64,000 nucleotides of DNA from Blastocladiella emersonii ATCC 22665. Its lineage: Eukaryota > Fungi > Blastocladiomycota. Shown here one piece after another: positions 1 through 64,000 of this stretch (position 1 is its first letter; every line of letters starts with the position of its first letter). The stretch covers positions 682,001 through 746,000 of the forward strand of contig JANHCV010000005.1 in NCBI GenBank assembly GCA_025594325.1. The letters are read 5' to 3'. The translations under genes were made by a program, and so were the position numbers. Under the pieces are notes generated by a model that did no database searches, had not been told where the DNA came from, and saw only the letters and a list, made by a program, of their open reading frames with translations.

Positions 1-1
1 G

Positions 2-427
2 TGGAAGATCCAGCGCGTCGAGCGCATGCGCACCGAGCTCCGGATGCACCGGCGCGCGACGGCGGTTGCTGAATCGGGTGGCGGCGCGGAGGGAGTGCCG
101 GCGGCAGCGGCCCTGCCGCCCATCGCGCACACGGGCCGGCGCGGGTCGCTCATGGCGCACGCGTTCAGCATGAAGCTGGTCAAGACGGAGCTCAAGGACG
201 CGACGCAAGGCGCGTCGCTCGCGAGCGTTCACACGGCCTCGGCCCTGGGCGAGGACGCGGCTGCGCCGCCATCGGCGGGTCCCGGCGCGACCGAGCGGCC
301 CAACGGATGGCGCGCGGTGCAGGTCGGCACGACGCGGCTCCCGACCGACCGCGTGTTCCGGTGGCTCACGCTCGCCAGCGCCGTGTTCGTGTCGGCGTCC
401 ATATTCGGGCCGCCGACCACGCAATAG
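2..427 (+). CDS. 3' end of a membrane-protein gene that begins outside the window; low-complexity loop followed by one C-terminal TM helix
   Basis: Open frame from position 2 (WKIQRVERMRTEL...) to TAG at 425-427; hydrophobic end DRVFRWLTLASAVFVSASIF; GC3-rich codons. Confidence 0.55.
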   Translation, partial: WKIQRVERMRTELRMHRRATAVAESGGGAEGVPAAAALPPIAHTGRRGSLMAHAFSMKLVKTELKDATQGASLASVHTASALGEDAAAPPSAGPGATERPNGWRAVQVGTTRLPTDRVFRWLTLASAVFVSASIFGPPTTQ

Positions 428-913
428 AACTAGAACAACACGTTTTTGTGCGCGCGCTGCGAGAGGTGCGATGCGACGCGACGCCAAGGAATTCACGCGC
501 GCGCGCGTCACGTGCGGGTAGGTGTCGCGTGGTCAACGCGTTGCGCCAGAGCGGGCGAGTGATTCACACAGGTGCGGCTCCATTTCGGACCCGCGAACGA
601 GAACGTGTCCGTCTGGGGCCGCGAGGCCGGTTCGAGTCACGCCGCGGGGCCGGCCGCGGCCGTGGGAGCCGGGATGCTGACGCATTCGTGACTGCGGTGC
701 GCGCTTATATGAAGGGGCGCGGTCCCTGCTGTCACAAGTGGAGTGGACCCGTGCGTGTGTCCGCAACGCGTCGCGACGCGTCTCCAGTGTCTCACGCGCA
801 CGTTTCCGCTTCCATCGGCCCTCGATACCCTCACCCTTGCCCTCGCTCTGGAAGATACCCACCCACCCTCGCACACTTGCTCTGAATTGCTCTACCACAC
901 CGACGACACGACC

Positions 914-1925
914 ATGGGCATCGTGAAACGCTCGCTCGACAGATACCCCGACCTAGACGCTGCGGCTGCTGCTGCGCCACCACCCTCCTCGCGCGCGCTC
1001 TTCAGGCGCGCTGCAGCACAGGATCCGCCGTCGCTCCCGTGGGGCGGGATCGCGATCGGCATCGGCGCGCTGCTCGCCATCATCGTCGGGTGCTGCGTGC
1101 TCGGCCGGATCCGGCGGCGCGGGCGCAAGAGTGCGTTGTCTTCACCACGACTTGCTCGACTCGTGTTCTGATGGGACATTGTGGTGAGTAGACCAGGAAG
1201 CCGCCGAAGCCGCAAAAGCGCTCGCCGAAGCCCAGGCTGCGACCGCGGCGGCCGAGTCGGCGGCCGCCCAGCGCACCGCGGCCGTCGGGTCCAACGACTA
1301 CCTGCTGGGCCCCGGCCCCGGGTCCGCGCTCGGGTACAAACCGTCGCCCATGACGCGGTCGCACGAGTCGGTCCACCACTACCACCACCACCACACGGGC
1401 TCATCTTCATCGTCCGCCCCCGCCGCCACGAAACCTTCGCCTCTCCCGTCGACCGTGGTCCCGATGCCCATGCCGCCGCCGCCGCTCCCGCTCCCGCTGC
1501 AGACCACGGGCTACCTCCCGCCCGCGCTCCCTCCCTCGGCGCCCGCGTCGCCCGCCGTAACAACACGCCCGCCGCTCCCCGCCATGGCCGTCCCCGGCGA
1601 ACCCTGGACCGCGCTGTGGGACTACGCGCCGCAGGCCGCCGACGAGCTCGCGGTGCGCCGCGGCGACACGGTCGTGGTGCTCGAGGCGTTTGACGACGCG
1701 TGGGCGCGGTGCCGCCACGCGGCCACGGGGAACATCGGGTTCATCCCGCTCACGCTCATGGCGCGCGGCGGCGCGGGCGGCGGCGCGGGTGGTGCGATGC
1801 CGCAGGCCCCACGGCAGCAGCACGGGCCCGTTGGCGCGTACGGGAACATGTACCAGCACCAGAGGCCTGCGGGACCCGTGCCGAGTGTTGGCGCGCGGTT
1901 CGGGTCGATGCCGCGGCGCGCTTGA
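914..1925 (+). CDS. Single-pass membrane protein with C-terminal SH3 domain; exons 914-1130, 1192-1925
   Basis: TM segment WGGIAIGIGALLAIIVGCCVLG. A 61-nt intron (GTGCGT...TAG, 1131-1191) joins in frame to ORF 1350-1925. SH3 motifs ALWDYAPQAADELAVRRGD, DDAW and GFIP. Confidence 0.85.
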
Positions 1926-2000
1926 GGTGAGGATGAAGGGTAAATGGATGAAGAAGAGAGGAATACATTGGACTGGCTCGCTCGACTGCATGTGCGATGG

Positions 2001-3360
2001 CTACCGCGACCGCGACCGGCTCGGGGTCCGCGACACGGACCGCCCGCGCCCATGCATCCGGCGCGGCGGCGGTGGACTGCGGCTACGGCTCCACGATCGA
2101 CCGCGTGCTCCCCCTGCAGGCCAATCGCGTCGACCCGGCGGCGGCGGGCTGCGCGACCGGTGACGTGCGCCACCGCGATGGGGATGGCCCTTGAGCCTGG
2201 TCTCGTGAGGAGGTGGAGCATGCCGACCCCCGCGCCCGTTGCGGAACACGGACGACTCGGGCGACACGAGCGCACAGAACACGGGGATCCCGTCGATCTC
2301 GGCCCCGCCGCCCTCGTGCATGTGCTCGAGCGCCGTCTCGGCGTCGTCGGGCGTTGCGAACGTCACGAAGGCTTTGCCGTTGCGGAACCGGCCTACATTT
2401 TGGAGGTAGGGAGGGAGGGAGTGAGCCACGGGGTTTTAGACGAAGCGGGGAAAGCGTACCGATCGGCGGGACGACTTCGACCCCGACCACGCGCCCGAAA
2501 AACGCAAAGATCTCCTCGAGGTGCGGCGGGCGCACGCGCGGCGACACGTTCTTGACCAGCAGCTTCTTGGACCGCACGCGCCCCGGCGGCGGCGGCGTGC
2601 GCGACCGCGGTCGCCGCGGGGACCGCGCGTGGCGGCGGACGGGCGATCGCGAACGGGACCGCGAGCGCGAACGAGAGTAGTCGTCACGCCGGCGATGGCG
2701 ACGCGGCGAACGCGACCGCGACCGCGAGCGGGACCGGGATCGGGACGGCGTCCACCGACGCCGCCGGTGCGCTGGCGAAGGCGACCGGCTCCCGCCACGT
2801 GGGCTCGGCGAGCGCGACCACGACCGCGCACGGCGCCCGCGGCGCGGAGACGGGGAGCGGGAACGCGACCGCGAGCGGCACAGCGAGTCCCGGCGACGAC
2901 GGGTAGACCGGCGCGGCGCCGGGCTGTACGACCTGGACCGCGAGCGAGAACGCGACGGCGACCGGGACGAGGAGCGGGACGCGCGGCGGCTGCGTCGCGG
3001 TGGCGTGCGGGACCGAGACCGCGACCGCGAGGGGGAACGAGACCGGGAACGAGACCGCGACGAGCGCGACAGCGACCGGCGGCGGCGTTTACGGCCCGCG
3101 GGCGACGGGGACCGCGAGCGCGAGTGAGACCGCGACCGGGACCGCGAGTAGGTCGAGCGCGACAGACTGCGGGAGCGTGAGCGGCGGTGCGGGCGCGGTG
3201 CCGGCGAGTCGGCGCGGGGCGAGACGGCGCGGGGCGTGGCAGGCGACCGCGACGGCGACCGTGCCGGCGACGGGGTGCGCGACCCGGACCGCGCGGGCGA
3301 CGTCAGCATCTCGGTCGGCAGCGGCGACGCGGACGGGTGGGGCGGGTCGTCCACGTCCAT
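2001..3360 (-). CDS. RNPS1: RNPS1-like RS-rich RRM splicing/EJC protein; exons 3360-2460, 2392-2001
   Basis: Long RS/SR dipeptide tracts; RRM with KLLVKNVSPRVRPPHLEEIFAFFG and GKAFVTFATPDDAETALEHMHEG...EIDG; 67-nt intron 2393-2459 restores the frame. Confidence 0.8.
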
Positions 3361-3943
3361 GGTCGGTTACATGCGATGCAGCGTCTGGGGGAGAAGGGGA
3401 GAGCGTGGATGCAAGAAGGGGCAAACGAGGCGGCCGTGTGAGCGAGCGGCCGATGCGAAATGGTCGGCGACGGTCGGCCGCACGTGCGCGCCCCTTCTCT
3501 CCCCGCGTCCCGAGAACTCACTACCATGATACACTGAGGCATGGAATCGAATGGAGACTCTACGCAACTAGTTTAACTGATTGAATACCATGGATCTGGC
3601 GGAATCCGGGGCTCGCGTCGATGAGTTGGGCGACCTCGACTCACGCGAAGGCGCCGCAGAGTGGCCCGTGCTTCGCCGGTTCTCGCAGCATATCGACCAG
3701 GAAAATGTACCATTATATTCGATTCTTATCCGTTTGCCCGGATCGATGAAGCTCTATCCGATCCAGCGGTGTTACGTGCGCGAGGATGCCCATCAACCAT
3801 CAACTGAAGTCCGCGCTCAACCCTCGTTACTCGAATGGCAATTCTTGTATTTTATACCCCCGTAGCGGTATCTCATGCTTTGCCTGACCAGTTCACGGAT
3901 ACTTCGCGAAAGAAGGTCCCACGCTGCTCCTAGCCTCGTTGCC

Positions 3944-5134
3944 TCAGCCCCGTTGGAAAGATCGTTCAGCTTCGCCACGCTTCTTGTCCTTCACCTGCAA
4001 GGTATCGTCACCCTGTGGCAGGTCGAGGCACTGTTGGCCTCGCTGGTGACGACGGCTGGGACCAGGAGCGCTGCGGCGGCGGCCTAAAGGAGGGACGCCA
4101 ACAAAGTCGGGCGGGCGATCGACTTGGGAATGGACGGCGGGCTTGACCTGCGCCGGAACAACGACATTCGGAAACCGATCAAACAACGGTAAGAAAAACT
4201 GGTGGCCCTGATCGACTGCAGCAAAGACGTAGAGATTACGCGTCTCCGCTGACATGTGCGAGGCGTGATCGAAAACCCAAACGAAAAGCTCCAGGGAGGC
4301 AACAACCCCGGCTTGAAATGCGGGCGCGTGTGTAATTAGACCCGCTGGTAGCTCCGTGCAAAGTATCGCGGTGACAGCGTCAACGTCTACGGTGTAGCGA
4401 GAATCGCCAAGGAGGAGCTTGAAGCAGGGAGCTTTCCACGACAGCGCTGCGTGAAACACGAGCGCGTCCACGAAACGGACAGAGCCCGACTCGCCGGTGA
4501 AGTTGTCGGGATTGCTCGCGGAATAGTTTTCGCTCAGGAGAGCCCAGTCGCCGAGGCCAGCGCGAATATCGAGAAGCCACGGGCACTCGGCGAGAACAAC
4601 TTCGAGCGTCTCCTGCAAGAAGTTCGTCCAGCCGTACATGGCGCCGCCGATCAGGAGCCGGATAAGCGCAAACAGAGGGCGCTTCCAGATAAAGCACCAC
4701 CCAAAGTACGAGTCCTGCAAGAGTTCAGGGAACGTCTCCGTGTCAAAGTCAGTGGGCCGAACGCGGCGACACACGTAACCGGCGAGTGCGATGAGGACTT
4801 GAGTCGGCGGGGACAAGCCCTCGTAGCCCCAGTCGCGAGACCCAGCGCGTTTTACTTCGGGAGGATTGAGGTCCGCGTCGATGAGCCGACCGATCTCGAT
4901 GCTGCACGGCAGGTCACCGTGAGCGTCCGCAGAAACAATTCGAGCCGTAACGGAGACAGCCCAAGCGAGTCGAACAGACCCGTCGATAGCAAGCGCGTGA
5001 AGTGAAGCTGAAGCAGCCGCGATCGCGAGACGGGGCTCCGCGATTTGGAGGATCGCGACCACCAGTTCCGCAGGAAGCCGAGCAGGGATATAGCAGCCCG
5101 GGTCCGTTTCATGCGTTTTCATCAAGTTATTCAT
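3944..5134 (-). pseudogene. F-box-like family X, copy A: N-terminal half only, with recognisable homology lost after about aa 330
   Basis: ARLPAELVVAILQIAEPRLAIAAASASLHALA and RFVDALVFHAALSWKAPCFKLLLGDSRYTVD align with the intact copy at 37514; the C-terminal CxxC domain is absent. Confidence 0.7.
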
Positions 5135-5385
5135 GTTTCCGTGGGGGTTGGGCGTTCGCAGTGAGAGGGAGTCGGAGCGACCAGCCGAAGCGGGCGAGGC
5201 GAGACGCGCGTCTCAGCTTCGCCGCCGCCTCGTTCCAAGCGTCGCTCCACGCGTCTCAGAGCAACTCGCGGGTCATAGTCCGAGATATGTGAACAAAATG
5301 ATCGTGATTACCCTAAGTGACTGATGAAGATGATGATGTGGGTGTGCCATGATACACTACGGGCCTCGGCCCTTCGACCGCAGCC

Positions 5386-6985
5386 TTAGCGCTGCAGCGA
5401 GTCGAAGCGCGGGGGCGTCGGGTGGGACTGGGCCGACTCGACACACATGACGGGGAAGTAGCCGGTGATAGCAGGGCGGCCGGGCTGGGCGTGGCGGGTG
5501 CCCTGGGCCCACTGGTCCGTGTACCGGATGTGCACCGTGACCCAGTCGCCGTGCGCGAGCTCGATCTCCTCCATCTTGGTCGGCGCGAACGCCTGCAGGA
5601 CCTGCGCGACGGTGCACTCGGTCGGCTGCAGCGCCGGGTCGAGCGGGTTGACGGGCGCGGGGACCGCACCGGCGCCGACGCGGCCGGCGCCGCCCATCGC
5701 GGCAGCACCGACGACGCCGGCGGTCATGGCGGGGGCCGGCGCCGAGGGACCGTGCGAGACGAGTGGCTGCTGCTCGGTGCGCACGGGCCGCGCAATGGTC
5801 ATGTCGTTGATGGGCTCGATATCCTTGGCCTTGCGGCGCGTGAACTTGAGGGCGGCGAGGCCGATGACGCAGGCGATGCCGATGACGATCAGGACAATGA
5901 ACCCGGGCTTCATGCCCTGCTTGCAGGGGACGCGCTCGTTGCCGTCGCACGTCGGGGTGGTCTCGGTGGTAGGCGCGGAGCTGGCGGCGAGGAGCGTCGA
6001 GCAGCGGTCCTTGGACAGGTTGGAGCACTTCTGCTTGCACGCGGTGAGCTCGTCCGTGTAGCCGCACAGGTTGATGCCGTCGGCCATCTCGTTGAGCTCG
6101 CCCGAGATGCAGGTGCCGTTGTTGGCGCGCCACGGGTGGGCCTTGAGCTCGGCAATGTGCTTGTTGCTGATGGCGCGGCCGGGCTCGCCGACGGGGCACA
6201 TGTTCGAGTTCTCGAGGTCGAGCTGCAGCGAGTTGGCGCGCGAGTCGAGCGTGGTGCCGCACACGAGCGGGGTCTTGGGCCCCTTGGCGCACGGGTCGTT
6301 GCGGTCGGTGAAGAACTTGAGAATGTCGATGCAGAACCACGTCTTGTACCACAGCTGCGACGGCATGGTGCACCCGGCCGTGGCCAGCATGTAGTCCTTG
6401 GCGTAGAGCGACATGTACGAGTAGTTGGCGCCCGCGTACACGGCGTCGAGCTCGGTCGAGTTGGCCAGCGCAGCGGGAATCTTGTCGGGGTTCTTGGACG
6501 GGAAGCGCGCGTCAAAGTACGGGCGCAGGTTGATCGGGAGGTACTGGCCCGTGAAGCCTACACGCCACGAGAATCGATCAGCGGGCGATTCACGCACACG
6601 CGTGGAGCGAGTGCGGGGGATCGAGCGTACCGCGGCACACGTTGGACACCTCGAGCACGAGGCACTCGTTGTCGCCGCGCTCGCTGACCTTGCAGCGGCC
6701 GGCCTTGCACGGGTCCGTGGCCGTGGGCGTGGCGGTCGGCGCGGCGGTGCCCGACGCGGTGCGCGACGAGGCCTGCGACGCCGTGGTCGACGAGGGGCGC
6801 GCCGAGGTGGTGGGCTGCTGGTTGGTCGCGCCGCCACCCGGCAGCACCGAGGCGATAGGGCCGGGCAGGTTGGTCGGAATCGGCAGCTGCGGCAGCGCCG
6901 CAGCGCGCTCGGTGGCGGTGGCGGCCAGCAGGACCGCGGCGAGCGCGAGGAGCGCCGTGGCGCGGGCGATGCGAGGGAGTGCCAT
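5386..6985 (-). CDS. Signal peptide, S/T-rich linker, Cys-rich ectodomain, TM helix and cytosolic SH3; exons 6985-6631, 6557-5386
   Basis: Signal peptide MALPRIARATALLALAAVLLAATA; many spaced Cys; TM GFIVLIVIGIACVIGLAAL; SH3-like FAPTKMEEIELAHGD...DQWAQG...GYFPVMCV; 73-nt GTACGC...TAG intron. Confidence 0.85.
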
Positions 6986-7755
6986 GATTGCAAGGCGAGC
7001 GAGGGGGTCCCAGTCGCTGGCTGGTGCGGGAGGAGCAGCCCGCGGCGAGATGTGCAAAGATGCAAGGATGCAAGAAGCGGAGCCGAGTTCCAGCGAGGGC
7101 GCCACCGAAGGATGGAAGTCGAAACGGCGGCGAGTGGGTTGCTGTTGCTGCGGTCGGGTGCAGGCGCGAGTGAGGAGCTGCGGATGCCGGTTCGGGGGAT
7201 GGCTGCTGCCGCTGCGTCAACTGCGGCCGTGCTCGAGGGGATCCGTGCGCTGCGTGGGCGTGGTCAGTGGCCCCTGCGAGAAGTGGAGAGCGCGGTGAGC
7301 GTGGCGGCCGCGACGGGGGCGCACCGAGAAAAACCCACGAGCCGGAGAGGAAACCGCACATCCCGTGACGCGCCTGCCACCCCCGTTGCTCCGATCACCG
7401 TCTCGATCAAAGTCGCGTCGCGCGTCGCGCCTCGCTGCATCAGGCGTGATGAGTTCCAGTTCGTCCCACTTCACAGTTTGACGACTTTCTTCTGGAGGTC
7501 CGGGATTGATTTTATGAGGGAATTGTTGGTTTTCCGCCAAGAAAGCACCTGACGACGTTGGCGTTCGCGTCGCACGCTATGATCCAGCTTGAGATCTTGA
7601 GCGAGCTCGATTCTTTGGGCACGGAACAAGAGAGCTCGGATGAAGCAGACCTATGGTGGAACGATCGCGAAGGATAAACGTGCGTTACGGTGCCCACGGC
7701 ATGTCGCTGACAGCAACACGAGATACTCCCGACCGCGCCCGCGACGACCTCCCTG

Positions 7756-8894
7756 CAGAGCCCCACATTATAATGGATCCACTTTTAATGTCGGCATATC
7801 CATTAATCCGGCCCTGGGCCATTAAAATCCATTATTTTCAGGTTTTTGGTCGGACCCGGGTAAAGTGCGTCATTGAGGCGCGGAAACGGCCGTCTCGCGC
7901 CGCGGTGGCTCAGTTTTGGTCGCTCGAAACGAAGTGGCGTCACTCTGGGACCACCCGCGCGTGCGGCGCCCGAGTCTCTCGCACGACGCGTCGCGTGCCT
8001 CGCATTCCGAATGCGACTTAAGTCGCAGCAATCAATGCTGCCGTCAGCAAGCTTCGTTTGGGAACGCGCGATCTGGAGCAGCTTCGACAATTGACCTGCA
8101 CTTCAGTTAAGAGTAGCTTGGCTGCTGCGATTAGCTCGGATCACTACTCCCGTCTCAGCAGGCCGCTCCGTCTGAACGGACCTGCGAGCCGCTCATAGTG
8201 ACATCTAGCAGCAGGGCAGGTCGATCCCGTGGATGTAGTCGGACGGTGCAACCAAACCGCAGCGTCATCTAAGCGCGGACTAGCAAGGCGAGCGGGGCGT
8301 GCTCGCCTGGATCAAGCAACAAGTGTCCCTCAGCTCAACGCCCGATCGCGCAACGTACATGTCGGGTAGTGTACAAGCTCGTTCCTATCGTCTCGGACCC
8401 CGCTGTCAGCGAATAGCGCACACACAACACTGTGCGGAGCGTGATGATCAACATGATGGCCAACTGTAAGCGAGTCACGCTGCGACTTGCGAAACGAGTC
8501 GAGCGCAATTCGCTCACATGCCTAGCATGGACATCAAGAGCGCCAAAGACAGTTCCAAGTCTAAGGTATGCGCGACGATGACCGTCCTGGAACTGCAACA
8601 GACGTACAACTTGCGCAAGCTTCCAACGCAGTCTGCTGGTCGCATCTTGTGCAGTACTCAGCGCAACGACACGCTTCAGCGCGTCACATCGCATTCGTGC
8701 TGCCTCCGGACATAACCCCTGCTTGATCTCATGCTTGGGAGCAGCTCGACGCGTCCCGCTCTGCATTGCGCCACACACGTGACCGGTTTCCACGCGTTTT
8801 TGAGGCCATTTTTGGCCGGCCATTAAATTACACTATCCGAATGCCAGACATTATATTATATGGACTTGGCCACCCATTATAATGTGGGGCTCTG
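7756..8894. mobile_element. Putative non-autonomous DNA transposon (MITE-like) with 21-bp perfect terminal inverted repeats
   Basis: CAGAGCCCCACATTATAATGG (7756-7776) is the exact reverse complement of CCATTATAATGTGGGGCTCTG (8874-8894); AT-rich subterminal zones; no intact transposase; no 8-bp TSD (only TG flanks both ends). Confidence 0.65.
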
Positions 8895-9686
8895 TGCTGA
8901 TCCCAGACGACTTGAAGAGGTTAGCGCAGAGTGCGACACCAAGTATCACGCGAATCATGCTCCACTTCCGCATTTTACTGGTAGGAAGACATAATGTGCT
9001 GGTGCATTGCGGGGCGGTTGAGTTTGCTTGTTTGGCGGAGTCTGGGCGGGATGGGAACCGACGCGTCAAACAATCACGTGTGCGTGTCTCGCGTGGGTGT
9101 CTCGCATTGAATCCCGCGCTCATTCAACCGGCTTGAGTCGCCCGGCTTGACGAGACTGGTTATACCGGTTATATGCAAGCCACAGCCTCTCGTGCTACTC
9201 ATTTTCTTGAAGATCCGGGAGAATGCACGTGTGCCGTCAATGACAGCGCCTGTGCGTTTCACAGAAATGCGGATGCCCAACTGGCAGCATGCGGCGCGAG
9301 CTTCAACCGCACAGCCCCATAAAGAGCCAGCCCACCTCGCTCACGTATGGAGTGAGTGTTCCTCAGGACACTTTCGCAAGTCGCAGCAGCAGCTTCAACA
9401 GTAAGCAACGAATAACTGACCGCCATTTCATCGCAGCAGCACTGGCATGCCCAAGGTCTCTCCAATGGAAGGCGACAGCCGGTGTGGTGAATGGTCGTGC
9501 CGCGTGGCTCAGCGCGAGACGGTTCAAGTCAAGCCACGTCCCACGCGACGCGTTTCCCATCGCGTCACGCGACGCCACTCGGACGCGTTCCCCCTCCTCG
9601 TCACCGCTGCCCGACGCGTCAACTCGGCCGCGGGCCTCGAACCGAGCCTTCTCTCCGTCTGCTGTTCTACGAATCACACGTAACAG

Positions 9687-10463
9687 TTGATCGGAGCGTC
9701 GGTTCGGAGCTCGAGTGCTCACGTCGTTTGTTGCGCAGATTCTGGACTAGACCTCTTGCAGTACCTCTCGGTCCCCGGTCCCCCAACACCGGGCATTGAT
9801 TACCGAGGCCTCTTCCCTGCTCAAGGAGGCCTCCTCGCTGCTGAACGAGGTCTCGACCCTCCAGCAGCGCGGACATGCGATTCTGATGCGCAAAACGCTG
9901 CCAAGCAAGCTTCACCTGCTGCTTCTGAGCGCAATGACATGCGCCGTCAAGGTCACCCGACCGCGTTTCGGTTTCTTGCTCTTACTTCCGAGGCGGTCGA
10001 GTCAATCCACTCCAAAGTATCTATGCCAGTTGAAGCAATGGCTTTTGTACTCTTCGTCTCGGCCTCCTTCCCGTGGTACTTTGCTCAAATCTGGTTACTT
10101 TTGTTCGAGCCATTCCAGGACTTCCGTTACGAAACCAAACCTCCGCCACCTGTGCGACTCGGAGACTGCCGCATTGCAGTCCGGATGATGCGCAACCTGA
10201 TCAGCGCTGCAATTGTCATCGCCCTAGCCGTTATGATCTGTGTCCTGCAGTGTGACACTGCATCCCAGATGATCGTTGCGTTTGCGGGCGGGTGGTTCCT
10301 TGTAGCGATGCTCCTTGGCGCCGCCATTAAAGTCGTGTATCCTCCTAATCGAGTCCCCGCAGCGAACCGTCCCGCTTCGGTTGATTCTAGCCCAGCCGCA
10401 CCAGTCAACGATGCAAAATGTCCTTGCGGCTGCGAATCTTCACTGTACGTACTTCTCTTGTAG
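9687..10463 (+). CDS. Hypothetical protein with about three hydrophobic segments; start uncertain
   Basis: 258-codon ORF with hydrophobic stretches AFVLFVSASFPWYFAQIWLLLF, LISAAIVIALAVMICVL and IVAFAGGWFLVAMLLGAAI; no recognised family. Confidence 0.35.
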   Translation: MIGASVRSSSAHVVCCADSGLDLLQYLSVPGPPTPGIDYRGLFPAQGGLLAAERGLDPPAARTCDSDAQNAAKQASPAASERNDMRRQGHPTAFRFLALTSEAVESIHSKVSMPVEAMAFVLFVSASFPWYFAQIWLLLFEPFQDFRYETKPPPPVRLGDCRIAVRMMRNLISAAIVIALAVMICVLQCDTASQMIVAFAGGWFLVAMLLGAAIKVVYPPNRVPAANRPASVDSSPAAPVNDAKCPCGCESSLYVLLL

Positions 10464-10912
10464 TTGTCCCTGCGGAGTACCACTCACTCCCGCCTGCTAC
10501 TGACAAAAAACGATAGCTACGGTGGAGAGTTCTTTTGACTTTTCCTTACGCGCGCGCGTGCCGCTGATCGCGCCACATCTCTCACCGCCGCGTTTACCAC
10601 TCAACCATGCTCCATATCAGTCTCGCCGCCCAGCGAGCGATCGCGTTTCAGGTCAGATTGTGGCGCAACGCGTGTCAGCTGATGTGGCGCATCGCGTCTC
10701 GAGGTTTGCCAAATGCAGTCACCGAAGCTTCCCGTTAGCTATCAACGTTCCTCGCGTTTTCTAACCCTCTGATGACGCACATTTCGCCTTCAAACATGCT
10801 TACAATACCAATGCTCGATTACATGACAAGCCAGTAAAATGCAGGAGGGAACCCAAAACATGCGACCTTCAAGCGCACGCGCCCGGTGGCGCAGAACACG
10901 TACGACATATTG

Positions 10913-11530
10913 TCACAGGTTGAGAGCGACCAGTTCGTGAGTGGTCGGTGCAACTCGCTCAAACTCGCGAACGACCCACGCCGCGTCAGCCGCAGAACCC
11001 ACAGAACGCGAAGACAGCGTGCGGACGAGTTCCGCGAGCGCTTCCGGCGTGGCGAGCGCGTCTAGCGCGCCATCGGGGAACATGCGCAGGACTTGCACCA
11101 AGAGACCGTCGTTCAAGTTGAACTCGTCGTGAAGCGTGTCGAACACCTTCTGCGTATCGCTTACAAGAAGCGTGCGCACGATGAGGCGAGCAGAAGCAAT
11201 CGGATCGCACTCGAAGTGGCTCGACGTCAAGGCAGCCAAGTCACGTACAAGATAGTGCTCGTAAAGCAGCGACAAGAAATTGTCAACATCCGGGACGAGC
11301 GATTTCAAGAAGTAGGGCGGGCACTGCATCAATAGCGTATCAAAGAGATCGCGCCAGACCCGCTGAAAGGCAAGCGGGCAATCCAGGCAAACCGTGTGCA
11401 CGGAGTTGCAGACGTAATGGAGCCGCTTCGGCGTGTGCGGGACCCCAGCGGGCTTGCTCCATCCAACTGAGCAGCCGCGAAAAGCCAAGTAAGGTCGACG
11501 GCCACGGACCAGCGTTCGTGCTCGTATTGG
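10913..11530 (-). pseudogene. Family X copy E: 5'-truncated C-terminal fragment with a frameshift near 11480
   Basis: VCLDCPLAFQRVWRDLFDTL, DTQKVFDTLHDEF, FPDGALDALATPEALAELV and REFERVAP match the C-termini of the copies at 18321, 38920 and 40958; WSVAVDLTWLF lies in another frame upstream. Confidence 0.75.
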
Positions 11531-14441
11531 ACTAGCGAACCGCCGCGTGACGCTCGACGCCGCTGACTTGAGCTGATCGTTCGCGTCGCGTCGCGCCGCG
11601 TCGCGGCGTGTCGTGTTGTGGCTGGCCGGAGCTTGGTGGTCGTCAACCGACGGGGAAGACCACCGCGCGCGCGTGGTGTTGTCGCGGAAGTCGAGCCGTC
11701 GTCATTGAGAGCACAGCACCGTGTTGAGCGTGAGCTTGGCCATGGACCGCAGTTGATGAAGTCGATGATCGAGACGGTGGCGGCGGCCGTTGCAGTTCTG
11801 GAACGACCAACGTCGAGGCGCCCTGCCGCTTCTTGAAGTCGTCAAAGAGGGGGGAAATTGAGCTTCGACAAGGGCAACGAGTGCGTGAGGCTCAGCCCGG
11901 CTCGACCTGGCGCCACGCGTAGCGTCGGTCGGTCGAGGAGTCGTGGTGTCGTGCTCGCCCTAGCTCCGAGCGACGCGTCAGTCACGTTTCTGTGGGTGGC
12001 AGCAAGCACTTTGCGCGTACCGTACGCTACCCCGCGGCTCGGCTTGAACTTGGTGCGCGTGGTCTCGGGGATGGACGACGACGATGGCCAGCTTGGACTG
12101 CTGCTGCTGCTGCTGCTCCTTGCTGGACAATCCGCGGCCCGAGCGAGTCATCATGGTCACGCCCATGGCCATGGCCGCGCGCTGGATCTTGATCAGCTAG
12201 CGAGTCCTCGAGCCAGTGCGTGCGTGTCGAGCTTCTCGATGAGCGCGAGCTTGCCTACGCCGGATGCTGCTGCTGCTGGCCTTGAACGCGCGCATACTGG
12301 TGCTCGGGTCGCCGTGTGTTGCTGAGGAGCACGAGTCGCCGGAATCGAGAGTCACGGCGAGGATCTGGAGAAGAAATGCAGCATCAGCGAGATGTGAGTG
12401 CTCATCAGTGATACTTTTCGCGTCGACCTAAGCGAAGCGACGACACGTACCATTCATTCAGGGCAATGTACGCCGCCCGCCGTCTTGGACTTGCGCCACA
12501 CGGTCGTTCGAGGAGCGTCATGCCGTACGTGGAACGTGAGCGTCGAGCGCGGCCGACTTGCGGCGTCGGCGTAGCGTGTTGTTGCCGCAGTAGTAGCCGA
12601 GCGAGTCGGTCCCTCGAACTTGCGCGCACAACTCCCGCCGCGGGCAGCCGCGCAACGGATACTACAGGATCGGACATGGGTACGCGATGAGTGCATGGCG
12701 GCCACTACGAGACCATGAAAACTCGTACCGTCGCTCTGCTTGAGAGGCAAACGTCGAGAGGAAGCGGCCTCGCTGCGAGAACTGGGCGAGAAACACGAGG
12801 AGCAGTTGATGATCGCGGAACAGCCCGTCATCGCCGCAGCCAGTACGCCCGAGTGCGAGCTCGAAGTTGTCGCTGCTACGCGGAAGCCGCCGACCCAGGT
12901 CAGTGACAAGCCGAGCGATGGATGTCGTGAGCACACGCGCACCGGAACCGATCAGCAGTCGCTACTGAACGTACGCGATCCGCGTCGAGCTTGACCTGCA
13001 TCTTGACGCATCGATCCCAGACGGCGACGCGGTTCGATGACAGCGCCGCGAGTCGGAGCATGTACCAGCTGGACGGTGAGGAGGAGGAGCGTGGATGCCT
13101 GCTTAGAACGATGTGCGCCGCATCAGCAGACGCCGCTAAGCGTGCCCTTTTCGTACCAGATGTAGCAAAGGTGCCGCCGCCGAACATGACCGCGAACTCG
13201 AAGATTGTCGCTGGCGGGGAGGCAGGGATCGTGATACGGTAGTCATGTGGCCACGCCCGATCAGCACACACGGACGGACGAGCGGGTCAGTATCGACGGC
13301 GCGGGACTGGTGCGACTACTCGCGTACCCGTCCATGGAACGGCCGACCGCGTCCGAGTACGCGGTCTTGCGAAGAGAGTGATCTCGCGCGTTGTGCGACG
13401 TGGGGCGCGGGTCGCGAGCACGACGAGTAGTTGTGGGTGATGTTGCAGGGACACGCGTGCGGAAGGGGAAGGGTTGATGGCATTGCAAGGAGTCGACGGG
13501 TTGTGACGAGAGAACAAGTTTTCCGACGCGTCGGCGCGACGCGTCTCTGGATACAAGCGCGGGTGGCGCGTCTCTCCGACGCGTATCCGACAGCTGCGAG
13601 ACAATTTTGCGCGCGCACCTGACTCCCGGTGACCGTCATGCAGAGCGACTTTCGCCTCGCGTCGACCTCAGGATCACCAAACGAGGCTCCACCAAGTCGC
13701 TCATGCTGACACGGGAGCTCATCGCGTGCACTGGCACGGCCGTGGACCCGTCGAGTTGTTCCACGATGCGCGCGGGTGAGCGCGTTGCGCCACAGCCGCA
13801 CGGGACACGCCGTGGCGTCACCGCGCTTCTCACCCACGCTGACGACAGCGGCCGTCCCGCCCTCCGTCTCTCCCTCGCCGGCGCGTTCACAGGCGTCTGA
13901 GGGTGCCATGGACCGCAATAAACCTCCGCGACTGCCCGCAACGGCGCCCCCGCGGCCGCCCTTACCGCCTGCCGCCTCTGCACGCGCGGGACACTGTGTG
14001 TCGGTTCGGGTCGCCGCGCGGGACTCGATCGGCGGTCGTAACTCTGCGTGACGCTCTTTGGGACGCCCTGACACGGCCGAGCGAGGAGATCGGGCCCCGA
14101 GTGGACGCCACGAAACGCCCCCTGTGCGCATCCAACGGGCACGATCGCCACCGCTCTCTGCACTCGCAGCGCTGCTCGGATCCGCTTCATGTCCACATCG
14201 ACTTCATGCCGCTCAGTCGCGAGCACAACAACTCGATCCATCTCGCGGCTCCCCGCCCATCCCGCCCTGCCGCATGTCGCTCGCCTCGCGACCCCACCTC
14301 ATCGTCGGCGGGTCCGACGGTGGAAGCCTTACATTTTGCTGCATGACTTCAAGGGAGAGAACTTGATCCGACGAGCGTTGCAACTGCTCAACGACGTCCA
14401 CGGACGCCTTCCGATGCAACGCGCACGCCGTTTCCTCTCGA

Positions 14442-14471
14442 CGCGTCGCGTCGCGTCGCGTCGCGTCGCGT
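14442..14471 (+). repeat. (CGCGT)6 tandem repeat; a related imperfect tract lies at 11582-11605
   Basis: Read directly from the sequence. Confidence 0.9.
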
Positions 14472-15442
14472 GAGATGGCCGCGAACATCGGCCCCCCGCC
14501 GGGTTAACTCACGCGATCTTCGCCCTTGTTCTTCTGTGCGCCATGTCAGCGGTGCCTGTTGCTCAGCCAGAGTGCTGCCAACGGCCCTCACAGCGTGGAG
14601 TGCCGAGCCCGACGTCGCCATGAACGCCGCGTCGAGCCGGCGGTCCTCGCTCCCCCTCTCGCCGCTCCACCGCGAACGAATCCCTTGAAGCACAACCACC
14701 ACTTGCTGCATTATGCTTTTCGGACCCTCACCATGCGCTGGTCGCCGTGGGCAGCCAGGACACCTGTGCCGAATGTACACCATGCTTCGCCCTGGGTCCC
14801 GACTCACGCAACGTACATGCATGGTACAGGCTCTCGCTCCCCTGCTCTGAGTACTTCCTTACTTGACGTGAGTATTGCGCTCACATACGAGTTGCTCAGA
14901 ACCCGCAGTGCTCATGCAAATTGACGTTACGCTCGACGTCCCGCTCAACGGCGCTGCCGCGTCCCGCTGACAGGCACCACGCGTCTCGGAGCACCTCCTA
15001 GTCGAGCTTTCGTCAGCTTTGGTTGCATCGGATGCTAGGCTGGACCACAAGTATGTCACCTCGCACGGCCCCAACAGCCCCTCTTGGGGTTCTCGAACTG
15101 CCGGCGTGCCGCTTGACTTTCTCATCCGCCCCGTCCGCAGCCACCCCTGACGTGATGCCAGCTTGTGTTTGACAGCCCGCGACAGGTGCTCTTTGCGCAT
15201 GAGCGGGAGCGCACAGGGTTAGTTATGGTTACTTCGTTGCGCTCGGCTGTCGCCGCGTGTTACCACTGCATCGGTCCGCCGCCTGCCGTCCAGGTCCGCA
15301 CCGGACTGATTGCGTCGAACGAAAACTTGAGTGCGGCGACGTGGCTTCAGACACTCGCTGCGCACGCGGTCGCCGGCTGAGAGCTGTGTTCGATCACACT
15401 GCTGAGCATGCCGAGCATTATGACCACCACGCGCACAAGTTG

Positions 15443-15990
15443 CACCACGCCCGCCTCGGCAAGGCGAGCCTGCTGGTCTTGCGCATCTGCGTTCGCACCG
15501 TGTCGCGCGGCCCGTCCAAACGGAAAGAGTGGCTCGTCATCCTGGCGTACCGCGCGGAAGTGCGCGACATGCTTCGAGTGCCGCGACATTGGCTTCGACG
15601 TGATTCCTTGGTAGCCTCTCGCCAGCGTTCCGCTCCCGAAACATGAGCAAGTCGACGTTCGCAGGACTGGCACGTTGCACATCGTCATCCACTTGATGGA
15701 GCCGTTGGTCCGCTGACAAGTTAGACGAGGCGGTGGAGATGTTGAGCGCGGACTGCGCCAAAGCGATCGTGGCGGCGACCTACGACCGCACCATTGCGGC
15801 GAGGTGGTGCACAGCGTTCCAGTATCGCAGGTCGCGCTCACGTTGTTCCTCGCCAAGCCTGAGATCACAGTACCGATCGTTGGCATCATCAAGGTTGCGT
15901 ACCTCGAGGGCAAGGTCGCCGCGCTCTCGGTCACGCTCGCGGCCGAGGAGAAGGCCATCCTCGAGGCGCGGTGCTTGCCCGTCCCGCGTT
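15443..15990 (+). pseudogene. Degraded aldo-keto reductase (aryl-alcohol-dehydrogenase-like)
   Basis: Three colinear AKR-like segments in shifting frames: HHARLGKASLLVLRICVRTVSRGPSKRKEW, CRDIGFDVIPW*PLA (TAG 15612-15614 in place of the Ser of WSPL), and VSQVALTLFLAKPEITVPIVGIIKVAYLEGKVAALSVTLAAEEKAILE; large internal deletions. Confidence 0.75.
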
Positions 15991-16265
15991 GCTGCAACTT
16001 TTGGGAAAGGCTGCGGCCGCTGGAGGTGTATGCCATCATATACAGCGTACTCAGTGCACGAGTCTTTTGGTTATACATGTTCGTCATGCTCATACTTTCG
16101 AAACGGTCCCGTCTTTCAGGCTGAAGCGGATCACTCTGCGGGCGCGATGCGCCACACACGTGTGCAGAGTTCCCACGCTTCGTTGGAGGCGTTCGTCGTG
16201 TCTTTTCGCGATCGCGCCCTCCGCTCCTCCTCTCCTTCCTGTTCGTTGCTTGACCACATTTTGCA

Positions 16266-17885
16266 ATGAAGACATCGTTTAAGATACCGCACTTGACCGA
16301 CATCGTCCTATGCATGGCTGTGTCGCTCGATCCGCCGTCCGACGTGAGCGCGGCCCGCAAGTATCTGCGCGTCATGCCGCGTGCTCTCATCCCCGACACC
16401 TATCGACTCGTGGCCCAGTCTATTTTGTACCCTTGCTGGGGAGCGTTCATGTCCTCGAGCACCAAGACTTCCAACTTTGGCATCATGTTGCTCGCGCCCG
16501 ACATCGAGTCTGACCAAGTCACCACCCTCGAAATCTATACCCGAGACATATCCGATTGGGGTATTCGTCGGCTTGCCAAGGCTTTCAGCGGCGCCTCGCA
16601 GTGCATTACAGACGTCTCGCTCGTCAACTGCGGCCTTGAACTTCACCACGTCCGCCTCCTCCAGCTTCCCAGTACGGTTTTGCATCGCAATCTCTCTCAT
16701 AACCCGCTGGGCGCGACGGACGCTCGGCAGCTGGAGCGCAAGATCAAGCCAATCAAGCACACCCGTTATTGCCATCGTCTTAACGGAGGGCGGCCGAAAA
16801 ACTGCGAAAGACAGTGCGCTCAGCAGAACATGATCCGCATCCAGCATAACCAGGACATCGAGTCGCAAATTGAGTCAATCGACAACACCGCCTTCGAAAT
16901 CGGCAACTGGCTTCCTCCCGCCTTGGTCACCTTGACTCTCCGTGGCATCACGGGGCCCGAGCAGACGCTGGTGCCGCTTTTCGAGATCGGCCCGTTCCCC
17001 GCCACGCTCGAATCGCTAGACCTTGCGCAGAACGACCTCATTGATGGGGCCTTTATAGCCCTCAATGCTGCTCTCCCAACCGGGCTGCAAACCCTCAATC
17101 TCGACTCTTGCCGCCTCAGCGAAGCCTCATATGATGAATCCAACGCTTTGCCGCCTTCCCTTACTTTTATCAACCTTCGGAGCAACATGTTGATGGAAGA
17201 AGCCTCCTTCTTTCTCTCAAAGTACCTTCTCCCGAGCCTGACCACCCTGATTCTCACTGGATACGGAGTTGATTCCTGGCTCGAGCTCGCCCCACTCCTT
17301 CCACCGCAGCTCGAGGTGTTCAAGCTCATTGACCACTTGCCCGAGGACGACCACAGTTACGCGCGGCACCAATCGGACGAATACGAGGTGCTGATTGACG
17401 CGCTTCCTAGCACGCTTAAGCGACTCGCGCTTAACATGTATCCCGCGCGCTACGACCGGCCGTTCACCTATTTGGTCGAGCACCTTCCGCCTTGCCTCAA
17501 GACGCTGGACATTTCCACATGGGCCATCAAGCGCCGCGGCCTCTGGGCGCTCACGCGGTACGCGCTCCCGCACACGCTTACACGAATCAACTGCTGCGAC
17601 CGCGCGGGTGACGAGTTTTTCCAGGTCCTTGCCCGCCGGCTGCCCACCACGCTTACCCTGCACAAGGCAGGCGATCAGCCGCGCACTTGGATGGGCCAAG
17701 GCGATTCAACTGGGCCCGTGTGGAAATTCTGCCGCGACCCAGCTGACGACTCGGGCGACGAAGAACCGGGCCGCGACCATGGACTCGAGTACTGGGAAAC
17801 CGGCTCCGACCATGGTAGTAGTCATGAACTCGAGGAATCGGAGCTCGAGGAATCGGAATTCGATTCAAGCGAGTATAGCGAGTAA
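16266..17885 (+). CDS. RNI-like leucine-rich-repeat protein with an acidic tail
   Basis: Intronless 539-aa ORF with repeats LESLDLAQNDL, LQTLNLDSCRL, LTFINLRSNML, LTTLILTG, LKRLALN and LKTLDIS, each preceded by LP/FP. Confidence 0.8.
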   Translation: MKTSFKIPHLTDIVLCMAVSLDPPSDVSAARKYLRVMPRALIPDTYRLVAQSILYPCWGAFMSSSTKTSNFGIMLLAPDIESDQVTTLEIYTRDISDWGIRRLAKAFSGASQCITDVSLVNCGLELHHVRLLQLPSTVLHRNLSHNPLGATDARQLERKIKPIKHTRYCHRLNGGRPKNCERQCAQQNMIRIQHNQDIESQIESIDNTAFEIGNWLPPALVTLTLRGITGPEQTLVPLFEIGPFPATLESLDLAQNDLIDGAFIALNAALPTGLQTLNLDSCRLSEASYDESNALPPSLTFINLRSNMLMEEASFFLSKYLLPSLTTLILTGYGVDSWLELAPLLPPQLEVFKLIDHLPEDDHSYARHQSDEYEVLIDALPSTLKRLALNMYPARYDRPFTYLVEHLPPCLKTLDISTWAIKRRGLWALTRYALPHTLTRINCCDRAGDEFFQVLARRLPTTLTLHKAGDQPRTWMGQGDSTGPVWKFCRDPADDSGDEEPGRDHGLEYWETGSDHGSSHELEESELEESEFDSSEYSE

Positions 17886-18320
17886 GCCCGCGCCCGCGTC
17901 TCTTTTTAATTTTGTTTGCAGTTTAATGTTTGTGCATAAAGCTGAGTTTATGCCCTAAAACATCTTCTTCTCAAGCGATCATTTTGCTATGTTGCTTTGA
18001 AACGCTCGCCGTCGTGCTCGCGCGAGGCTTGAGACGCGTCGATTTATCACGTTTCGGGCACGTGACCGCGAGACACCTTGGTCTTTGGCTCTTCGTCGCC
18101 GCGCTTCGCGTTCCTTAAGTGCTTCTATTGCTCTCGCAGGTCATGACGCGCATTTTTCATTCGAGACGCGTGAGATGGGGTAGATGTAACATAGTTCTTG
18201 CGCTGCGACCACGGCTCGCACGAATCAAGTTTTTGCTCACGAACGCTCAGACGACTGGAATTGTGAACTCTCAGATTATACATTTCAAACTTTGTGGTGA
18301 TACCTCGCAACCTAGCGGAA

Positions 18321-19992
18321 TCACAGGTGAAGTCTGACCGCCTTGCTTGCTTCCGGCGCGATGCGCGCGAACTCGCTTGCGACCCAGTCCAAATCCGCGG
18401 TCGGGTCATCGTTTGCGAACAGCTTGCAAACCAGGTCAGCCAAGTCCTTGGGCTCATCGAGGCCGTCCAGAGCAACTTTCGGAATCAAGCGCAGAATGGC
18501 GACCGTGATCCCGTTGTTGGCTGCGAACGCCTCGTCGCAGAGTCTGTCGTACGCTTGCTGCGGATCCACCGTGAAGAGAAGGCGCGCGATGAGCCGAGCG
18601 GATTTGAACTGGTTGTATGCGGTGCAAGCTGGTTGATCCGTGTGGTCGCGGCCGATTCGCGCAAGCTCGCAGAGCCGCGCCCAAACGTTGTCAACGGCGA
18701 CGGGAAGGAAGCCCTCCAGGCTGATCGACCCGCCCAGCTTTGCGAGTTTGCGAAATGCTTTGCGCCAAGTCTTGTGCGAAAAGGTGTGGCAAGTAGGACA
18801 GGTCGGAACGTTAAGGCCGAGCAGATGGACGGTAGACTCAGCCGTGTGAGGCTGAAGTGCGCCCAGGGCCATGACGAGCAAGTAGAGGCGAAGTTGCGCG
18901 CCGAGTTCACCTCGGCACATACGGCTCTTGAGCCAATGCCACCTTCCGTAGACGTGGAATGCGGACATGACGAGCGAAGCGATATCGAGCGACGTTGACC
19001 ATACCAGAGCCCGGTTCGACGGGTTGGAAGAAAGCACTTCGTAGGGAGACCTCGTGTCCGACGTTGACAGCAAAGTGCACATAGTCGTCACACACGGCCC
19101 CGGGCAGTTGCGAAACGTGTTCGACAACCCAAGCCAAGAGGTGGTTGAAGCGCTTGGCAGCGTACAAGGTGCCCGCGGCGGCCATTCCTACGTGAAGCAC
19201 GGGGCTGAAGGTATTCTTGGCGCGGAGCAAGCAAGAAAGAGCCGTCACATCCACCGCTAAACAAGGGTCCTCGACAAGCTGTCAAAAGGTTGAGTGTTTC
19301 CACGACATGAGGGCAAGATACCCGAGCGCGTCGATATATCGGAGCGGAGTCGAAACGGCGGGGTAGGCCGCGAGGTCGATCGTGAAGTAATCATGAACGA
19401 GTGATAGCCACTCGCTGACCTCGAGCTCGACTTGGAACAGCTGCGGCATCGCGGATGATACGTCGTTGAGAATGTGCTGCAGTGGATCCGTCCATTCGAA
19501 CACGGCAGAAGCGAACATGATCTGCACAAGCGTGGCCAGCGGGTTCATGATGATCGGGTTGGTCGCCTGCATGGCCGACGTGCGAGCGAGACGCGCGCGG
19601 AGCGCGGCCGGGTTGATATCGCTCGCTCGGACACGGCGACGCGCAAGTTCGGCCAATGTCACAAGGACGGGGGTCGGCGCTGCGGCGTGGTCGCAAGGCT
19701 CACCACTAGGGTCTCGAACGATCGTCCGAAGATCAAGCTCGAACCCCAGCAGGCGATCGTAGGCGACTCAAGGCGATGGAATTACCAAGTCGTGCCACTT
19801 GTAAAGCCGGCCCACGGCGGTGATACACCAGACCATGCGAGTGTGGTCATCCAGAGCAAGAACATGAAGCGACGCTGAAGAGGCTGCGATCCTCGCGCAC
19901 GGTTGCGCGAGGTCAAGGACGACGGTCACCAGTTCCGCGGGAAGCTGTGCAAGCGAGAGCTGGCCGCCTGGGCCTAGTTCATTTGTTTGCAT
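18321..19992 (-). pseudogene. Family X copy B: two in-frame TGA stops plus a large internal deletion with frameshift
   Basis: Starts MQTNELGPGGQLSLAQLPAELVTVVLDLAQP; TGA at 19768-19770 and 19282-19284 with homology continuing in frame; near 19050 it jumps from VHFAVNVGHE to VLSSNPSN; ends EFARIAPEASKAVRLHL. Confidence 0.85.
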
Positions 19993-20242
19993 CTAGTCGT
20001 TTCTCCTTGCTGCATGAGTTGGGTTCAGGGTCGGAGAGCAAGGATGCTCGCGAGTCGAGCAGGAAGCGGCCTGAGGGCGGCAGCCTGCAACGACGACTGC
20101 GCCATCCACGGGAGCCTTTTTCGTCACGACCTTACTCGTGCCTGAAGCCACGTTGAATGGGTGAACAAGTAGTATCTTAAGGTCAAATAATGCGAATGGG
20201 GGTAGGGGAGAGAAGACGAGACGGAGCAGCAGCCGATCAAGC

Positions 20243-21819
20243 TTACTCAATGAGCTTGGTGACGACGGCGGTACCGACGGTCTTACCGCCCTCGCGGATG
20301 GTGAAGCGCTGGCCCTCCTCGATGGCCACGTCGGAGACGAGCTCGACGGACAGGGTGACGTTGTCGCCGGGCATGACCATGTGCTCGGGGTCCTCGGGGT
20401 GCTACACGGTGCGACGAGAGGAGAGTCAGCGGACCATCAAATGAACGCGATCCCGAGCAGAGCAGTACCTTGAGGGTGGCGGTGACGTCGCAGGTGCGGA
20501 GGAAGACCTGGGGGCGGTAGTTGTCGGTGAAGGGGGTGTGGCGGCCGCCCTCCTCCTTGGTGAGGATGTAGAACTGGGCGAGGAACTTCTTGTGCGACTT
20601 GACCGAGCCGGGCACGACAATGACCTGGCCCTTCTTGACGCCCTCGCGCTTGATACCGCGGAGCAGGATGCCCATGTTGTCGCCGGCCTGGCCGCGGTCG
20701 AGCTCCTTCTTGAACATCTCGATGCCCGTCACAATGGTCTTGGTGGTGTTGCCGAAACCGACAATCTCGACCTCGGCGCCCTTGAGGATGGTACCGCGCT
20801 CGACACGGCCCGTGACGACGGTGCCGCGGCCCGAGATGGAGAAGACATCCTCGATGGGCATGAGGAAGGGCTTGTCGAGGTCGCGGACGGGGGTCGGGAT
20901 CCACGCGTCGACGGCGTCCATGAGCTTGATGATGGCGTCCTCGCCGATCTCCTTCTTGCGGCCCTCGAGCGCGCACAGGGCGGACCCCATGATGACGGGG
21001 GTGTCGTCGCCGTTGAAGCCGTAGGTGCCGAGCAGCTCGCGCATCTCCATCTCGACGAGGTCGAGCATCTCGGGGTCGTCGATGGCGTCGACCTTGTTGA
21101 CGAAGACGACGAGGTTCGAGATCCCGACCTGCTTGGCGAGCAGCAGGTGCTCGCGGGTCTGCGGCATCTGGCCGTCGGTCGCGGACACGACGATGATGGC
21201 GCCGTCCATCTGCGCGGCACCCGTGATCATGTTCTTGATGTAATCGGCGTGCCCGGGGCAGTCGACGTGCGCGTAGTGGCGGGCGCCCGTCTCGTACTCG
21301 ACGTGCGCCGTCGAGATGGTGATACCGCGCGCGCGCTCCTCGGGCGCCTTGTCGATGGCCGAGTAGTCCTTGAACTCGGCGCCGCCCTTGGACGCCAGCA
21401 CCTTGGTGATGGCCGCCGTCAGCGTCGTCTTGCCGTGGTCGACGTGGCCGATGGTACCGATGTTGACGTGCGGCTTGGACCGGTCGAAGGTCGACATGAG
21501 GCGCGACGAGCGCGTCGTCATGCGGGCAACCTGGGGCAGGGCCTTGGCCGCCTGGACGTGGTGCGTGCGAGGAGCGAGGTGAGCATGGATATGCCTCACG
21601 GCCACAGCGGGGTCCCACGTACGCGGAAGACGGTCGAGATCTGGCGAGCCGAGCGCATGGCGGTCGCGACGGCGATCGGGGCTACATCATCGCATAGTCG
21701 CGTTAGTCTCCTGTTCTCGCCGGGCATACAGCGGCAGCTCACGCACCGACCGCGACGCGGGGCTTGGCGGCGGCGGACCGCGCCTGCTGGGCGGCAGCAC
21801 GGGACAGGTGGCGGAACAT
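20243..21819 (-). CDS. TUF1: Mitochondrial elongation factor Tu; exons 21819-21747, 21681-21623, 21551-20469, 20401-20243
   Basis: [55 protein letters not shown] and C-terminal [10 protein letters not shown]; Arg/Ala-rich presequence split over three exons; three canonical introns. Confidence 0.97.
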
Positions 21820-22208
21820 GGTGCTGGTGGTTAGGACGAAGATGCAGAGCAAGCAGCGACGACGACGGCGGCTCGGCGGAGAGGAGCGGAGGCGACGAAG
21901 GTCGATGGGCAGGCGGCCGATGCACAGCAGGACCCGATCAACACGCTTCACCTGACCTGTGTTTTGGCTTGGTTTCCGCCGCGCGCCGCGATGTGCGAGA
22001 CAAAAAAAGTTCGCGCCCGCGTAGCGACGGGTCACGCCGCGTCACCTGGATCGAGTCGCGAACGCTGGTAGAGTCGCGTCGTCGTCGCCATCGACGCCCC
22101 TCGCCAACGCTGTACCTACCATCGAAATCCAGTGAGCGCGACGCCTGCGACGTCCCCCACACCCCACGCACTCGATCCACCCACCCACCCACCCAAACCG
22201 CCGCCACC

Positions 22209-23273
22209 ATGGGTCTCGCCGGTCCCCGCGTCAAGCAGCGCATCTCCGTGGACCCGCAGAACAAGTCGTGGGCCGAGGACACGGGCAAGTTTGGGTTCAC
22301 GATGCTGCAGAAGATGGGGTGGGACGCGGGCCGCGGGCTGGGCCGCGACCAGTCGGGCATGACCACCCACGTCAAGGTGTCGATGAAGCGCGACGCCGCG
22401 GGCGTCGGCGCCAAGGCCAACGCCGGCGATAACTGGCTCGCCAACACGGACGCCTTCTCGCGCCTGCTCGCCGACCTCAACGAGCGCGTCGGCAGCGAGG
22501 CGAGTTCGGCGGCCAGCTCGGACGCCGAGGCCGAGGAGAAGGCGGATGGCGAGGAGGAGGAGAACGACAGCAAGAAGGCGCGCAAGGAGAAGAAGGCGGC
22601 CAAGAAGGCCAAGAAGGAGGCCAAGAAGGAAGCCAAGCGCGCCAAGAAGGCGGGCAAGGCGGAGCCCTCGTCGGCCTCCCCCGCCCCTACACCCGCACCC
22701 GAGGAGACCGCGGCCCCGCGAAACGTGCTCGCCAACGCGCGGTACGCGGCGCGCGCCAAGTACCTCAAGAACAAGAAGCTGGCGACCGCGTCCGAGGAGT
22801 CCATCAACACGATCCTCGCGACCAAGAAGGCCGAGCAGCTCAAGGCCGAGGAGGCTGCGCGCGCCGCCCAGATGGCTGCCGCCGGTGTCGACACGACAGC
22901 ACCGTCGAGCGAGGCCGACGGTGACGAGTCGCGCGCCGCCGACTACGACTACGACGACGATGTCGACGACGCGCGCCCGACCATCGGCCTCGGCGCGCCC
23001 GCGTCCGCATCGTCGTCGACCGCCTCGCTCATGTCCATGTTCGTCTCCAGCGGCAGGCTCGGCGGCACCATGCCGACGCCCGTCGCGACGCCCGAGCCCG
23101 CGGCGGTGGCCGAGGAGGACGCCGCGTCCTCGTCGTCGTCCGACAAGTCCAGGAAGGCCGCCAAGGCGAGCAAAAAGGACAAGAAGGAGAAGAAGCGGTC
23201 GCGCGAGTCCGCCTCCTCGGACGCGAGCGAAGAGAAGGCGGCCAAGAAGCAGCGCAAGTCCAAGTCGTCGTGA
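22209..23273 (+). CDS. PXR1: G-patch protein Pxr1/PinX1 (rRNA processing)
   Basis: MGLAGPRVKQRISVDPQNKSWAEDTGKFGFTMLQKMGWDAGRGLG...GVGAK, followed by KKE-rich tails; divergent from TUF1 across a 390-bp spacer. Confidence 0.9.
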   Translation: MGLAGPRVKQRISVDPQNKSWAEDTGKFGFTMLQKMGWDAGRGLGRDQSGMTTHVKVSMKRDAAGVGAKANAGDNWLANTDAFSRLLADLNERVGSEASSAASSDAEAEEKADGEEEENDSKKARKEKKAAKKAKKEAKKEAKRAKKAGKAEPSSASPAPTPAPEETAAPRNVLANARYAARAKYLKNKKLATASEESINTILATKKAEQLKAEEAARAAQMAAAGVDTTAPSSEADGDESRAADYDYDDDVDDARPTIGLGAPASASSSTASLMSMFVSSGRLGGTMPTPVATPEPAAVAEEDAASSSSSDKSRKAAKASKKDKKEKKRSRESASSDASEEKAAKKQRKSKSS

Positions 23274-23325
23274 GCACACATGTACATTATAGATAAACAC
23301 TAGCCTACTCACCCCACTCCTCCTC

Positions 23326-24351
23326 CTACTCCTGCGCCTTGAACGTGGCCCGCAGCGCCGCAACCGTCCCCGGCGTCGTGCGGCAACACCCACCAACGCC
23401 AATCAACCCGAGCGGCGCCCACTCACGGCGCGCGAGCTCCGCGAACGCCGCGTCCGACAGCCCGCTGCCCTCGACCCACGTCCGCGTGGTCGTGTCCCAC
23501 TTCTCGCCGCGGTTCGGGTACACGACCGTCGGCAGCGCGCGGCCCGCCGCTTCCGCCGTCGCATGGACCCGCGTCAGCAGGGACGTGACGTACTCGGGCG
23601 GCGTGCAGTTGATCCCGAGCACGAGATCCTCGGGGGATGCGAGCACGTCGCGCGCCACGTCCTCAATCGCGTCCCCCGCGCCCGTCGTCGCGCCGTCGCG
23701 GCATGTCACCGAGACCCAGATGCGGGGGAGCGAGGGAACCTCGGCGCGCAGCACGGTGACGGCGTCGAGGACCGCGCCGAGCTCGACGCGCGTCGGGAGC
23801 GTCTCGAACGCGAGCCAGTCGACTTTCGCCAAACCCTCGGCGCTATACGCGCGGAGCCGGCGCAGGTGGAAGTCGGCGAGCGTGGCCCGGTCAGCACCGT
23901 TCGCGAGGAACGCGCCCGTGAACTCGGACCCGTCGGCGAGGATCGCGCCGTAGCTGCCGAGCGAGAGGGCGATCTGCGGCGGCTTGCGCGAGGAAGGGTG
24001 TGCGGCCACGTACGCGTCGCGCGCGTCGACGGCGTGCTGGATCCCGCGGCGCATCAGGGCGGCGGCCGCGTCGGGCGCGAGGTGCAGGTGCTGCGCGAGG
24101 TTGTCCTGCGCGGCCTGGTACGTGCCCGTCAGGATCACGTCCGCGCCCGCGGCCAGGTAGCTCGTGTGCACGGCCTGGATCGTCGCTGGGTGCGTCTCGA
24201 TGCAGCTAGACGTCGCAGGTGTGAGCGGCTGGCCGGTGTGGGCGAAGGGCGGGGAAGCGTACCCGGCGCCCCACAGCGGGTCGGCCGCAATGTTCTCGAG
24301 TCCGTGCGCGCGGCGCAGCTCCTCGCCAAAGGCGCCGTCGAGGATGAGCAT
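23326..24351 (-). CDS. Homocysteine S-methyltransferase (Sam4/Mht1/MmuM family); probable 57-nt intron 24206-24262
   Basis: ILDGAFGEEL, VHTSYLAAGADVILTGTYQ, SLGSYGAILADGSEFTG, LAFETLP, GINC, VVYPNRGE and GGCCRTTP (Zn-binding Cys). Confidence 0.92.
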   Translation of the reverse strand: MLILDGAFGEELRRAHGLENIAADPLWGAGYASPPFAHTGQPLTPATSSCIETHPATIQAVHTSYLAAGADVILTGTYQAAQDNLAQHLHLAPDAAAALMRRGIQHAVDARDAYVAAHPSSRKPPQIALSLGSYGAILADGSEFTGAFLANGADRATLADFHLRRLRAYSAEGLAKVDWLAFETLPTRVELGAVLDAVTVLRAEVPSLPRIWVSVTCRDGATTGAGDAIEDVARDVLASPEDLVLGINCTPPEYVTSLLTRVHATAEAAGRALPTVVYPNRGEKWDTTTRTWVEGSGLSDAAFAELARREWAPLGLIGVGGCCRTTPGTVAALRATFKAQE

Positions 24352-25086
24352 GGTTCGTCGATTACGTTGCAGAGAAAGGGTCGAATGGAGAGCGCTCAGG
24401 GAGGGCGGTCGGCGCGCTCCTTTTGAAGGGCAGGCGGTCCGTGGCCACAGTCGCAGCCACGGCCGGAAGAGCGGTTCGCGGTTCGCGGGAAAGCGCGATG
24501 GCGCAACGCGGTCGCGCCATGCCGCGTTCGCCGCTCGAGTCATCGCCGCCGTCACGAGCGACCAAGCAAGCTGCTGCGCCACCCGCGAGACACTGTCAGC
24601 GCGAGACACACACGGGCGAGTCGGCGGGCGGCGACCAGGCGTTTGCACGCGCAGCAACGCGGAGAAAGCCGGCGGTCGACAGGGACGCTCGCCGATTCGC
24701 CGATCCCTCCTCCCTCTGAACGCCCACCACCGCGAGCAGCGTTGCGGTTTCGTAAGACTTCATGGAGAGACGGCACGCTGCACACGGGAGAGGAGAGAAA
24801 GGCGACGGTGTGGAGCGGGTGGGCGGGGTCGTCGCAGCCACCGCCACCTTGGCCTCGCTCATTTCGCGGCAACGCATTTTCATCGGGAGCGGTCCCTTCG
24901 CGCTCGCTCTCGCTCTCGGACGCTCGCCTCCGCATCCTCTCTCTCTCTCTCGCTTGCATCGGAGAGTGCCAGGAGCAGGCTCCGTCTCTGTGCATTCGCC
25001 TCCTCCCTCCCTCTCTACTGCAACGCATCAACACCCCACGCATCAACGCCTGCACTTCTGCCACCCGAACCACCACATCGACCAGC

Positions 25087-27155
25087 ATGACGGCGCACCA
25101 CTCGCAGCTCCTGACGCCGTTCTCGGCGACGCAGCCGAACCCGCAGCTGCTGGCCGCCAAGGGCCAGCTGTGCCTGCGCGTGGTCGAGGCGCACGACCTC
25201 ATGGTGCGCAACCCGGCCACGGCGCGGCCCTACTGCGTCGTCGAGTTTGAGCGCAACGAGTTTGTCACCAAGGAGGCCCCCGTGCGGACCAGCCCCGACG
25301 CCCCCGGCCGCTCGCACACGGTGTGGAACCACTTGGCCGTCTTGTACGTCTGCTTTTCTCTTGCTCATAACCATTTAGCCGAGCCACCGGTCACAAGCAG
25401 CATTTGCTGCTCTCGCTGTGGGCCGCTCGACCCGCCGGCGTACGGCACCGACGGTCGGGCGCTGGGTGAGTGCGTCAGCGCACGACGTCTCGCTCGGGCT
25501 GACAAACCTCGCCGCCGTCGTGCACTCGGCCGTGTCCACGACGCTCGGCGGCCCTCGCTCGCTGCTCATTTCCGGGTTCATTTCTCCCCGCCGACCCCGG
25601 AATGAGCGAAGCGGAATGCAGCGACCTGGGCGGCTGCGGCGTCAGCCCTGCGGTGGACCCACGCGGGCCGCCTTCGTCGGAGCCGAAACGCGACGCGTCT
25701 CTTTTTCACGCCAACTGACCCTCACCACCTACAACCACGTCTAGCGATATCGCGCGGCCCGACGGTGAGTTCATCATCACGGTGTGGGACCGCGCCGCCA
25801 CGTCGGACGGCGAGGCGTTCCTCGGCATGATGCGCGCGCGCCCGTCGCAGGTCCACGACAAGGTTAACGACCACATCTTCCAGTACGTTACATTTGCGGG
25901 TTGTGTCAAGTAGAGGGCGGTGGTGGCTGACTCGTTGTGCGGGTGTAGGCTCGGCCCGCGGTACCCGCAGGAGCGCATCTCAGGCGTGATCCGCGTGCAG
26001 TTCATGTACAAGCTCGTCAAGGTACGCCTCCGTTAGCGCTCACCGCGGCGAGCACCGTCTCACCCTCCTTCGAACCATCATACGTAGGGCAAGCCGCTGT
26101 CGGCCAACGACTTCGACCTGCTCAAGGTGCTGGGCAAGGGCAGCTTCGGCAAGGTGCTGCAGGTGCGCAAAAAGGACACGGGCCGCGTGTACGCGATGAA
26201 GATCCTCAACAAGAAGGACATCATTGCGCGGCAAGAAGTCGCGCACACGCTGAGCGAGCGCAACGTGTTGGTGCAGGCGTCGTCTCCGTTCCTGGTCGGG
26301 CTCAAGTTCTCGTTCCAGACCCCCGACAAGCTGTACCTCGTTCTCGACTACATGAACGGCGGCGAGGTGTTCTACCACCTGCAGAAGGAGCAGGTCTTCT
26401 CCGAGACCCGCGCCAAGTTCTACACGGCCGAGCTCGTGCTCGCCCTCGACCACCTGCACCGCCACGGCATCGTGTACCGGGACCTCAAGCCCGAGAACGT
26501 GCTGCTCGACTCGACGGGGCACGTCGCGCTGACCGATTTCGGCCTGTGCAAGGAGAACCTGTACGACGCGACCACGACCACCTTCTGCGGGACCGCCGAG
26601 TACCTGGCGCCCGAGGTGCTGTCTGGTGCCGGGTACGGGCGCGCCGTCGACTGGTGGTCGCTGGGGATCCTGCTCTACGAGATGACGGCGGGGATCCCGC
26701 CCTTCTACTCGGAGAACACGAACCTCATGTACCAGAAGATCATGTACGAGGAGATTGCGTTCCCGCCCGGGTTCTCGGCCGAGGCGCAGTCGCTGATCCG
26801 CGGGCTCCTGACGCGCGACGCGCGCGTGCGGCTCGGGTCGTCCAACGCCGACGCCGAGGAGATCAAGCGGCACCCGTTCTTTGCCGACATTGACTGGGAC
26901 AAGCTGCGCAAGAAGCAGATTGTGCCGCCGTTCAAGCCCACGGTCGAGTCCGAGACGGACACGTCCAATTTCGACCCGACCTTCACCGAGTCCATGCCCG
27001 AGGACTCGCTGCCCAACAACTCGACGCCCCTGTCCGAGACGCTGCAGGACCACTTCAAGGGATTCACGTACAACGGCGAGTCTAACCTGCACGTCGGGTC
27101 CGTGTCGAGCGCCAGCAGCTTCACGCCGCGGTTCGGCAGTCTCATGGAGGAGTAA
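25087..27155 (+). CDS. C2-domain AGC kinase of Sch9/Ypk1 type; exons 25087-25343, 25745-25882, 25949-26021, 26088-27155
   Basis: C2 fragments LRVVEAHDL, PYCVVEFERNEF and FIITVWDR; kinase motifs GKGSFGKV, YAMK, YRDLKPEN, DFG and TTTFCGTAEYLAPE; hydrophobic motif FKGFTY. Confidence 0.92.
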
Positions 27156-27225
27156 TGGGCGGGTTTTGATAAGACAGTTTTTGGATCACAATAATACAGT
27201 ACACACTTGCACCCTAAATCAATCA

Positions 27226-27611
27226 TTAGGACTCGGCCAGCTTACCCTGCATGTGGCCAAAGAAGCGGAAGCAGCACATGGCGCCCGTCTTGCCCTTGGC
27301 GGCGGTCGTCGACGTGTTGGCCATCTCCTTGGCCACCTCGTCCCACGTCACGCTCGCAAACTTGAGGTCCGGGTCCATCAGCGTGAACCCGGGCGGCAGC
27401 GACGCCTTGGGCACGCCGATCGTCCGCAGCGCGGCGCCCAGCACCTGGTCGTCGAGCGGCGTCCACTCGGGCTCGTGGCTCACGATCACGTCCTTGATCT
27501 ACACGTTGCAAGTCGGGTTGAGTGGGCTGGGCGAGGGCAGGTCGGGTCGAGTCTGCGGACCCGCCAGCCGTCGCGCGTCGGGTTCGTGGTGGTGGCGGTA
27601 GTTGATGACAT
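27226..27611 (-). CDS. Small hypothetical protein (about 107 aa); exons 27611-27561, 27498-27226
   Basis: 62-nt GTCCGC...TAG intron gives MSSTTATTTNPTRDGWR|IKDVIVSHEPEW...CCFRFFGHMQGKLAES; strong GC3 bias. Confidence 0.6.
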
Positions 27612-27839
27612 TGCAGTTGCGTTGCGCCAAGTGGCAATTCGCGTTCCGTTCAGTTGCTACGTGTGCAGTGCATGGACAGGGAGACAGAGTGCGACCGATG
27701 TGGCGTTTCTCGCCAGACGCGTCGTTGCGCTCGCGTCAGATGACACGTCGCTGCGCGTCCCTTCTGACTCGAACGGGCCTCCCCTCTCAAAAGCTCCCTC
27801 TCCCTCTGCAATGTACTACACCAACTAGACTTCCATACC

Positions 27840-29525
27840 ATGCATCAGTTCCTGCACGAGACCACGCTGCACCTCACCGACCCGCCGCCGCTGCAGTTCA
27901 CGACGTGCACGGTGGCGGCGAGCCCGGGCGACTCGTCCGTCTACGTGTTCGGCGGCAAGGCGACCGAGGACACGGGCCACGCGTACCGCCTGTCCAACAC
28001 GCTGTACCGGCTGCACCTCGCCAACCCAACTTCCACCGAAACCCTCGCGTGGGAAGCCATCCGCGCGCCGTCTGACGACACCAGCACCCCGTGGCCGTCG
28101 CCGCGGTGCTTCCACGCGACGGCGTACTGGCCGCAGACGCGCGAGCTGGTCGTCAGCTGCGGGTTCGGGATCCCGGCCGACGCAGCTACGGGCCGCGTCG
28201 CGGTCCCGCCGCCCGCCGCGCAGATGGTCAGCGATATCTGGGCGTTCCAGATCGATTCGCGGACCTGGCGCCGCCTGCCGACCGCCGTCGACCCGCTGTC
28301 GGACCACACGGCGTCGATCGATACGCGGCGCAACTTCATGTATCTCGTCGGCGGGTCGTCGATTGCGGGGGACAAGTTCGTCTTGCCGTCGCTCGTCACC
28401 GCCGTCGACCTGCGCGCGCAGCTGCCCGGCGCTTCCGGTAATGCCGCGGCCGCCGTCGCCCAGGTCACGCCGCAGTACTGGCCCGTCTCCTTCCGCCGTC
28501 GGCGGCACACGGCGGCCATGACGTGCGAAGGCCTGGCGGTCGTCGGCGGCCGCGACGAGTCGTTCGCGACGCAGCCCGCGGCGCTGTTCAAGGTGAGCCC
28601 GGTCGCGCAATCCGCAGCGCGCCGGCTCAACCACGCGGGCGGCCGCGGAATCGCCGTCGCCGCGCACCCGGTCCCGGCGCTCGACGCGCTCGCCCGCGAG
28701 TGGGTCCCCGCGCTGGGCAACGGCGACCGTGCAGAGTACGCAGCGGCGGCCGACCACGTGCGCGTGTTCGAGCTCCCCGACCCGCGGTTCCTCGGCGCGG
28801 TGAATTTTCCCGACAAGGGGGAGAGGACGCGCGTCCGCGTGTACGACGTCATGGGCGCGGCCGAGGTCGCAGTCGAGCCGCTCGACTTGCCCGGCGGCGT
28901 CCACGCGCCCGCGGCGTTGGGCGAGGGGATCGCGTTTGTGCGCAGCACGTTCAATGCGGTCGCGCTCGTCAATTACTCGCGGTTCGTCGTGTTTCCCGAG
29001 GCCGAGGACGCGATTGACGTGCCCGTCGACCCGCGCGTCCCCGCCGACGCGACCATCGAGTGCGCCAACGGCGAGCTTGTCGGACTCGACCCGCGCCGAT
29101 GCCGGTACGTCGCGCACCTGCGTGACGTGTTCACCCCCACCTCCTCGGGCGTCGCGGCGCACGAGGAGGCACGCACGCGCCGACTCGTTCTCCCGTCGGA
29201 CTCGGCGTCCGCGGTCCGCGCGACGCTCGCGTTCGCCGAACACGGGGACCTGCGGGGCGTGACCGCCTGGCCAACCCTGCGCGGCGTGTACCACCTCGCG
29301 CACGTGTGGTGCGCGCCGCGGCTCGTGGCCGCGTGCTGCCGGTGGGTCCTCGCGCGCGTCGCGGATCAGGGGCCCGCGGACGTTTTTGGGAATGGGGATC
29401 AGGGGGAGGAGGACGCGGTGGTCGAGATGTTGGGCGAGGCCAACGCGGCGGGGGAGCACGGGATGCAGCGTGTCCTCGCGTACGCGTTCCGCGTGTGGGG
29501 CGTTGGTGTCGAGGAGGATGAATAA
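27840..29525 (+). CDS. Kelch-repeat protein with a degenerate C-terminal BTB-like domain (Mds3/LZTR1-like architecture)
   Basis: VYVFGG, WPSPRCFHATA, MYLVGG and RRRHTAA...LAVVGG kelch motifs; DATIEC...LVLPSDSASAVRATLAF...VYHLAHVW resembles BTB. Confidence 0.75.
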   Translation: MHQFLHETTLHLTDPPPLQFTTCTVAASPGDSSVYVFGGKATEDTGHAYRLSNTLYRLHLANPTSTETLAWEAIRAPSDDTSTPWPSPRCFHATAYWPQTRELVVSCGFGIPADAATGRVAVPPPAAQMVSDIWAFQIDSRTWRRLPTAVDPLSDHTASIDTRRNFMYLVGGSSIAGDKFVLPSLVTAVDLRAQLPGASGNAAAAVAQVTPQYWPVSFRRRRHTAAMTCEGLAVVGGRDESFATQPAALFKVSPVAQSAARRLNHAGGRGIAVAAHPVPALDALAREWVPALGNGDRAEYAAAADHVRVFELPDPRFLGAVNFPDKGERTRVRVYDVMGAAEVAVEPLDLPGGVHAPAALGEGIAFVRSTFNAVALVNYSRFVVFPEAEDAIDVPVDPRVPADATIECANGELVGLDPRRCRYVAHLRDVFTPTSSGVAAHEEARTRRLVLPSDSASAVRATLAFAEHGDLRGVTAWPTLRGVYHLAHVWCAPRLVAACCRWVLARVADQGPADVFGNGDQGEEDAVVEMLGEANAAGEHGMQRVLAYAFRVWGVGVEEDE

Positions 29526-29535
29526 TGTATAGATG

Positions 29536-30960
29536 TTACGCGAGACTCATGGACCCGATCCCCGCAACCACCTCCGTGACCGACACGCCGCCGGAACCCG
29601 CGAGGATCTGGTCGATGAGCCACACCCCCGCGCAGAACGGCACGAGCGCGAGCTCGGTCCCACCGGACCCCGCGGCGACCGCGTCCCATACATCCGCCAG
29701 CGTCGCGAGTGGGACCCGCGACCGCTGCCATACGGACACGACGGTGGCCGCGGGCACGCCGCCGGCCTCGGGCGCGGCGCCGAGCGAGCGGAACAGCGAC
29801 TCGTACCGCGCGCGCGCGGGTGGGGGGATTTGGTCGTAGATGGTCGCGGCTACACGGGGACGCCGTGTTAGATTTGAAAGGGACGAGGGTTTGGGGGGGG
29901 GGGGGGAAGTACCTTGAGACACCTGCGAACCCGGCCCGCTGCGCGTCGAGTTGAGCGACACGCTCGACGTGAACAACGCGCCGTTGCTCCCCGCCGCACC
30001 CAAAAAGCCGGCGTGATGCTGCGCGACCGCTGCGTTCACCACGGCTGCCAGTGCCGGGCGCGGGGCGATCGCCGGCGGCGAAACGTCCCCACTGCTGGAT
30101 ACCGCCGGCGGACGCCCGCTCCGGCGCGGCGGCGGCGGCGGCGTCGCGCGGCCCTGGATCCGGTCGTGCGCCGCGGCCGGCGTGGTACTGCTCGCGCCGT
30201 TCGTGCCGGCGATCCGGGGTGGGAGCGGCGGCGGCGACGCGGACGCCGCGGTGACGGAGGCCGGGATGACGGACGGGCGCGGCAGCGTCGGCGGCGGCGA
30301 GGTAGTCGTGGAAGAGGCGAACTCGGCGAACGCGGCCGACATGGCCGCCGCGCCGGGGCTCGCTGCGGCTGCGGCGGTGCCGGAGAGCTGTAGCGGGCGC
30401 GACGGCGGGCGCGACGGCGGGCGCGCGGGGACCGGCGGCTTGCCCGCGGCAGTGGTGGTGGAAGGCGCAACGTGCGGTGTCGGGAACACGGCGGGTCGCG
30501 CGGGCACCGCGGGCGGGATCGCGGGGACTGCGGGCACCTCGTCGCCGGACGTGAAGACGTGCCAGCCCGCGTGCGACCCGGCCGAGCCCGGGCGGCGCGG
30601 CGGCGGCGGGCGCGGTGGCGCGGCACCGCTGGTGCCGGCGGGGGACGCGGTCAGGACAGTCCACGGATTGCCACCGTCGTTGCTGCTCCCGGGAAGCGTG
30701 CCAAAGGCGGCGAACGGGGACGCGGCGGGCGTCGGCGTCGTGCGGCGGCTCGCGGGCGCCGAGCCGGAGGTGGCGGGAGGGAAGACGGCGGGTCGCGGGG
30801 CGACGGGGGGCGGGACACCCGCAGAGGGACGAGGGAAGGCGGCGGGCGTGCACATGGGTGGGCAGGGAGCGGGAGGTGTGTCGTCGACCTCGGGCTGCGG
30901 CGGCGGGGTCGCGGTGCCCGAGCTGAACATGGCGATGCGGTCCTTGACGGAGAGGGACAT
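29536..30960 (-). CDS. Pro-rich protein with C-terminal EH domain (Irs4/Tax4-like); probable 63-nt intron 29850-29912
   Basis: RARYESLF...VVSVWQRSRVPLATLADVWDAV...FCAGVWLIDQILAG; many PPxPxR motifs; the intron has a CTAAC branch site. Confidence 0.8.
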   Translation of the reverse strand: MSLSVKDRIAMFSSGTATPPPQPEVDDTPPAPCPPMCTPAAFPRPSAGVPPPVAPRPAVFPPATSGSAPASRRTTPTPAASPFAAFGTLPGSSNDGGNPWTVLTASPAGTSGAAPPRPPPPRRPGSAGSHAGWHVFTSGDEVPAVPAIPPAVPARPAVFPTPHVAPSTTTAAGKPPVPARPPSRPPSRPLQLSGTAAAAASPGAAAMSAAFAEFASSTTTSPPPTLPRPSVIPASVTAASASPPPLPPRIAGTNGASSTTPAAAHDRIQGRATPPPPPRRSGRPPAVSSSGDVSPPAIAPRPALAAVVNAAVAQHHAGFLGAAGSNGALFTSSVSLNSTRSGPGSQVSQGTSPPPPKPSSLSNLTRRPRVAATIYDQIPPPARARYESLFRSLGAAPEAGGVPAATVVSVWQRSRVPLATLADVWDAVAAGSGGTELALVPFCAGVWLIDQILAGSGGVSVTEVVAGIGSMSLA

Positions 30961-31151
30961 GGTAGTTGCGCGCAGTTGTTTGTTACAGATGCATGGCAGT
31001 CGGTTTCTGTCGTTGCGAGAGAGAAGGGAGGGACGCGTCGTTGGCGAGGTCGGCGGCGTCGGCGAGCGACGTGCTGAGTGTGGCGCCGCGACGCCCACCC
31101 TCAAGAGCGCGTCGCTCTTCTCCCCCTCCCTCTCTCCCAAACCATCAACCA

Positions 31152-33598
31152 ATGCAGCCAATGGACCCCGCGTCGCCCAAGCGACCGCCCGCACCGTCAG
31201 CCTCGCCGCCGCCCGTCGCCGACCCCGTGCGGTGGGCGCGCGACCGCATCGCGGCGCTCGGCCTCGCCCCCGACGCCCCGCTCACCCCCGACCTGCTCGA
31301 GCGGCTCACGGCGCAGCTCGACCGCGAGAAGGCTGCGCTCCTGCAGGAGGCCAAGGACCTGATCGCGCACCACCACGGCGCGCTCGTCACCTTCCGCGAC
31401 CAGGCCGCCGAGGCCACGGCGACGACGAGTAGGGCGCAGGACGAGCTGCGCGCGATCCAGGAGCAGATCTTTACCGGGCCGGTACGTCGCTCGACTGTGC
31501 GTTTACGGGTGCGAGGCTGACGAACCACCGACCAGAACGCCCTGGCCAAACAGGTCCGCGACACGCTCCGCGAGGACGCCGAGGCGAGACAGCGCGAGGC
31601 CGACCTGCGGCTCGCCCAGGCGCTGCTCAAGCGCGCCGTCAAGGTACACACACTCCGCCCGCTGCCATCCTTCCCGCCCACACTCACCCTCCGTCCCCGC
31701 ACAGATCGACGCCCTCGCCAAATCCTCGGACCAGCACGCCGCCGCCGGCTCGTACGCGCTGGCCGCCGAGCACATCACGCTGGCCGCGCGCAAGGCCGTG
31801 CGCGGCGCCGAGAAGCACCCGGACCTGCTCGTCTACCGCAGCGCGCGCAAGGTCGTGACCGCACAGCGCGCGGCGCTCGCGGCGGCGGTGCTTGCCCGTG
31901 CCGAGTCGTGTATCGCCGTCGCCGACGGCGGGCAGCGCATCACGGTCACGCTGCATCGTGAGAACGTGCAATTTGCGGACCTCCTCGCGGCGCTCGTCGC
32001 GCTCGAGCAGAGCACCGAGTCGTGTCTCGCGGGCCCGCTCGCGGGGCTCGACGTGCTTAACCGCGAGCTCGTCGTTGACGCGACTTTGGGGGAAGTGACC
32101 GTCTCCACCCGCTCAACCGACGGCGAGCTGGACCTCCCCGCGAACCTGCGCCGGTACGCCGACGCCCTCGCCCTCCTCCTCCCTCCGCCACTCCGCGCGA
32201 CCGCAGGCCTCGCGCCGTGCGCGGCCCTGATCCAGCGGTACACGCGCGACGTCCTGCTCCCGCGGATCCCAACCTCGCCCGCGGGCCTGCCCGCCTTCTC
32301 CGCGTTTTTGGGGAGTTCGCTCGACACCGAGTCCCACTTCGCCGCCCTCGGTCTCTACAACCCGGCGGAGCGCGAGTGGTCGCTCGCGCACTTCTCGGTC
32401 CCGCGCGCGTACCTCGCCGCGCAGCTGCACTCGGTTCTGGCGCGCGTGCGCGACCTGCTGATCGCGCCCGTCTCCCCCGAGACTGTGGCGGCGGCCGGGT
32501 TCGATGAGCACGGCGCCGACGACGCGGCCGCGGTTTTGGCCGACCTGCCCCGGCGAACCGCCTTGCGCGCACCACTCGCGTCCAAGTCCCCGCTCCTCGC
32601 GCGCGGCAACGCGCTCGCGTTCCCGTCCTCGGCGCAGATCTCGCAGACCGCCGTCGACGTCGCCTCGGTCCTCGACTCGCTCGTCGCCGGCGCGCGGCAG
32701 GTGCCCGGCCCCGACTCGGCGGCGGAACACGCCGCGCACGTCGCCGCGGTGCTCGACCTGTACCTGATGCACACGCACGCGCGGCGGCGTAGCGGGGTGG
32801 GCTTGCGCGAGGCGATGGTCGCGCACAACGACGCCATGTTTCTCGCGGACTGGTGCACGAAGCGGTGTCTCGTCGAAGCGGGCGAGGGGGAGGTGTGGGC
32901 GCGGGCGCTCGCGCGCGCGGTGCCGCGGCTCGTGCAGGCGGCGAAGGACGGGTTCAGGCGGAGTCTCGCGGCGCGCCGGAGCGAGCTGGTCCAGGGGATG
33001 CGGCCGCTCGAGGGGTGGTTTGCGAGCGGGATCGTGGAGAACCGCGACGCGATTGCGGAGCTGCTCCTCCAGGTCGGCGGCGAGATCAAGGCGCAGGCCG
33101 TGGTGCTCAAGGTACGCTTCCTCTCTCCCTCTCACTCACCCGCGGACTGCTCTAACCGCTCAACGACAGGACCTGATCCCGCCGTCCCTGCGTCTATACT
33201 GGCTCGGCGCCATGTACGACGCGGCCCTCTCGCACGTCCTGAACGAAGTCCTGTCGTGGGACGACATCACGGCCGCCGAGTCCGAGGAGCTATGCTCGCA
33301 GCTGCAGACCCTGCTGATCCCAGCCCACCTGTTCGGGGCGCACGACACGGGCGAGGACGCGGGCGGGATCCCGTGGGTGCCGCGGTTCCGCGCGTTCCGC
33401 GATACCGTCGAGGTACTCAACTTGCCGCTGCGCGCGATCCTCGACAAGCTGCGCGCGGGACGGTTCCGCGACAGTCTGGCGGCGCGCGAGATCGCGCACC
33501 TCGTCGCCGCGCTGTTCCAGGACTCGGACGTCCGGCGTGCTGCGCTCGCGGAGATTGCGGAGGGGGTCAAGAGCGGGCTCGTGCGCGGGTCGGCGTAG
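31152..33598 (+). CDS. ZW10: ZW10/Dsl1 kinetochore and ER tethering protein; exons 31152-31481, 31536-31643, 31705-33111, 33170-33598
   Basis: HNDAMFLA motif; C-terminus LRAILDKLRAGRFRDSLAAREIAHLVAALFQDSDVRRAALAEI typical of ZW10; three canonical introns restore one frame. Confidence 0.82.
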
Positions 33599-33674
33599 TG
33601 AGGAGGGGATGGGGTACACAAGGATTCTTATACGTAGCGGGATGAACAGGTAGGGGGGTAGGGAACAGACAAAG

Positions 33675-34176
33675 TTAGGCCGACGCGGTTGCCGTCTCGG
33701 GCGTAGCGGCAGCGGGCGCGGCAGCAGGCGCAGCAGCCGCAGCGGCCTTCTTCGCCGGCGCGACGGAGGGCGAGACGGCGATGGGGACCATCAAGCTCGG
33801 GTCCTCCTTGAGGTGGGCGGGCGTGAACCCGAGCTTGGTCGGCAAAAAGTTCACGTCCTTGCGGAACCCGGCGTAGGTGCGGAAGGTGGCCGCGTTGCGC
33901 GGCGGGCCGCCGGCCTTGCCGCGGCGCTGTCTCCGGCGCTTGGCCTACAGTTTCGGGGACGGTGATCAGCTCGCAGGTCGACGAGGCGGGCGGGCAAGGG
34001 GTGTGAACCTTGAGCATGCCCTGGTACTTGTTGGTCTTGCGGCCGTCCTTGGTGTGCTTGTTCCAGATGGTGAACAGCGAGCGGGTCGCGGTGCCCGTGG
34101 CGACGGCGGCGACCGAGTTCATGGCCGCGAGCGGCGCAGTGACGGCCCGCGAGACGAGGGACCGCAGGGCAAACAT
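33675..34176 (-). CDS. Small basic protein with a mitochondrial-type presequence; exons 34176-34009, 33944-33675
   Basis: MFALRSLVSRAVTAPLAAM...RSLF presequence; basic core NKHTKDGRKTNKYQGMLK|AKRRRQRRGK; 64-nt intron; TAA at 33675-33677. A mitoribosomal role is only a guess. Confidence 0.6.
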
Positions 34177-34788
34177 TGCAACAAGTTACGTCGAGAAAGC
34201 TTCGTGGACCGACGGCAGGGTCGCGGGTGATCCGTCTCCGATGGAGAGCGAGGGCCGGTGTTGAGGCCGAAACCGCGGTTTTGGGTGCGCCCACGTGAGT
34301 GATACTTGGCCGAGCTGGGAGAGGAAACCGGCCGCGGGCAAGGCGCAGCGCCACACGCGCCGCGCTCGCTCACCGCGTCTGCTCCCCTCCTCACTGCTGG
34401 AATCCCGCCACGCATCGACAATTCACTGCGTGCACTCTGCGCACGGACACGGAGCACGCTCGGATCCACCATCGTCCACCGCTCGCCCGCTCGCCGCACA
34501 TTGTGGGCCGACCTCTTGCACGACCACCGCACACCGCTCTCGCTTCCCACCATCCCGTTGCTGCTGCTGCCCGAGGCCGACCACCGACCCCCTCCGGCGC
34601 CGCACGCAACCCCCTGAACCGCCATTCCGCCCGCACGCGACCCTGCTGCTGCTGCCCGCGCGTCCGCCCGTGACGACGACGACGCAGCTGCTGTCGCTGC
34701 CGCAGCCGCAGGCACCGCCGGCCCGCCGCCTACCACCACCCCTCTGCTGCCCCGGCGCCTCGACGACAACCGCGACGATTACGACATC

Positions 34789-36042
34789 ATGAGCGACGAG
34801 AAGCCCAAGACGCGGCGGCCCGCCAGTCCGTTTCTCCCCTTCCCTTACGATCTGCGTGGGACCCCGTAGCTCACCGCCGCGCTGTGTGTAGACACGGCGT
34901 TCAAGCAGCAGCGGCTCAAGGCGTGGCAGCCGCTGCTGACGCCCAAGTCGGTGCTCCCAACGCTGTTCATCCTCGGCGTCATCTTCGCGCCGCTCGGCGC
35001 GTTCCTGCTGCACACGTCCAACTCGGTGACCGAGCTGATCATCGACTACACGGACTGCGCCGTCGACGCGGGCACCGCGTTCCGCGCACCGTCCAAGATG
35101 GTCACGGCGTTCAGCGCGCCTGGCGTGTCGGGCAGCGGCGACCTCAACTTCCAGTGGAAGTACAAGAACGCGACGACCTCGTCCGCGAGCGACCGCAACA
35201 CCTGCACGGTCCAGTTCAACCTGCCCGTGGCGCTCGACAAGTCCGTGTTCCTCTACTACCGGCTCACCAACTTCTACCAGAACCACCGCCGCTACGTCAA
35301 GTCGTTTGACGCGGCCCAGCTCAAGGGCCAGCCCGTCACCGCCGCCGCCGTCAAGACCAACTGCCACCCGCTCGGCCAGATCGGCGACACCAACGCCATG
35401 TACTACCCGTGCGGCCTCATCGCCGACTCCATGTTCAACGACACGATCAAGGACCCGGTGAGCAGCTCGGGCCAGACCTACACCTTCTCGCCCAAGGGCA
35501 TCGCATGGCCCGCCGACGCCGCCAAGTACGGCGCCCCCGCCAACTTTGACCCGGCGACCCACATCCCGCCGCCCAACTGGGTCAAGCGCTACAACAACGG
35601 CACGGGCAAGTACGACAAGGCGCCCGACCTCGCCAGCGACGAGCGGTTCCAGGTCTGGATGCGCACCGCGGGGCTGCCCAACTTCCGCAAGCTGTACGGC
35701 CGCAACGACAAGGACATTCTCGCGGCCGGGACTTACACCATGGAGATTGAAGACAGTACGTTTTGCCCGCTCTCGCTTGACGATCGCTCGCGCTCACTCA
35801 CACTCGCGCCCGCTCTCGTAGACTTTGAGGTCAAGTCGTTTGGCGGGACCAAGTCGGTGGTCATCTCGACCGTCTCGTTCATGGGCGGCAAGAACCCGTT
35901 CCTCGGGTACGCGTACATTGTCGTCGGCGCCGTGTGCATCATCCTCGCCGTCGTGTTCGCCGCGCGCCACCTCTACTCGCCGCGCAAGCTCGGCGACCAC
36001 ACGTACCTGTCGTGGAACCACCAGCCGCCGCCGGCCCAGTAG
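34789..36042 (+). CDS. CDC50: Cdc50/Lem3 flippase beta subunit; exons 34789-34825, 34892-35755, 35822-36042
   Basis: P.NTAFKQQRLKAWQPLLTP, YYRLTNFYQNHRRYVKS, YYPCGLIADSMFNDT, FQVWMRTAGLPNFRKLY and GGKNPFLGYAY. Confidence 0.95.
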
Positions 36043-36120
36043 TCGTAACCTGTTCGTCGTTTGCTTCGCGCCCTCTCGTTCTCTTTGTGTCTTGCTGCTC
36101 TAAAATACAGATCTATTCAC

Positions 36121-37176
36121 TCACTCGAACAGCCCGCCAAACTCGTCGCTGACGCGCACCCGCCGCTTCTTTACCACCACCTCGTCCGCGCGCGCAACCA
36201 CCCGCCGCGCCTCGTCCCACAGGCAGTACGGCAGCCCCGCGACCGCCTCCCACCACGCGACGCGCGGCACCCCGTCGAACCACGCGCCCGCCGCCGCGTG
36301 GCACTCGGCCAGCGCGTAGCACGGGACCCGCGCGTTCAGGTGGTGCACGTGGTGGAACTCGAGCCCCGCCGTCACCCACGCCGCCCAGCGGGGCAGGACG
36401 AGGAGCGACGAGCCGTGCACCGCGCTCGTCACGGGGTCCCAATCCCCCGAAAGCGAGGAACGGCCGCGCCACGTCCCGCGGAACGTGTGCTGCACGTTGA
36501 ACAGCAGCATTCCGATCCCGGCGCCCGCCGTCGCCGTCGCGAGATCCCACGCCAGCGTGCCCCGCGCGGTGTGCGCGAAGATGACCAGCACCTCGATCGC
36601 CCACTCCCACCAATTGACGCCCGGCGCGACCTGCTGCGCGACAAAGTAGAACGCCGCCGGGACCACGCCGGATAGGAACGCGGCGCGGCTGTGCATCCCG
36701 GCGTATGCGGCGCGCGCGGGCCACGATGCCGCCGCGTACCCCGCCGTCGTCCACCCGGCGTCCAAAGCGTCCAGGTCGTTCACATGCAGGTGGTGGTACC
36801 CATGCGTCCGCCGCCAGAAGCTCGCGGGCGTGTACGCGGCGGCGGGCATCAGGAGCGACGCGCCGACGTGGTTGAGCGTGGGGGAAGGGAAGTACGCGCC
36901 GTGCGCCATGTCGTGTGCGAGGATGAACAGGCGCACGCGCAGCGCGACGGCGAGAGGGAACGTCGGCCATAGCGCGAGGTATTGCAGGCCGAGGTACGGG
37001 AGCAGCGTGATCAGGAGCTCGAAGGTTGAGCGGGACCACGACTGTGCGCCCGCGTACGCCGCGGCGTGCGCGCGCAGCGCCGCGTGATACTCGCGCGGGA
37101 CCGGGCACGCGAGCGGGAGCGCCGAGAGTGGCAGCTGGGCGAGCGGGGAGGTCGGCGAGGGCGCGGTAGCCGGCAT
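36121..37176 (-). CDS. Membrane fatty-acid desaturase of bacterial Des/DesA type; intronless
   Basis: His boxes FILAHDMAHGAYF, WRRTHGYHHLH, LFNVQHTF and FHHVHHLNARVPCY. Confidence 0.9.
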   Translation of the reverse strand: MPATAPSPTSPLAQLPLSALPLACPVPREYHAALRAHAAAYAGAQSWSRSTFELLITLLPYLGLQYLALWPTFPLAVALRVRLFILAHDMAHGAYFPSPTLNHVGASLLMPAAAYTPASFWRRTHGYHHLHVNDLDALDAGWTTAGYAAASWPARAAYAGMHSRAAFLSGVVPAAFYFVAQQVAPGVNWWEWAIEVLVIFAHTARGTLAWDLATATAGAGIGMLLFNVQHTFRGTWRGRSSLSGDWDPVTSAVHGSSLLVLPRWAAWVTAGLEFHHVHHLNARVPCYALAECHAAAGAWFDGVPRVAWWEAVAGLPYCLWDEARRVVARADEVVVKKRRVRVSDEFGGLFE

Positions 37177-37513
37177 CCTGGTTGCTGTGCTTGCTGGTCA
37201 GGGCTGGCGGGAAGGGCGGGGGCCGGGGGATTTGTACGCACGACGGGCCGCGCTAGTTGCCAGCGCCGCCGTGTAGGGCGGATCGGGCCGCGTTGCATCG
37301 AGTCGCGGTGTGTTCATTGCATGATATGCCACGTTCTACTCGGGGATCGTGGAGAGGAGAGGGCGGCGCGTGGCGAGATGAGCCACACGACGGGCGCGGC
37401 GAGGCCTGTCACAGCAATCGTGTTGAGAGCCAGCCCACAGCCAGCCCATCACGCCTCGTCAGGAGCGCCGTAGGCTTCCACTCCCGTAGTCGACGCTCAC
37501 ATCAGCAACTGCC

Positions 37514-39854
37514 ATGATAGACCTGATGCAAACGAATGAAAACGATCCGCTTGGCTTGGCCCAGCTTCCCGTAGAGCTGGCGAGCGTCGTGCTCCAACTC
37601 GCGGAACCGCGCGTTGCGATCGCGGCCGCCTCGACCTCGCTGTACGCGGCCGCTCTCGACCACCATGTTTCCTCGACTTGGACTATCGACGCAGTCACTC
37701 GTTTTGCCACGTGGGACCTCGACTGCTGGGTCCCCTCGCCCTGTGCTGCAGCGGGCCGAGTTCTCGGCTTCAAGCGCAAACCTCGGCTGAAAGGCGAGTA
37801 CGCCAAAAGCGGCGAACCGTTCGACCACGCTCCGCCGCCCACGTCGCTTCTTGTCCACTTGGCCACGGTCTTGTGTCGCAAAGCGCGGACGCACGACCTC
37901 GACTTGGCGACGCTCTCCCAGCGCTTGATGACGTTGCGCTCCAACCGGTCCAACCGAATTCTCAAAAACCCGCTTCCCATTCTCGCGCAGCTCTTGATCG
38001 CGGCCGTCGTGTTCGACTGGTCCGATTCCCTGCAGCCGTCTCTCGACATTGTTTTCGCCGCGGTCCCCGAACTGCTCGAATTCAAGCTACAGCTTGCGGA
38101 ATGGCTGACGCTCGTCCACGGCTACTTTCCAAAGTCTGTCGAGGACGAGGATTTCCGGAAGTTGGTCGTACCGACTTGCCCATTGCGACTCATCGACGCC
38201 CTTGCATTTTTTGCAGCCTTGTCATGGAAATCTCACCCCTTCCGAACGCTAACTGACAATGCACGGTATGGCGTGGACACGATTACGCTCGCAGCACTCC
38301 TGTCTACAGAGGGACTATCGGGTCTACTGCTAAGCGTCGCACGCATCATTGACTCAGAGGTCGGCCTCTTCGACGCCGTTAACCGTTTCAAGGACATCTT
38401 GCTTTGGATCTTCAGACGTGTACCCCAAATGCCGACGACGGTCCGAGATGCTTACGTCCACATGGCGTTCAACGCGCTGCCCGACACCTTCTTCCCGCTC
38501 CTTGAGCAGTCTCCGGCCCAAGTTGTGGCCGCTTTCCCCATCGACCCACAACTCCAGGATACATGCATTGCTCTTTGGGACAACCATCTCGATGATCGTG
38601 TCGACGAAACCTCTCGTCAAGCAGGGGCGCACATGGCTGCATCCTGGTTTTTTCAAGGTCTTTCGCCCCAACAGATCGATCTGCTGGAGACCCACCAACT
38701 CTTCGCGCCCAAGTGGCATACTCTCATGATCGGCTGCGTCATTGCTTGTTCCACGCACAGCGACAAAAACGACGAGTATCTGCAGAGGATCCTCGACCGA
38801 TACATGCTGCCCGAGGGATGGAATGCGACGATATTGGCGGGTACGCACGGATTCTCATCGTCCCTCAAAATTTGGCTTCACGACTCACTCGTCTGGCGTG
38901 GATGTGCGCGCAATTGTAGCTGCTCGCGCCCATCGTTGGTGGTGCACGCGAGAAATTTACCGCATCCTTTGGTACGCGCTCCCGCCTGGTCGCGGCAGCG
39001 CGTGTCAGCTCACGTTGACCGACTTTCTCGACGACTATGTCAAACACCTCCGTGCGGAAGGGCTTGGCAATACGCCAATTGATTTTCTTTTCAACGAGCG
39101 CAGCGGCCTTGTGCTCCCTGATGACCACATTGAGTACCTGGCCTCGAATCCGCAAAATTGCGACGTGATCCAGTCCTCGCTCGATCTCACTTTGCTTTTC
39201 TTCGTTGCGTTTTCTGATTCCGCGGCCCGGCACCGCCTCATTAAGGCTATGGAGTGGGAGCGGCCTCCTGTTGCGCACCTGTACCTCCGCATCGTCATGC
39301 AAACGGTGTGCGTGCCCAACATGGGCCTCATTGCGCGCAAACGACTTGCCTCCCTGCATGCAACCAACGTCCAACTCTGTCCCGAGTGTCCCCTTGTCGC
39401 ACAGCAGCGTGTCTGGTGCAACATCGTGGAGACGCTGTTTGACCTGTGCAAGCCGGCGCATTTGAGTGCAGCCTTCCCGTCCATCAACAACTTGTGGTCG
39501 CACGTCGGCGTCGTGGAAAAGGATTGCTCCTGCAGGCCGCCCATCTCGACCTTCCCCATCGTGCACGTGCTATTCAGTTGCGACCCGCAGCGGGCGTTTG
39601 ACACGCTGCACGCCGAAATCTACTCGGACTCGAGCTACTTCTCGATCTACCTCTTGGACCACGTCCCGAGTGGCACCGTTGACAGTCGCGCCGAACCACA
39701 GGTGATCGCAAACATGATCAGACACCTCTACTTTAAGGTTGGAGCAATTTGCTTCGCGGACTGGCTTCATGAGCATTTTGTGCGGCTCGCACCCGAGGCC
39801 GCCAAGGTTGTCACGCTTGACCTGCGCTCACCTGCCCCGCTGGGCTCCGCTTAA
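37514..39854 (+). CDS. Family X copy C, the only intact member (about 753 aa): F-box-like N-terminus plus unknown helical and CxxC domains; exons 37514-38840, 38920-39854
   Basis: LAQLPVELASVVLQLAEPRVAIAAASTSLYAAALD. A 79-nt GTACGC...TAG intron (38841-38919) joins ORFs 37514-39082 and 38742-39854 in frame. Copy D has a phase-1 intron at the same site. Confidence 0.8.
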
Positions 39855-40261
39855 CTTTAGTGCTAGCGCGTGTTTGACCTGAAAGTCGGCTGCATGTTCT
39901 GTTGTTGTTGTTACGTTCCTCTTCTAGTTCATAAAATGATTTTAAGTTGATTTCCACGCGTGGCGAAACGTGATTTACATCGACCGGACGCGAACAGATT
40001 CATATAGCGCGTCGATCAGGTGCACGTGGCTCACATGATATCGCAACGCGTCGACGCGACGCGTCTCCGTTTGAAACGGCTTCTTCAATAGCTTGACCAC
40101 AATCGCTATCGATCCACAATGTCAGTATATAGAAGAAGTAAACGATTGTATTGAGCAAGTTTGTGAGAAGTGGATTGCTAAAAGTCGAGGTTTCTTCAGT
40201 GCCTTGCGAGCGATTCCTTGATCCGCGTCGAGCCGTGCCCGCGCCAACATCTGAAAATCAA

Positions 40262-40700
40262 TCAGCAAGTGAGTTTTGCGAGAAAATCAGGGTCCACCAG
40301 ACCGTCCAGCGCGCCGCTTGGTATCAGATGTAGCACGTCCGACGAGAGGGCGCCAAACACGACCTCGTCCCTGAGCGACTCGAACATGCGATCGCGATCG
40401 CTTCTGAGCAGAATGCGCACGACGAATTGAGCAGTCCTAAACTTATTGGACGGCGCGCAATCGCACGCGGCGCCGCGGTGATGGACTTCAGCGTGTCCGC
40501 ACAGCCACGACCAAACCTTGTTGACGCGCGGAAGCAGCGATCCAAGCCGCTCTGTGTCGCAAGACTCGAGCAAAAAGTTGACGAGGAGGCGCCAAATTTC
40601 CTGGACCTCGAGCGGGCAGTTGGAACAAACTCCTGCTGCACGCTTGTTCAAGCAGCGGTGCCGCTCGGGCTCGCACGAGAGCCGAAAAGACAGGCGGCAA
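40262..40700 (-). pseudogene. Family X copy F: C-terminal fragment in tandem behind copy D
   Basis: VCSNCPLEVQEIWRLLV, DRDRMFESLRDEV and IPSGALDGLVDPDFLAKL, then TGA at 40262-40264. Confidence 0.75.
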
Positions 40701-40957
40701 CAGAGCTAGTGTGGGGTGCGATTACAGCGCTGACCACTTTGTCCAATCGCAAGCCGTCGACGCGTATTCGAGTTCGCGAGCCCTCACAGCTCGCACTTTG
40801 CCCTCGTGATAACTGGTGAGTCGTTGGCGTCGTCTCGCGACTCGCGAAGCAGACGTGGCGAAGAGTTAAAAGAGTAGAAGGTACAAGAACGTTGATGTCG
40901 TGATAGAATTCATGTATTCGGCTCCCACAAATGATCAAGAAACGCGTTTCAAGTGCT

Positions 40958-43234
40958 TCACTTGAGTTCGGCCAACTTGGACGCGTTGGGCGCGAGCCGC
41001 GCAACCTCTCGAGCGACTAGACCTAGATCAACGGCCCCATCAGAATCGGCAAGCAGCTTGCGCACGAGGTCCAACAATTCGCTTGCCGATGCGAGTCCAT
41101 CCAGCGAGCCATCGGGAAGGATACGTAAAATTTCCTTGGATACGCCGCCGCCGTGGATCTCATCCCGCAGGGCCTCAAACGATCGCTGCGGGTTGCTTTC
41201 GAACAGGGCGCGGGCAAAGCACCGAGCGGAAGCGAGTCGGCCGTAAGAGCACAATGGTGTCCCAGCGTTGCAAACGGCGATCGTCTGGCACAAGCGCGAC
41301 CACAAACGATCAACATTTGGAGCAACCGAGCGTAAGTGCTCCAGACTGCACTTACTGGATAGTTTGTCGACGAGCTCGCGCCAATGGCTCTCCGCGGTCA
41401 CTGGGCATTTGTGGCAAGACGTGAAGCTAATGATGTACCTCGACTCCGCGTCTGTGGCGCCCTCGGGCGGAAGCATGGCCAGAAGCAACGCGCGAAGCAT
41501 CAGGTGCGCAGTCCCCGACTATTCAATAAGCTGCACGGTCTTGTTCGCATCCAGGTTTGCCATTGAGAAAACCAAAATCGTCGACAGATTGTTTGCTGTC
41601 GACCATGGAAGGGTGCGCGCTTCGAGGGAGTCGACCAGCAAAGCGAGAGTTTGGTCGTCAAGGAAGAAGTCGGGGTCGTTGTACTTGCGGCCGACTGACT
41701 TCTCCATGTAGTCGCGAATGAGGTCGTCGACCGTCAGTCGGCTGTCGCTGACCCGCTTCCGCCACGCTCGATGGAGAAGCGGAGGATGGCGTGGCCAATG
41801 CGGTGACGCTCCTGGGCGATCCGGCAAGCATCGTACGCTACGCGGACGAAACAGGTCAGTAGACTGGTCCGTTGAGTTCTTGGAGAGATGAGCGCGCGTA
41901 CCGTCCAGCATAAGGTGCTTCCAACTCTCGGGAGAATGCCGCTCGCGGAGTCGCGCAAGAAAGGCGAGCTCGTTTCGAGCAATCGCCGCGCCAAGCAGGG
42001 CGGGCCACCGCGCACGTGCGATTAGTCGATGTTTCTCGAGGAGCTCAAGGCTCTCAATAGGAAGATCGCAATCGAACCAGCGCACAATGAAATCGCCAAG
42101 CGGACAGAGCAAGACATCATTGCCCACGGTGGCAAGCATAAATATGGTTGCATCAAAGTCGTCGTCGTCGTCCTCGTCCTCGTCTTCCTCCTCCTCGGGC
42201 GTAAGCCAGTACGTGACTTAATCAGCAAACTGGGTTAGGAGCGGGATGAAGACCCTGTGCCCAAGACCAATGGCCAAGTGCACGAAGGTGACGCACGCGT
42301 GGAGCTCGACGGGACCATGCTGAAATATCCAGGCGAGGATGCCTGAGGCCCTTTCCACCGCGTCGACAACGGGAGCAGGTTTGGGCTGCTCGGCTCCAAC
42401 ATCGTGCATGACCAAGAACGAGTAGAAGACATAAATCGCGCCTTTTTGTCCAAAAAGCAACGACAAGAGTGCGGTGGTGTCAACAGCATATCAAGGGTCT
42501 CCAACGAGCAGCTGGAAGACCGAGCTCCTCCACGCCAGCACAGAAAAGTAGGCGAGCGCGTCAATGAGACGGACGGGCGACGTTGTCACGTCGTCCAGGC
42601 GAGGGAAGCGGTTTTCTGCGAGAAGGTCGTAAAACAAAGCGTCCCACTCCCCCAGCTGGAGGTCGCATTGCAGCAGGCGGCGCGATCCGGCAAGCGTCAA
42701 GTCGAGGAGCTGGCGTACGATGCTGGTATCTCCATCCAAGACAGCAGCCGCAAGGAGCCGCATGAGCGTCATTCGCGGGGAATGCAAAACGGGAGCGCTT
42801 ACATGACACAAGTCGCACGCGGGGACTTGCGAGACGACGCGGGTCGACCGGATTTGACGCAGAAGGAGGGCGGCGAGATTGACGAGAAGGGCCGCTGGTA
42901 CCGGATTGCGGCCGTCCGGCTTCATGCACGTTCCAGCCGGCAGATTGCGGATGAGGTCGGGGTCGAGCTTTACGCCAAGGAAGCAAGCCAAGTCGTCCTC
43001 CGACGAGCTCACGCTTTCCGTGAGCGCCGCGAGCTGGCAAACGAGGGCGACGGTCCAAGAGAAGCGAGTGAGGTCGTCGCGGGCAAACATGTGAAGCGAA
43101 GCCGACGATGCTGGGACAATACTGCGGGGTGCTGCGAGCCGAAGGACGACGCTCACAAGCTCGGCGGGGAGCCGTGCAAGGGCGAGGTCGTGGCTTTGCA
43201 TGTTTATTCCATCCGTTTGCATCAAGTCATTCAT
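40958..43234 (-). pseudogene. Family X copy D: full length but with three in-frame stops and one frameshift
   Basis: MNDLMQTD...LARLPAELVSVVLRLAAP; TGA 42491-42493, TAA 42218-42220 and TAG 41519-41521, each with homology continuing in frame; intron 41838-41901; frameshift near 41755; ends REVARLAPNASK. Confidence 0.85.
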
Positions 43235-43558
43235 TCCGAATCGGCGAGGATGCGGTTCCTTGAGGGTGAGAGGAAGTGGAGAGGAAGTGATTCGAGCGAG
43301 GGTCGCCATCCTGGTCGCCATCCCCTCGCTGTGCCCAGTGCCGCCACACCAAACGTGATTTCGCGACGCGTCCACAATCCAGCGGCCGTCCCGTGTCCAA
43401 ACGCACCATCCGCTCAAACGCACCATCCGCTCAAACCGTTCACCGAAGAGTTCGCCGGTGTGGCCACGTATGGCCTGACTCTGCGTCGCGTCTACGGACC
43501 GGCGTGCTAGTGCAAGTGCAACAAACATTCAAATGGTTTACCGCCACCCCGACTCCCC

Positions 43559-45283
43559 TCAGAACAGCCGCCAGAGACTCTCCGGCGCAGTCGCGTGCTT
43601 GAACCTTGCGTACCGTGCGCACGCCGCGTAGAGCGGGACTAGCCCGGCGGCCCAGACGGGGTACATGGCGGCGAGCGAGAGTCCGTCGCCGAGCACGCGC
43701 TTGACGGCGACGCCGAGGGCAAAGTAGAGGAGGACGTGTGCGAGGTAGAAGAAGAGCGAGGATTGGCCGAGCGCGACGAGCGCGCGCGTGGTGCGGCTGA
43801 CGGCAGAGGGCGCGCGGAAACTCGCGGCCAGGATCGCGTGGAACACGGCGAGCGTCGCGCACTGGAACGCGAGCGACGGCGGGTACTTGACGAGGGTCAG
43901 GAACTCGATCAGGGACACGGTGCAGGACTCGGGGTCGGCCGTCGTCGAGGCGTGAGGTGCGCCGGCGACGCGGATGTTACCCGTGCCGCCGATGAGACGG
44001 ATCACGACGAACGCGGCGGCGAAGGCAATCGCGAGGCACGAGTGCACCCTTGGCATTCTCGCCGCGGGGACGCCCTTGCTCCACAGCCCGTACGCGACGC
44101 CCCACAGCATCGGCGCGAGCCACGGGACGACCGGGTACATGACCTGCAGCGCGCCGCGCGTGTCGGGGACGAAGGCGAGGAGCCACGGGATCGCGGCCGT
44201 GTCGGACATGGGCGTCGCCGCGTACTGGTTGACGACGAGCTCGCAGAGGAGCGGAACTGAGACGGCGAGGAGTGCGAGCGCGGTTGAGATCCGGGCGGCG
44301 CCGAAGCGGGCGACGAGCCGCAGCGCGCCAACGGCCGTGGCCATGGCGACCATCATGCCGATGCCCAGCGCGTACATGACACCGAGCGAAAGCCGGACGC
44401 CGCTGAGGTCTACACCCCCACACGCGGTGTCAGCGCCATCACTCGTTCATCGGCGGGAAAACGTACGCTTATCGCTCGGGTTGACCCCGCGAAACATGAT
44501 CCCGTCGTTGAGCACCGACGCCGCGAGCGCGACGAGGATCCCGCCACGCACGACGCCGTGCCTGACCATCTTCCCGGCGGACCACCCGCGCGCGAGCCGG
44601 GACCGCGCGAACAGGACGTTGCCGAGACCCATGAGGAAGAAGAACCCGGGCGCGGCGAGATGCGTTATAGCGCGCGTGGCGAAAACGGCGAGCGACGCGT
44701 GGTACGACGGCAGCGGCGACTGCCAGTCCTCCTCGGCGCCGGGCCGCGCGTCTAGGTCCGCCGTCGAAAGGTACTTGCGCGCGTGGTCGAGCGACATGAC
44801 CACCATGATGACGCCGCGCGCCAGGTCGTACGCGGGGACGCGCGCGGTTGTCGCCGCGGCGGTGGCGGAGATGGGTGGTGGAAGCTCGGCGGCGGCGGAC
44901 GTGTACGATGGAACCGCGTCGGCAAGGAGCGGGGTCGTCTCGCTGACGTCGTCGAGCACGGGGATAGCGACCTGCGCCATCTCCTCCTTCGCCGCCGCCA
45001 CGGCAGCGGTGTTGCGCTTATCCGCGCCATCCTCAAGCGTGGCGGCGGCGGCCAGCGTCGAGTTACTCGCGAGCGACGCGGGCACGGGCTCGAGCGCGCT
45101 TCCCGCAAGCGACTCGGCGTCGCTCGGCCACGACCGGCGCAGCGTGCCGACGAGCGTGCCCGAGGACGAGTCCGAGTCGGATGCGGCCGAGAGAATGGAC
45201 CCGCGGTGGATGCGGCGCGGCGGCGCGGGGACGGGCAGTGGCCGCGCGGTCTCGCTGCTTGACGATGGCGATGGTGAATTCAT
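43559..45283 (-). CDS. DUF1624 / HGSNAT-like multi-pass membrane acyltransferase; exons 45283-44467, 44409-43559
   Basis: YDLARGVIMVVMSLDHAR, TRAITHLAAPGFFFLMG, FLTLVKYPPSLAF and LGQSSLFFYLAH; 57-nt intron. Confidence 0.85.
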
Positions 45284-45580
45284 GGTTTCGGGAGTGGTGG
45301 TGGCCCAGAGCAGCTGATAATGAGTGCGCTGCCTGGCCAGTGTGAATGCATTGCGAGAGCGAGGGGAGGGGGACGGCGCGAGTGCTCATGAAGCGCCGGC
45401 CGCGGGAGGAACAAGAATTCGGCGCGCCGTCGTGACCGCGACCAAGCCCACTCACGGTGCGGCGCGTCGCGTCACGTCGCGCGGTCAGCTGAACAGGCGG
45501 CAGGCATATGGGCCATCGCGTACATCGCGAACGTAGCGTCGTGGGGTAAAAAATCTGTCTATGTGATGGGATGAACGAAT

Positions 45581-47458
45581 TCACGCCGCCGATGGTGCCG
45601 CCGCGACCACCTTGGCCTTCTTGCTCCCGCCCTTGCCGCCCTTCTTCCCAAAGTCCTTGCGCGGCTTAAGCTTCCCGCCCGAGATATCGACCCACTCGGA
45701 CAGCATGCGTCGGACGAGCTGGTCGACGGCCACGGCGTTCGGGTGCGCCTTGACGCGGGCCGCGCCGCCGGGCTCGCTGTCCGTAGCGACGCCGGGGAAC
45801 GTGATGGAGCTCGACGCGTCCGACGCCCCCGCCGCGGCGGACGACGCGGACTCGGCGTGACGGCGGTCGACGGGCGTGGTGTGGAACGGGTCCCAGGTCG
45901 AGACGCGGTGGTACGACCACGCGAGCTCCTGGATGAAGCACGACAGCGCGTCGGGCGAGAAGATGCGCTCGGCGAACTGCCGGCCTGTGCGCGCCATGGC
46001 TTCGGGCGACAGTTCTGCGGGGGCGGTGTCGGGCTCGGTTGGCTCGACGTCGTCATCCTCGAAGGCGGCGGCGGTGGTAGGTGGCGGGACGCGCTCAACC
46101 ACAGCGCCGCGGTGGGCGCGTTCCCGCAGCTCGGCGTCAGTCGAGTTCCGGGCCGCCGCGCGTCGGTCCGCGTCGCCGATCGCGCGCATGATACCGGGCA
46201 GCGCGTCCCAGTTGTTGTCGGGCATCTCGATCCAGTGGGTGCCGTTGACGAGCAGCGGCGAGAAGAACTCGCGGAAGAAGACCTTGTGCGAGACGACGAG
46301 CGACCCGCACAGGAGCTGGAACTTGAGCCGTCCGCTGTGCGCCCACCCCTCCGTGTACAGGAGGTACTTGTACCGGGCGCACTGCTCGGCCATGCTCATG
46401 TACCGGGCGCCCTCGGGCGGGGTCGCCGTCACGTCGAACGCGTCCTGCGGGAAGTGGCGCGCGGCGCGTAGCAGGGCGGCGCGGACCGGAACCAGGTTGT
46501 TCCCGCGCCACACGAGCTGGTCGCCGCGTTCCGCCCACGGCGCGGACTGCGCGACGACCGACAGCTCGGCGGCCGACTCGCGCCAGGTGCGCAGGCCGAC
46601 CTCGGGCCACCCGTAGAAGGCGTACTCGGGGAACACCCAGCCGTTGGCGCGGCCGACGGGCCGCGAGAAGGACCAGTAGTGGAAGTCGGTGTGGTGGTAG
46701 TCGCCGACGTGCAGCATGAAGTCGATGTCCGGGACGGGCGTCTTGGGCAGCCACGCGGGCCACTCGACGGCGGTCCCGTTCCCGCCGTTGGCGGCGGCGA
46801 GGACGGCGGCGACCTGGTCGCCGTGGCGCGCCGTGGCGCGGTCGACGGCCTCCTGCAGGAGCAGCAGCGACGACAGCGCGCGCGACTCCCACGCGGGCGC
46901 CAGCGGCTCGACGGCGAACAGCCGCCCGCCCACCAGCTGCGCGCGCAGGCACTCGTGGTGCCGCAGCTGGCAGTCGCGCAGCGTCGCGGCGAAATCGGAC
47001 CGCGACAGACCCCCGCGCGAGTGGTAGAAGGCCTCGGACTCGCGCGTCAGCGCGTGCAGGTCCGAGTACGCCGCGCACGTGTTGACGGGCCCGCTGCTGC
47101 TGCTGGGCGCGCTGGTGCCGAGCGGCGAGGCGGCGGGCGACGACTTGCGCGACTGCTGCTGCTGCCGCGCCGGACTCGGCGACACAGCAGGTGCGGGGGC
47201 AGCGGCGGATGCGACAGGGCGCACGGCGTGGGCAGGGACGACGCCGCGCTTGGACAGGACGACGGACCGCAGCAGCGACTGCGCGTGCGGGTGGTGGATG
47301 GCGGCGGCGAGGGCGACGGCAAAGGCCGTCAGCAGGGCGGCGACGACGGCCGTCTGCCACCGGCCCGTCCTTGCCTTAGCCTTGGCGGCATCGGCGCCGG
47401 AGCCCTTGCGCGATCGCGGCAGCAGGCTCGCTGCCGGCGCTTCCAGGGATGGATCCAT
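45581..47458 (-). CDS. Type II membrane glycosyltransferase family 90 (Cap10/KDELC-like)
   Basis: N-terminal TM anchor; PDIDFMLHVGD, WVFPEYAFYGWPE, LVWRG and YKYLLYTEGWAHSGRLKFQLLCGSLVV...FREFF. Confidence 0.88.
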   Translation of the reverse strand: MDPSLEAPAASLLPRSRKGSGADAAKAKARTGRWQTAVVAALLTAFAVALAAAIHHPHAQSLLRSVVLSKRGVVPAHAVRPVASAAAPAPAVSPSPARQQQQSRKSSPAASPLGTSAPSSSSGPVNTCAAYSDLHALTRESEAFYHSRGGLSRSDFAATLRDCQLRHHECLRAQLVGGRLFAVEPLAPAWESRALSSLLLLQEAVDRATARHGDQVAAVLAAANGGNGTAVEWPAWLPKTPVPDIDFMLHVGDYHHTDFHYWSFSRPVGRANGWVFPEYAFYGWPEVGLRTWRESAAELSVVAQSAPWAERGDQLVWRGNNLVPVRAALLRAARHFPQDAFDVTATPPEGARYMSMAEQCARYKYLLYTEGWAHSGRLKFQLLCGSLVVSHKVFFREFFSPLLVNGTHWIEMPDNNWDALPGIMRAIGDADRRAAARNSTDAELRERAHRGAVVERVPPPTTAAAFEDDDVEPTEPDTAPAELSPEAMARTGRQFAERIFSPDALSCFIQELAWSYHRVSTWDPFHTTPVDRRHAESASSAAAGASDASSSITFPGVATDSEPGGAARVKAHPNAVAVDQLVRRMLSEWVDISGGKLKPRKDFGKKGGKGGSKKAKVVAAAPSAA

Positions 47459-48164
47459 GTGCGTTGCGTCAAGTTCGGGGACTTGTGTGAGGTGGTGGTG
47501 AGGGAGCGGGAGGGACAGGTCGGCAGCGCAGAAAGAGCGGGACCGGGTGCCCGCCCGCCGCGCCACACGCCGCCACGCTCGCCTGGTCGCCCGCCTTCGC
47601 CGCGTGGGCCGTGCCGTCGCCTCGCCGTGGCCGCCAAGCTGGCCATGGTCGCTGACCCGCCGAGGCCGGCGAGGACACGGCAACCTTGTCCCCGCCAGCC
47701 TCGCGTCCGCGAATTCGACGCGTGGGAGGGCGGCGGGGCGCGCGATAGACTCGCTCGGACAGGCAACTCTACCGCCTGCCGCGGACAGAGTTGACCGCGC
47801 CACCACCACCACCGCGGCCGCGGATAGACCGTGTCGCCGCCACGAGACACTCGGGTGGAGACAATGATTCGCAACACGTGCGGCGCGAATCGGCCAGTCG
47901 AGAGCGAGGTCGGTCGAGTGGCTGCTGCGGCGCAGCCTTCCCTTCGCGCCACGCCCGACCGCCCCACCGCCTCCTCCTCTCCTCGACCCTCCCTCCGCCG
48001 CTGACATCGTGAAGCCCGCCGTCACTTGGCGCAACGCATCGTCTACACACTTGCTGCAATCGCACTTGCACCCGCGCCCGCGCCTCGCCCGCCCTCGCGC
48101 CCCAAGTCTAGAGCCTCTCCTCCTTCGAGTGGCGCTCGTCACCTCTCCACCCTCCACCACCACC

Positions 48165-49964
48165 ATGCGCCGGTCCACCCCTACTCGCTCGACCTCGTCC
48201 TCGACCAAGTCGGTGCTGGTTCTCGCCGCCGTAGCCGCGCTGGCGCTGCTCGCGGCGACCGCCCACGCCGCCCCGCAGGTCATGCCGCCCGCGTCGTCGG
48301 CCTCGTCGGCCTCGTCGCGTATCTCGGCCACCACGCCCTCCGCCGTGTCCAGCTCGGCCAGCCAGACGCCCACGCCGACGGCTTCGTCGGCGTCGTCCCG
48401 CATCTCGGCCACGACGCCGTCCGCCGTGTCCAACTCGGCCACCACGGTCCGCCGCACCGCCACCTCGTCGGGCCAGCCGCGCGCGACCTCGAGCCCGCTC
48501 GCCGACGAGGAGGACGACCCGTGCGCCAACGGCGTGTGCCAGGTGCAGGGCCGCGGGACGTGCCTGGTCATGGACAAGACCACCATCTGCCCCGGTACGC
48601 GACCCCGCCTCTATTCCCCCTCACTCCCCCACTACCCCTCGCTTATTTTTCCCGATCTGTGTGTAGCCTTTGCGAACATGTACCTGCCCGTCAACATGCA
48701 GGACTACTTTGCCACCAACTTCCCGCACAAGCGGTCCGACGCCATCCCGACCATCACCAACTCGACCGTCTTCGACCGCTTCTTCGTCCCGCGCTTCCTC
48801 GACAACGAGCCGCAGTTCGACATCCCCTACTCGTACTTTTCCAAGTACCGTGACAACTACATGTACCGCCAGGTCGGTTGCGGGGCGCCCACCCAGGCCT
48901 TTTTCAAGACTTGGGTCTGTTTGGACATGCTCCGCTTCTATGCGGCCAAGCAGGACCCGTGCTCGCGCGGCCTGGCGCCGCCGATCTGCGGCTCGACGCT
49001 CGAGGCGCGCGCCGCGTCCATCGAGCGCGACATTGCCAACTCGACCGTGTGCGACTCGAACCCGCTCGTCAAGAAGCTCGGCGCCGACTACGCCAACACC
49101 ATCCGCACGCTGCCGTGGCGCTCGGGCGCCAGCGGGTGCATCTCGGGCGAGGGCAACGAGGAGTCGGCGCCCGGCGCGCCCCAGAAGTGCGGCCTGTCCG
49201 ACTACGTCGTGTGCACGCAGCCCCAGCTGTGCCCCAAGAACACGCTGTCGCCCGCCGAGTGCGAGGTCGCCACCGCCAAGAAGAAGACGGTCCGCGTCCT
49301 CTCCGACTCGCTCGACACGGACCCGTCCCACTCGGCCACCTACGTCCTCATCGGGCTCTCGGCCGTCGCCGGACTCTCGCTCCTCGCCGGCCTCCTCGCC
49401 CTCAACAACATCCGCCGCCACGGCGTCCAGCTCGACCACGGCAAGGAGGCCGCCGCCGCCGCCTCGACTGCGCCCGCTGCTGCTGGTGCCGCCGGCAAGG
49501 CGCCCAAGCCCAACGGCACCGGTAACGGCAGCGCGGCGTCGGTCCCTATGGCCGGCAGCTCGTCGACGACCAACCTGCTCGCGCACGCGCCGAGCACCGG
49601 GTCCATGGCGGCCCCGCAGGGCTACGTGCCGTCGCCGTCGCCCGCCATGCCCGCCGTGTCGGCGCCCGTCGTCGGGTTCGCGCCCGCCCCCGTCCCGATC
49701 CCGTCGCCCGCCGAGCAGGTCCTCGCCACGCTCCCCGCCTACGTCCAGTACCAGGCCACCCAGAACGACGAGCTCACCGTCGTCCCCGGCCAGACGATCC
49801 AGGTCCTCCAGCAGTTCGACGACGGCTGGGCTCGCGGCCGTAACCTCGCCACGGGCATGGTCGGGTTCTTCCCGTACGTGTGCGTCCAGCCGCCTCAGCA
49901 GCAGCAGCAGCAGGCTGGTGGGTACAATGCCCGGTACGAGTCCATGGGCCGCCGTGGTCGCTAA
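48165..49964 (+). CDS. Signal peptide, Cys-rich ectodomain, TM and SH3; paralogue of 5386-6985; intron 48595-48666
   Basis: Shared CLV...C(P/R)x|F...YLP start with the same intron position, KTW.C.D.L.F and CG.TL..RA.S; SH3 YQATQNDELTVVPG...DDGWARG...GFFPYVCV. Confidence 0.88.
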   Translation: MRRSTPTRSTSSSTKSVLVLAAVAALALLAATAHAAPQVMPPASSASSASSRISATTPSAVSSSASQTPTPTASSASSRISATTPSAVSNSATTVRRTATSSGQPRATSSPLADEEDDPCANGVCQVQGRGTCLVMDKTTICPGTRPRLYSPSLPHYPSLIFPDLCVAFANMYLPVNMQDYFATNFPHKRSDAIPTITNSTVFDRFFVPRFLDNEPQFDIPYSYFSKYRDNYMYRQVGCGAPTQAFFKTWVCLDMLRFYAAKQDPCSRGLAPPICGSTLEARAASIERDIANSTVCDSNPLVKKLGADYANTIRTLPWRSGASGCISGEGNEESAPGAPQKCGLSDYVVCTQPQLCPKNTLSPAECEVATAKKKTVRVLSDSLDTDPSHSATYVLIGLSAVAGLSLLAGLLALNNIRRHGVQLDHGKEAAAAASTAPAAAGAAGKAPKPNGTGNGSAASVPMAGSSSTTNLLAHAPSTGSMAAPQGYVPSPSPAMPAVSAPVVGFAPAPVPIPSPAEQVLATLPAYVQYQATQNDELTVVPGQTIQVLQQFDDGWARGRNLATGMVGFFPYVCVQPPQQQQQQAGGYNARYESMGRRGR

Positions 49965-50237
49965 GTTGTGCGACGGTCTCGCAGTTTTGCTCCTCTCGTT
50001 TCTCCCCTCTCCCCTCCTCGTTTACAGTTGTTTCCCTCTCCCTCGCTATCTCGGCACCGGCGCTATGCCAACCTACAGCCGCTCGTTCCCTACCTTTCGC
50101 TCGCCATACATACACTTTTCTTGACGCACAGCGCTCGACGTGTACCAGAAACGGAAGGCTCCGTGGCCTGCGGCCTGGTCAAATGTGAACGGCACGGCCG
50201 CAACACGTTCTTTCTCTCCCAATCTTCACTTCCTGCA

Positions 50238-50597
50238 ATGACAATTGATCAACGACTCAACGCCTTGGTTGTGGCCCTCGCATCGCTTCTTTTCCCCGGC
50301 GTGACCACTCCCATCATCGTGATCACGCTGTTGGTCGACGCCTTCGCCTTCATCTCCTTCGTCTACGCGGGCCCGTCGACCACCGTGGCCGCGTTTTTCT
50401 GGGAATTCACCACCGTCTACATCATCAGCTTGACATGGTGGATATGCACCTTCTTCCGGCAAGACGGGAACAAGTTTGTCGGCCTCACCCTGATCAACGG
50501 CTACGTCATGTTCAATTTGCTGAACGCAGCGGGCGCGTGGCCGTATCCGGTAAAGTCCATGGTTGCCGCGGCCTTCGGGTACGCTTCGTGGCAATGA
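50238..50597 (+). CDS. Small multi-TM hypothetical protein (119 aa)
   Basis: Almost entirely hydrophobic ORF; weak resemblance to the gene at 53117 (FVGLTLIN vs FVSFALAN; AAFGYASW vs AHLGYAW). Confidence 0.55.
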   Translation: MTIDQRLNALVVALASLLFPGVTTPIIVITLLVDAFAFISFVYAGPSTTVAAFFWEFTTVYIISLTWWICTFFRQDGNKFVGLTLINGYVMFNLLNAAGAWPYPVKSMVAAAFGYASWQ

Positions 50598-51149
50598 TTG
50601 TCGGACAGGTTATCTCACGGCGTTCTCGTCTATCGTAGCTACTTGCTCCAGTATTTCGTCACGCAGTACAAGGCCGAGCCGGTCCCCGGCCGCGACCGTT
50701 GACGAGTCGACGGCCGCGGCGGCTGTCCATGGACGCGACGCGCCACACCACCTGACCCGCTTCGCCCCTCCCCAGACCGGTCGAGTCCTCCCGTTGCGCA
50801 TCACATGCAATAAAAAGAGTCTATGCAACGTTTTTGGAGCCCTTAGATGATATCTTTGCGACGTTCTCCGCAACGCCTCGCGTTCTTGTTGTCCCCGACG
50901 CCACCGTGGACCGTAAGCCTCGACCGTGACACCGTGTTGTCGAAAGCGTTGGCGTTGAGCGACCAGCCAGTTCGCCCCAAAAGATCCGCTGCCGTGATCG
51001 ACGCGCGGCGCTGACCGCAGCAGCGGCCGAAGCAGCGAACAGGCGTCGCCACCCACCGCCACAGTTGAGCTGCTGCGGCCTGTTCTCGCTCTTTCCCCTC
51101 ACCCTTCCGGCCGCCAGAGCCCCTGCTGCCGTGCTGCAGCGTCTCCACT

Positions 51150-52512
51150 ATGATCCTTCGCTTCCTCGCCATGGCCGCCGTCGCGGCGATCGCCGTGCTG
51201 GCCGCCGCCGTGCCCGCCAACGCGCTCGTGACGGACTCGGCCCTCGTCTACCTCCCCGCCGCCGGCCGCGCCTACGCCTTTGGCGGCGTCCCGCTCAACA
51301 GTTCCGCGCCCACGTCCGCGAACTACACCATCGACCCCGGCAACACGAGCGACACGCAGGCACTGGCGTCGGCCGCAATCACCAAGGTCGTCCATCTCCC
51401 GCGCCCGGACCGCCTCGTCGTTCCGCTCGCTGTCGGCACCGAGATCTACCTGCTCGGCGGGCTCGCCGACGGCGGCGCCGGCGCCAACCTGACGTGGACC
51501 GTGGTGACGGGGCTCGGATCGTCGTCGCCGCCCAGCAACGCGACGGTCGGCGTTAAGTCGCTCCCCGCGCCGACGAGAATGATTGGTAACTTCTCGGCGG
51601 CCGCGCGCCAGGCCGGTATTTTCGCTGCACCGGGACGCGAGTCCGTGGCGGCCACGTTCTTCGTGACTGGCAGCCCGCTGCAGAACGGGACGGCTGGACT
51701 CGTTCGCTTGGAAGTTGATGCGGCTGGCGGCGGTAACGGCAAACCTCGCAGTACTCAGTACGCGCTGCCCGGCGCTGCCCGGCGCTGCTCAGCGCGCGCA
51801 CGCCGCGCTCGTGGCCGTCAACCAGTGCACGGCCGTCGTGACGGGCGGCGTGGCCGCGAGCACCGGGCAGCCGATGGCCGACATTTACGTTGTGAACATG
51901 GCGGGGACAAGTCCGACGGCGTCGCTTGTACGTTTCGTGCCTCGATCTCCAACGCGGACGACCATGAACTCATTGTACCGCCTCTGCCGTGTAGTACCCC
52001 CACCCGCTCAACTTCCCGCGCCAGCACCACTAGTCCGTCGCTATCCCCGACCCGCGCGCGACGGCCGCCAACCGGACCGTGGTCGTTGTGCTCGGCGGCC
52101 ACGACGCCTCGCTCCTCGAGTACTTTGACCCGTACACAACCACCAAGCCCGTCGCCGCGAACGCGACGGTTCCCGCTGACGGACCCGCCGCTGGCATGAC
52201 GCGCCATGCGATGCTCGCGCTCGGCGACAAGATCATGGTGTTTGGCGGTCGGGCAACGCGCAGGCGCGGTTTCTCACGGTGTCCACGGCGGGTGACGGTG
52301 GGCTGCAGTTCATCTGGATTCCGGCCAAGTCGGCGGCCGAGGGCGCTGCGGCAGCGGACCGCAGTGGCGATGCTGATTCGGGTAAGAAGTCGGGCGGGAT
52401 GTCGGGGACCACGATGCTCATCATCTTTGCCTCGGTCATCGTCGTGGGCGTCGTCGCGTACGGGATCATTGGGTGGCTCGGGTACGGGCATCTGTGGTTC
52501 TCGCACTACTGA
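51150..52512 (+). pseudogene. Secreted/type I membrane kelch-repeat protein, disrupted
   Basis: Signal peptide; AYAFGG, IYLLGG, VVTGG, VVVLGG and MVFGG kelch motifs; C-terminal TM. Lesions: 10-bp duplication (51764-51783), in-frame TAG 52031-52033 and a 1-nt loss near 52250. Intron about 51928-51994. Confidence 0.7.
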
Positions 52513-53116
52513 GTCGGATCGGGATTGTCCCGTCCGTGCGATAGAATAGATTGAAGTGCCTCGCGTCTTGTGCGCCACACTCAGAGAGGTCCAAGGTAAG
52601 GGAGTTCTTGAGGCATCAGACGCGTCGTGCGCGTCGAGCGCGTCGTATTCTCTCGCTGCGAGACATCACGTGAGCGATGTGAGACGCGTTCAATCTCCGC
52701 CTCTCGCCTTGGCCTGTGCTTGAAAACCCGCAATTCGGCACGATGCTGGTTCACGCAGCAGAACGCGTCGGCACAAAATCGCGTTCTGCAACGAACGGCG
52801 GGTGTCGGCCACGCGACGACACGGCTCGCCTCCCCTCAGGCAATCCCGCGCAAACTTGTCCTGTCAGGCGGTCACTTGACATCCGATTCCCATCGTCAGG
52901 CGGTCTGCACCATCTATGCTTCGGCGGATAACGACGCCGCCCGTCTGCTTTTCGCTGGTGTACCTGGGTGGTTGGCCGAATACCTGGTCGTTTGCTGGGC
53001 ACGGCAACGTCTCGCCACCGCCGCGTATATTTAAGGTCGTTGCCCCCAGAGTAGCTTCTACAACTCGAACCCTCGTCCTGCTCGTTCCTCATCTATCGCT
53101 CGTTCGTCTCGCAACC

Positions 53117-53668
53117 ATGACCACGGCCACTCCGAATACGACCACGACCACGACCATGGCCGCCGCCGTCCCGACACCCGCATCGTCGCGCTACTTCCGC
53201 GGCCTCGTCGCCCTCCTCCTGGTCCTCACGCTGATCGGCGCGGCGGCCCTTACCGGCCTCGGGCTCAAGGATGGCAGTGTGCGCTCAGACACGTTGGCCT
53301 ACATTGTTGAGTTCGTGGTGACGCTTTGGGGCCTGCACGCGGTCCACACTCGCAACACGGCCCACTTCGTCTCATTCGCGCTGGCCAACTCGGTCGTGGC
53401 CCTAGCGTACACGATCGCGAACGCGGTGCAGGGCCACGCGGTTGAGATCGGCGTCGGGATTGGGCTCTGGTACGTGATCGCAACGTTTCCTCTCAAGGTT
53501 TGGTGTGGGGAGTTCTGACAGTGCGCGCTTCGTAGCGTGATGGCCATCGCCCACCTCGGCTACGCCTGGAAGATCAAGAACGAGGCGCGTATCGCCGCGG
53601 CTGCCGGTGGTGCTGGCGTGAAGGCGCAGGCTATGCGCGCGGCCGACGCCGCCGCCATGGTGGTCTAG
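53117..53668 (+). CDS. Small multi-TM hypothetical protein; exons 53117-53469, 53536-53668
   Basis: 66-nt GTACGT...TAG intron gives ...GIGLCVMAIAHLGYAWKIKNE...AADAAAMVV*; about four hydrophobic segments. Confidence 0.7.
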
Positions 53669-53849
53669 TCCAGCAAGCGACGACTTGCCATGGACGTGGT
53701 GAGCCGTGCCGCCTGTCCTCGTCCGCGTCATTACGTCGCAGTGCGAGAGATCGTGGTCGATATACACCGTGATGACAAATCAGTCTGTGTCTGTGACCTT
53801 GACGTTTCAGAAAAGAGAGTGAACCCTGTATTGCAGCGTGAACCGAGGC

Positions 53850-54040
53850 ATGAACTGCGCGCCTTGATCTTCGAGCCCGTACGCGTCGTGCGCTGTGTTC
53901 TCGACGTCCCACCGCGGCCGCGCCGCCGTGAGATTGAGGAGGAACTGCGTGTGGTTGAGCAGCCACTCGCTGCCGCGACCACTGTCTACAATCGGCGCGC
54001 CGCCGAGTAGTGGTTTGCGACAACCGACGGGTGTAAGGGT
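53850..54040 (-). pseudogene. Decayed 3' fragment of a PPN1-like gene
   Basis: HTQFLLNLTAARPRWDVENTAHDAYGLED vs YTQFFLNLTAPRPRWAVEYTARDAYGLED at 63.6-63.7 kb; obvious nucleotide similarity. Confidence 0.85.
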
Positions 54041-55123
54041 GCACGAGCCGTGGGACCGTGGGAGCAAGCGCACGAGATGTTAACGACGCGCCAACGCGCA
54101 GCGCGACCGGCCTCAGCGCGGCGCTCGCCCACTTTCCCCAAGAGACGATTGCAGACCGCGAAGTTGGTCGCAGGGTCGGTGCGAGCCAGGCGGCCGTTGG
54201 CGTGGTAGCGGAGCTCGCCGCCGTTGGCTTCGCGGACCTTGTCCGCATGCTCCAGGAGGCGCGCCCGGGTCGCGACCTGAGTGGAGGAACTGCGACGCTC
54301 ATCAAGATTGCTCTCTTACACCGCCAGGGTAGCGGGAGCGGACGAGGCGGATTTGGTCGGGGTCGGGTTTGGCGGCGTAGGACGAGTCCCGCCGTTCCTC
54401 GCACGCAGCCCCTCTTTGAATACACATCACGTTTAACACGGTCATCGACTCGTGCATGTATGCATGGCGTTGTCGTGAGGCAGGTCGCGATGGTACCGGG
54501 CGGCGTGCGGGGCGGCACGGTAGATTAGCCGGCTCCGCGGTCAGGTGAGTGGCGCGACGCGTCTCGCACGCACGCGCGCGTGTGCGAGACACGCCGCGGA
54601 ACAACCATCGGCAAACTGCACGCACGCACAAACAAATCACGAGCTAATTGGCGGGAAAAGGAGGCTCATTGAAACCCCAAAGCCCGCGTGGAGCAAAAGC
54701 GAGCACGAGGAGTGCTGCGTATACCAAAAGAAAAGAAGACTGTGGTTGTACCACATTCGTGACGATCTCAGGTGCCACGTTCACGACAGACCAAGGAAGG
54801 GTCGAACACTGCGCGTTGCCCTCGCCCCTGGCTGAAGGATCATGACCCTCCTACGCCACGTTGCGGACATGTATTGTAGGCCGGATCCGATCCAACTCGT
54901 TGCCGCAGCTCTGCTCCGTCCCCGTACCCGCACATGCTAGTCTGCGCAAGCTCACTCACTGGCTTCAATGTATAACGATATGCACGAAGCGCGAAGGTAG
55001 CAATCGAAGGTAGCGAGCGATCCGCGCGTCATGTCGGTGAGGTCAACGAAGACCCCTTCCGAGGATCATTCCTTGGGCCTTGCGCGCCGTCAGCGCGTAC
55101 GCGAGCTTGCGCAGAAAATGAGC

Positions 55124-56143
55124 TCAATGGAGCGTCTTGGATATCCCGGCCAGCTCGTTCTGGAGGCGGAACGACGTGATCTCGCGGCGCAGCCGGAAGC
55201 AGCCATCAGGAATCCCGGGTAGCGTGGGCATGTGACCCAGATCCTTGTTGGGCCGAATGATGACAGCCTCAAGTTCGTCATTCGCATCGGTGTCGATGCT
55301 CTCGACCCAGCCAATGACGCCGTTCACGATCCCACGACTTGACGATGCAAAGTCCACAATAGCCGGTTAGTTGACGCGTTGTCGGGCCAGTTAAAATGAC
55401 GCGGTGACGTACGGCGGGCGTGTTGATGGTCCGGGTGACGATGACACGCGCCCCAGCAAACAGCTTGAGAGTCGACGGGACGTGGTCCGTCTTGCTCGAT
55501 GGAACCAGTTTTGCACAGTTGAGCAGGCGCTGGTCGCTGGTCGCTGGTCGCTGTCGATCTGGCCGCTGCTCCCAAGGACGAGCTGCCGCCAAAGGAGTGG
55601 TCCAGTTGCCGAGAGCTTGCGGGCGAGACGAGATCGACGCAGTCGAGGTCAAAGGTTTCGTCAGGTTGGAGCCCGAGCCGCCGCGTGTGTTTCGCGGTGG
55701 GCCATCGTGTTCCACGCGTCATGCACCGAGTTCTGCGCCGTGATGAGCACCTGGTCGCTCTACTTGAAGAGTTGGTCTGGGTGTTGGCCCAGCACGACTT
55801 CTGCTCGACGCGAACAGATGTACTCACTCGATCACGCGCTGCGAGACGTTGCAGTTGCGCAGGTCCTTGAGCACGTCAAGGGAGCCTGCGTCGCCCGACT
55901 GCCGCACCTGCTGGACGAGGCAGGAGACCGGGTCAAAGGCGAGCCACGGGTCTTGACCGATGTTGGCATCAGTTTGAGTTCTGCTGACAAGGATCACTTG
56001 AGCAGCTGGATCGGTCGAGCCGCCGCCCGCGCCGCCGGGTCGCGTGTTCTTGATCGTGTAGAGTTGTTGGAAAGACTGCACGACGACCGAGTCGTTGTCG
56101 TTCGGGTTTCGGAACACGCCGGCACACTCGGAGAACGATACAC
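55124..56143 (-). mobile_element. Helitron PIF1-like helicase C-terminal remnant with frameshifts and stops
   Basis: QVLITAQNSVHDAWN, PSTLKLFAGARVIVTRTIN, RGIVNGVIGWVESID and LPGIPDG resemble Helitron helicase 2B/C-terminal motifs. Confidence 0.7.
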
Positions 56144-57297
56144 CGCGCCGCACCTCGCGCGACCAGAACAAGGAGACGTCCTTCCGCCTGCGCGCGCTCG
56201 CCAACAAGCTGCCGTGCCGCGAGTCGCTGCACTCGGTCGGCCGCATCGCTGTGCCCAACTGTGGCAGGGCCGAGTGCATCGCGAGCGAGGACCTCGAGAC
56301 CCGCTGCCGCACGTGCCGCGAAGCGCTCGACATGGCGCCCCGCTGCTCGTGCCGCCAGGTGGACACGCCGTTCCACTGGTTCCAGTGCCAGCTCATGGAC
56401 GACCAGCGCTTCGAGACGCTCGACCAGATCACCAAGTCGTGGCTCGGCCAGCTCACGTCCGTCGGCGCGGCCAAGCACGACGCCGCCCTGAACCCCGCCG
56501 CCGCCCTGAACCCCGCCGCCGGCGTGCTGATCGACGCGCTGCTCGGCCCCGACCTGCTGCACCTGCAGCGCCTCGACCTCGGCGAGCTGCGCGCCGACCG
56601 CGCCGCGATGCTCGCCGCTCGCGTAGCGGCGATCCTCGGCTGGGTAGCCTCGCGCCACGCGGCGGAAGCGGCCGGCCTGCCGATCCCTGGCGAGGACGCG
56701 CTGCCGCACGCTACCACGCACATCCCCGCCGCCGCCGCGGCTCGCCTGTCCGCCTGCGCCATCACGCGCGGCGCGGTGCATGCGTGTCGCGAGTTCCTGG
56801 GCAGCCCGGCCGCCGCCGCCGCCGCCGCGACTGCGCTCCACCCGCTCCCGTCCCCGCGCCGCCTCGCCGCTCAGCTGAACGACGCCGCCGCGTCGCTGCT
56901 GCGCTCGCGCATGTGGGTGCCGTACGTTGGGTCCCAGACCATCGCCCGGGTCCAGACGCCGCACCGCAACGCTCGGTACCGCCGCCGCCGTAACGAACGA
57001 GTGCGCCCGCTCGCGCCGACGCGCCAGCGCCGCCGCGGTGAGACCCGCGACCAGCCGCAGGGCCAGGCCCGCGCCGAGTTCTTCATGTCAGCCCGCCGGG
57101 GGGGGGGGGCACGCTCGCCTGATCGCTGAGCTCGCCCGGCGCGACGTCGCGTGGGCCTGACGCGCAGGAGAGTGCCCCTCGACGGTCAAGGTCGCTCGTA
57201 CGCGAAGGTCGCTCGTACGCGTCAATAGCGCGTGTGTCCGCATACTGTTGTCCCTCCTTCACGGTTCGATGAGCTTTTTACATATAATCTTGTTCTT
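56144..57297 (+). mobile_element. 5'-truncated non-LTR retrotransposon (LINE) fragment flanked by a 16-bp target-site duplication
   Basis: TCGGAGAACGATACAC at 56128-56143 and 57298-57313. The ORF carries TSFRLRALANKLPCRESL and CSCRQVDTPFHWFQC (zf-RVT/CCHC-like end of LINE ORF2), with a stop at 57127-57129. Confidence 0.75.
57188..57221 (+). repeat. 17-bp tandem duplication AAGGTCGCTCGTACGCG x2 in the LINE 3' region
   Basis: Read directly from the sequence. Confidence 0.9.
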
Positions 57298-57900
57298 TCG
57301 GAGAACGATACACGGCGATGTGATCAAATCAGTGATCGGACCGGGCCGTGTTTCAGGTTGCGCCACGGCACATGAGTGGCGCGTCGCGAGAGTAAATCGC
57401 GTACCCTCTCGACCATCTGAGCGGGCGGGGCACTCGCCAAGTCCTCGGCCGGCAGGTTGTCGTCGTGCACGCCGCTGCGCTCGCTCGCCTCAAACTCGGC
57501 GTTGTCGACGCGCGTGGCGCGCGACTCAGTGCCGGGCAGCATGCCGTCCTCGGGGAGCACGTCGATGCGGTCCATGTCCATGATGATGTCGGCGTAGGAC
57601 GGGTTGTGCTCTTTGAGCCACCTGAGAGCAGCGAGAACGACGTGACGGCGAACCGTGAGCATCTTCTTCATCTCGGGCGTGAGTGACGTGTTGGAGCCGA
57701 CGAGCAGCACGTGCACGGTGTCGGTCATGTCAGACTCGGCGTGCGGCAACATGGCCTCGAGAATGCTCTGCGTGTTCTGCGGGAACGCGATGCAGTTGCC
57801 CTTCATGAAGGACTGGTGCGTGCGCTTGTCGCGGCTGTACCCGAACTTTGACCATGAGGCGGATGAGCGAGATCAACACGCCACACACACCTCCCGACCA
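57298..57900 (-). mobile_element. Helitron RepHel N-terminal remnant (DUF6570-like)
   Basis: MKGNCIAFPQN...LP...TVHVLLVG...LTVRRHVVLAALRWLKEHNPSYADIIMD...LPEDGMLP is characteristic of fungal Helitrons. Confidence 0.85.
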
Positions 57901-58110
57901 TCAACGAAGAAAAGCTCGACATCGAACACTTGTTACTCGCAGAACGATAGCGGATGCGAAAAGGCCCTGTCAAGCGAATTGCCATCCTGATCAAGTCCTG
58001 ACCCGGCGCGCGGTGTCACCAGCCAGCTCCCAAATCTGTACTTTCAGGACGCATAGCACACAAGCACAAGAGGTCAATATGTACAGTAGGTAGAGTTTAT
58101 CATCAAACCT

Positions 58111-58728
58111 TTAAAAATCATTGAGAGACAGAGCGGCAGCAAACTCCGCTCGGATCGTCTCCGATTCCTCGCGAGTCGGCGTGGCGGGGAGCGTAAACGA
58201 CTCGCGGCTGATCGCTTCCACCTCGCCATTGGTGGTCTCGAACTTGGCCTCGAGCCCACAGACGTTGAGGTGACAGGCGAGCATCTTGCAGCCGAGGTCG
58301 AACAGGAGCTCGATGTCGAGGTAGTGCGAGGCGTTGACGAGGTCCGCAATGGACGCGTGCGGCAGCTCCGCGAAGAAGTCGATCTCCCACGGCGAGACGG
58401 GCGCTGAGCAGCAGCACGGCAACGCCGCCTCGGTGGCCCCCTTTTTGCCCTTGGCCATGTTCTGGTTCGCGTTGCCGAGGCGGTGCTCGATCCACTTGAT
58501 GACGAGGTTGAGCGTGGTCTCGGACACCATGGGCAGCGGGATCGGGTCCTCGCTCTCGTCCTTGTCGTCCGTGAGAATGTTCTTGATCCGCACCGACTGT
58601 TCAGCGATCGAGCGCGTGGTGGTGACGTCGGTCCCGTCCATGGTGCGGAGCTTGACCGTCTTGTCACCAGCGCTACCAGCGCTACCAGCGCTACCAGCGC
58701 CGCTGGAGCCCACGTTGGCGTTGCCCAA
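58111..58728 (-). CDS. Divergent Skp1 paralogue; intronless body, 5' end/ATG unresolved
   Basis: TVKLRTMDG, IAEQSVRIKNILTD, DPIPLPMVSETTLNLVIKWIEH, WEIDFF, LVNASHYLDIELLFDLGCKMLA and TREESETIRAE follow the Skp1 pattern; there is no in-frame ATG before the first strand. Confidence 0.8.
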   Translation of the reverse strand: MGNANVGSSGAGSAGSAGSAGDKTVKLRTMDGTDVTTTRSIAEQSVRIKNILTDDKDESEDPIPLPMVSETTLNLVIKWIEHRLGNANQNMAKGKKGATEAALPCCCSAPVSPWEIDFFAELPHASIADLVNASHYLDIELLFDLGCKMLACHLNVCGLEAKFETTNGEVEAISRESFTLPATPTREESETIRAEFAAALSLNDF

Positions 58729-58813
58729 GTCCGTGGCGGGATGCGACTACCAAGCGAGGTATCGGGGGACGGGGACGGGGACGAGTGATCAGTTTGGTAC
58801 GCCGCGGCCCAGT

Positions 58814-60572
58814 TCAGGTCAATCCAGTGGGGATTATCAGGACCGCAATCGAGCAGTCAATAAACAACAAGAGCAGCAACGAGACGCCATGGGAGAGCGC
58901 GCGACCGCTGCTTCGAGTGATCCGTGCCCGCTCCGTCCTTGGACCATCTCTGCCTTCGCCCTCGGGAAGGCACGGGCGCCCGAAGCAGCACGGTCCTGCG
59001 ACGATCGCATGCGTATACTCGCAGCAGTCCCACGGGTGCTCCGTAGTTTCCCTCACCTCCGGCCGCATGTGCGCGAGTGCGCGCCCCACGGAGGGGACAA
59101 GCCGCTCGCCCGCCTATGTTGCCAAGGCGAACAGCTCCAAAATTCATGCGATACCATAGTGCAGCTTGTTACGAGTCGCCCAAGCACAAGTTCGTGCACC
59201 GTACTTGTCGACGTTGGGGGGAAGAAGGCCCTCCAAACGAGCGGCGGCGGCGCGTCGTGTTTCATGTCGCCGTGCGTGACTGGCCGCACGGCGCTTCCGT
59301 TCGGCTTCCCAGCTGCACGGACGGTAACGAAATCAAGCCATCGTACATTTCTCACATCCCATGCCGGCGGCACCACAGCATGCGGAACCACGCGTCGATC
59401 ATCATGACCTCGCCGTCCCACTGGGTGGCCAGCAGCACCTGGCCGCCGTTGTTGGCACTCATGATATGCACCAAGTTCTCCATGCCCGCGGCGAGGTTCT
59501 TGGTGACGACCAGCGCGACGGGCGGCGGCCGAGGAAATTCCAGCGCTGCGGCGGCGGCGGCGTCGGACGGCAGAGGAGCGCCTGGCAGCAGCCCGCCGAA
59601 ACCACCGCTCGCGAGCGAGGCCGACAGGACATCCCACGCGACCTCGTAGTCGAGCCGCTCCAGCGCCGACTTGGAAGTGAAGCTCAGAGGCGCGTACTGC
59701 ACGGGGTCCTGGTGCGGCTCCTGCTCGTCCGAGGACAGCAGCGGGCGGATTTCGCGCATCGTTGCCACGAGACCCCCAAGCCCGTTGGACCGCGCCGGGC
59801 ACCAGTAGTCGACGGCGGGGTCCAGAACGTGCACGCCGACGTGGTGGCGGCCGACGCGGGAACGTGCTCGAGCTTGTAGTCGCGCCGGGTCGTGAAAATC
59901 GTCACGTCGTAGCACCACCACGCGCCGGGCGGCGGCGGGGCCAGGAGCACGTCGGCGAGAAGCTTGGTCCACATGGACGCGACGACAAAGACGGGGATAA
60001 CGGTCGGGACGGTGAGATCCTTGGGCAGGCCGTTGAAGAGAGTCAAGACGTGCGTGCGAAGCGGGAGGGACTCCGGGAAGGCGTTGGCCGAGTCAGCAGC
60101 GGGCTTGGTCATGACCAAGATCAGGGGAGTTGGGTCGTGATCGCACGCGTCACTACAGCGGGCGCGAGGTGGCAGGGCAGCGGGTCGGGGTGTCAGCCAG
60201 CAGCGCGCAGAAAGTGACCGGTCGGAGCTGCGTACACGGCGGCCAGAAATACACGAGCATGTCCTCGTCCTGAGCAGCGACGGCGGCGGCGAAGGCGGCA
60301 GCAGCGCCTTGGTGTCTCGGACATTCTCCAAGTCGAAGCTGCCCGTTCATCCCCGCCACGTGCAGGCGCACATGGTCGGCAAGGTCGCGTCGATGGGCGC
60401 AGACAAACTCCTCGGCACCCTGGGGTTCATTTTCCGGGTGTGTGAAGTGCGACAGCGGCGGGCGTCCCGGCGCAGGCACGGGCGCGGGCGGCGGTGACGA
60501 CGACGAGGACCCGGGGCCCGGGTCGAGCGAGGGTTGATCCGACATATGTTTGCAGCGAGTCCAGGTCGACAA
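58814..60572 (-). pseudogene. Decayed tandem paralogue of the NYN/PIN-like gene
   Basis: VTIFTTRRD, VHVLDPAVDY and RPPPVALVVTKNLAAGMENLVH align with VHIFMLQDS, DVLDAEPDY and RPYPRLLVLVSGDGSFAVMENLVH of the neighbour; several frameshifts; stops at 59144-59146 and 59114-59116; remnant intron 60153-60235. Confidence 0.55.
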
Positions 60573-60924
60573 TGTGTTGATTCGTTGCAGCTTTCGTATC
60601 GCGTCGAGAGCACAGATGTGCGCAAGGCGCTAGGCAAGGCGCTCGCGTTCGAAACGCGACCGACCCCGACGCAACGCTGGATCACCTAACGCCAGACCCC
60701 TCAAGCTGGGAGCCGCTTCGGCTATGCCTGCTCGCCCAAAGCCGCATACTGCCACCGCCGCCTTGCTCTCCCTCTCGCGAAAGGTCAAGATGACGATGAC
60801 GATGCTGATGTGACGTGATCGTGAGCGGGGACATGTTCCTCTTCCAGTATTCATACAAAGCGGCCTCTTTCGATATCACACCACGACGGTCTTCCGTTTC
60901 GATGGCCGCCCCCGTCTCGGCCGC

Positions 60925-62880
60925 TTACTCGGTCGTCTGAGCGAGCTGCGACTGCGAGCCGGCCTGCAGCTCCTCGGCCGCCTCGCCCGTGCCCGCGTCC
61001 ACCACGTCGACAATCACGTCCGCGTCGTCAGTGGGGCCGGTGGCCACGCCCTCAGCCTGCGCCGCGTCGGCGGCCGCCGAGGTGGACCTGCTGTCGCGCG
61101 GCATGCACATATCCGCCCACGCGACACCGACCACCGCCGCTGGCGTCGTGCGGACGCGGAGAGCCCAGCACCCGCCGCCCGTGGCAGCGGCAGCGGCAGC
61201 AGCAACCGTGCCCGGTGCAGCGCCGACCAGGCCGAGCTTGCGGTGCACCAGGTTCTCCATGACTGCGAACGACCCGTCGCCCGACACGAGCACGAGGAGG
61301 CGCGGGTACGGCCGCGCGCACAGCCGCTTGCGCTCCTTCTCAAGGTACTCGACCGACTTGTAGTCCGCGGACTCTTTGAGATCGTGCACGAGATCGTGAA
61401 CCACGACGTAGTCGGGTTCTGCGTCGAGTACATCGCCCCACTACGTGTATGCGCGCGGCGAAGTATCCGTGAGTGAGGGGAGAGCTGAGAGGCCAGTGAG
61501 CAGCAAGCGGGCGCGAGGCGGACGTACCTTGCCCCTGCTATCTTGGAGCATGAAGATGTGGACCTTGACGCCGGGGCGGTCGAATTTGTCGAGCTGCTCC
61601 TTGGTCGCCATGACGTTGTCGCCGTCCCAGGCGAACACAATCGAGGCGGTCCCCATCTGCAGCTGCGGCTGTGGCTGCACCGGCGTCGCGGCCAGCCTGC
61701 AGAACAGCTTGAGGAGCTGGATCAGGGCGCGCAGCATGCGCCGGCCAAGCATCACAACGCGGTTGGCAGCGAGGACGTGCAGCAGATCGCTGGCGTCGAC
61801 CTGGAACCGCTGATGCAGCGCGTCACGGACCTGCTGGTTGTGCGTCGATGTCGCGCCCGCCGCGAGCTGCGCCGCGTGCCGCTCCATGTCGCGCTGCCGC
61901 GCCACGTTCACGTACACCTGGAACGTGGCATAGTCGTCAGCCGCCACCTCGAGTCCCGCCGCGTGCAGGAGGAGGCAGGTGCGCGCGAGTTCGACCAGGA
62001 ACGCGAACGTGGCGGTCGTCGGCGGCTCCGGCATGGGCGGGTCCGCGCCGTGCTCGCGCTTCGCCCCAGCGACGGTCAGCACGTTGGGGTTGAGCAGGCG
62101 CCGGATCGCGTTCAGCATCACCGGCACGTCGGCCTCCTCCCACCCCTTTCCGGGCGTGCGGTTTCCAGGCGCCGTGGACAGCAGGCGCAGCACTGCGACG
62201 ATCTCGGGCAAGGCGTGGCCCGCGAGCGCAGCGACGTACGCGTCGGCTTCCGCGGCGACCGTGCGCGCGTCAGCCATGGCGAGCGCGATGCTCAGGGCAG
62301 GGCCAGTGCACGGCGCGACCGTCCCCTTGTCCTGGGACGGGTCGAGGTACACGAGCCGATACTGGACTGTCGCGTACCTGAGCAGCTGGCACCTGTGCAT
62401 CCGGGCGTCAAGCGGCAGCGCGCCATTGGCGCTGAACGTGTCCCACGCCTGGTCGAGTGCTTGCCGGATCTCGCCGCGGTCCACGCGCCCCGTGCGCACG
62501 AGCTGGGTCGCCGAGTCGTACGCGGGCTGCAGGAACCCAGCCGTCAGCTTGGGCACCCCGTCTCTTGGCGCAGGCATCTCGGCCGTGTTCTTGGCGGCGC
62601 GCAGCAGGACGAGCCCGGGCACCGAGAAGTCGCGCGCGGCATGCGCGTCGGCTGTCGGCACGGGGTACGCGCCGGGCACGAGCTGGTGGCGGATGGCGGG
62701 GATGGTGGGGACCGCGGGGACCGCGACGGGTAGGGCCGCCGTCTCAATGAGCGGCTGATTCGACGCCTGCGCCGGCACCTGGGACTGCGGGTAGGTCGGC
62801 TACACTCGGCGGTCGCGCCGTCAGCACCGGTCATCAGGGTCCAAATCACAGCCGGGCGGCGCGGGCCATACGCCGTCCAT
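60925..62880 (-). CDS. Protein with unknown N-terminal region and C-terminal NYN/PIN-like nuclease domain; exons 62880-62872, 62799-61528, 61440-60925
   Basis: IVFAWDGDNV, KESADYK and LLVLVSGDGSFA follow the NYN/LabA-DUF88 acidic-motif order; two GT-AG introns (72 and 87 nt) restore one frame. Confidence 0.7.
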
Positions 62881-63020
62881 GGCCGGTTGATCTGTTCGTT
62901 GCCCAGATTTACGTTGCAGAGGACCAAGTCGGCCCGTGTGTGAAGCGGCGAGCGATGGCAGCGAGAGGAGGGGAGATCGCGGGGGTGGCCGGGCGGAGCG
63001 GAGCGGAGCCAAGTGATCAA

Positions 63021-63060
63021 CGCGAAACGCGAAACGCGAAACGCGAAACGCGACGCGACG
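63021..63060. promoter_or_regulatory. Tandem (CGCGAAA)4 array about 140-170 bp upstream of the NYN-gene ATG; matches SBF/E2F-type sites
   Basis: Four perfect 7-bp units at 63021-63048, followed by CGCGACGCGACG. Confidence 0.5.
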
Positions 63061-63224
63061 TGCAGCAGCGCGGCCCAAAAATAACCCGCGTGTGGCGCAG
63101 CGCGATCAGCGCGCACAACGACGCGCATCCGCCACGCTCGCTCAGGGAGTCGCGTGCGGTACCGGTCTCACCTCACCGTCTCGCCGCGGGTGCGGAATGC
63201 AGCCGCGTCCCGAGTCCGGTTCGG

Positions 63225-63288
63225 CTGCACGGTGGCGTGAAAGCGCACGCTGTCCTCGGAGTTGACGCCGCCGCCATGGTGGTCTAGT
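63225..63288 (+). pseudogene. Remnant of the 3' end of the small membrane gene at 53117
   Basis: GGVKAHAVLGVDAAAMVV* vs AGVKAQAMRAADAAAMVV*; shared 25-nt GACGCCGCCGCCATGGTGGTCTAGT. Confidence 0.7.
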
Positions 63289-63498
63289 GTCGTGCCTTAC
63301 CATTGCCATGGGCGCGATCCGCCATGCCGCATACCCAGTAGCTTGGCCGCTTCTTTGAGTCCACCGTGCGAGAGTTCGGTTGATGCAATACATTCATTCA
63401 ATCCGTGCTTGATCTACGAGTCCACTCCTCGTCTACGCTCCTCACCACCTGATTTGAGCGAGACCCGCATGATGAGAAGGAGAAGAACCAACACTGTA

Positions 63499-64000
63499 TC
63501 ACAACACTCCCGTGCTCACCGCGAGATACCGCGCAAACGCCTCGCGCACCTCCTTCGTCTCTGGCCCTCGGTCCGCGAGCGCCCACGCGAGCCGCGCCAT
63601 GGATTCAGCGCCGAGATCCTCGAGCCCGTACGCGTCGCGCGCCGTGTACTCGACGGCCCACCGCGGCCGCGGTGCCGTGAGGTTGAGGAAGAACTGCGTG
63701 TAGTCGAGGAGCGGGCCACCGCTGCGGTCGTACTCGACGCGGCGCACCGCCGAGTAGTAGTTGGGGACGACCGACGGGGCGACGAGGGCTACGCTGAGGT
63801 TCGCCGATTTCGGGGAAGGGAATGTAAGCGCCGAGTGTACCGCGCGCGCGTACTCGGACCGCGGAAGGTGCTGCCGCGTCATCTCGGTCACCGCAACCCC
63901 GCCGTTGGTCTCCTCGGTCGCGGACAGCAGGACAAAGTGATCGACGTTCACGTGCCCGAACACCTGCCCCGCGACCGCGTCGTCGAACTCGCGCACTATC
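63499..64000 (-). CDS. PPN1: 3' end of an endopolyphosphatase Ppn1-like metallophosphoesterase; the gene continues beyond the window
   Basis: GQVFGHVNVDHF, VALVAPSVVPNYYSAVRRVEY, LLDYTQFFLNLT and EYTARDAYGLEDL. Confidence 0.8.
   Translation of the reverse strand, partial: IVREFDDAVAGQVFGHVNVDHFVLLSATEETNGGVAVTEMTRQHLPRSEYARAVHSALTFPSPKSANLSVALVAPSVVPNYYSAVRRVEYDRSGGPLLDYTQFFLNLTAPRPRWAVEYTARDAYGLEDLGAESMARLAWALADRGPETKEVREAFARYLAVSTGVL

Follow-up and report, generated by a model that had tools for sequence, protein, structure and literature searches.

F-box proteins of the FBXO type (PF00646, PF12937), the substrate receptors of SCF ubiquitin ligases, combine a conserved N-terminal head of about 40 residues, which begins with LP-x-EL, forms three helices and carries a Trp about 38 residues past the LP, with a diverging, variable protein-interaction body. 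Lineage-specific expansions of such proteins have arisen in nematodes (FBA2/DUF38) and plants (FBA/FBK), where tens to hundreds of clustered paralogues, many pseudogenes among them, evolve by birth and death, and these expansions come with expanded Skp1 families. Here we describe a family in Blastocladiella emersonii ATCC 22665 that resembles these systems in its general layout: a conserved LP-x-EL head with three predicted helices and a Trp at the corresponding distance, followed by a diverging body, clustered paralogues and pseudogenes, and additional Skp1-like genes (8-9 loci in the genome). In contrast to the FBXO-type proteins, the motif of this family fails the curated profiles, an Ala/Ser-rich sequence takes the place of the central Trp, the body corresponds to no described domain and Skp1 binding is only predicted; in contrast to the nematode and plant families, the family occurs in an early-diverging fungus and its body is unrelated to theirs. 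We lean towards regarding it as a family restricted to B. emersonii, whose members join a divergent F-box to a helical solenoid and serve as SCF adaptors.

The analysis started from a window of 64,000 nucleotides (contig JANHCV010000005.1, positions 682,001 to 746,000), in which six related loci with one intact member had been proposed. Family HMMs were built from genomic paralogues and searched against the six-frame translation of the window, and in-frame stops were then counted. All six loci proved to be mutual homologues at the proposed coordinates, with E-values of 1e-39 to 1e-151, which places the homology far beyond chance; the N-terminal pattern said to be common to several of them is real.

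Only copy C, on the forward strand, is complete. Its exon 1 (37514..38840; 442 codons and one base) encodes a leader, the F-box-like motif and a helical-repeat domain, and covers HMM positions 1-435 without a stop (score 493.8). The motif itself (37553..37681, residues 14-56) comprises the LP-x-EL start, three predicted helices and an invariant Trp. An intron of 79 nt (38841..38919), read from the sequence as a phase-1 GT-AG intron with the donor G/GTACGC and the acceptor TGTAG/C (the slash marking the splice junction), separates it from exon 2 (38920..39854), which encodes a C-terminal helical domain (about 311 aa) whose cysteines cluster as CxxC...CxC, and covers HMM positions 2-312, again without a stop (score 320.8). 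Searches and structure predictions for this copy were run exon by exon; the AF2 model of exon 1 is all-alpha (pLDDT 76.5, pTM 0.76) and that of exon 2 has a pLDDT of 84.5 and a pTM of 0.87. One cysteine of the C-terminal domain, C156, is invariant.

The five remaining copies lie on the reverse strand and are decayed to different degrees. Copy D (40961-43234) is a full-length pseudogene which keeps the intron at the family position, with two in-frame stops in exon 1 (41897-43234) and one in exon 2 (40961-41755); the phase-1 intron that the initial annotation had ascribed to copies C and D is real, and its position, phase and splice signals recur in no fewer than 13 paralogues from other parts of the genome. 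Copy B (18327-20001) is a pseudogene as well, carrying three in-frame stops in exon 1 (19048-20001, HMM positions 2-323). It has also lost an internal stretch that begins at exon-1 position 324, takes in the intron and reaches exon-2 position 76; what is left of exon 2 (positions 77-311) lies at 18327-19040. Copy A (4148-5134) matches exon-1 positions 1-339 of 435 and contains no stop, but is truncated and lacks exon 2; its open frame (3944-5134) extends to 3944 through unrelated sequence. Copies E (10922-11455, positions 136-310 only) and F (40202-40678, positions 141-299, one in-frame stop) are isolated exon-2 fragments, that is, remnants of the C-terminus.

The initial annotation had pictured a family that is locally expanding and decaying. 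The decay is evident, but the expansion is not: B and C, which resemble each other more than any other two copies in the window, share only 41% identity, the nearest relative of copies A and E is in each case a paralogue on another contig (for copy E, 78.6% nucleotide identity over 541 nt, 10913-11453, with exon 2 of a paralogue, L014 on contig C3), and no evidence of recent local expansion was found in the window cluster. What is seen here is rather an old, decaying cluster, in which the intact copy C stands among two pseudogenes, a truncated copy and two C-terminal fragments.

Six copies with one intact member describe the window only. In profile searches of the whole genome, exon 1 was matched no fewer than 98 times and exon 2 no fewer than 122 times, and 37 full-length exon-1 frames are without a stop, so that the family comprises some 100 loci at the least, most of them without annotation. 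The paralogues are old (25-45% aa identity) and under purifying selection, dN/dS being about 0.3 (0.22-0.40 for the least saturated pairs), and pairwise dN/dS gives no sign of positive selection. A promoter-type motif is shared upstream of 7 of 20 copies. The youngest duplication, between the paralogues L004 and L006 (87% over 4.5 kb), begins at least 2.3 kb upstream and stops inside exon 2. The evolution by birth and death that had been suggested is supported, and the family would have spread via both tandem and segmental duplication.

The suggestion that the family is lineage-specific has likewise held. A word-index protein search with the exon-1 ORF of copy C gave no match, and 1.84 billion proteins, searched exhaustively by HMM, yielded a single marginal match outside B. 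emersonii, to an ankyrin-repeat protein, although absence from the proteomes of other organisms is weak evidence, since the core copies of B. emersonii itself are unannotated. In the databases searched, the family is restricted to this species as far as sequence comparison reaches.

Regarding the nature of the N-terminus, the curated and the family-based comparisons disagree. Comparison with F-box profiles had been proposed as a check, and PF00646 and PF12937 match no family member at E <= 10 (9 window ORFs, 20 exon-1 and 13 exon-2 proteins); in a six-frame search of the genome the same two profiles find about 40 true F-boxes, with no family locus among them. In contrast, when the N-terminus of the family was aligned by hhalign with a profile built on 20 bona fide F-boxes that this genome encodes, a match over 40 columns was obtained (residues 14-53 of copy C; probability 73%, P 3e-5) with a score of 26.8, while 200 column-shuffled profiles scored 8.2 +/- 1.8 with a maximum of 13.9, and the full-length family profile found its best F-box match at the same place. 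An HMM of the own-genome F-boxes matched best and colinearly at residues about 15-55 in 20 of 20 members. Among 177,635 PDB sequences, the best match of the N-terminal profile was the F-box of FBXW7/Cdc4 (5ibk_B), colinear and including a few residues before the LP, with an E-value of 0.12 over 41 positions that is not significant alone; the family lacks the WD40 domain of that protein. In an ESM look-up of residues 1-75, F-box clusters ranked first at 0.92; 4-10% of shuffles reach 0.9 by chance. More distant annotated members look more F-box-like (P0001 and P0007), and the Pfam F-box-like profile gave E 0.037 for P0001 and 0.073 for P0002. With the full exon-1 profile no F-box protein was retrieved from the PDB; a match to a lipocalin in that search was dismissed as a chance hit.

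The pattern of conservation also fits an F-box, with the LP start, the hydrophobic pattern of H1 and the terminal Trp conserved. L29, S40 and W56 are invariant, L18, P19, E21, A30 and P32 nearly so, and W56 lies 39 residues from the LP, compared with 38 in the F-boxes of the same genome. No other part of the protein is as well conserved as the motif (50% aa identity versus 23-34% elsewhere), whereas four-fold sites are equally saturated inside and outside it (identity 0.38 versus 0.33-0.36), so the constraint acts on the protein. For the same reason, gene conversion was rejected as the cause of N-terminal conservation in the family as a whole; it probably applies to the L004/L006 pair. AF2 places helices at 20-29, 32-48 and 50-65, in what is the weakest part of the model (pLDDT 53-74), and fold searches with the whole domain models returned no F-box chains. 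The F-box proposed in the initial annotation thus stands as a resemblance beyond chance, seen by hhalign, the own-genome HMM, ESM and the PDB profile, but not as a match to the curated profiles, and we consider the N-terminus a probable, sub-threshold F-box.

The same evidence can be read differently, namely as a species-specific family of helical-repeat proteins acting outside the SCF pathway, in which the conserved motif is no F-box but an unrelated helix-loop-helix used, for instance, for dimerisation, targeting or binding of a partner. The complete failure of the curated profiles, the replacement of the canonical Trp in the second half of the motif, a similarity residing mostly in LP-x-EL and an amphipathic, Ala-rich helix pattern, and the fact that each positive signal is sub-threshold alone all favour it; yet three methods (hhalign, ESM and the PDB profile) independently rank the F-box first, the position, length and N-terminal placement of the motif suit an F-box, and members from its distant branches come progressively closer to canonical ones. 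We regard this reading as possible though doubtful. About 700 all-helical residues with repeats follow the motif, and the initial annotation rightly called this region unrecognised: Pfam scans at E <= 10 found nothing relevant in the window copies or in 33 paralogue domains, and Foldseek and VIA-align searches with both domain models gave generic solenoids of the HEAT/ARM/TOG/ankyrin type only, at Z <= 7.7 and <= 6.7 and TM of about 0.2-0.3, a range which is uninformative for helical repeats. The models show the body as an alpha-solenoid of a generic kind, with neither a Pfam nor a specific PDB match, and substrate binding by it is predicted only. That it descends from a degenerate ankyrin-repeat array, which would place the family in the F-box-ankyrin class, is suggested by the sole match outside Blastocladiella (E 3.7e-4, hhalign probability 53%) and by several ankyrin domains among the structural matches (Z 5-6). 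HEAT/ARM matches are equal or better, though, no member has a Pfam Ank match, and against an Ank_2 profile from the same genome hhalign scored 14.1, not significantly above the shuffles (11.2 +/- 1.9); an ankyrin origin is therefore not supported, and we hold it to be quite improbable.

That the copies are ORFs of a transposon had been raised in the initial annotation itself, and a transposable or selfish element would explain at once the high copy number, the many pseudogenes and fragments and the absence of core members from the deposited proteome, all the more as short repeats and a fragment of the Helitron-associated DUF6570 lie nearby. The proteins contain no transposase, reverse-transcriptase or integrase domain detectable with Pfam, however, and a spliceosomal intron conserved at one position and phase, a dN/dS of about 0.3, the age of the paralogues and the promoter-type motif upstream of several copies speak against mobility, as do the edges of the L004/L006 duplication, which do not coincide with the gene and so do not mark out a mobile unit. 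This identity was rejected, and we give it hardly any credence.

Each intact gene consists of two exons. Following the F-box reading, its product would be a protein of the cytosol, about 750 aa long, in which a short leader and a divergent F-box of roughly 40 residues precede a fast-evolving alpha-helical solenoid; the C-terminal domain of the latter carries the four-cysteine cluster. The F-box would dock on Skp1, or on an extra Skp1 paralogue of the species (one of the Skp1-like loci is located within the window, at 58111-58728, and the canonical Skp1 gene on contig C15, at about 2,012,492-2,013,086), as part of an SCF ubiquitin ligase, and the variable solenoid would pick the substrates. Most likely these proteins are fast-evolving ubiquitin-ligase adaptors; Skp1 binding, the role in SCF and any substrate are what we infer from this architecture. 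Nothing points to the function in defence or host interaction that had been envisaged, B. emersonii is a free-living saprotroph, and we know of no link of this family to immunity. A more far-reaching idea, that about a hundred rapidly diversifying F-box-like adaptors with a new kind of helical recognition body and a private set of Skp1 proteins form an independently evolved surveillance system of the plant or nematode kind, destroying foreign proteins (of viruses, mycoparasites or transposons) or stage-specific ones, and went unnoticed since the core members lack gene models, appears unlikely to us.

The public proteome lacks the best-conserved members, among them copy C, so proteome-based comparative studies of B. 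emersonii miss the family. Our guess is that repeat masking before gene calling removed the core members from the deposited annotation, and gene prediction at these loci deserves to be revisited. If the F-box reading is true, few gene families of this early-diverging model fungus would be larger, and the family would represent an independent expansion of F-box adaptors alongside an expansion of Skp1, with a recognition domain that belongs to no described family.

Copy C is the sole complete member of the F-box-like gene family in the window: exon 1 (37514-38840), a phase-1 intron of 79 nt (38841-38919; donor G|GTACGC, acceptor TGTAG|C) and exon 2 (38920-39854), with about 753 codons. Genomic paralogues supplied one HMM per coding exon (alignments A1 and A2); with these run on the six-frame translation of the window and in-frame stops tallied, all six copies, A to F, proved homologous with domain E-values of 1e-39 to 1e-151. 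Copy D (40961-43234 (-)) is full length, keeps the intron and carries three in-frame stops; copy B (18327-20001 (-)) also has three stops, its exon-exon junction being deleted; copy A (4148-5134 (-)) has an open frame, its family match ending at position 339 of the 435 positions of the exon-1 profile, and is without exon 2; copies E (10922-11455 (-)) and F (40202-40678 (-)) are isolated exon-2 fragments. Exon homology, stop counts and the copy C intron thus bear out the coordinates, the common motifs and the common phase-1 intron of the initial annotation. Three stretches of the window (8-12 kb, 16-20 kb and 38-42 kb) form lower-GC islands (GC 0.56-0.59, GC3 about 0.69-0.72), which hold family copies and an adjoining LRR gene (16266-17885); the flanking housekeeping-type genes have a GC of about 0.72 and a GC3 of up to 0.92.

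The GC-rich genome (32.65 Mb) is available as a 21-contig assembly (PMC9730499), in which the window is C17:682001-746000. A single-protein query found 87 matches in it, and the exon profiles at least 98 for exon 1 and at least 122 for exon 2, both being lower bounds; among the matches listed, 37 exon-1 matches spanning practically the entire profile are free of stops, and four full-length ones contain them. That only one of six copies is intact consequently applies to the window, but not to the family. The two-exon layout is kept in at least 13 paralogues, with identical intron position and phase and an intron mostly of 57-86 nt, and the copies are arranged as tandem arrays and segmental duplications, often inverted. 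Mirror-image pairs of family matches, with identical scores on opposite strands, were observed on contig C11 (about 1.959-1.971 Mb versus 2.039-2.058 Mb, and 0.551-0.568 Mb) and on C17, the contig of the window (1.600-1.623 Mb and 0.900-0.928 Mb); these pairs reflect either extensive inverted duplication, as palindromes, or artefacts of the assembly.

The initial annotation regarded the cluster as locally expanding, which the divergence of its members contradicts: the closest pair within the window, B and C, shares only 41% amino-acid identity, and copies A and E are nearest to a paralogue on contig C3. Judged by this divergence, the cluster is old and not expanding. The span of copy E (10913-11542) shows 78.6% (541 nt) and 90.8% (87 nt) nucleotide identity to exon 2 of the C3 paralogue (L014:2369-3080), far above every other pair involving the window; copy E therefore seems to be an ectopic copy of fairly recent date. 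Elsewhere on C17, the inverted young pair L004/L006 (C17:1886379 versus 1912127; dS 0.63, dN/dS 0.31) has a dS of 0.09 in the first 60 codons (L004:2377-2556), compared with 0.66-1.06 for the remainder of exon 1; its 5' end thus seems to have undergone local gene conversion.

The reading of all copies as ORFs of a transposon is rejected on several grounds: dN/dS is 0.22-0.40 in the least saturated pairs, the spliceosomal intron is conserved, no transposase-type domain was found in the family proteins, and the ends of the youngest duplication of the family do not match gene borders. Furthermore, seven of 20 intact paralogues (L002, L003, L007, L009, L010, L012 and L017) share, at 110-156 bp before the ATG, a rigid two-box element, ACGCGTCGA-N15-CACGTG; it has no match anywhere in the window at one mismatch, including upstream of copy C. 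On these features, the family members are to be regarded as real genes.

On whether their N-terminus is an F-box, the evidence is divided. The Pfam F-box and F-box-like profiles recognised no family member at E <= 10, neither among the proteins nor in a six-frame genome search, which does find about 40 genuine F-boxes in B. emersonii, and the full exon-1 profile retrieved no F-box chain from the PDB. The proposed F-box start, missed by curated profiles, does resemble a profile of 20 genuine F-boxes, all from the B. emersonii genome: hhalign placed it on family residues 14-53 (probability 73%, P 3e-5, score 26.8, versus 8.2 +/- 1.8, maximum 13.9, for 200 column-shuffled profiles and 10.3 for the reversed profile), and at the same place when the full-length family profile was used. 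As an HMM, it had its best match at residues ~15-55, colinear, in 20 of 20 members. Annotated, more distant branches look more canonical: over nearly the whole motif this HMM gives P0001 15.5 bits and P0007 14.8 bits, and Pfam F-box-like reaches E-values of 0.037 (P0001) and 0.073 (P0002). Among 177,635 PDB sequences, the N-terminus-only profile (A3) ranked the FBXW7 F-box (5ibk_B) first, at an E of only 0.12, and a language-model look-up of residues 1-75 placed F-box clusters on top (0.92), a result calibrated as a lead and not as proof. Within the protein, moreover, no other block is as conserved as the motif (pairwise identity 50% versus 23-34% elsewhere), with L29 and W56 invariant and L18, P19 and E21 nearly so; W56 matches the distance of the terminal Trp from the LP in true F-boxes. 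Recent gene conversion is rejected as the family-wide cause of this conservation, since four-fold degenerate sites are equally saturated (identity 0.38 in the motif versus 0.33-0.36 elsewhere, 0.28 being expected from composition), and the constraint therefore acts at the protein level. AF2 places three helices in the motif (20-29, 32-48 and 50-65) with low confidence. The N-terminal motif is thus quite likely a divergent F-box.

The remainder of the protein was searched and folded per exon. Both domains are confidently predicted as all-alpha solenoids (exon 1: pLDDT 76.5, pTM 0.76; exon 2: pLDDT 84.5, pTM 0.87; AF2), with only generic HEAT/ARM/TOG/ankyrin-type matches in Foldseek/VIA-align (Z <= 7.7 and <= 6.7), a range uninformative for helical repeats. 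A CxxC...CxC cluster in the C-terminal domain (in copy C approximately 39378-39389 and 39522-39533) is partly conserved and may be a metal site; in 13 paralogues, one of its Cys is invariant and a second nearly so. A word-index protein search gave no match, while exhaustive HMMER of the exon-1 profile against 1.84 billion representatives returned 18 proteins at E <= 0.001: 17 hypothetical proteins of B. emersonii ATCC 22665 (locus tags H9P43_) and a metagenomic ankyrin-repeat protein (E 3.7e-4). The ankyrin origin hinted at by the latter failed a profile-profile test against own-genome ankyrin repeats. The best deposited protein reaches 151.8 bits versus 389-594 bits for the profile's own members on the genome; by these scores, the core members including copy C are missing from the deposited proteome and the annotated matches are distant branches. 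Since annotation is incomplete in B. emersonii itself, the lack of family members in proteomes of other Blastocladiomycota supports species restriction only weakly. In the deposited model of P0001 (KAI9173056.1, 1425 aa, contig C21), the N-terminal motif of the family occurs twice, at residues 6-54 and 694-736; two tandem genes are probably fused there.

Fungi usually possess a single Skp1, and in plants and nematodes Skp1 expansions go with F-box expansions. B. emersonii has eight to nine Skp1-like loci, some duplicated or with stops. One of them, 15 kb from copy D (58111-58728 (-)), is intact (205 aa, Skp1_POZ E 4.5e-11), PF01466 finding no match in its divergent C-terminal half; the remaining paralogues do not adjoin family clusters. 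Directly beside this gene lies a 160-aa ORF (57324-57806 (-)) matching DUF6570 (E 7e-21), a domain usually accompanying Helitron-like helicase elements. The Skp1 expansion would fit an SCF role of the family, as circumstantial evidence.

The suggested role in defence or host interaction found no supporting evidence, and no paper in the library searched connects Blastocladiella with F-box proteins in this sense. On balance we lean towards a family of SCF substrate adaptors, which would combine a degenerate F-box with a helical body of a new kind that diverges rapidly and serves in substrate recognition; the family turns over by birth and death, and the window is a decaying cluster with one surviving gene, copy C.
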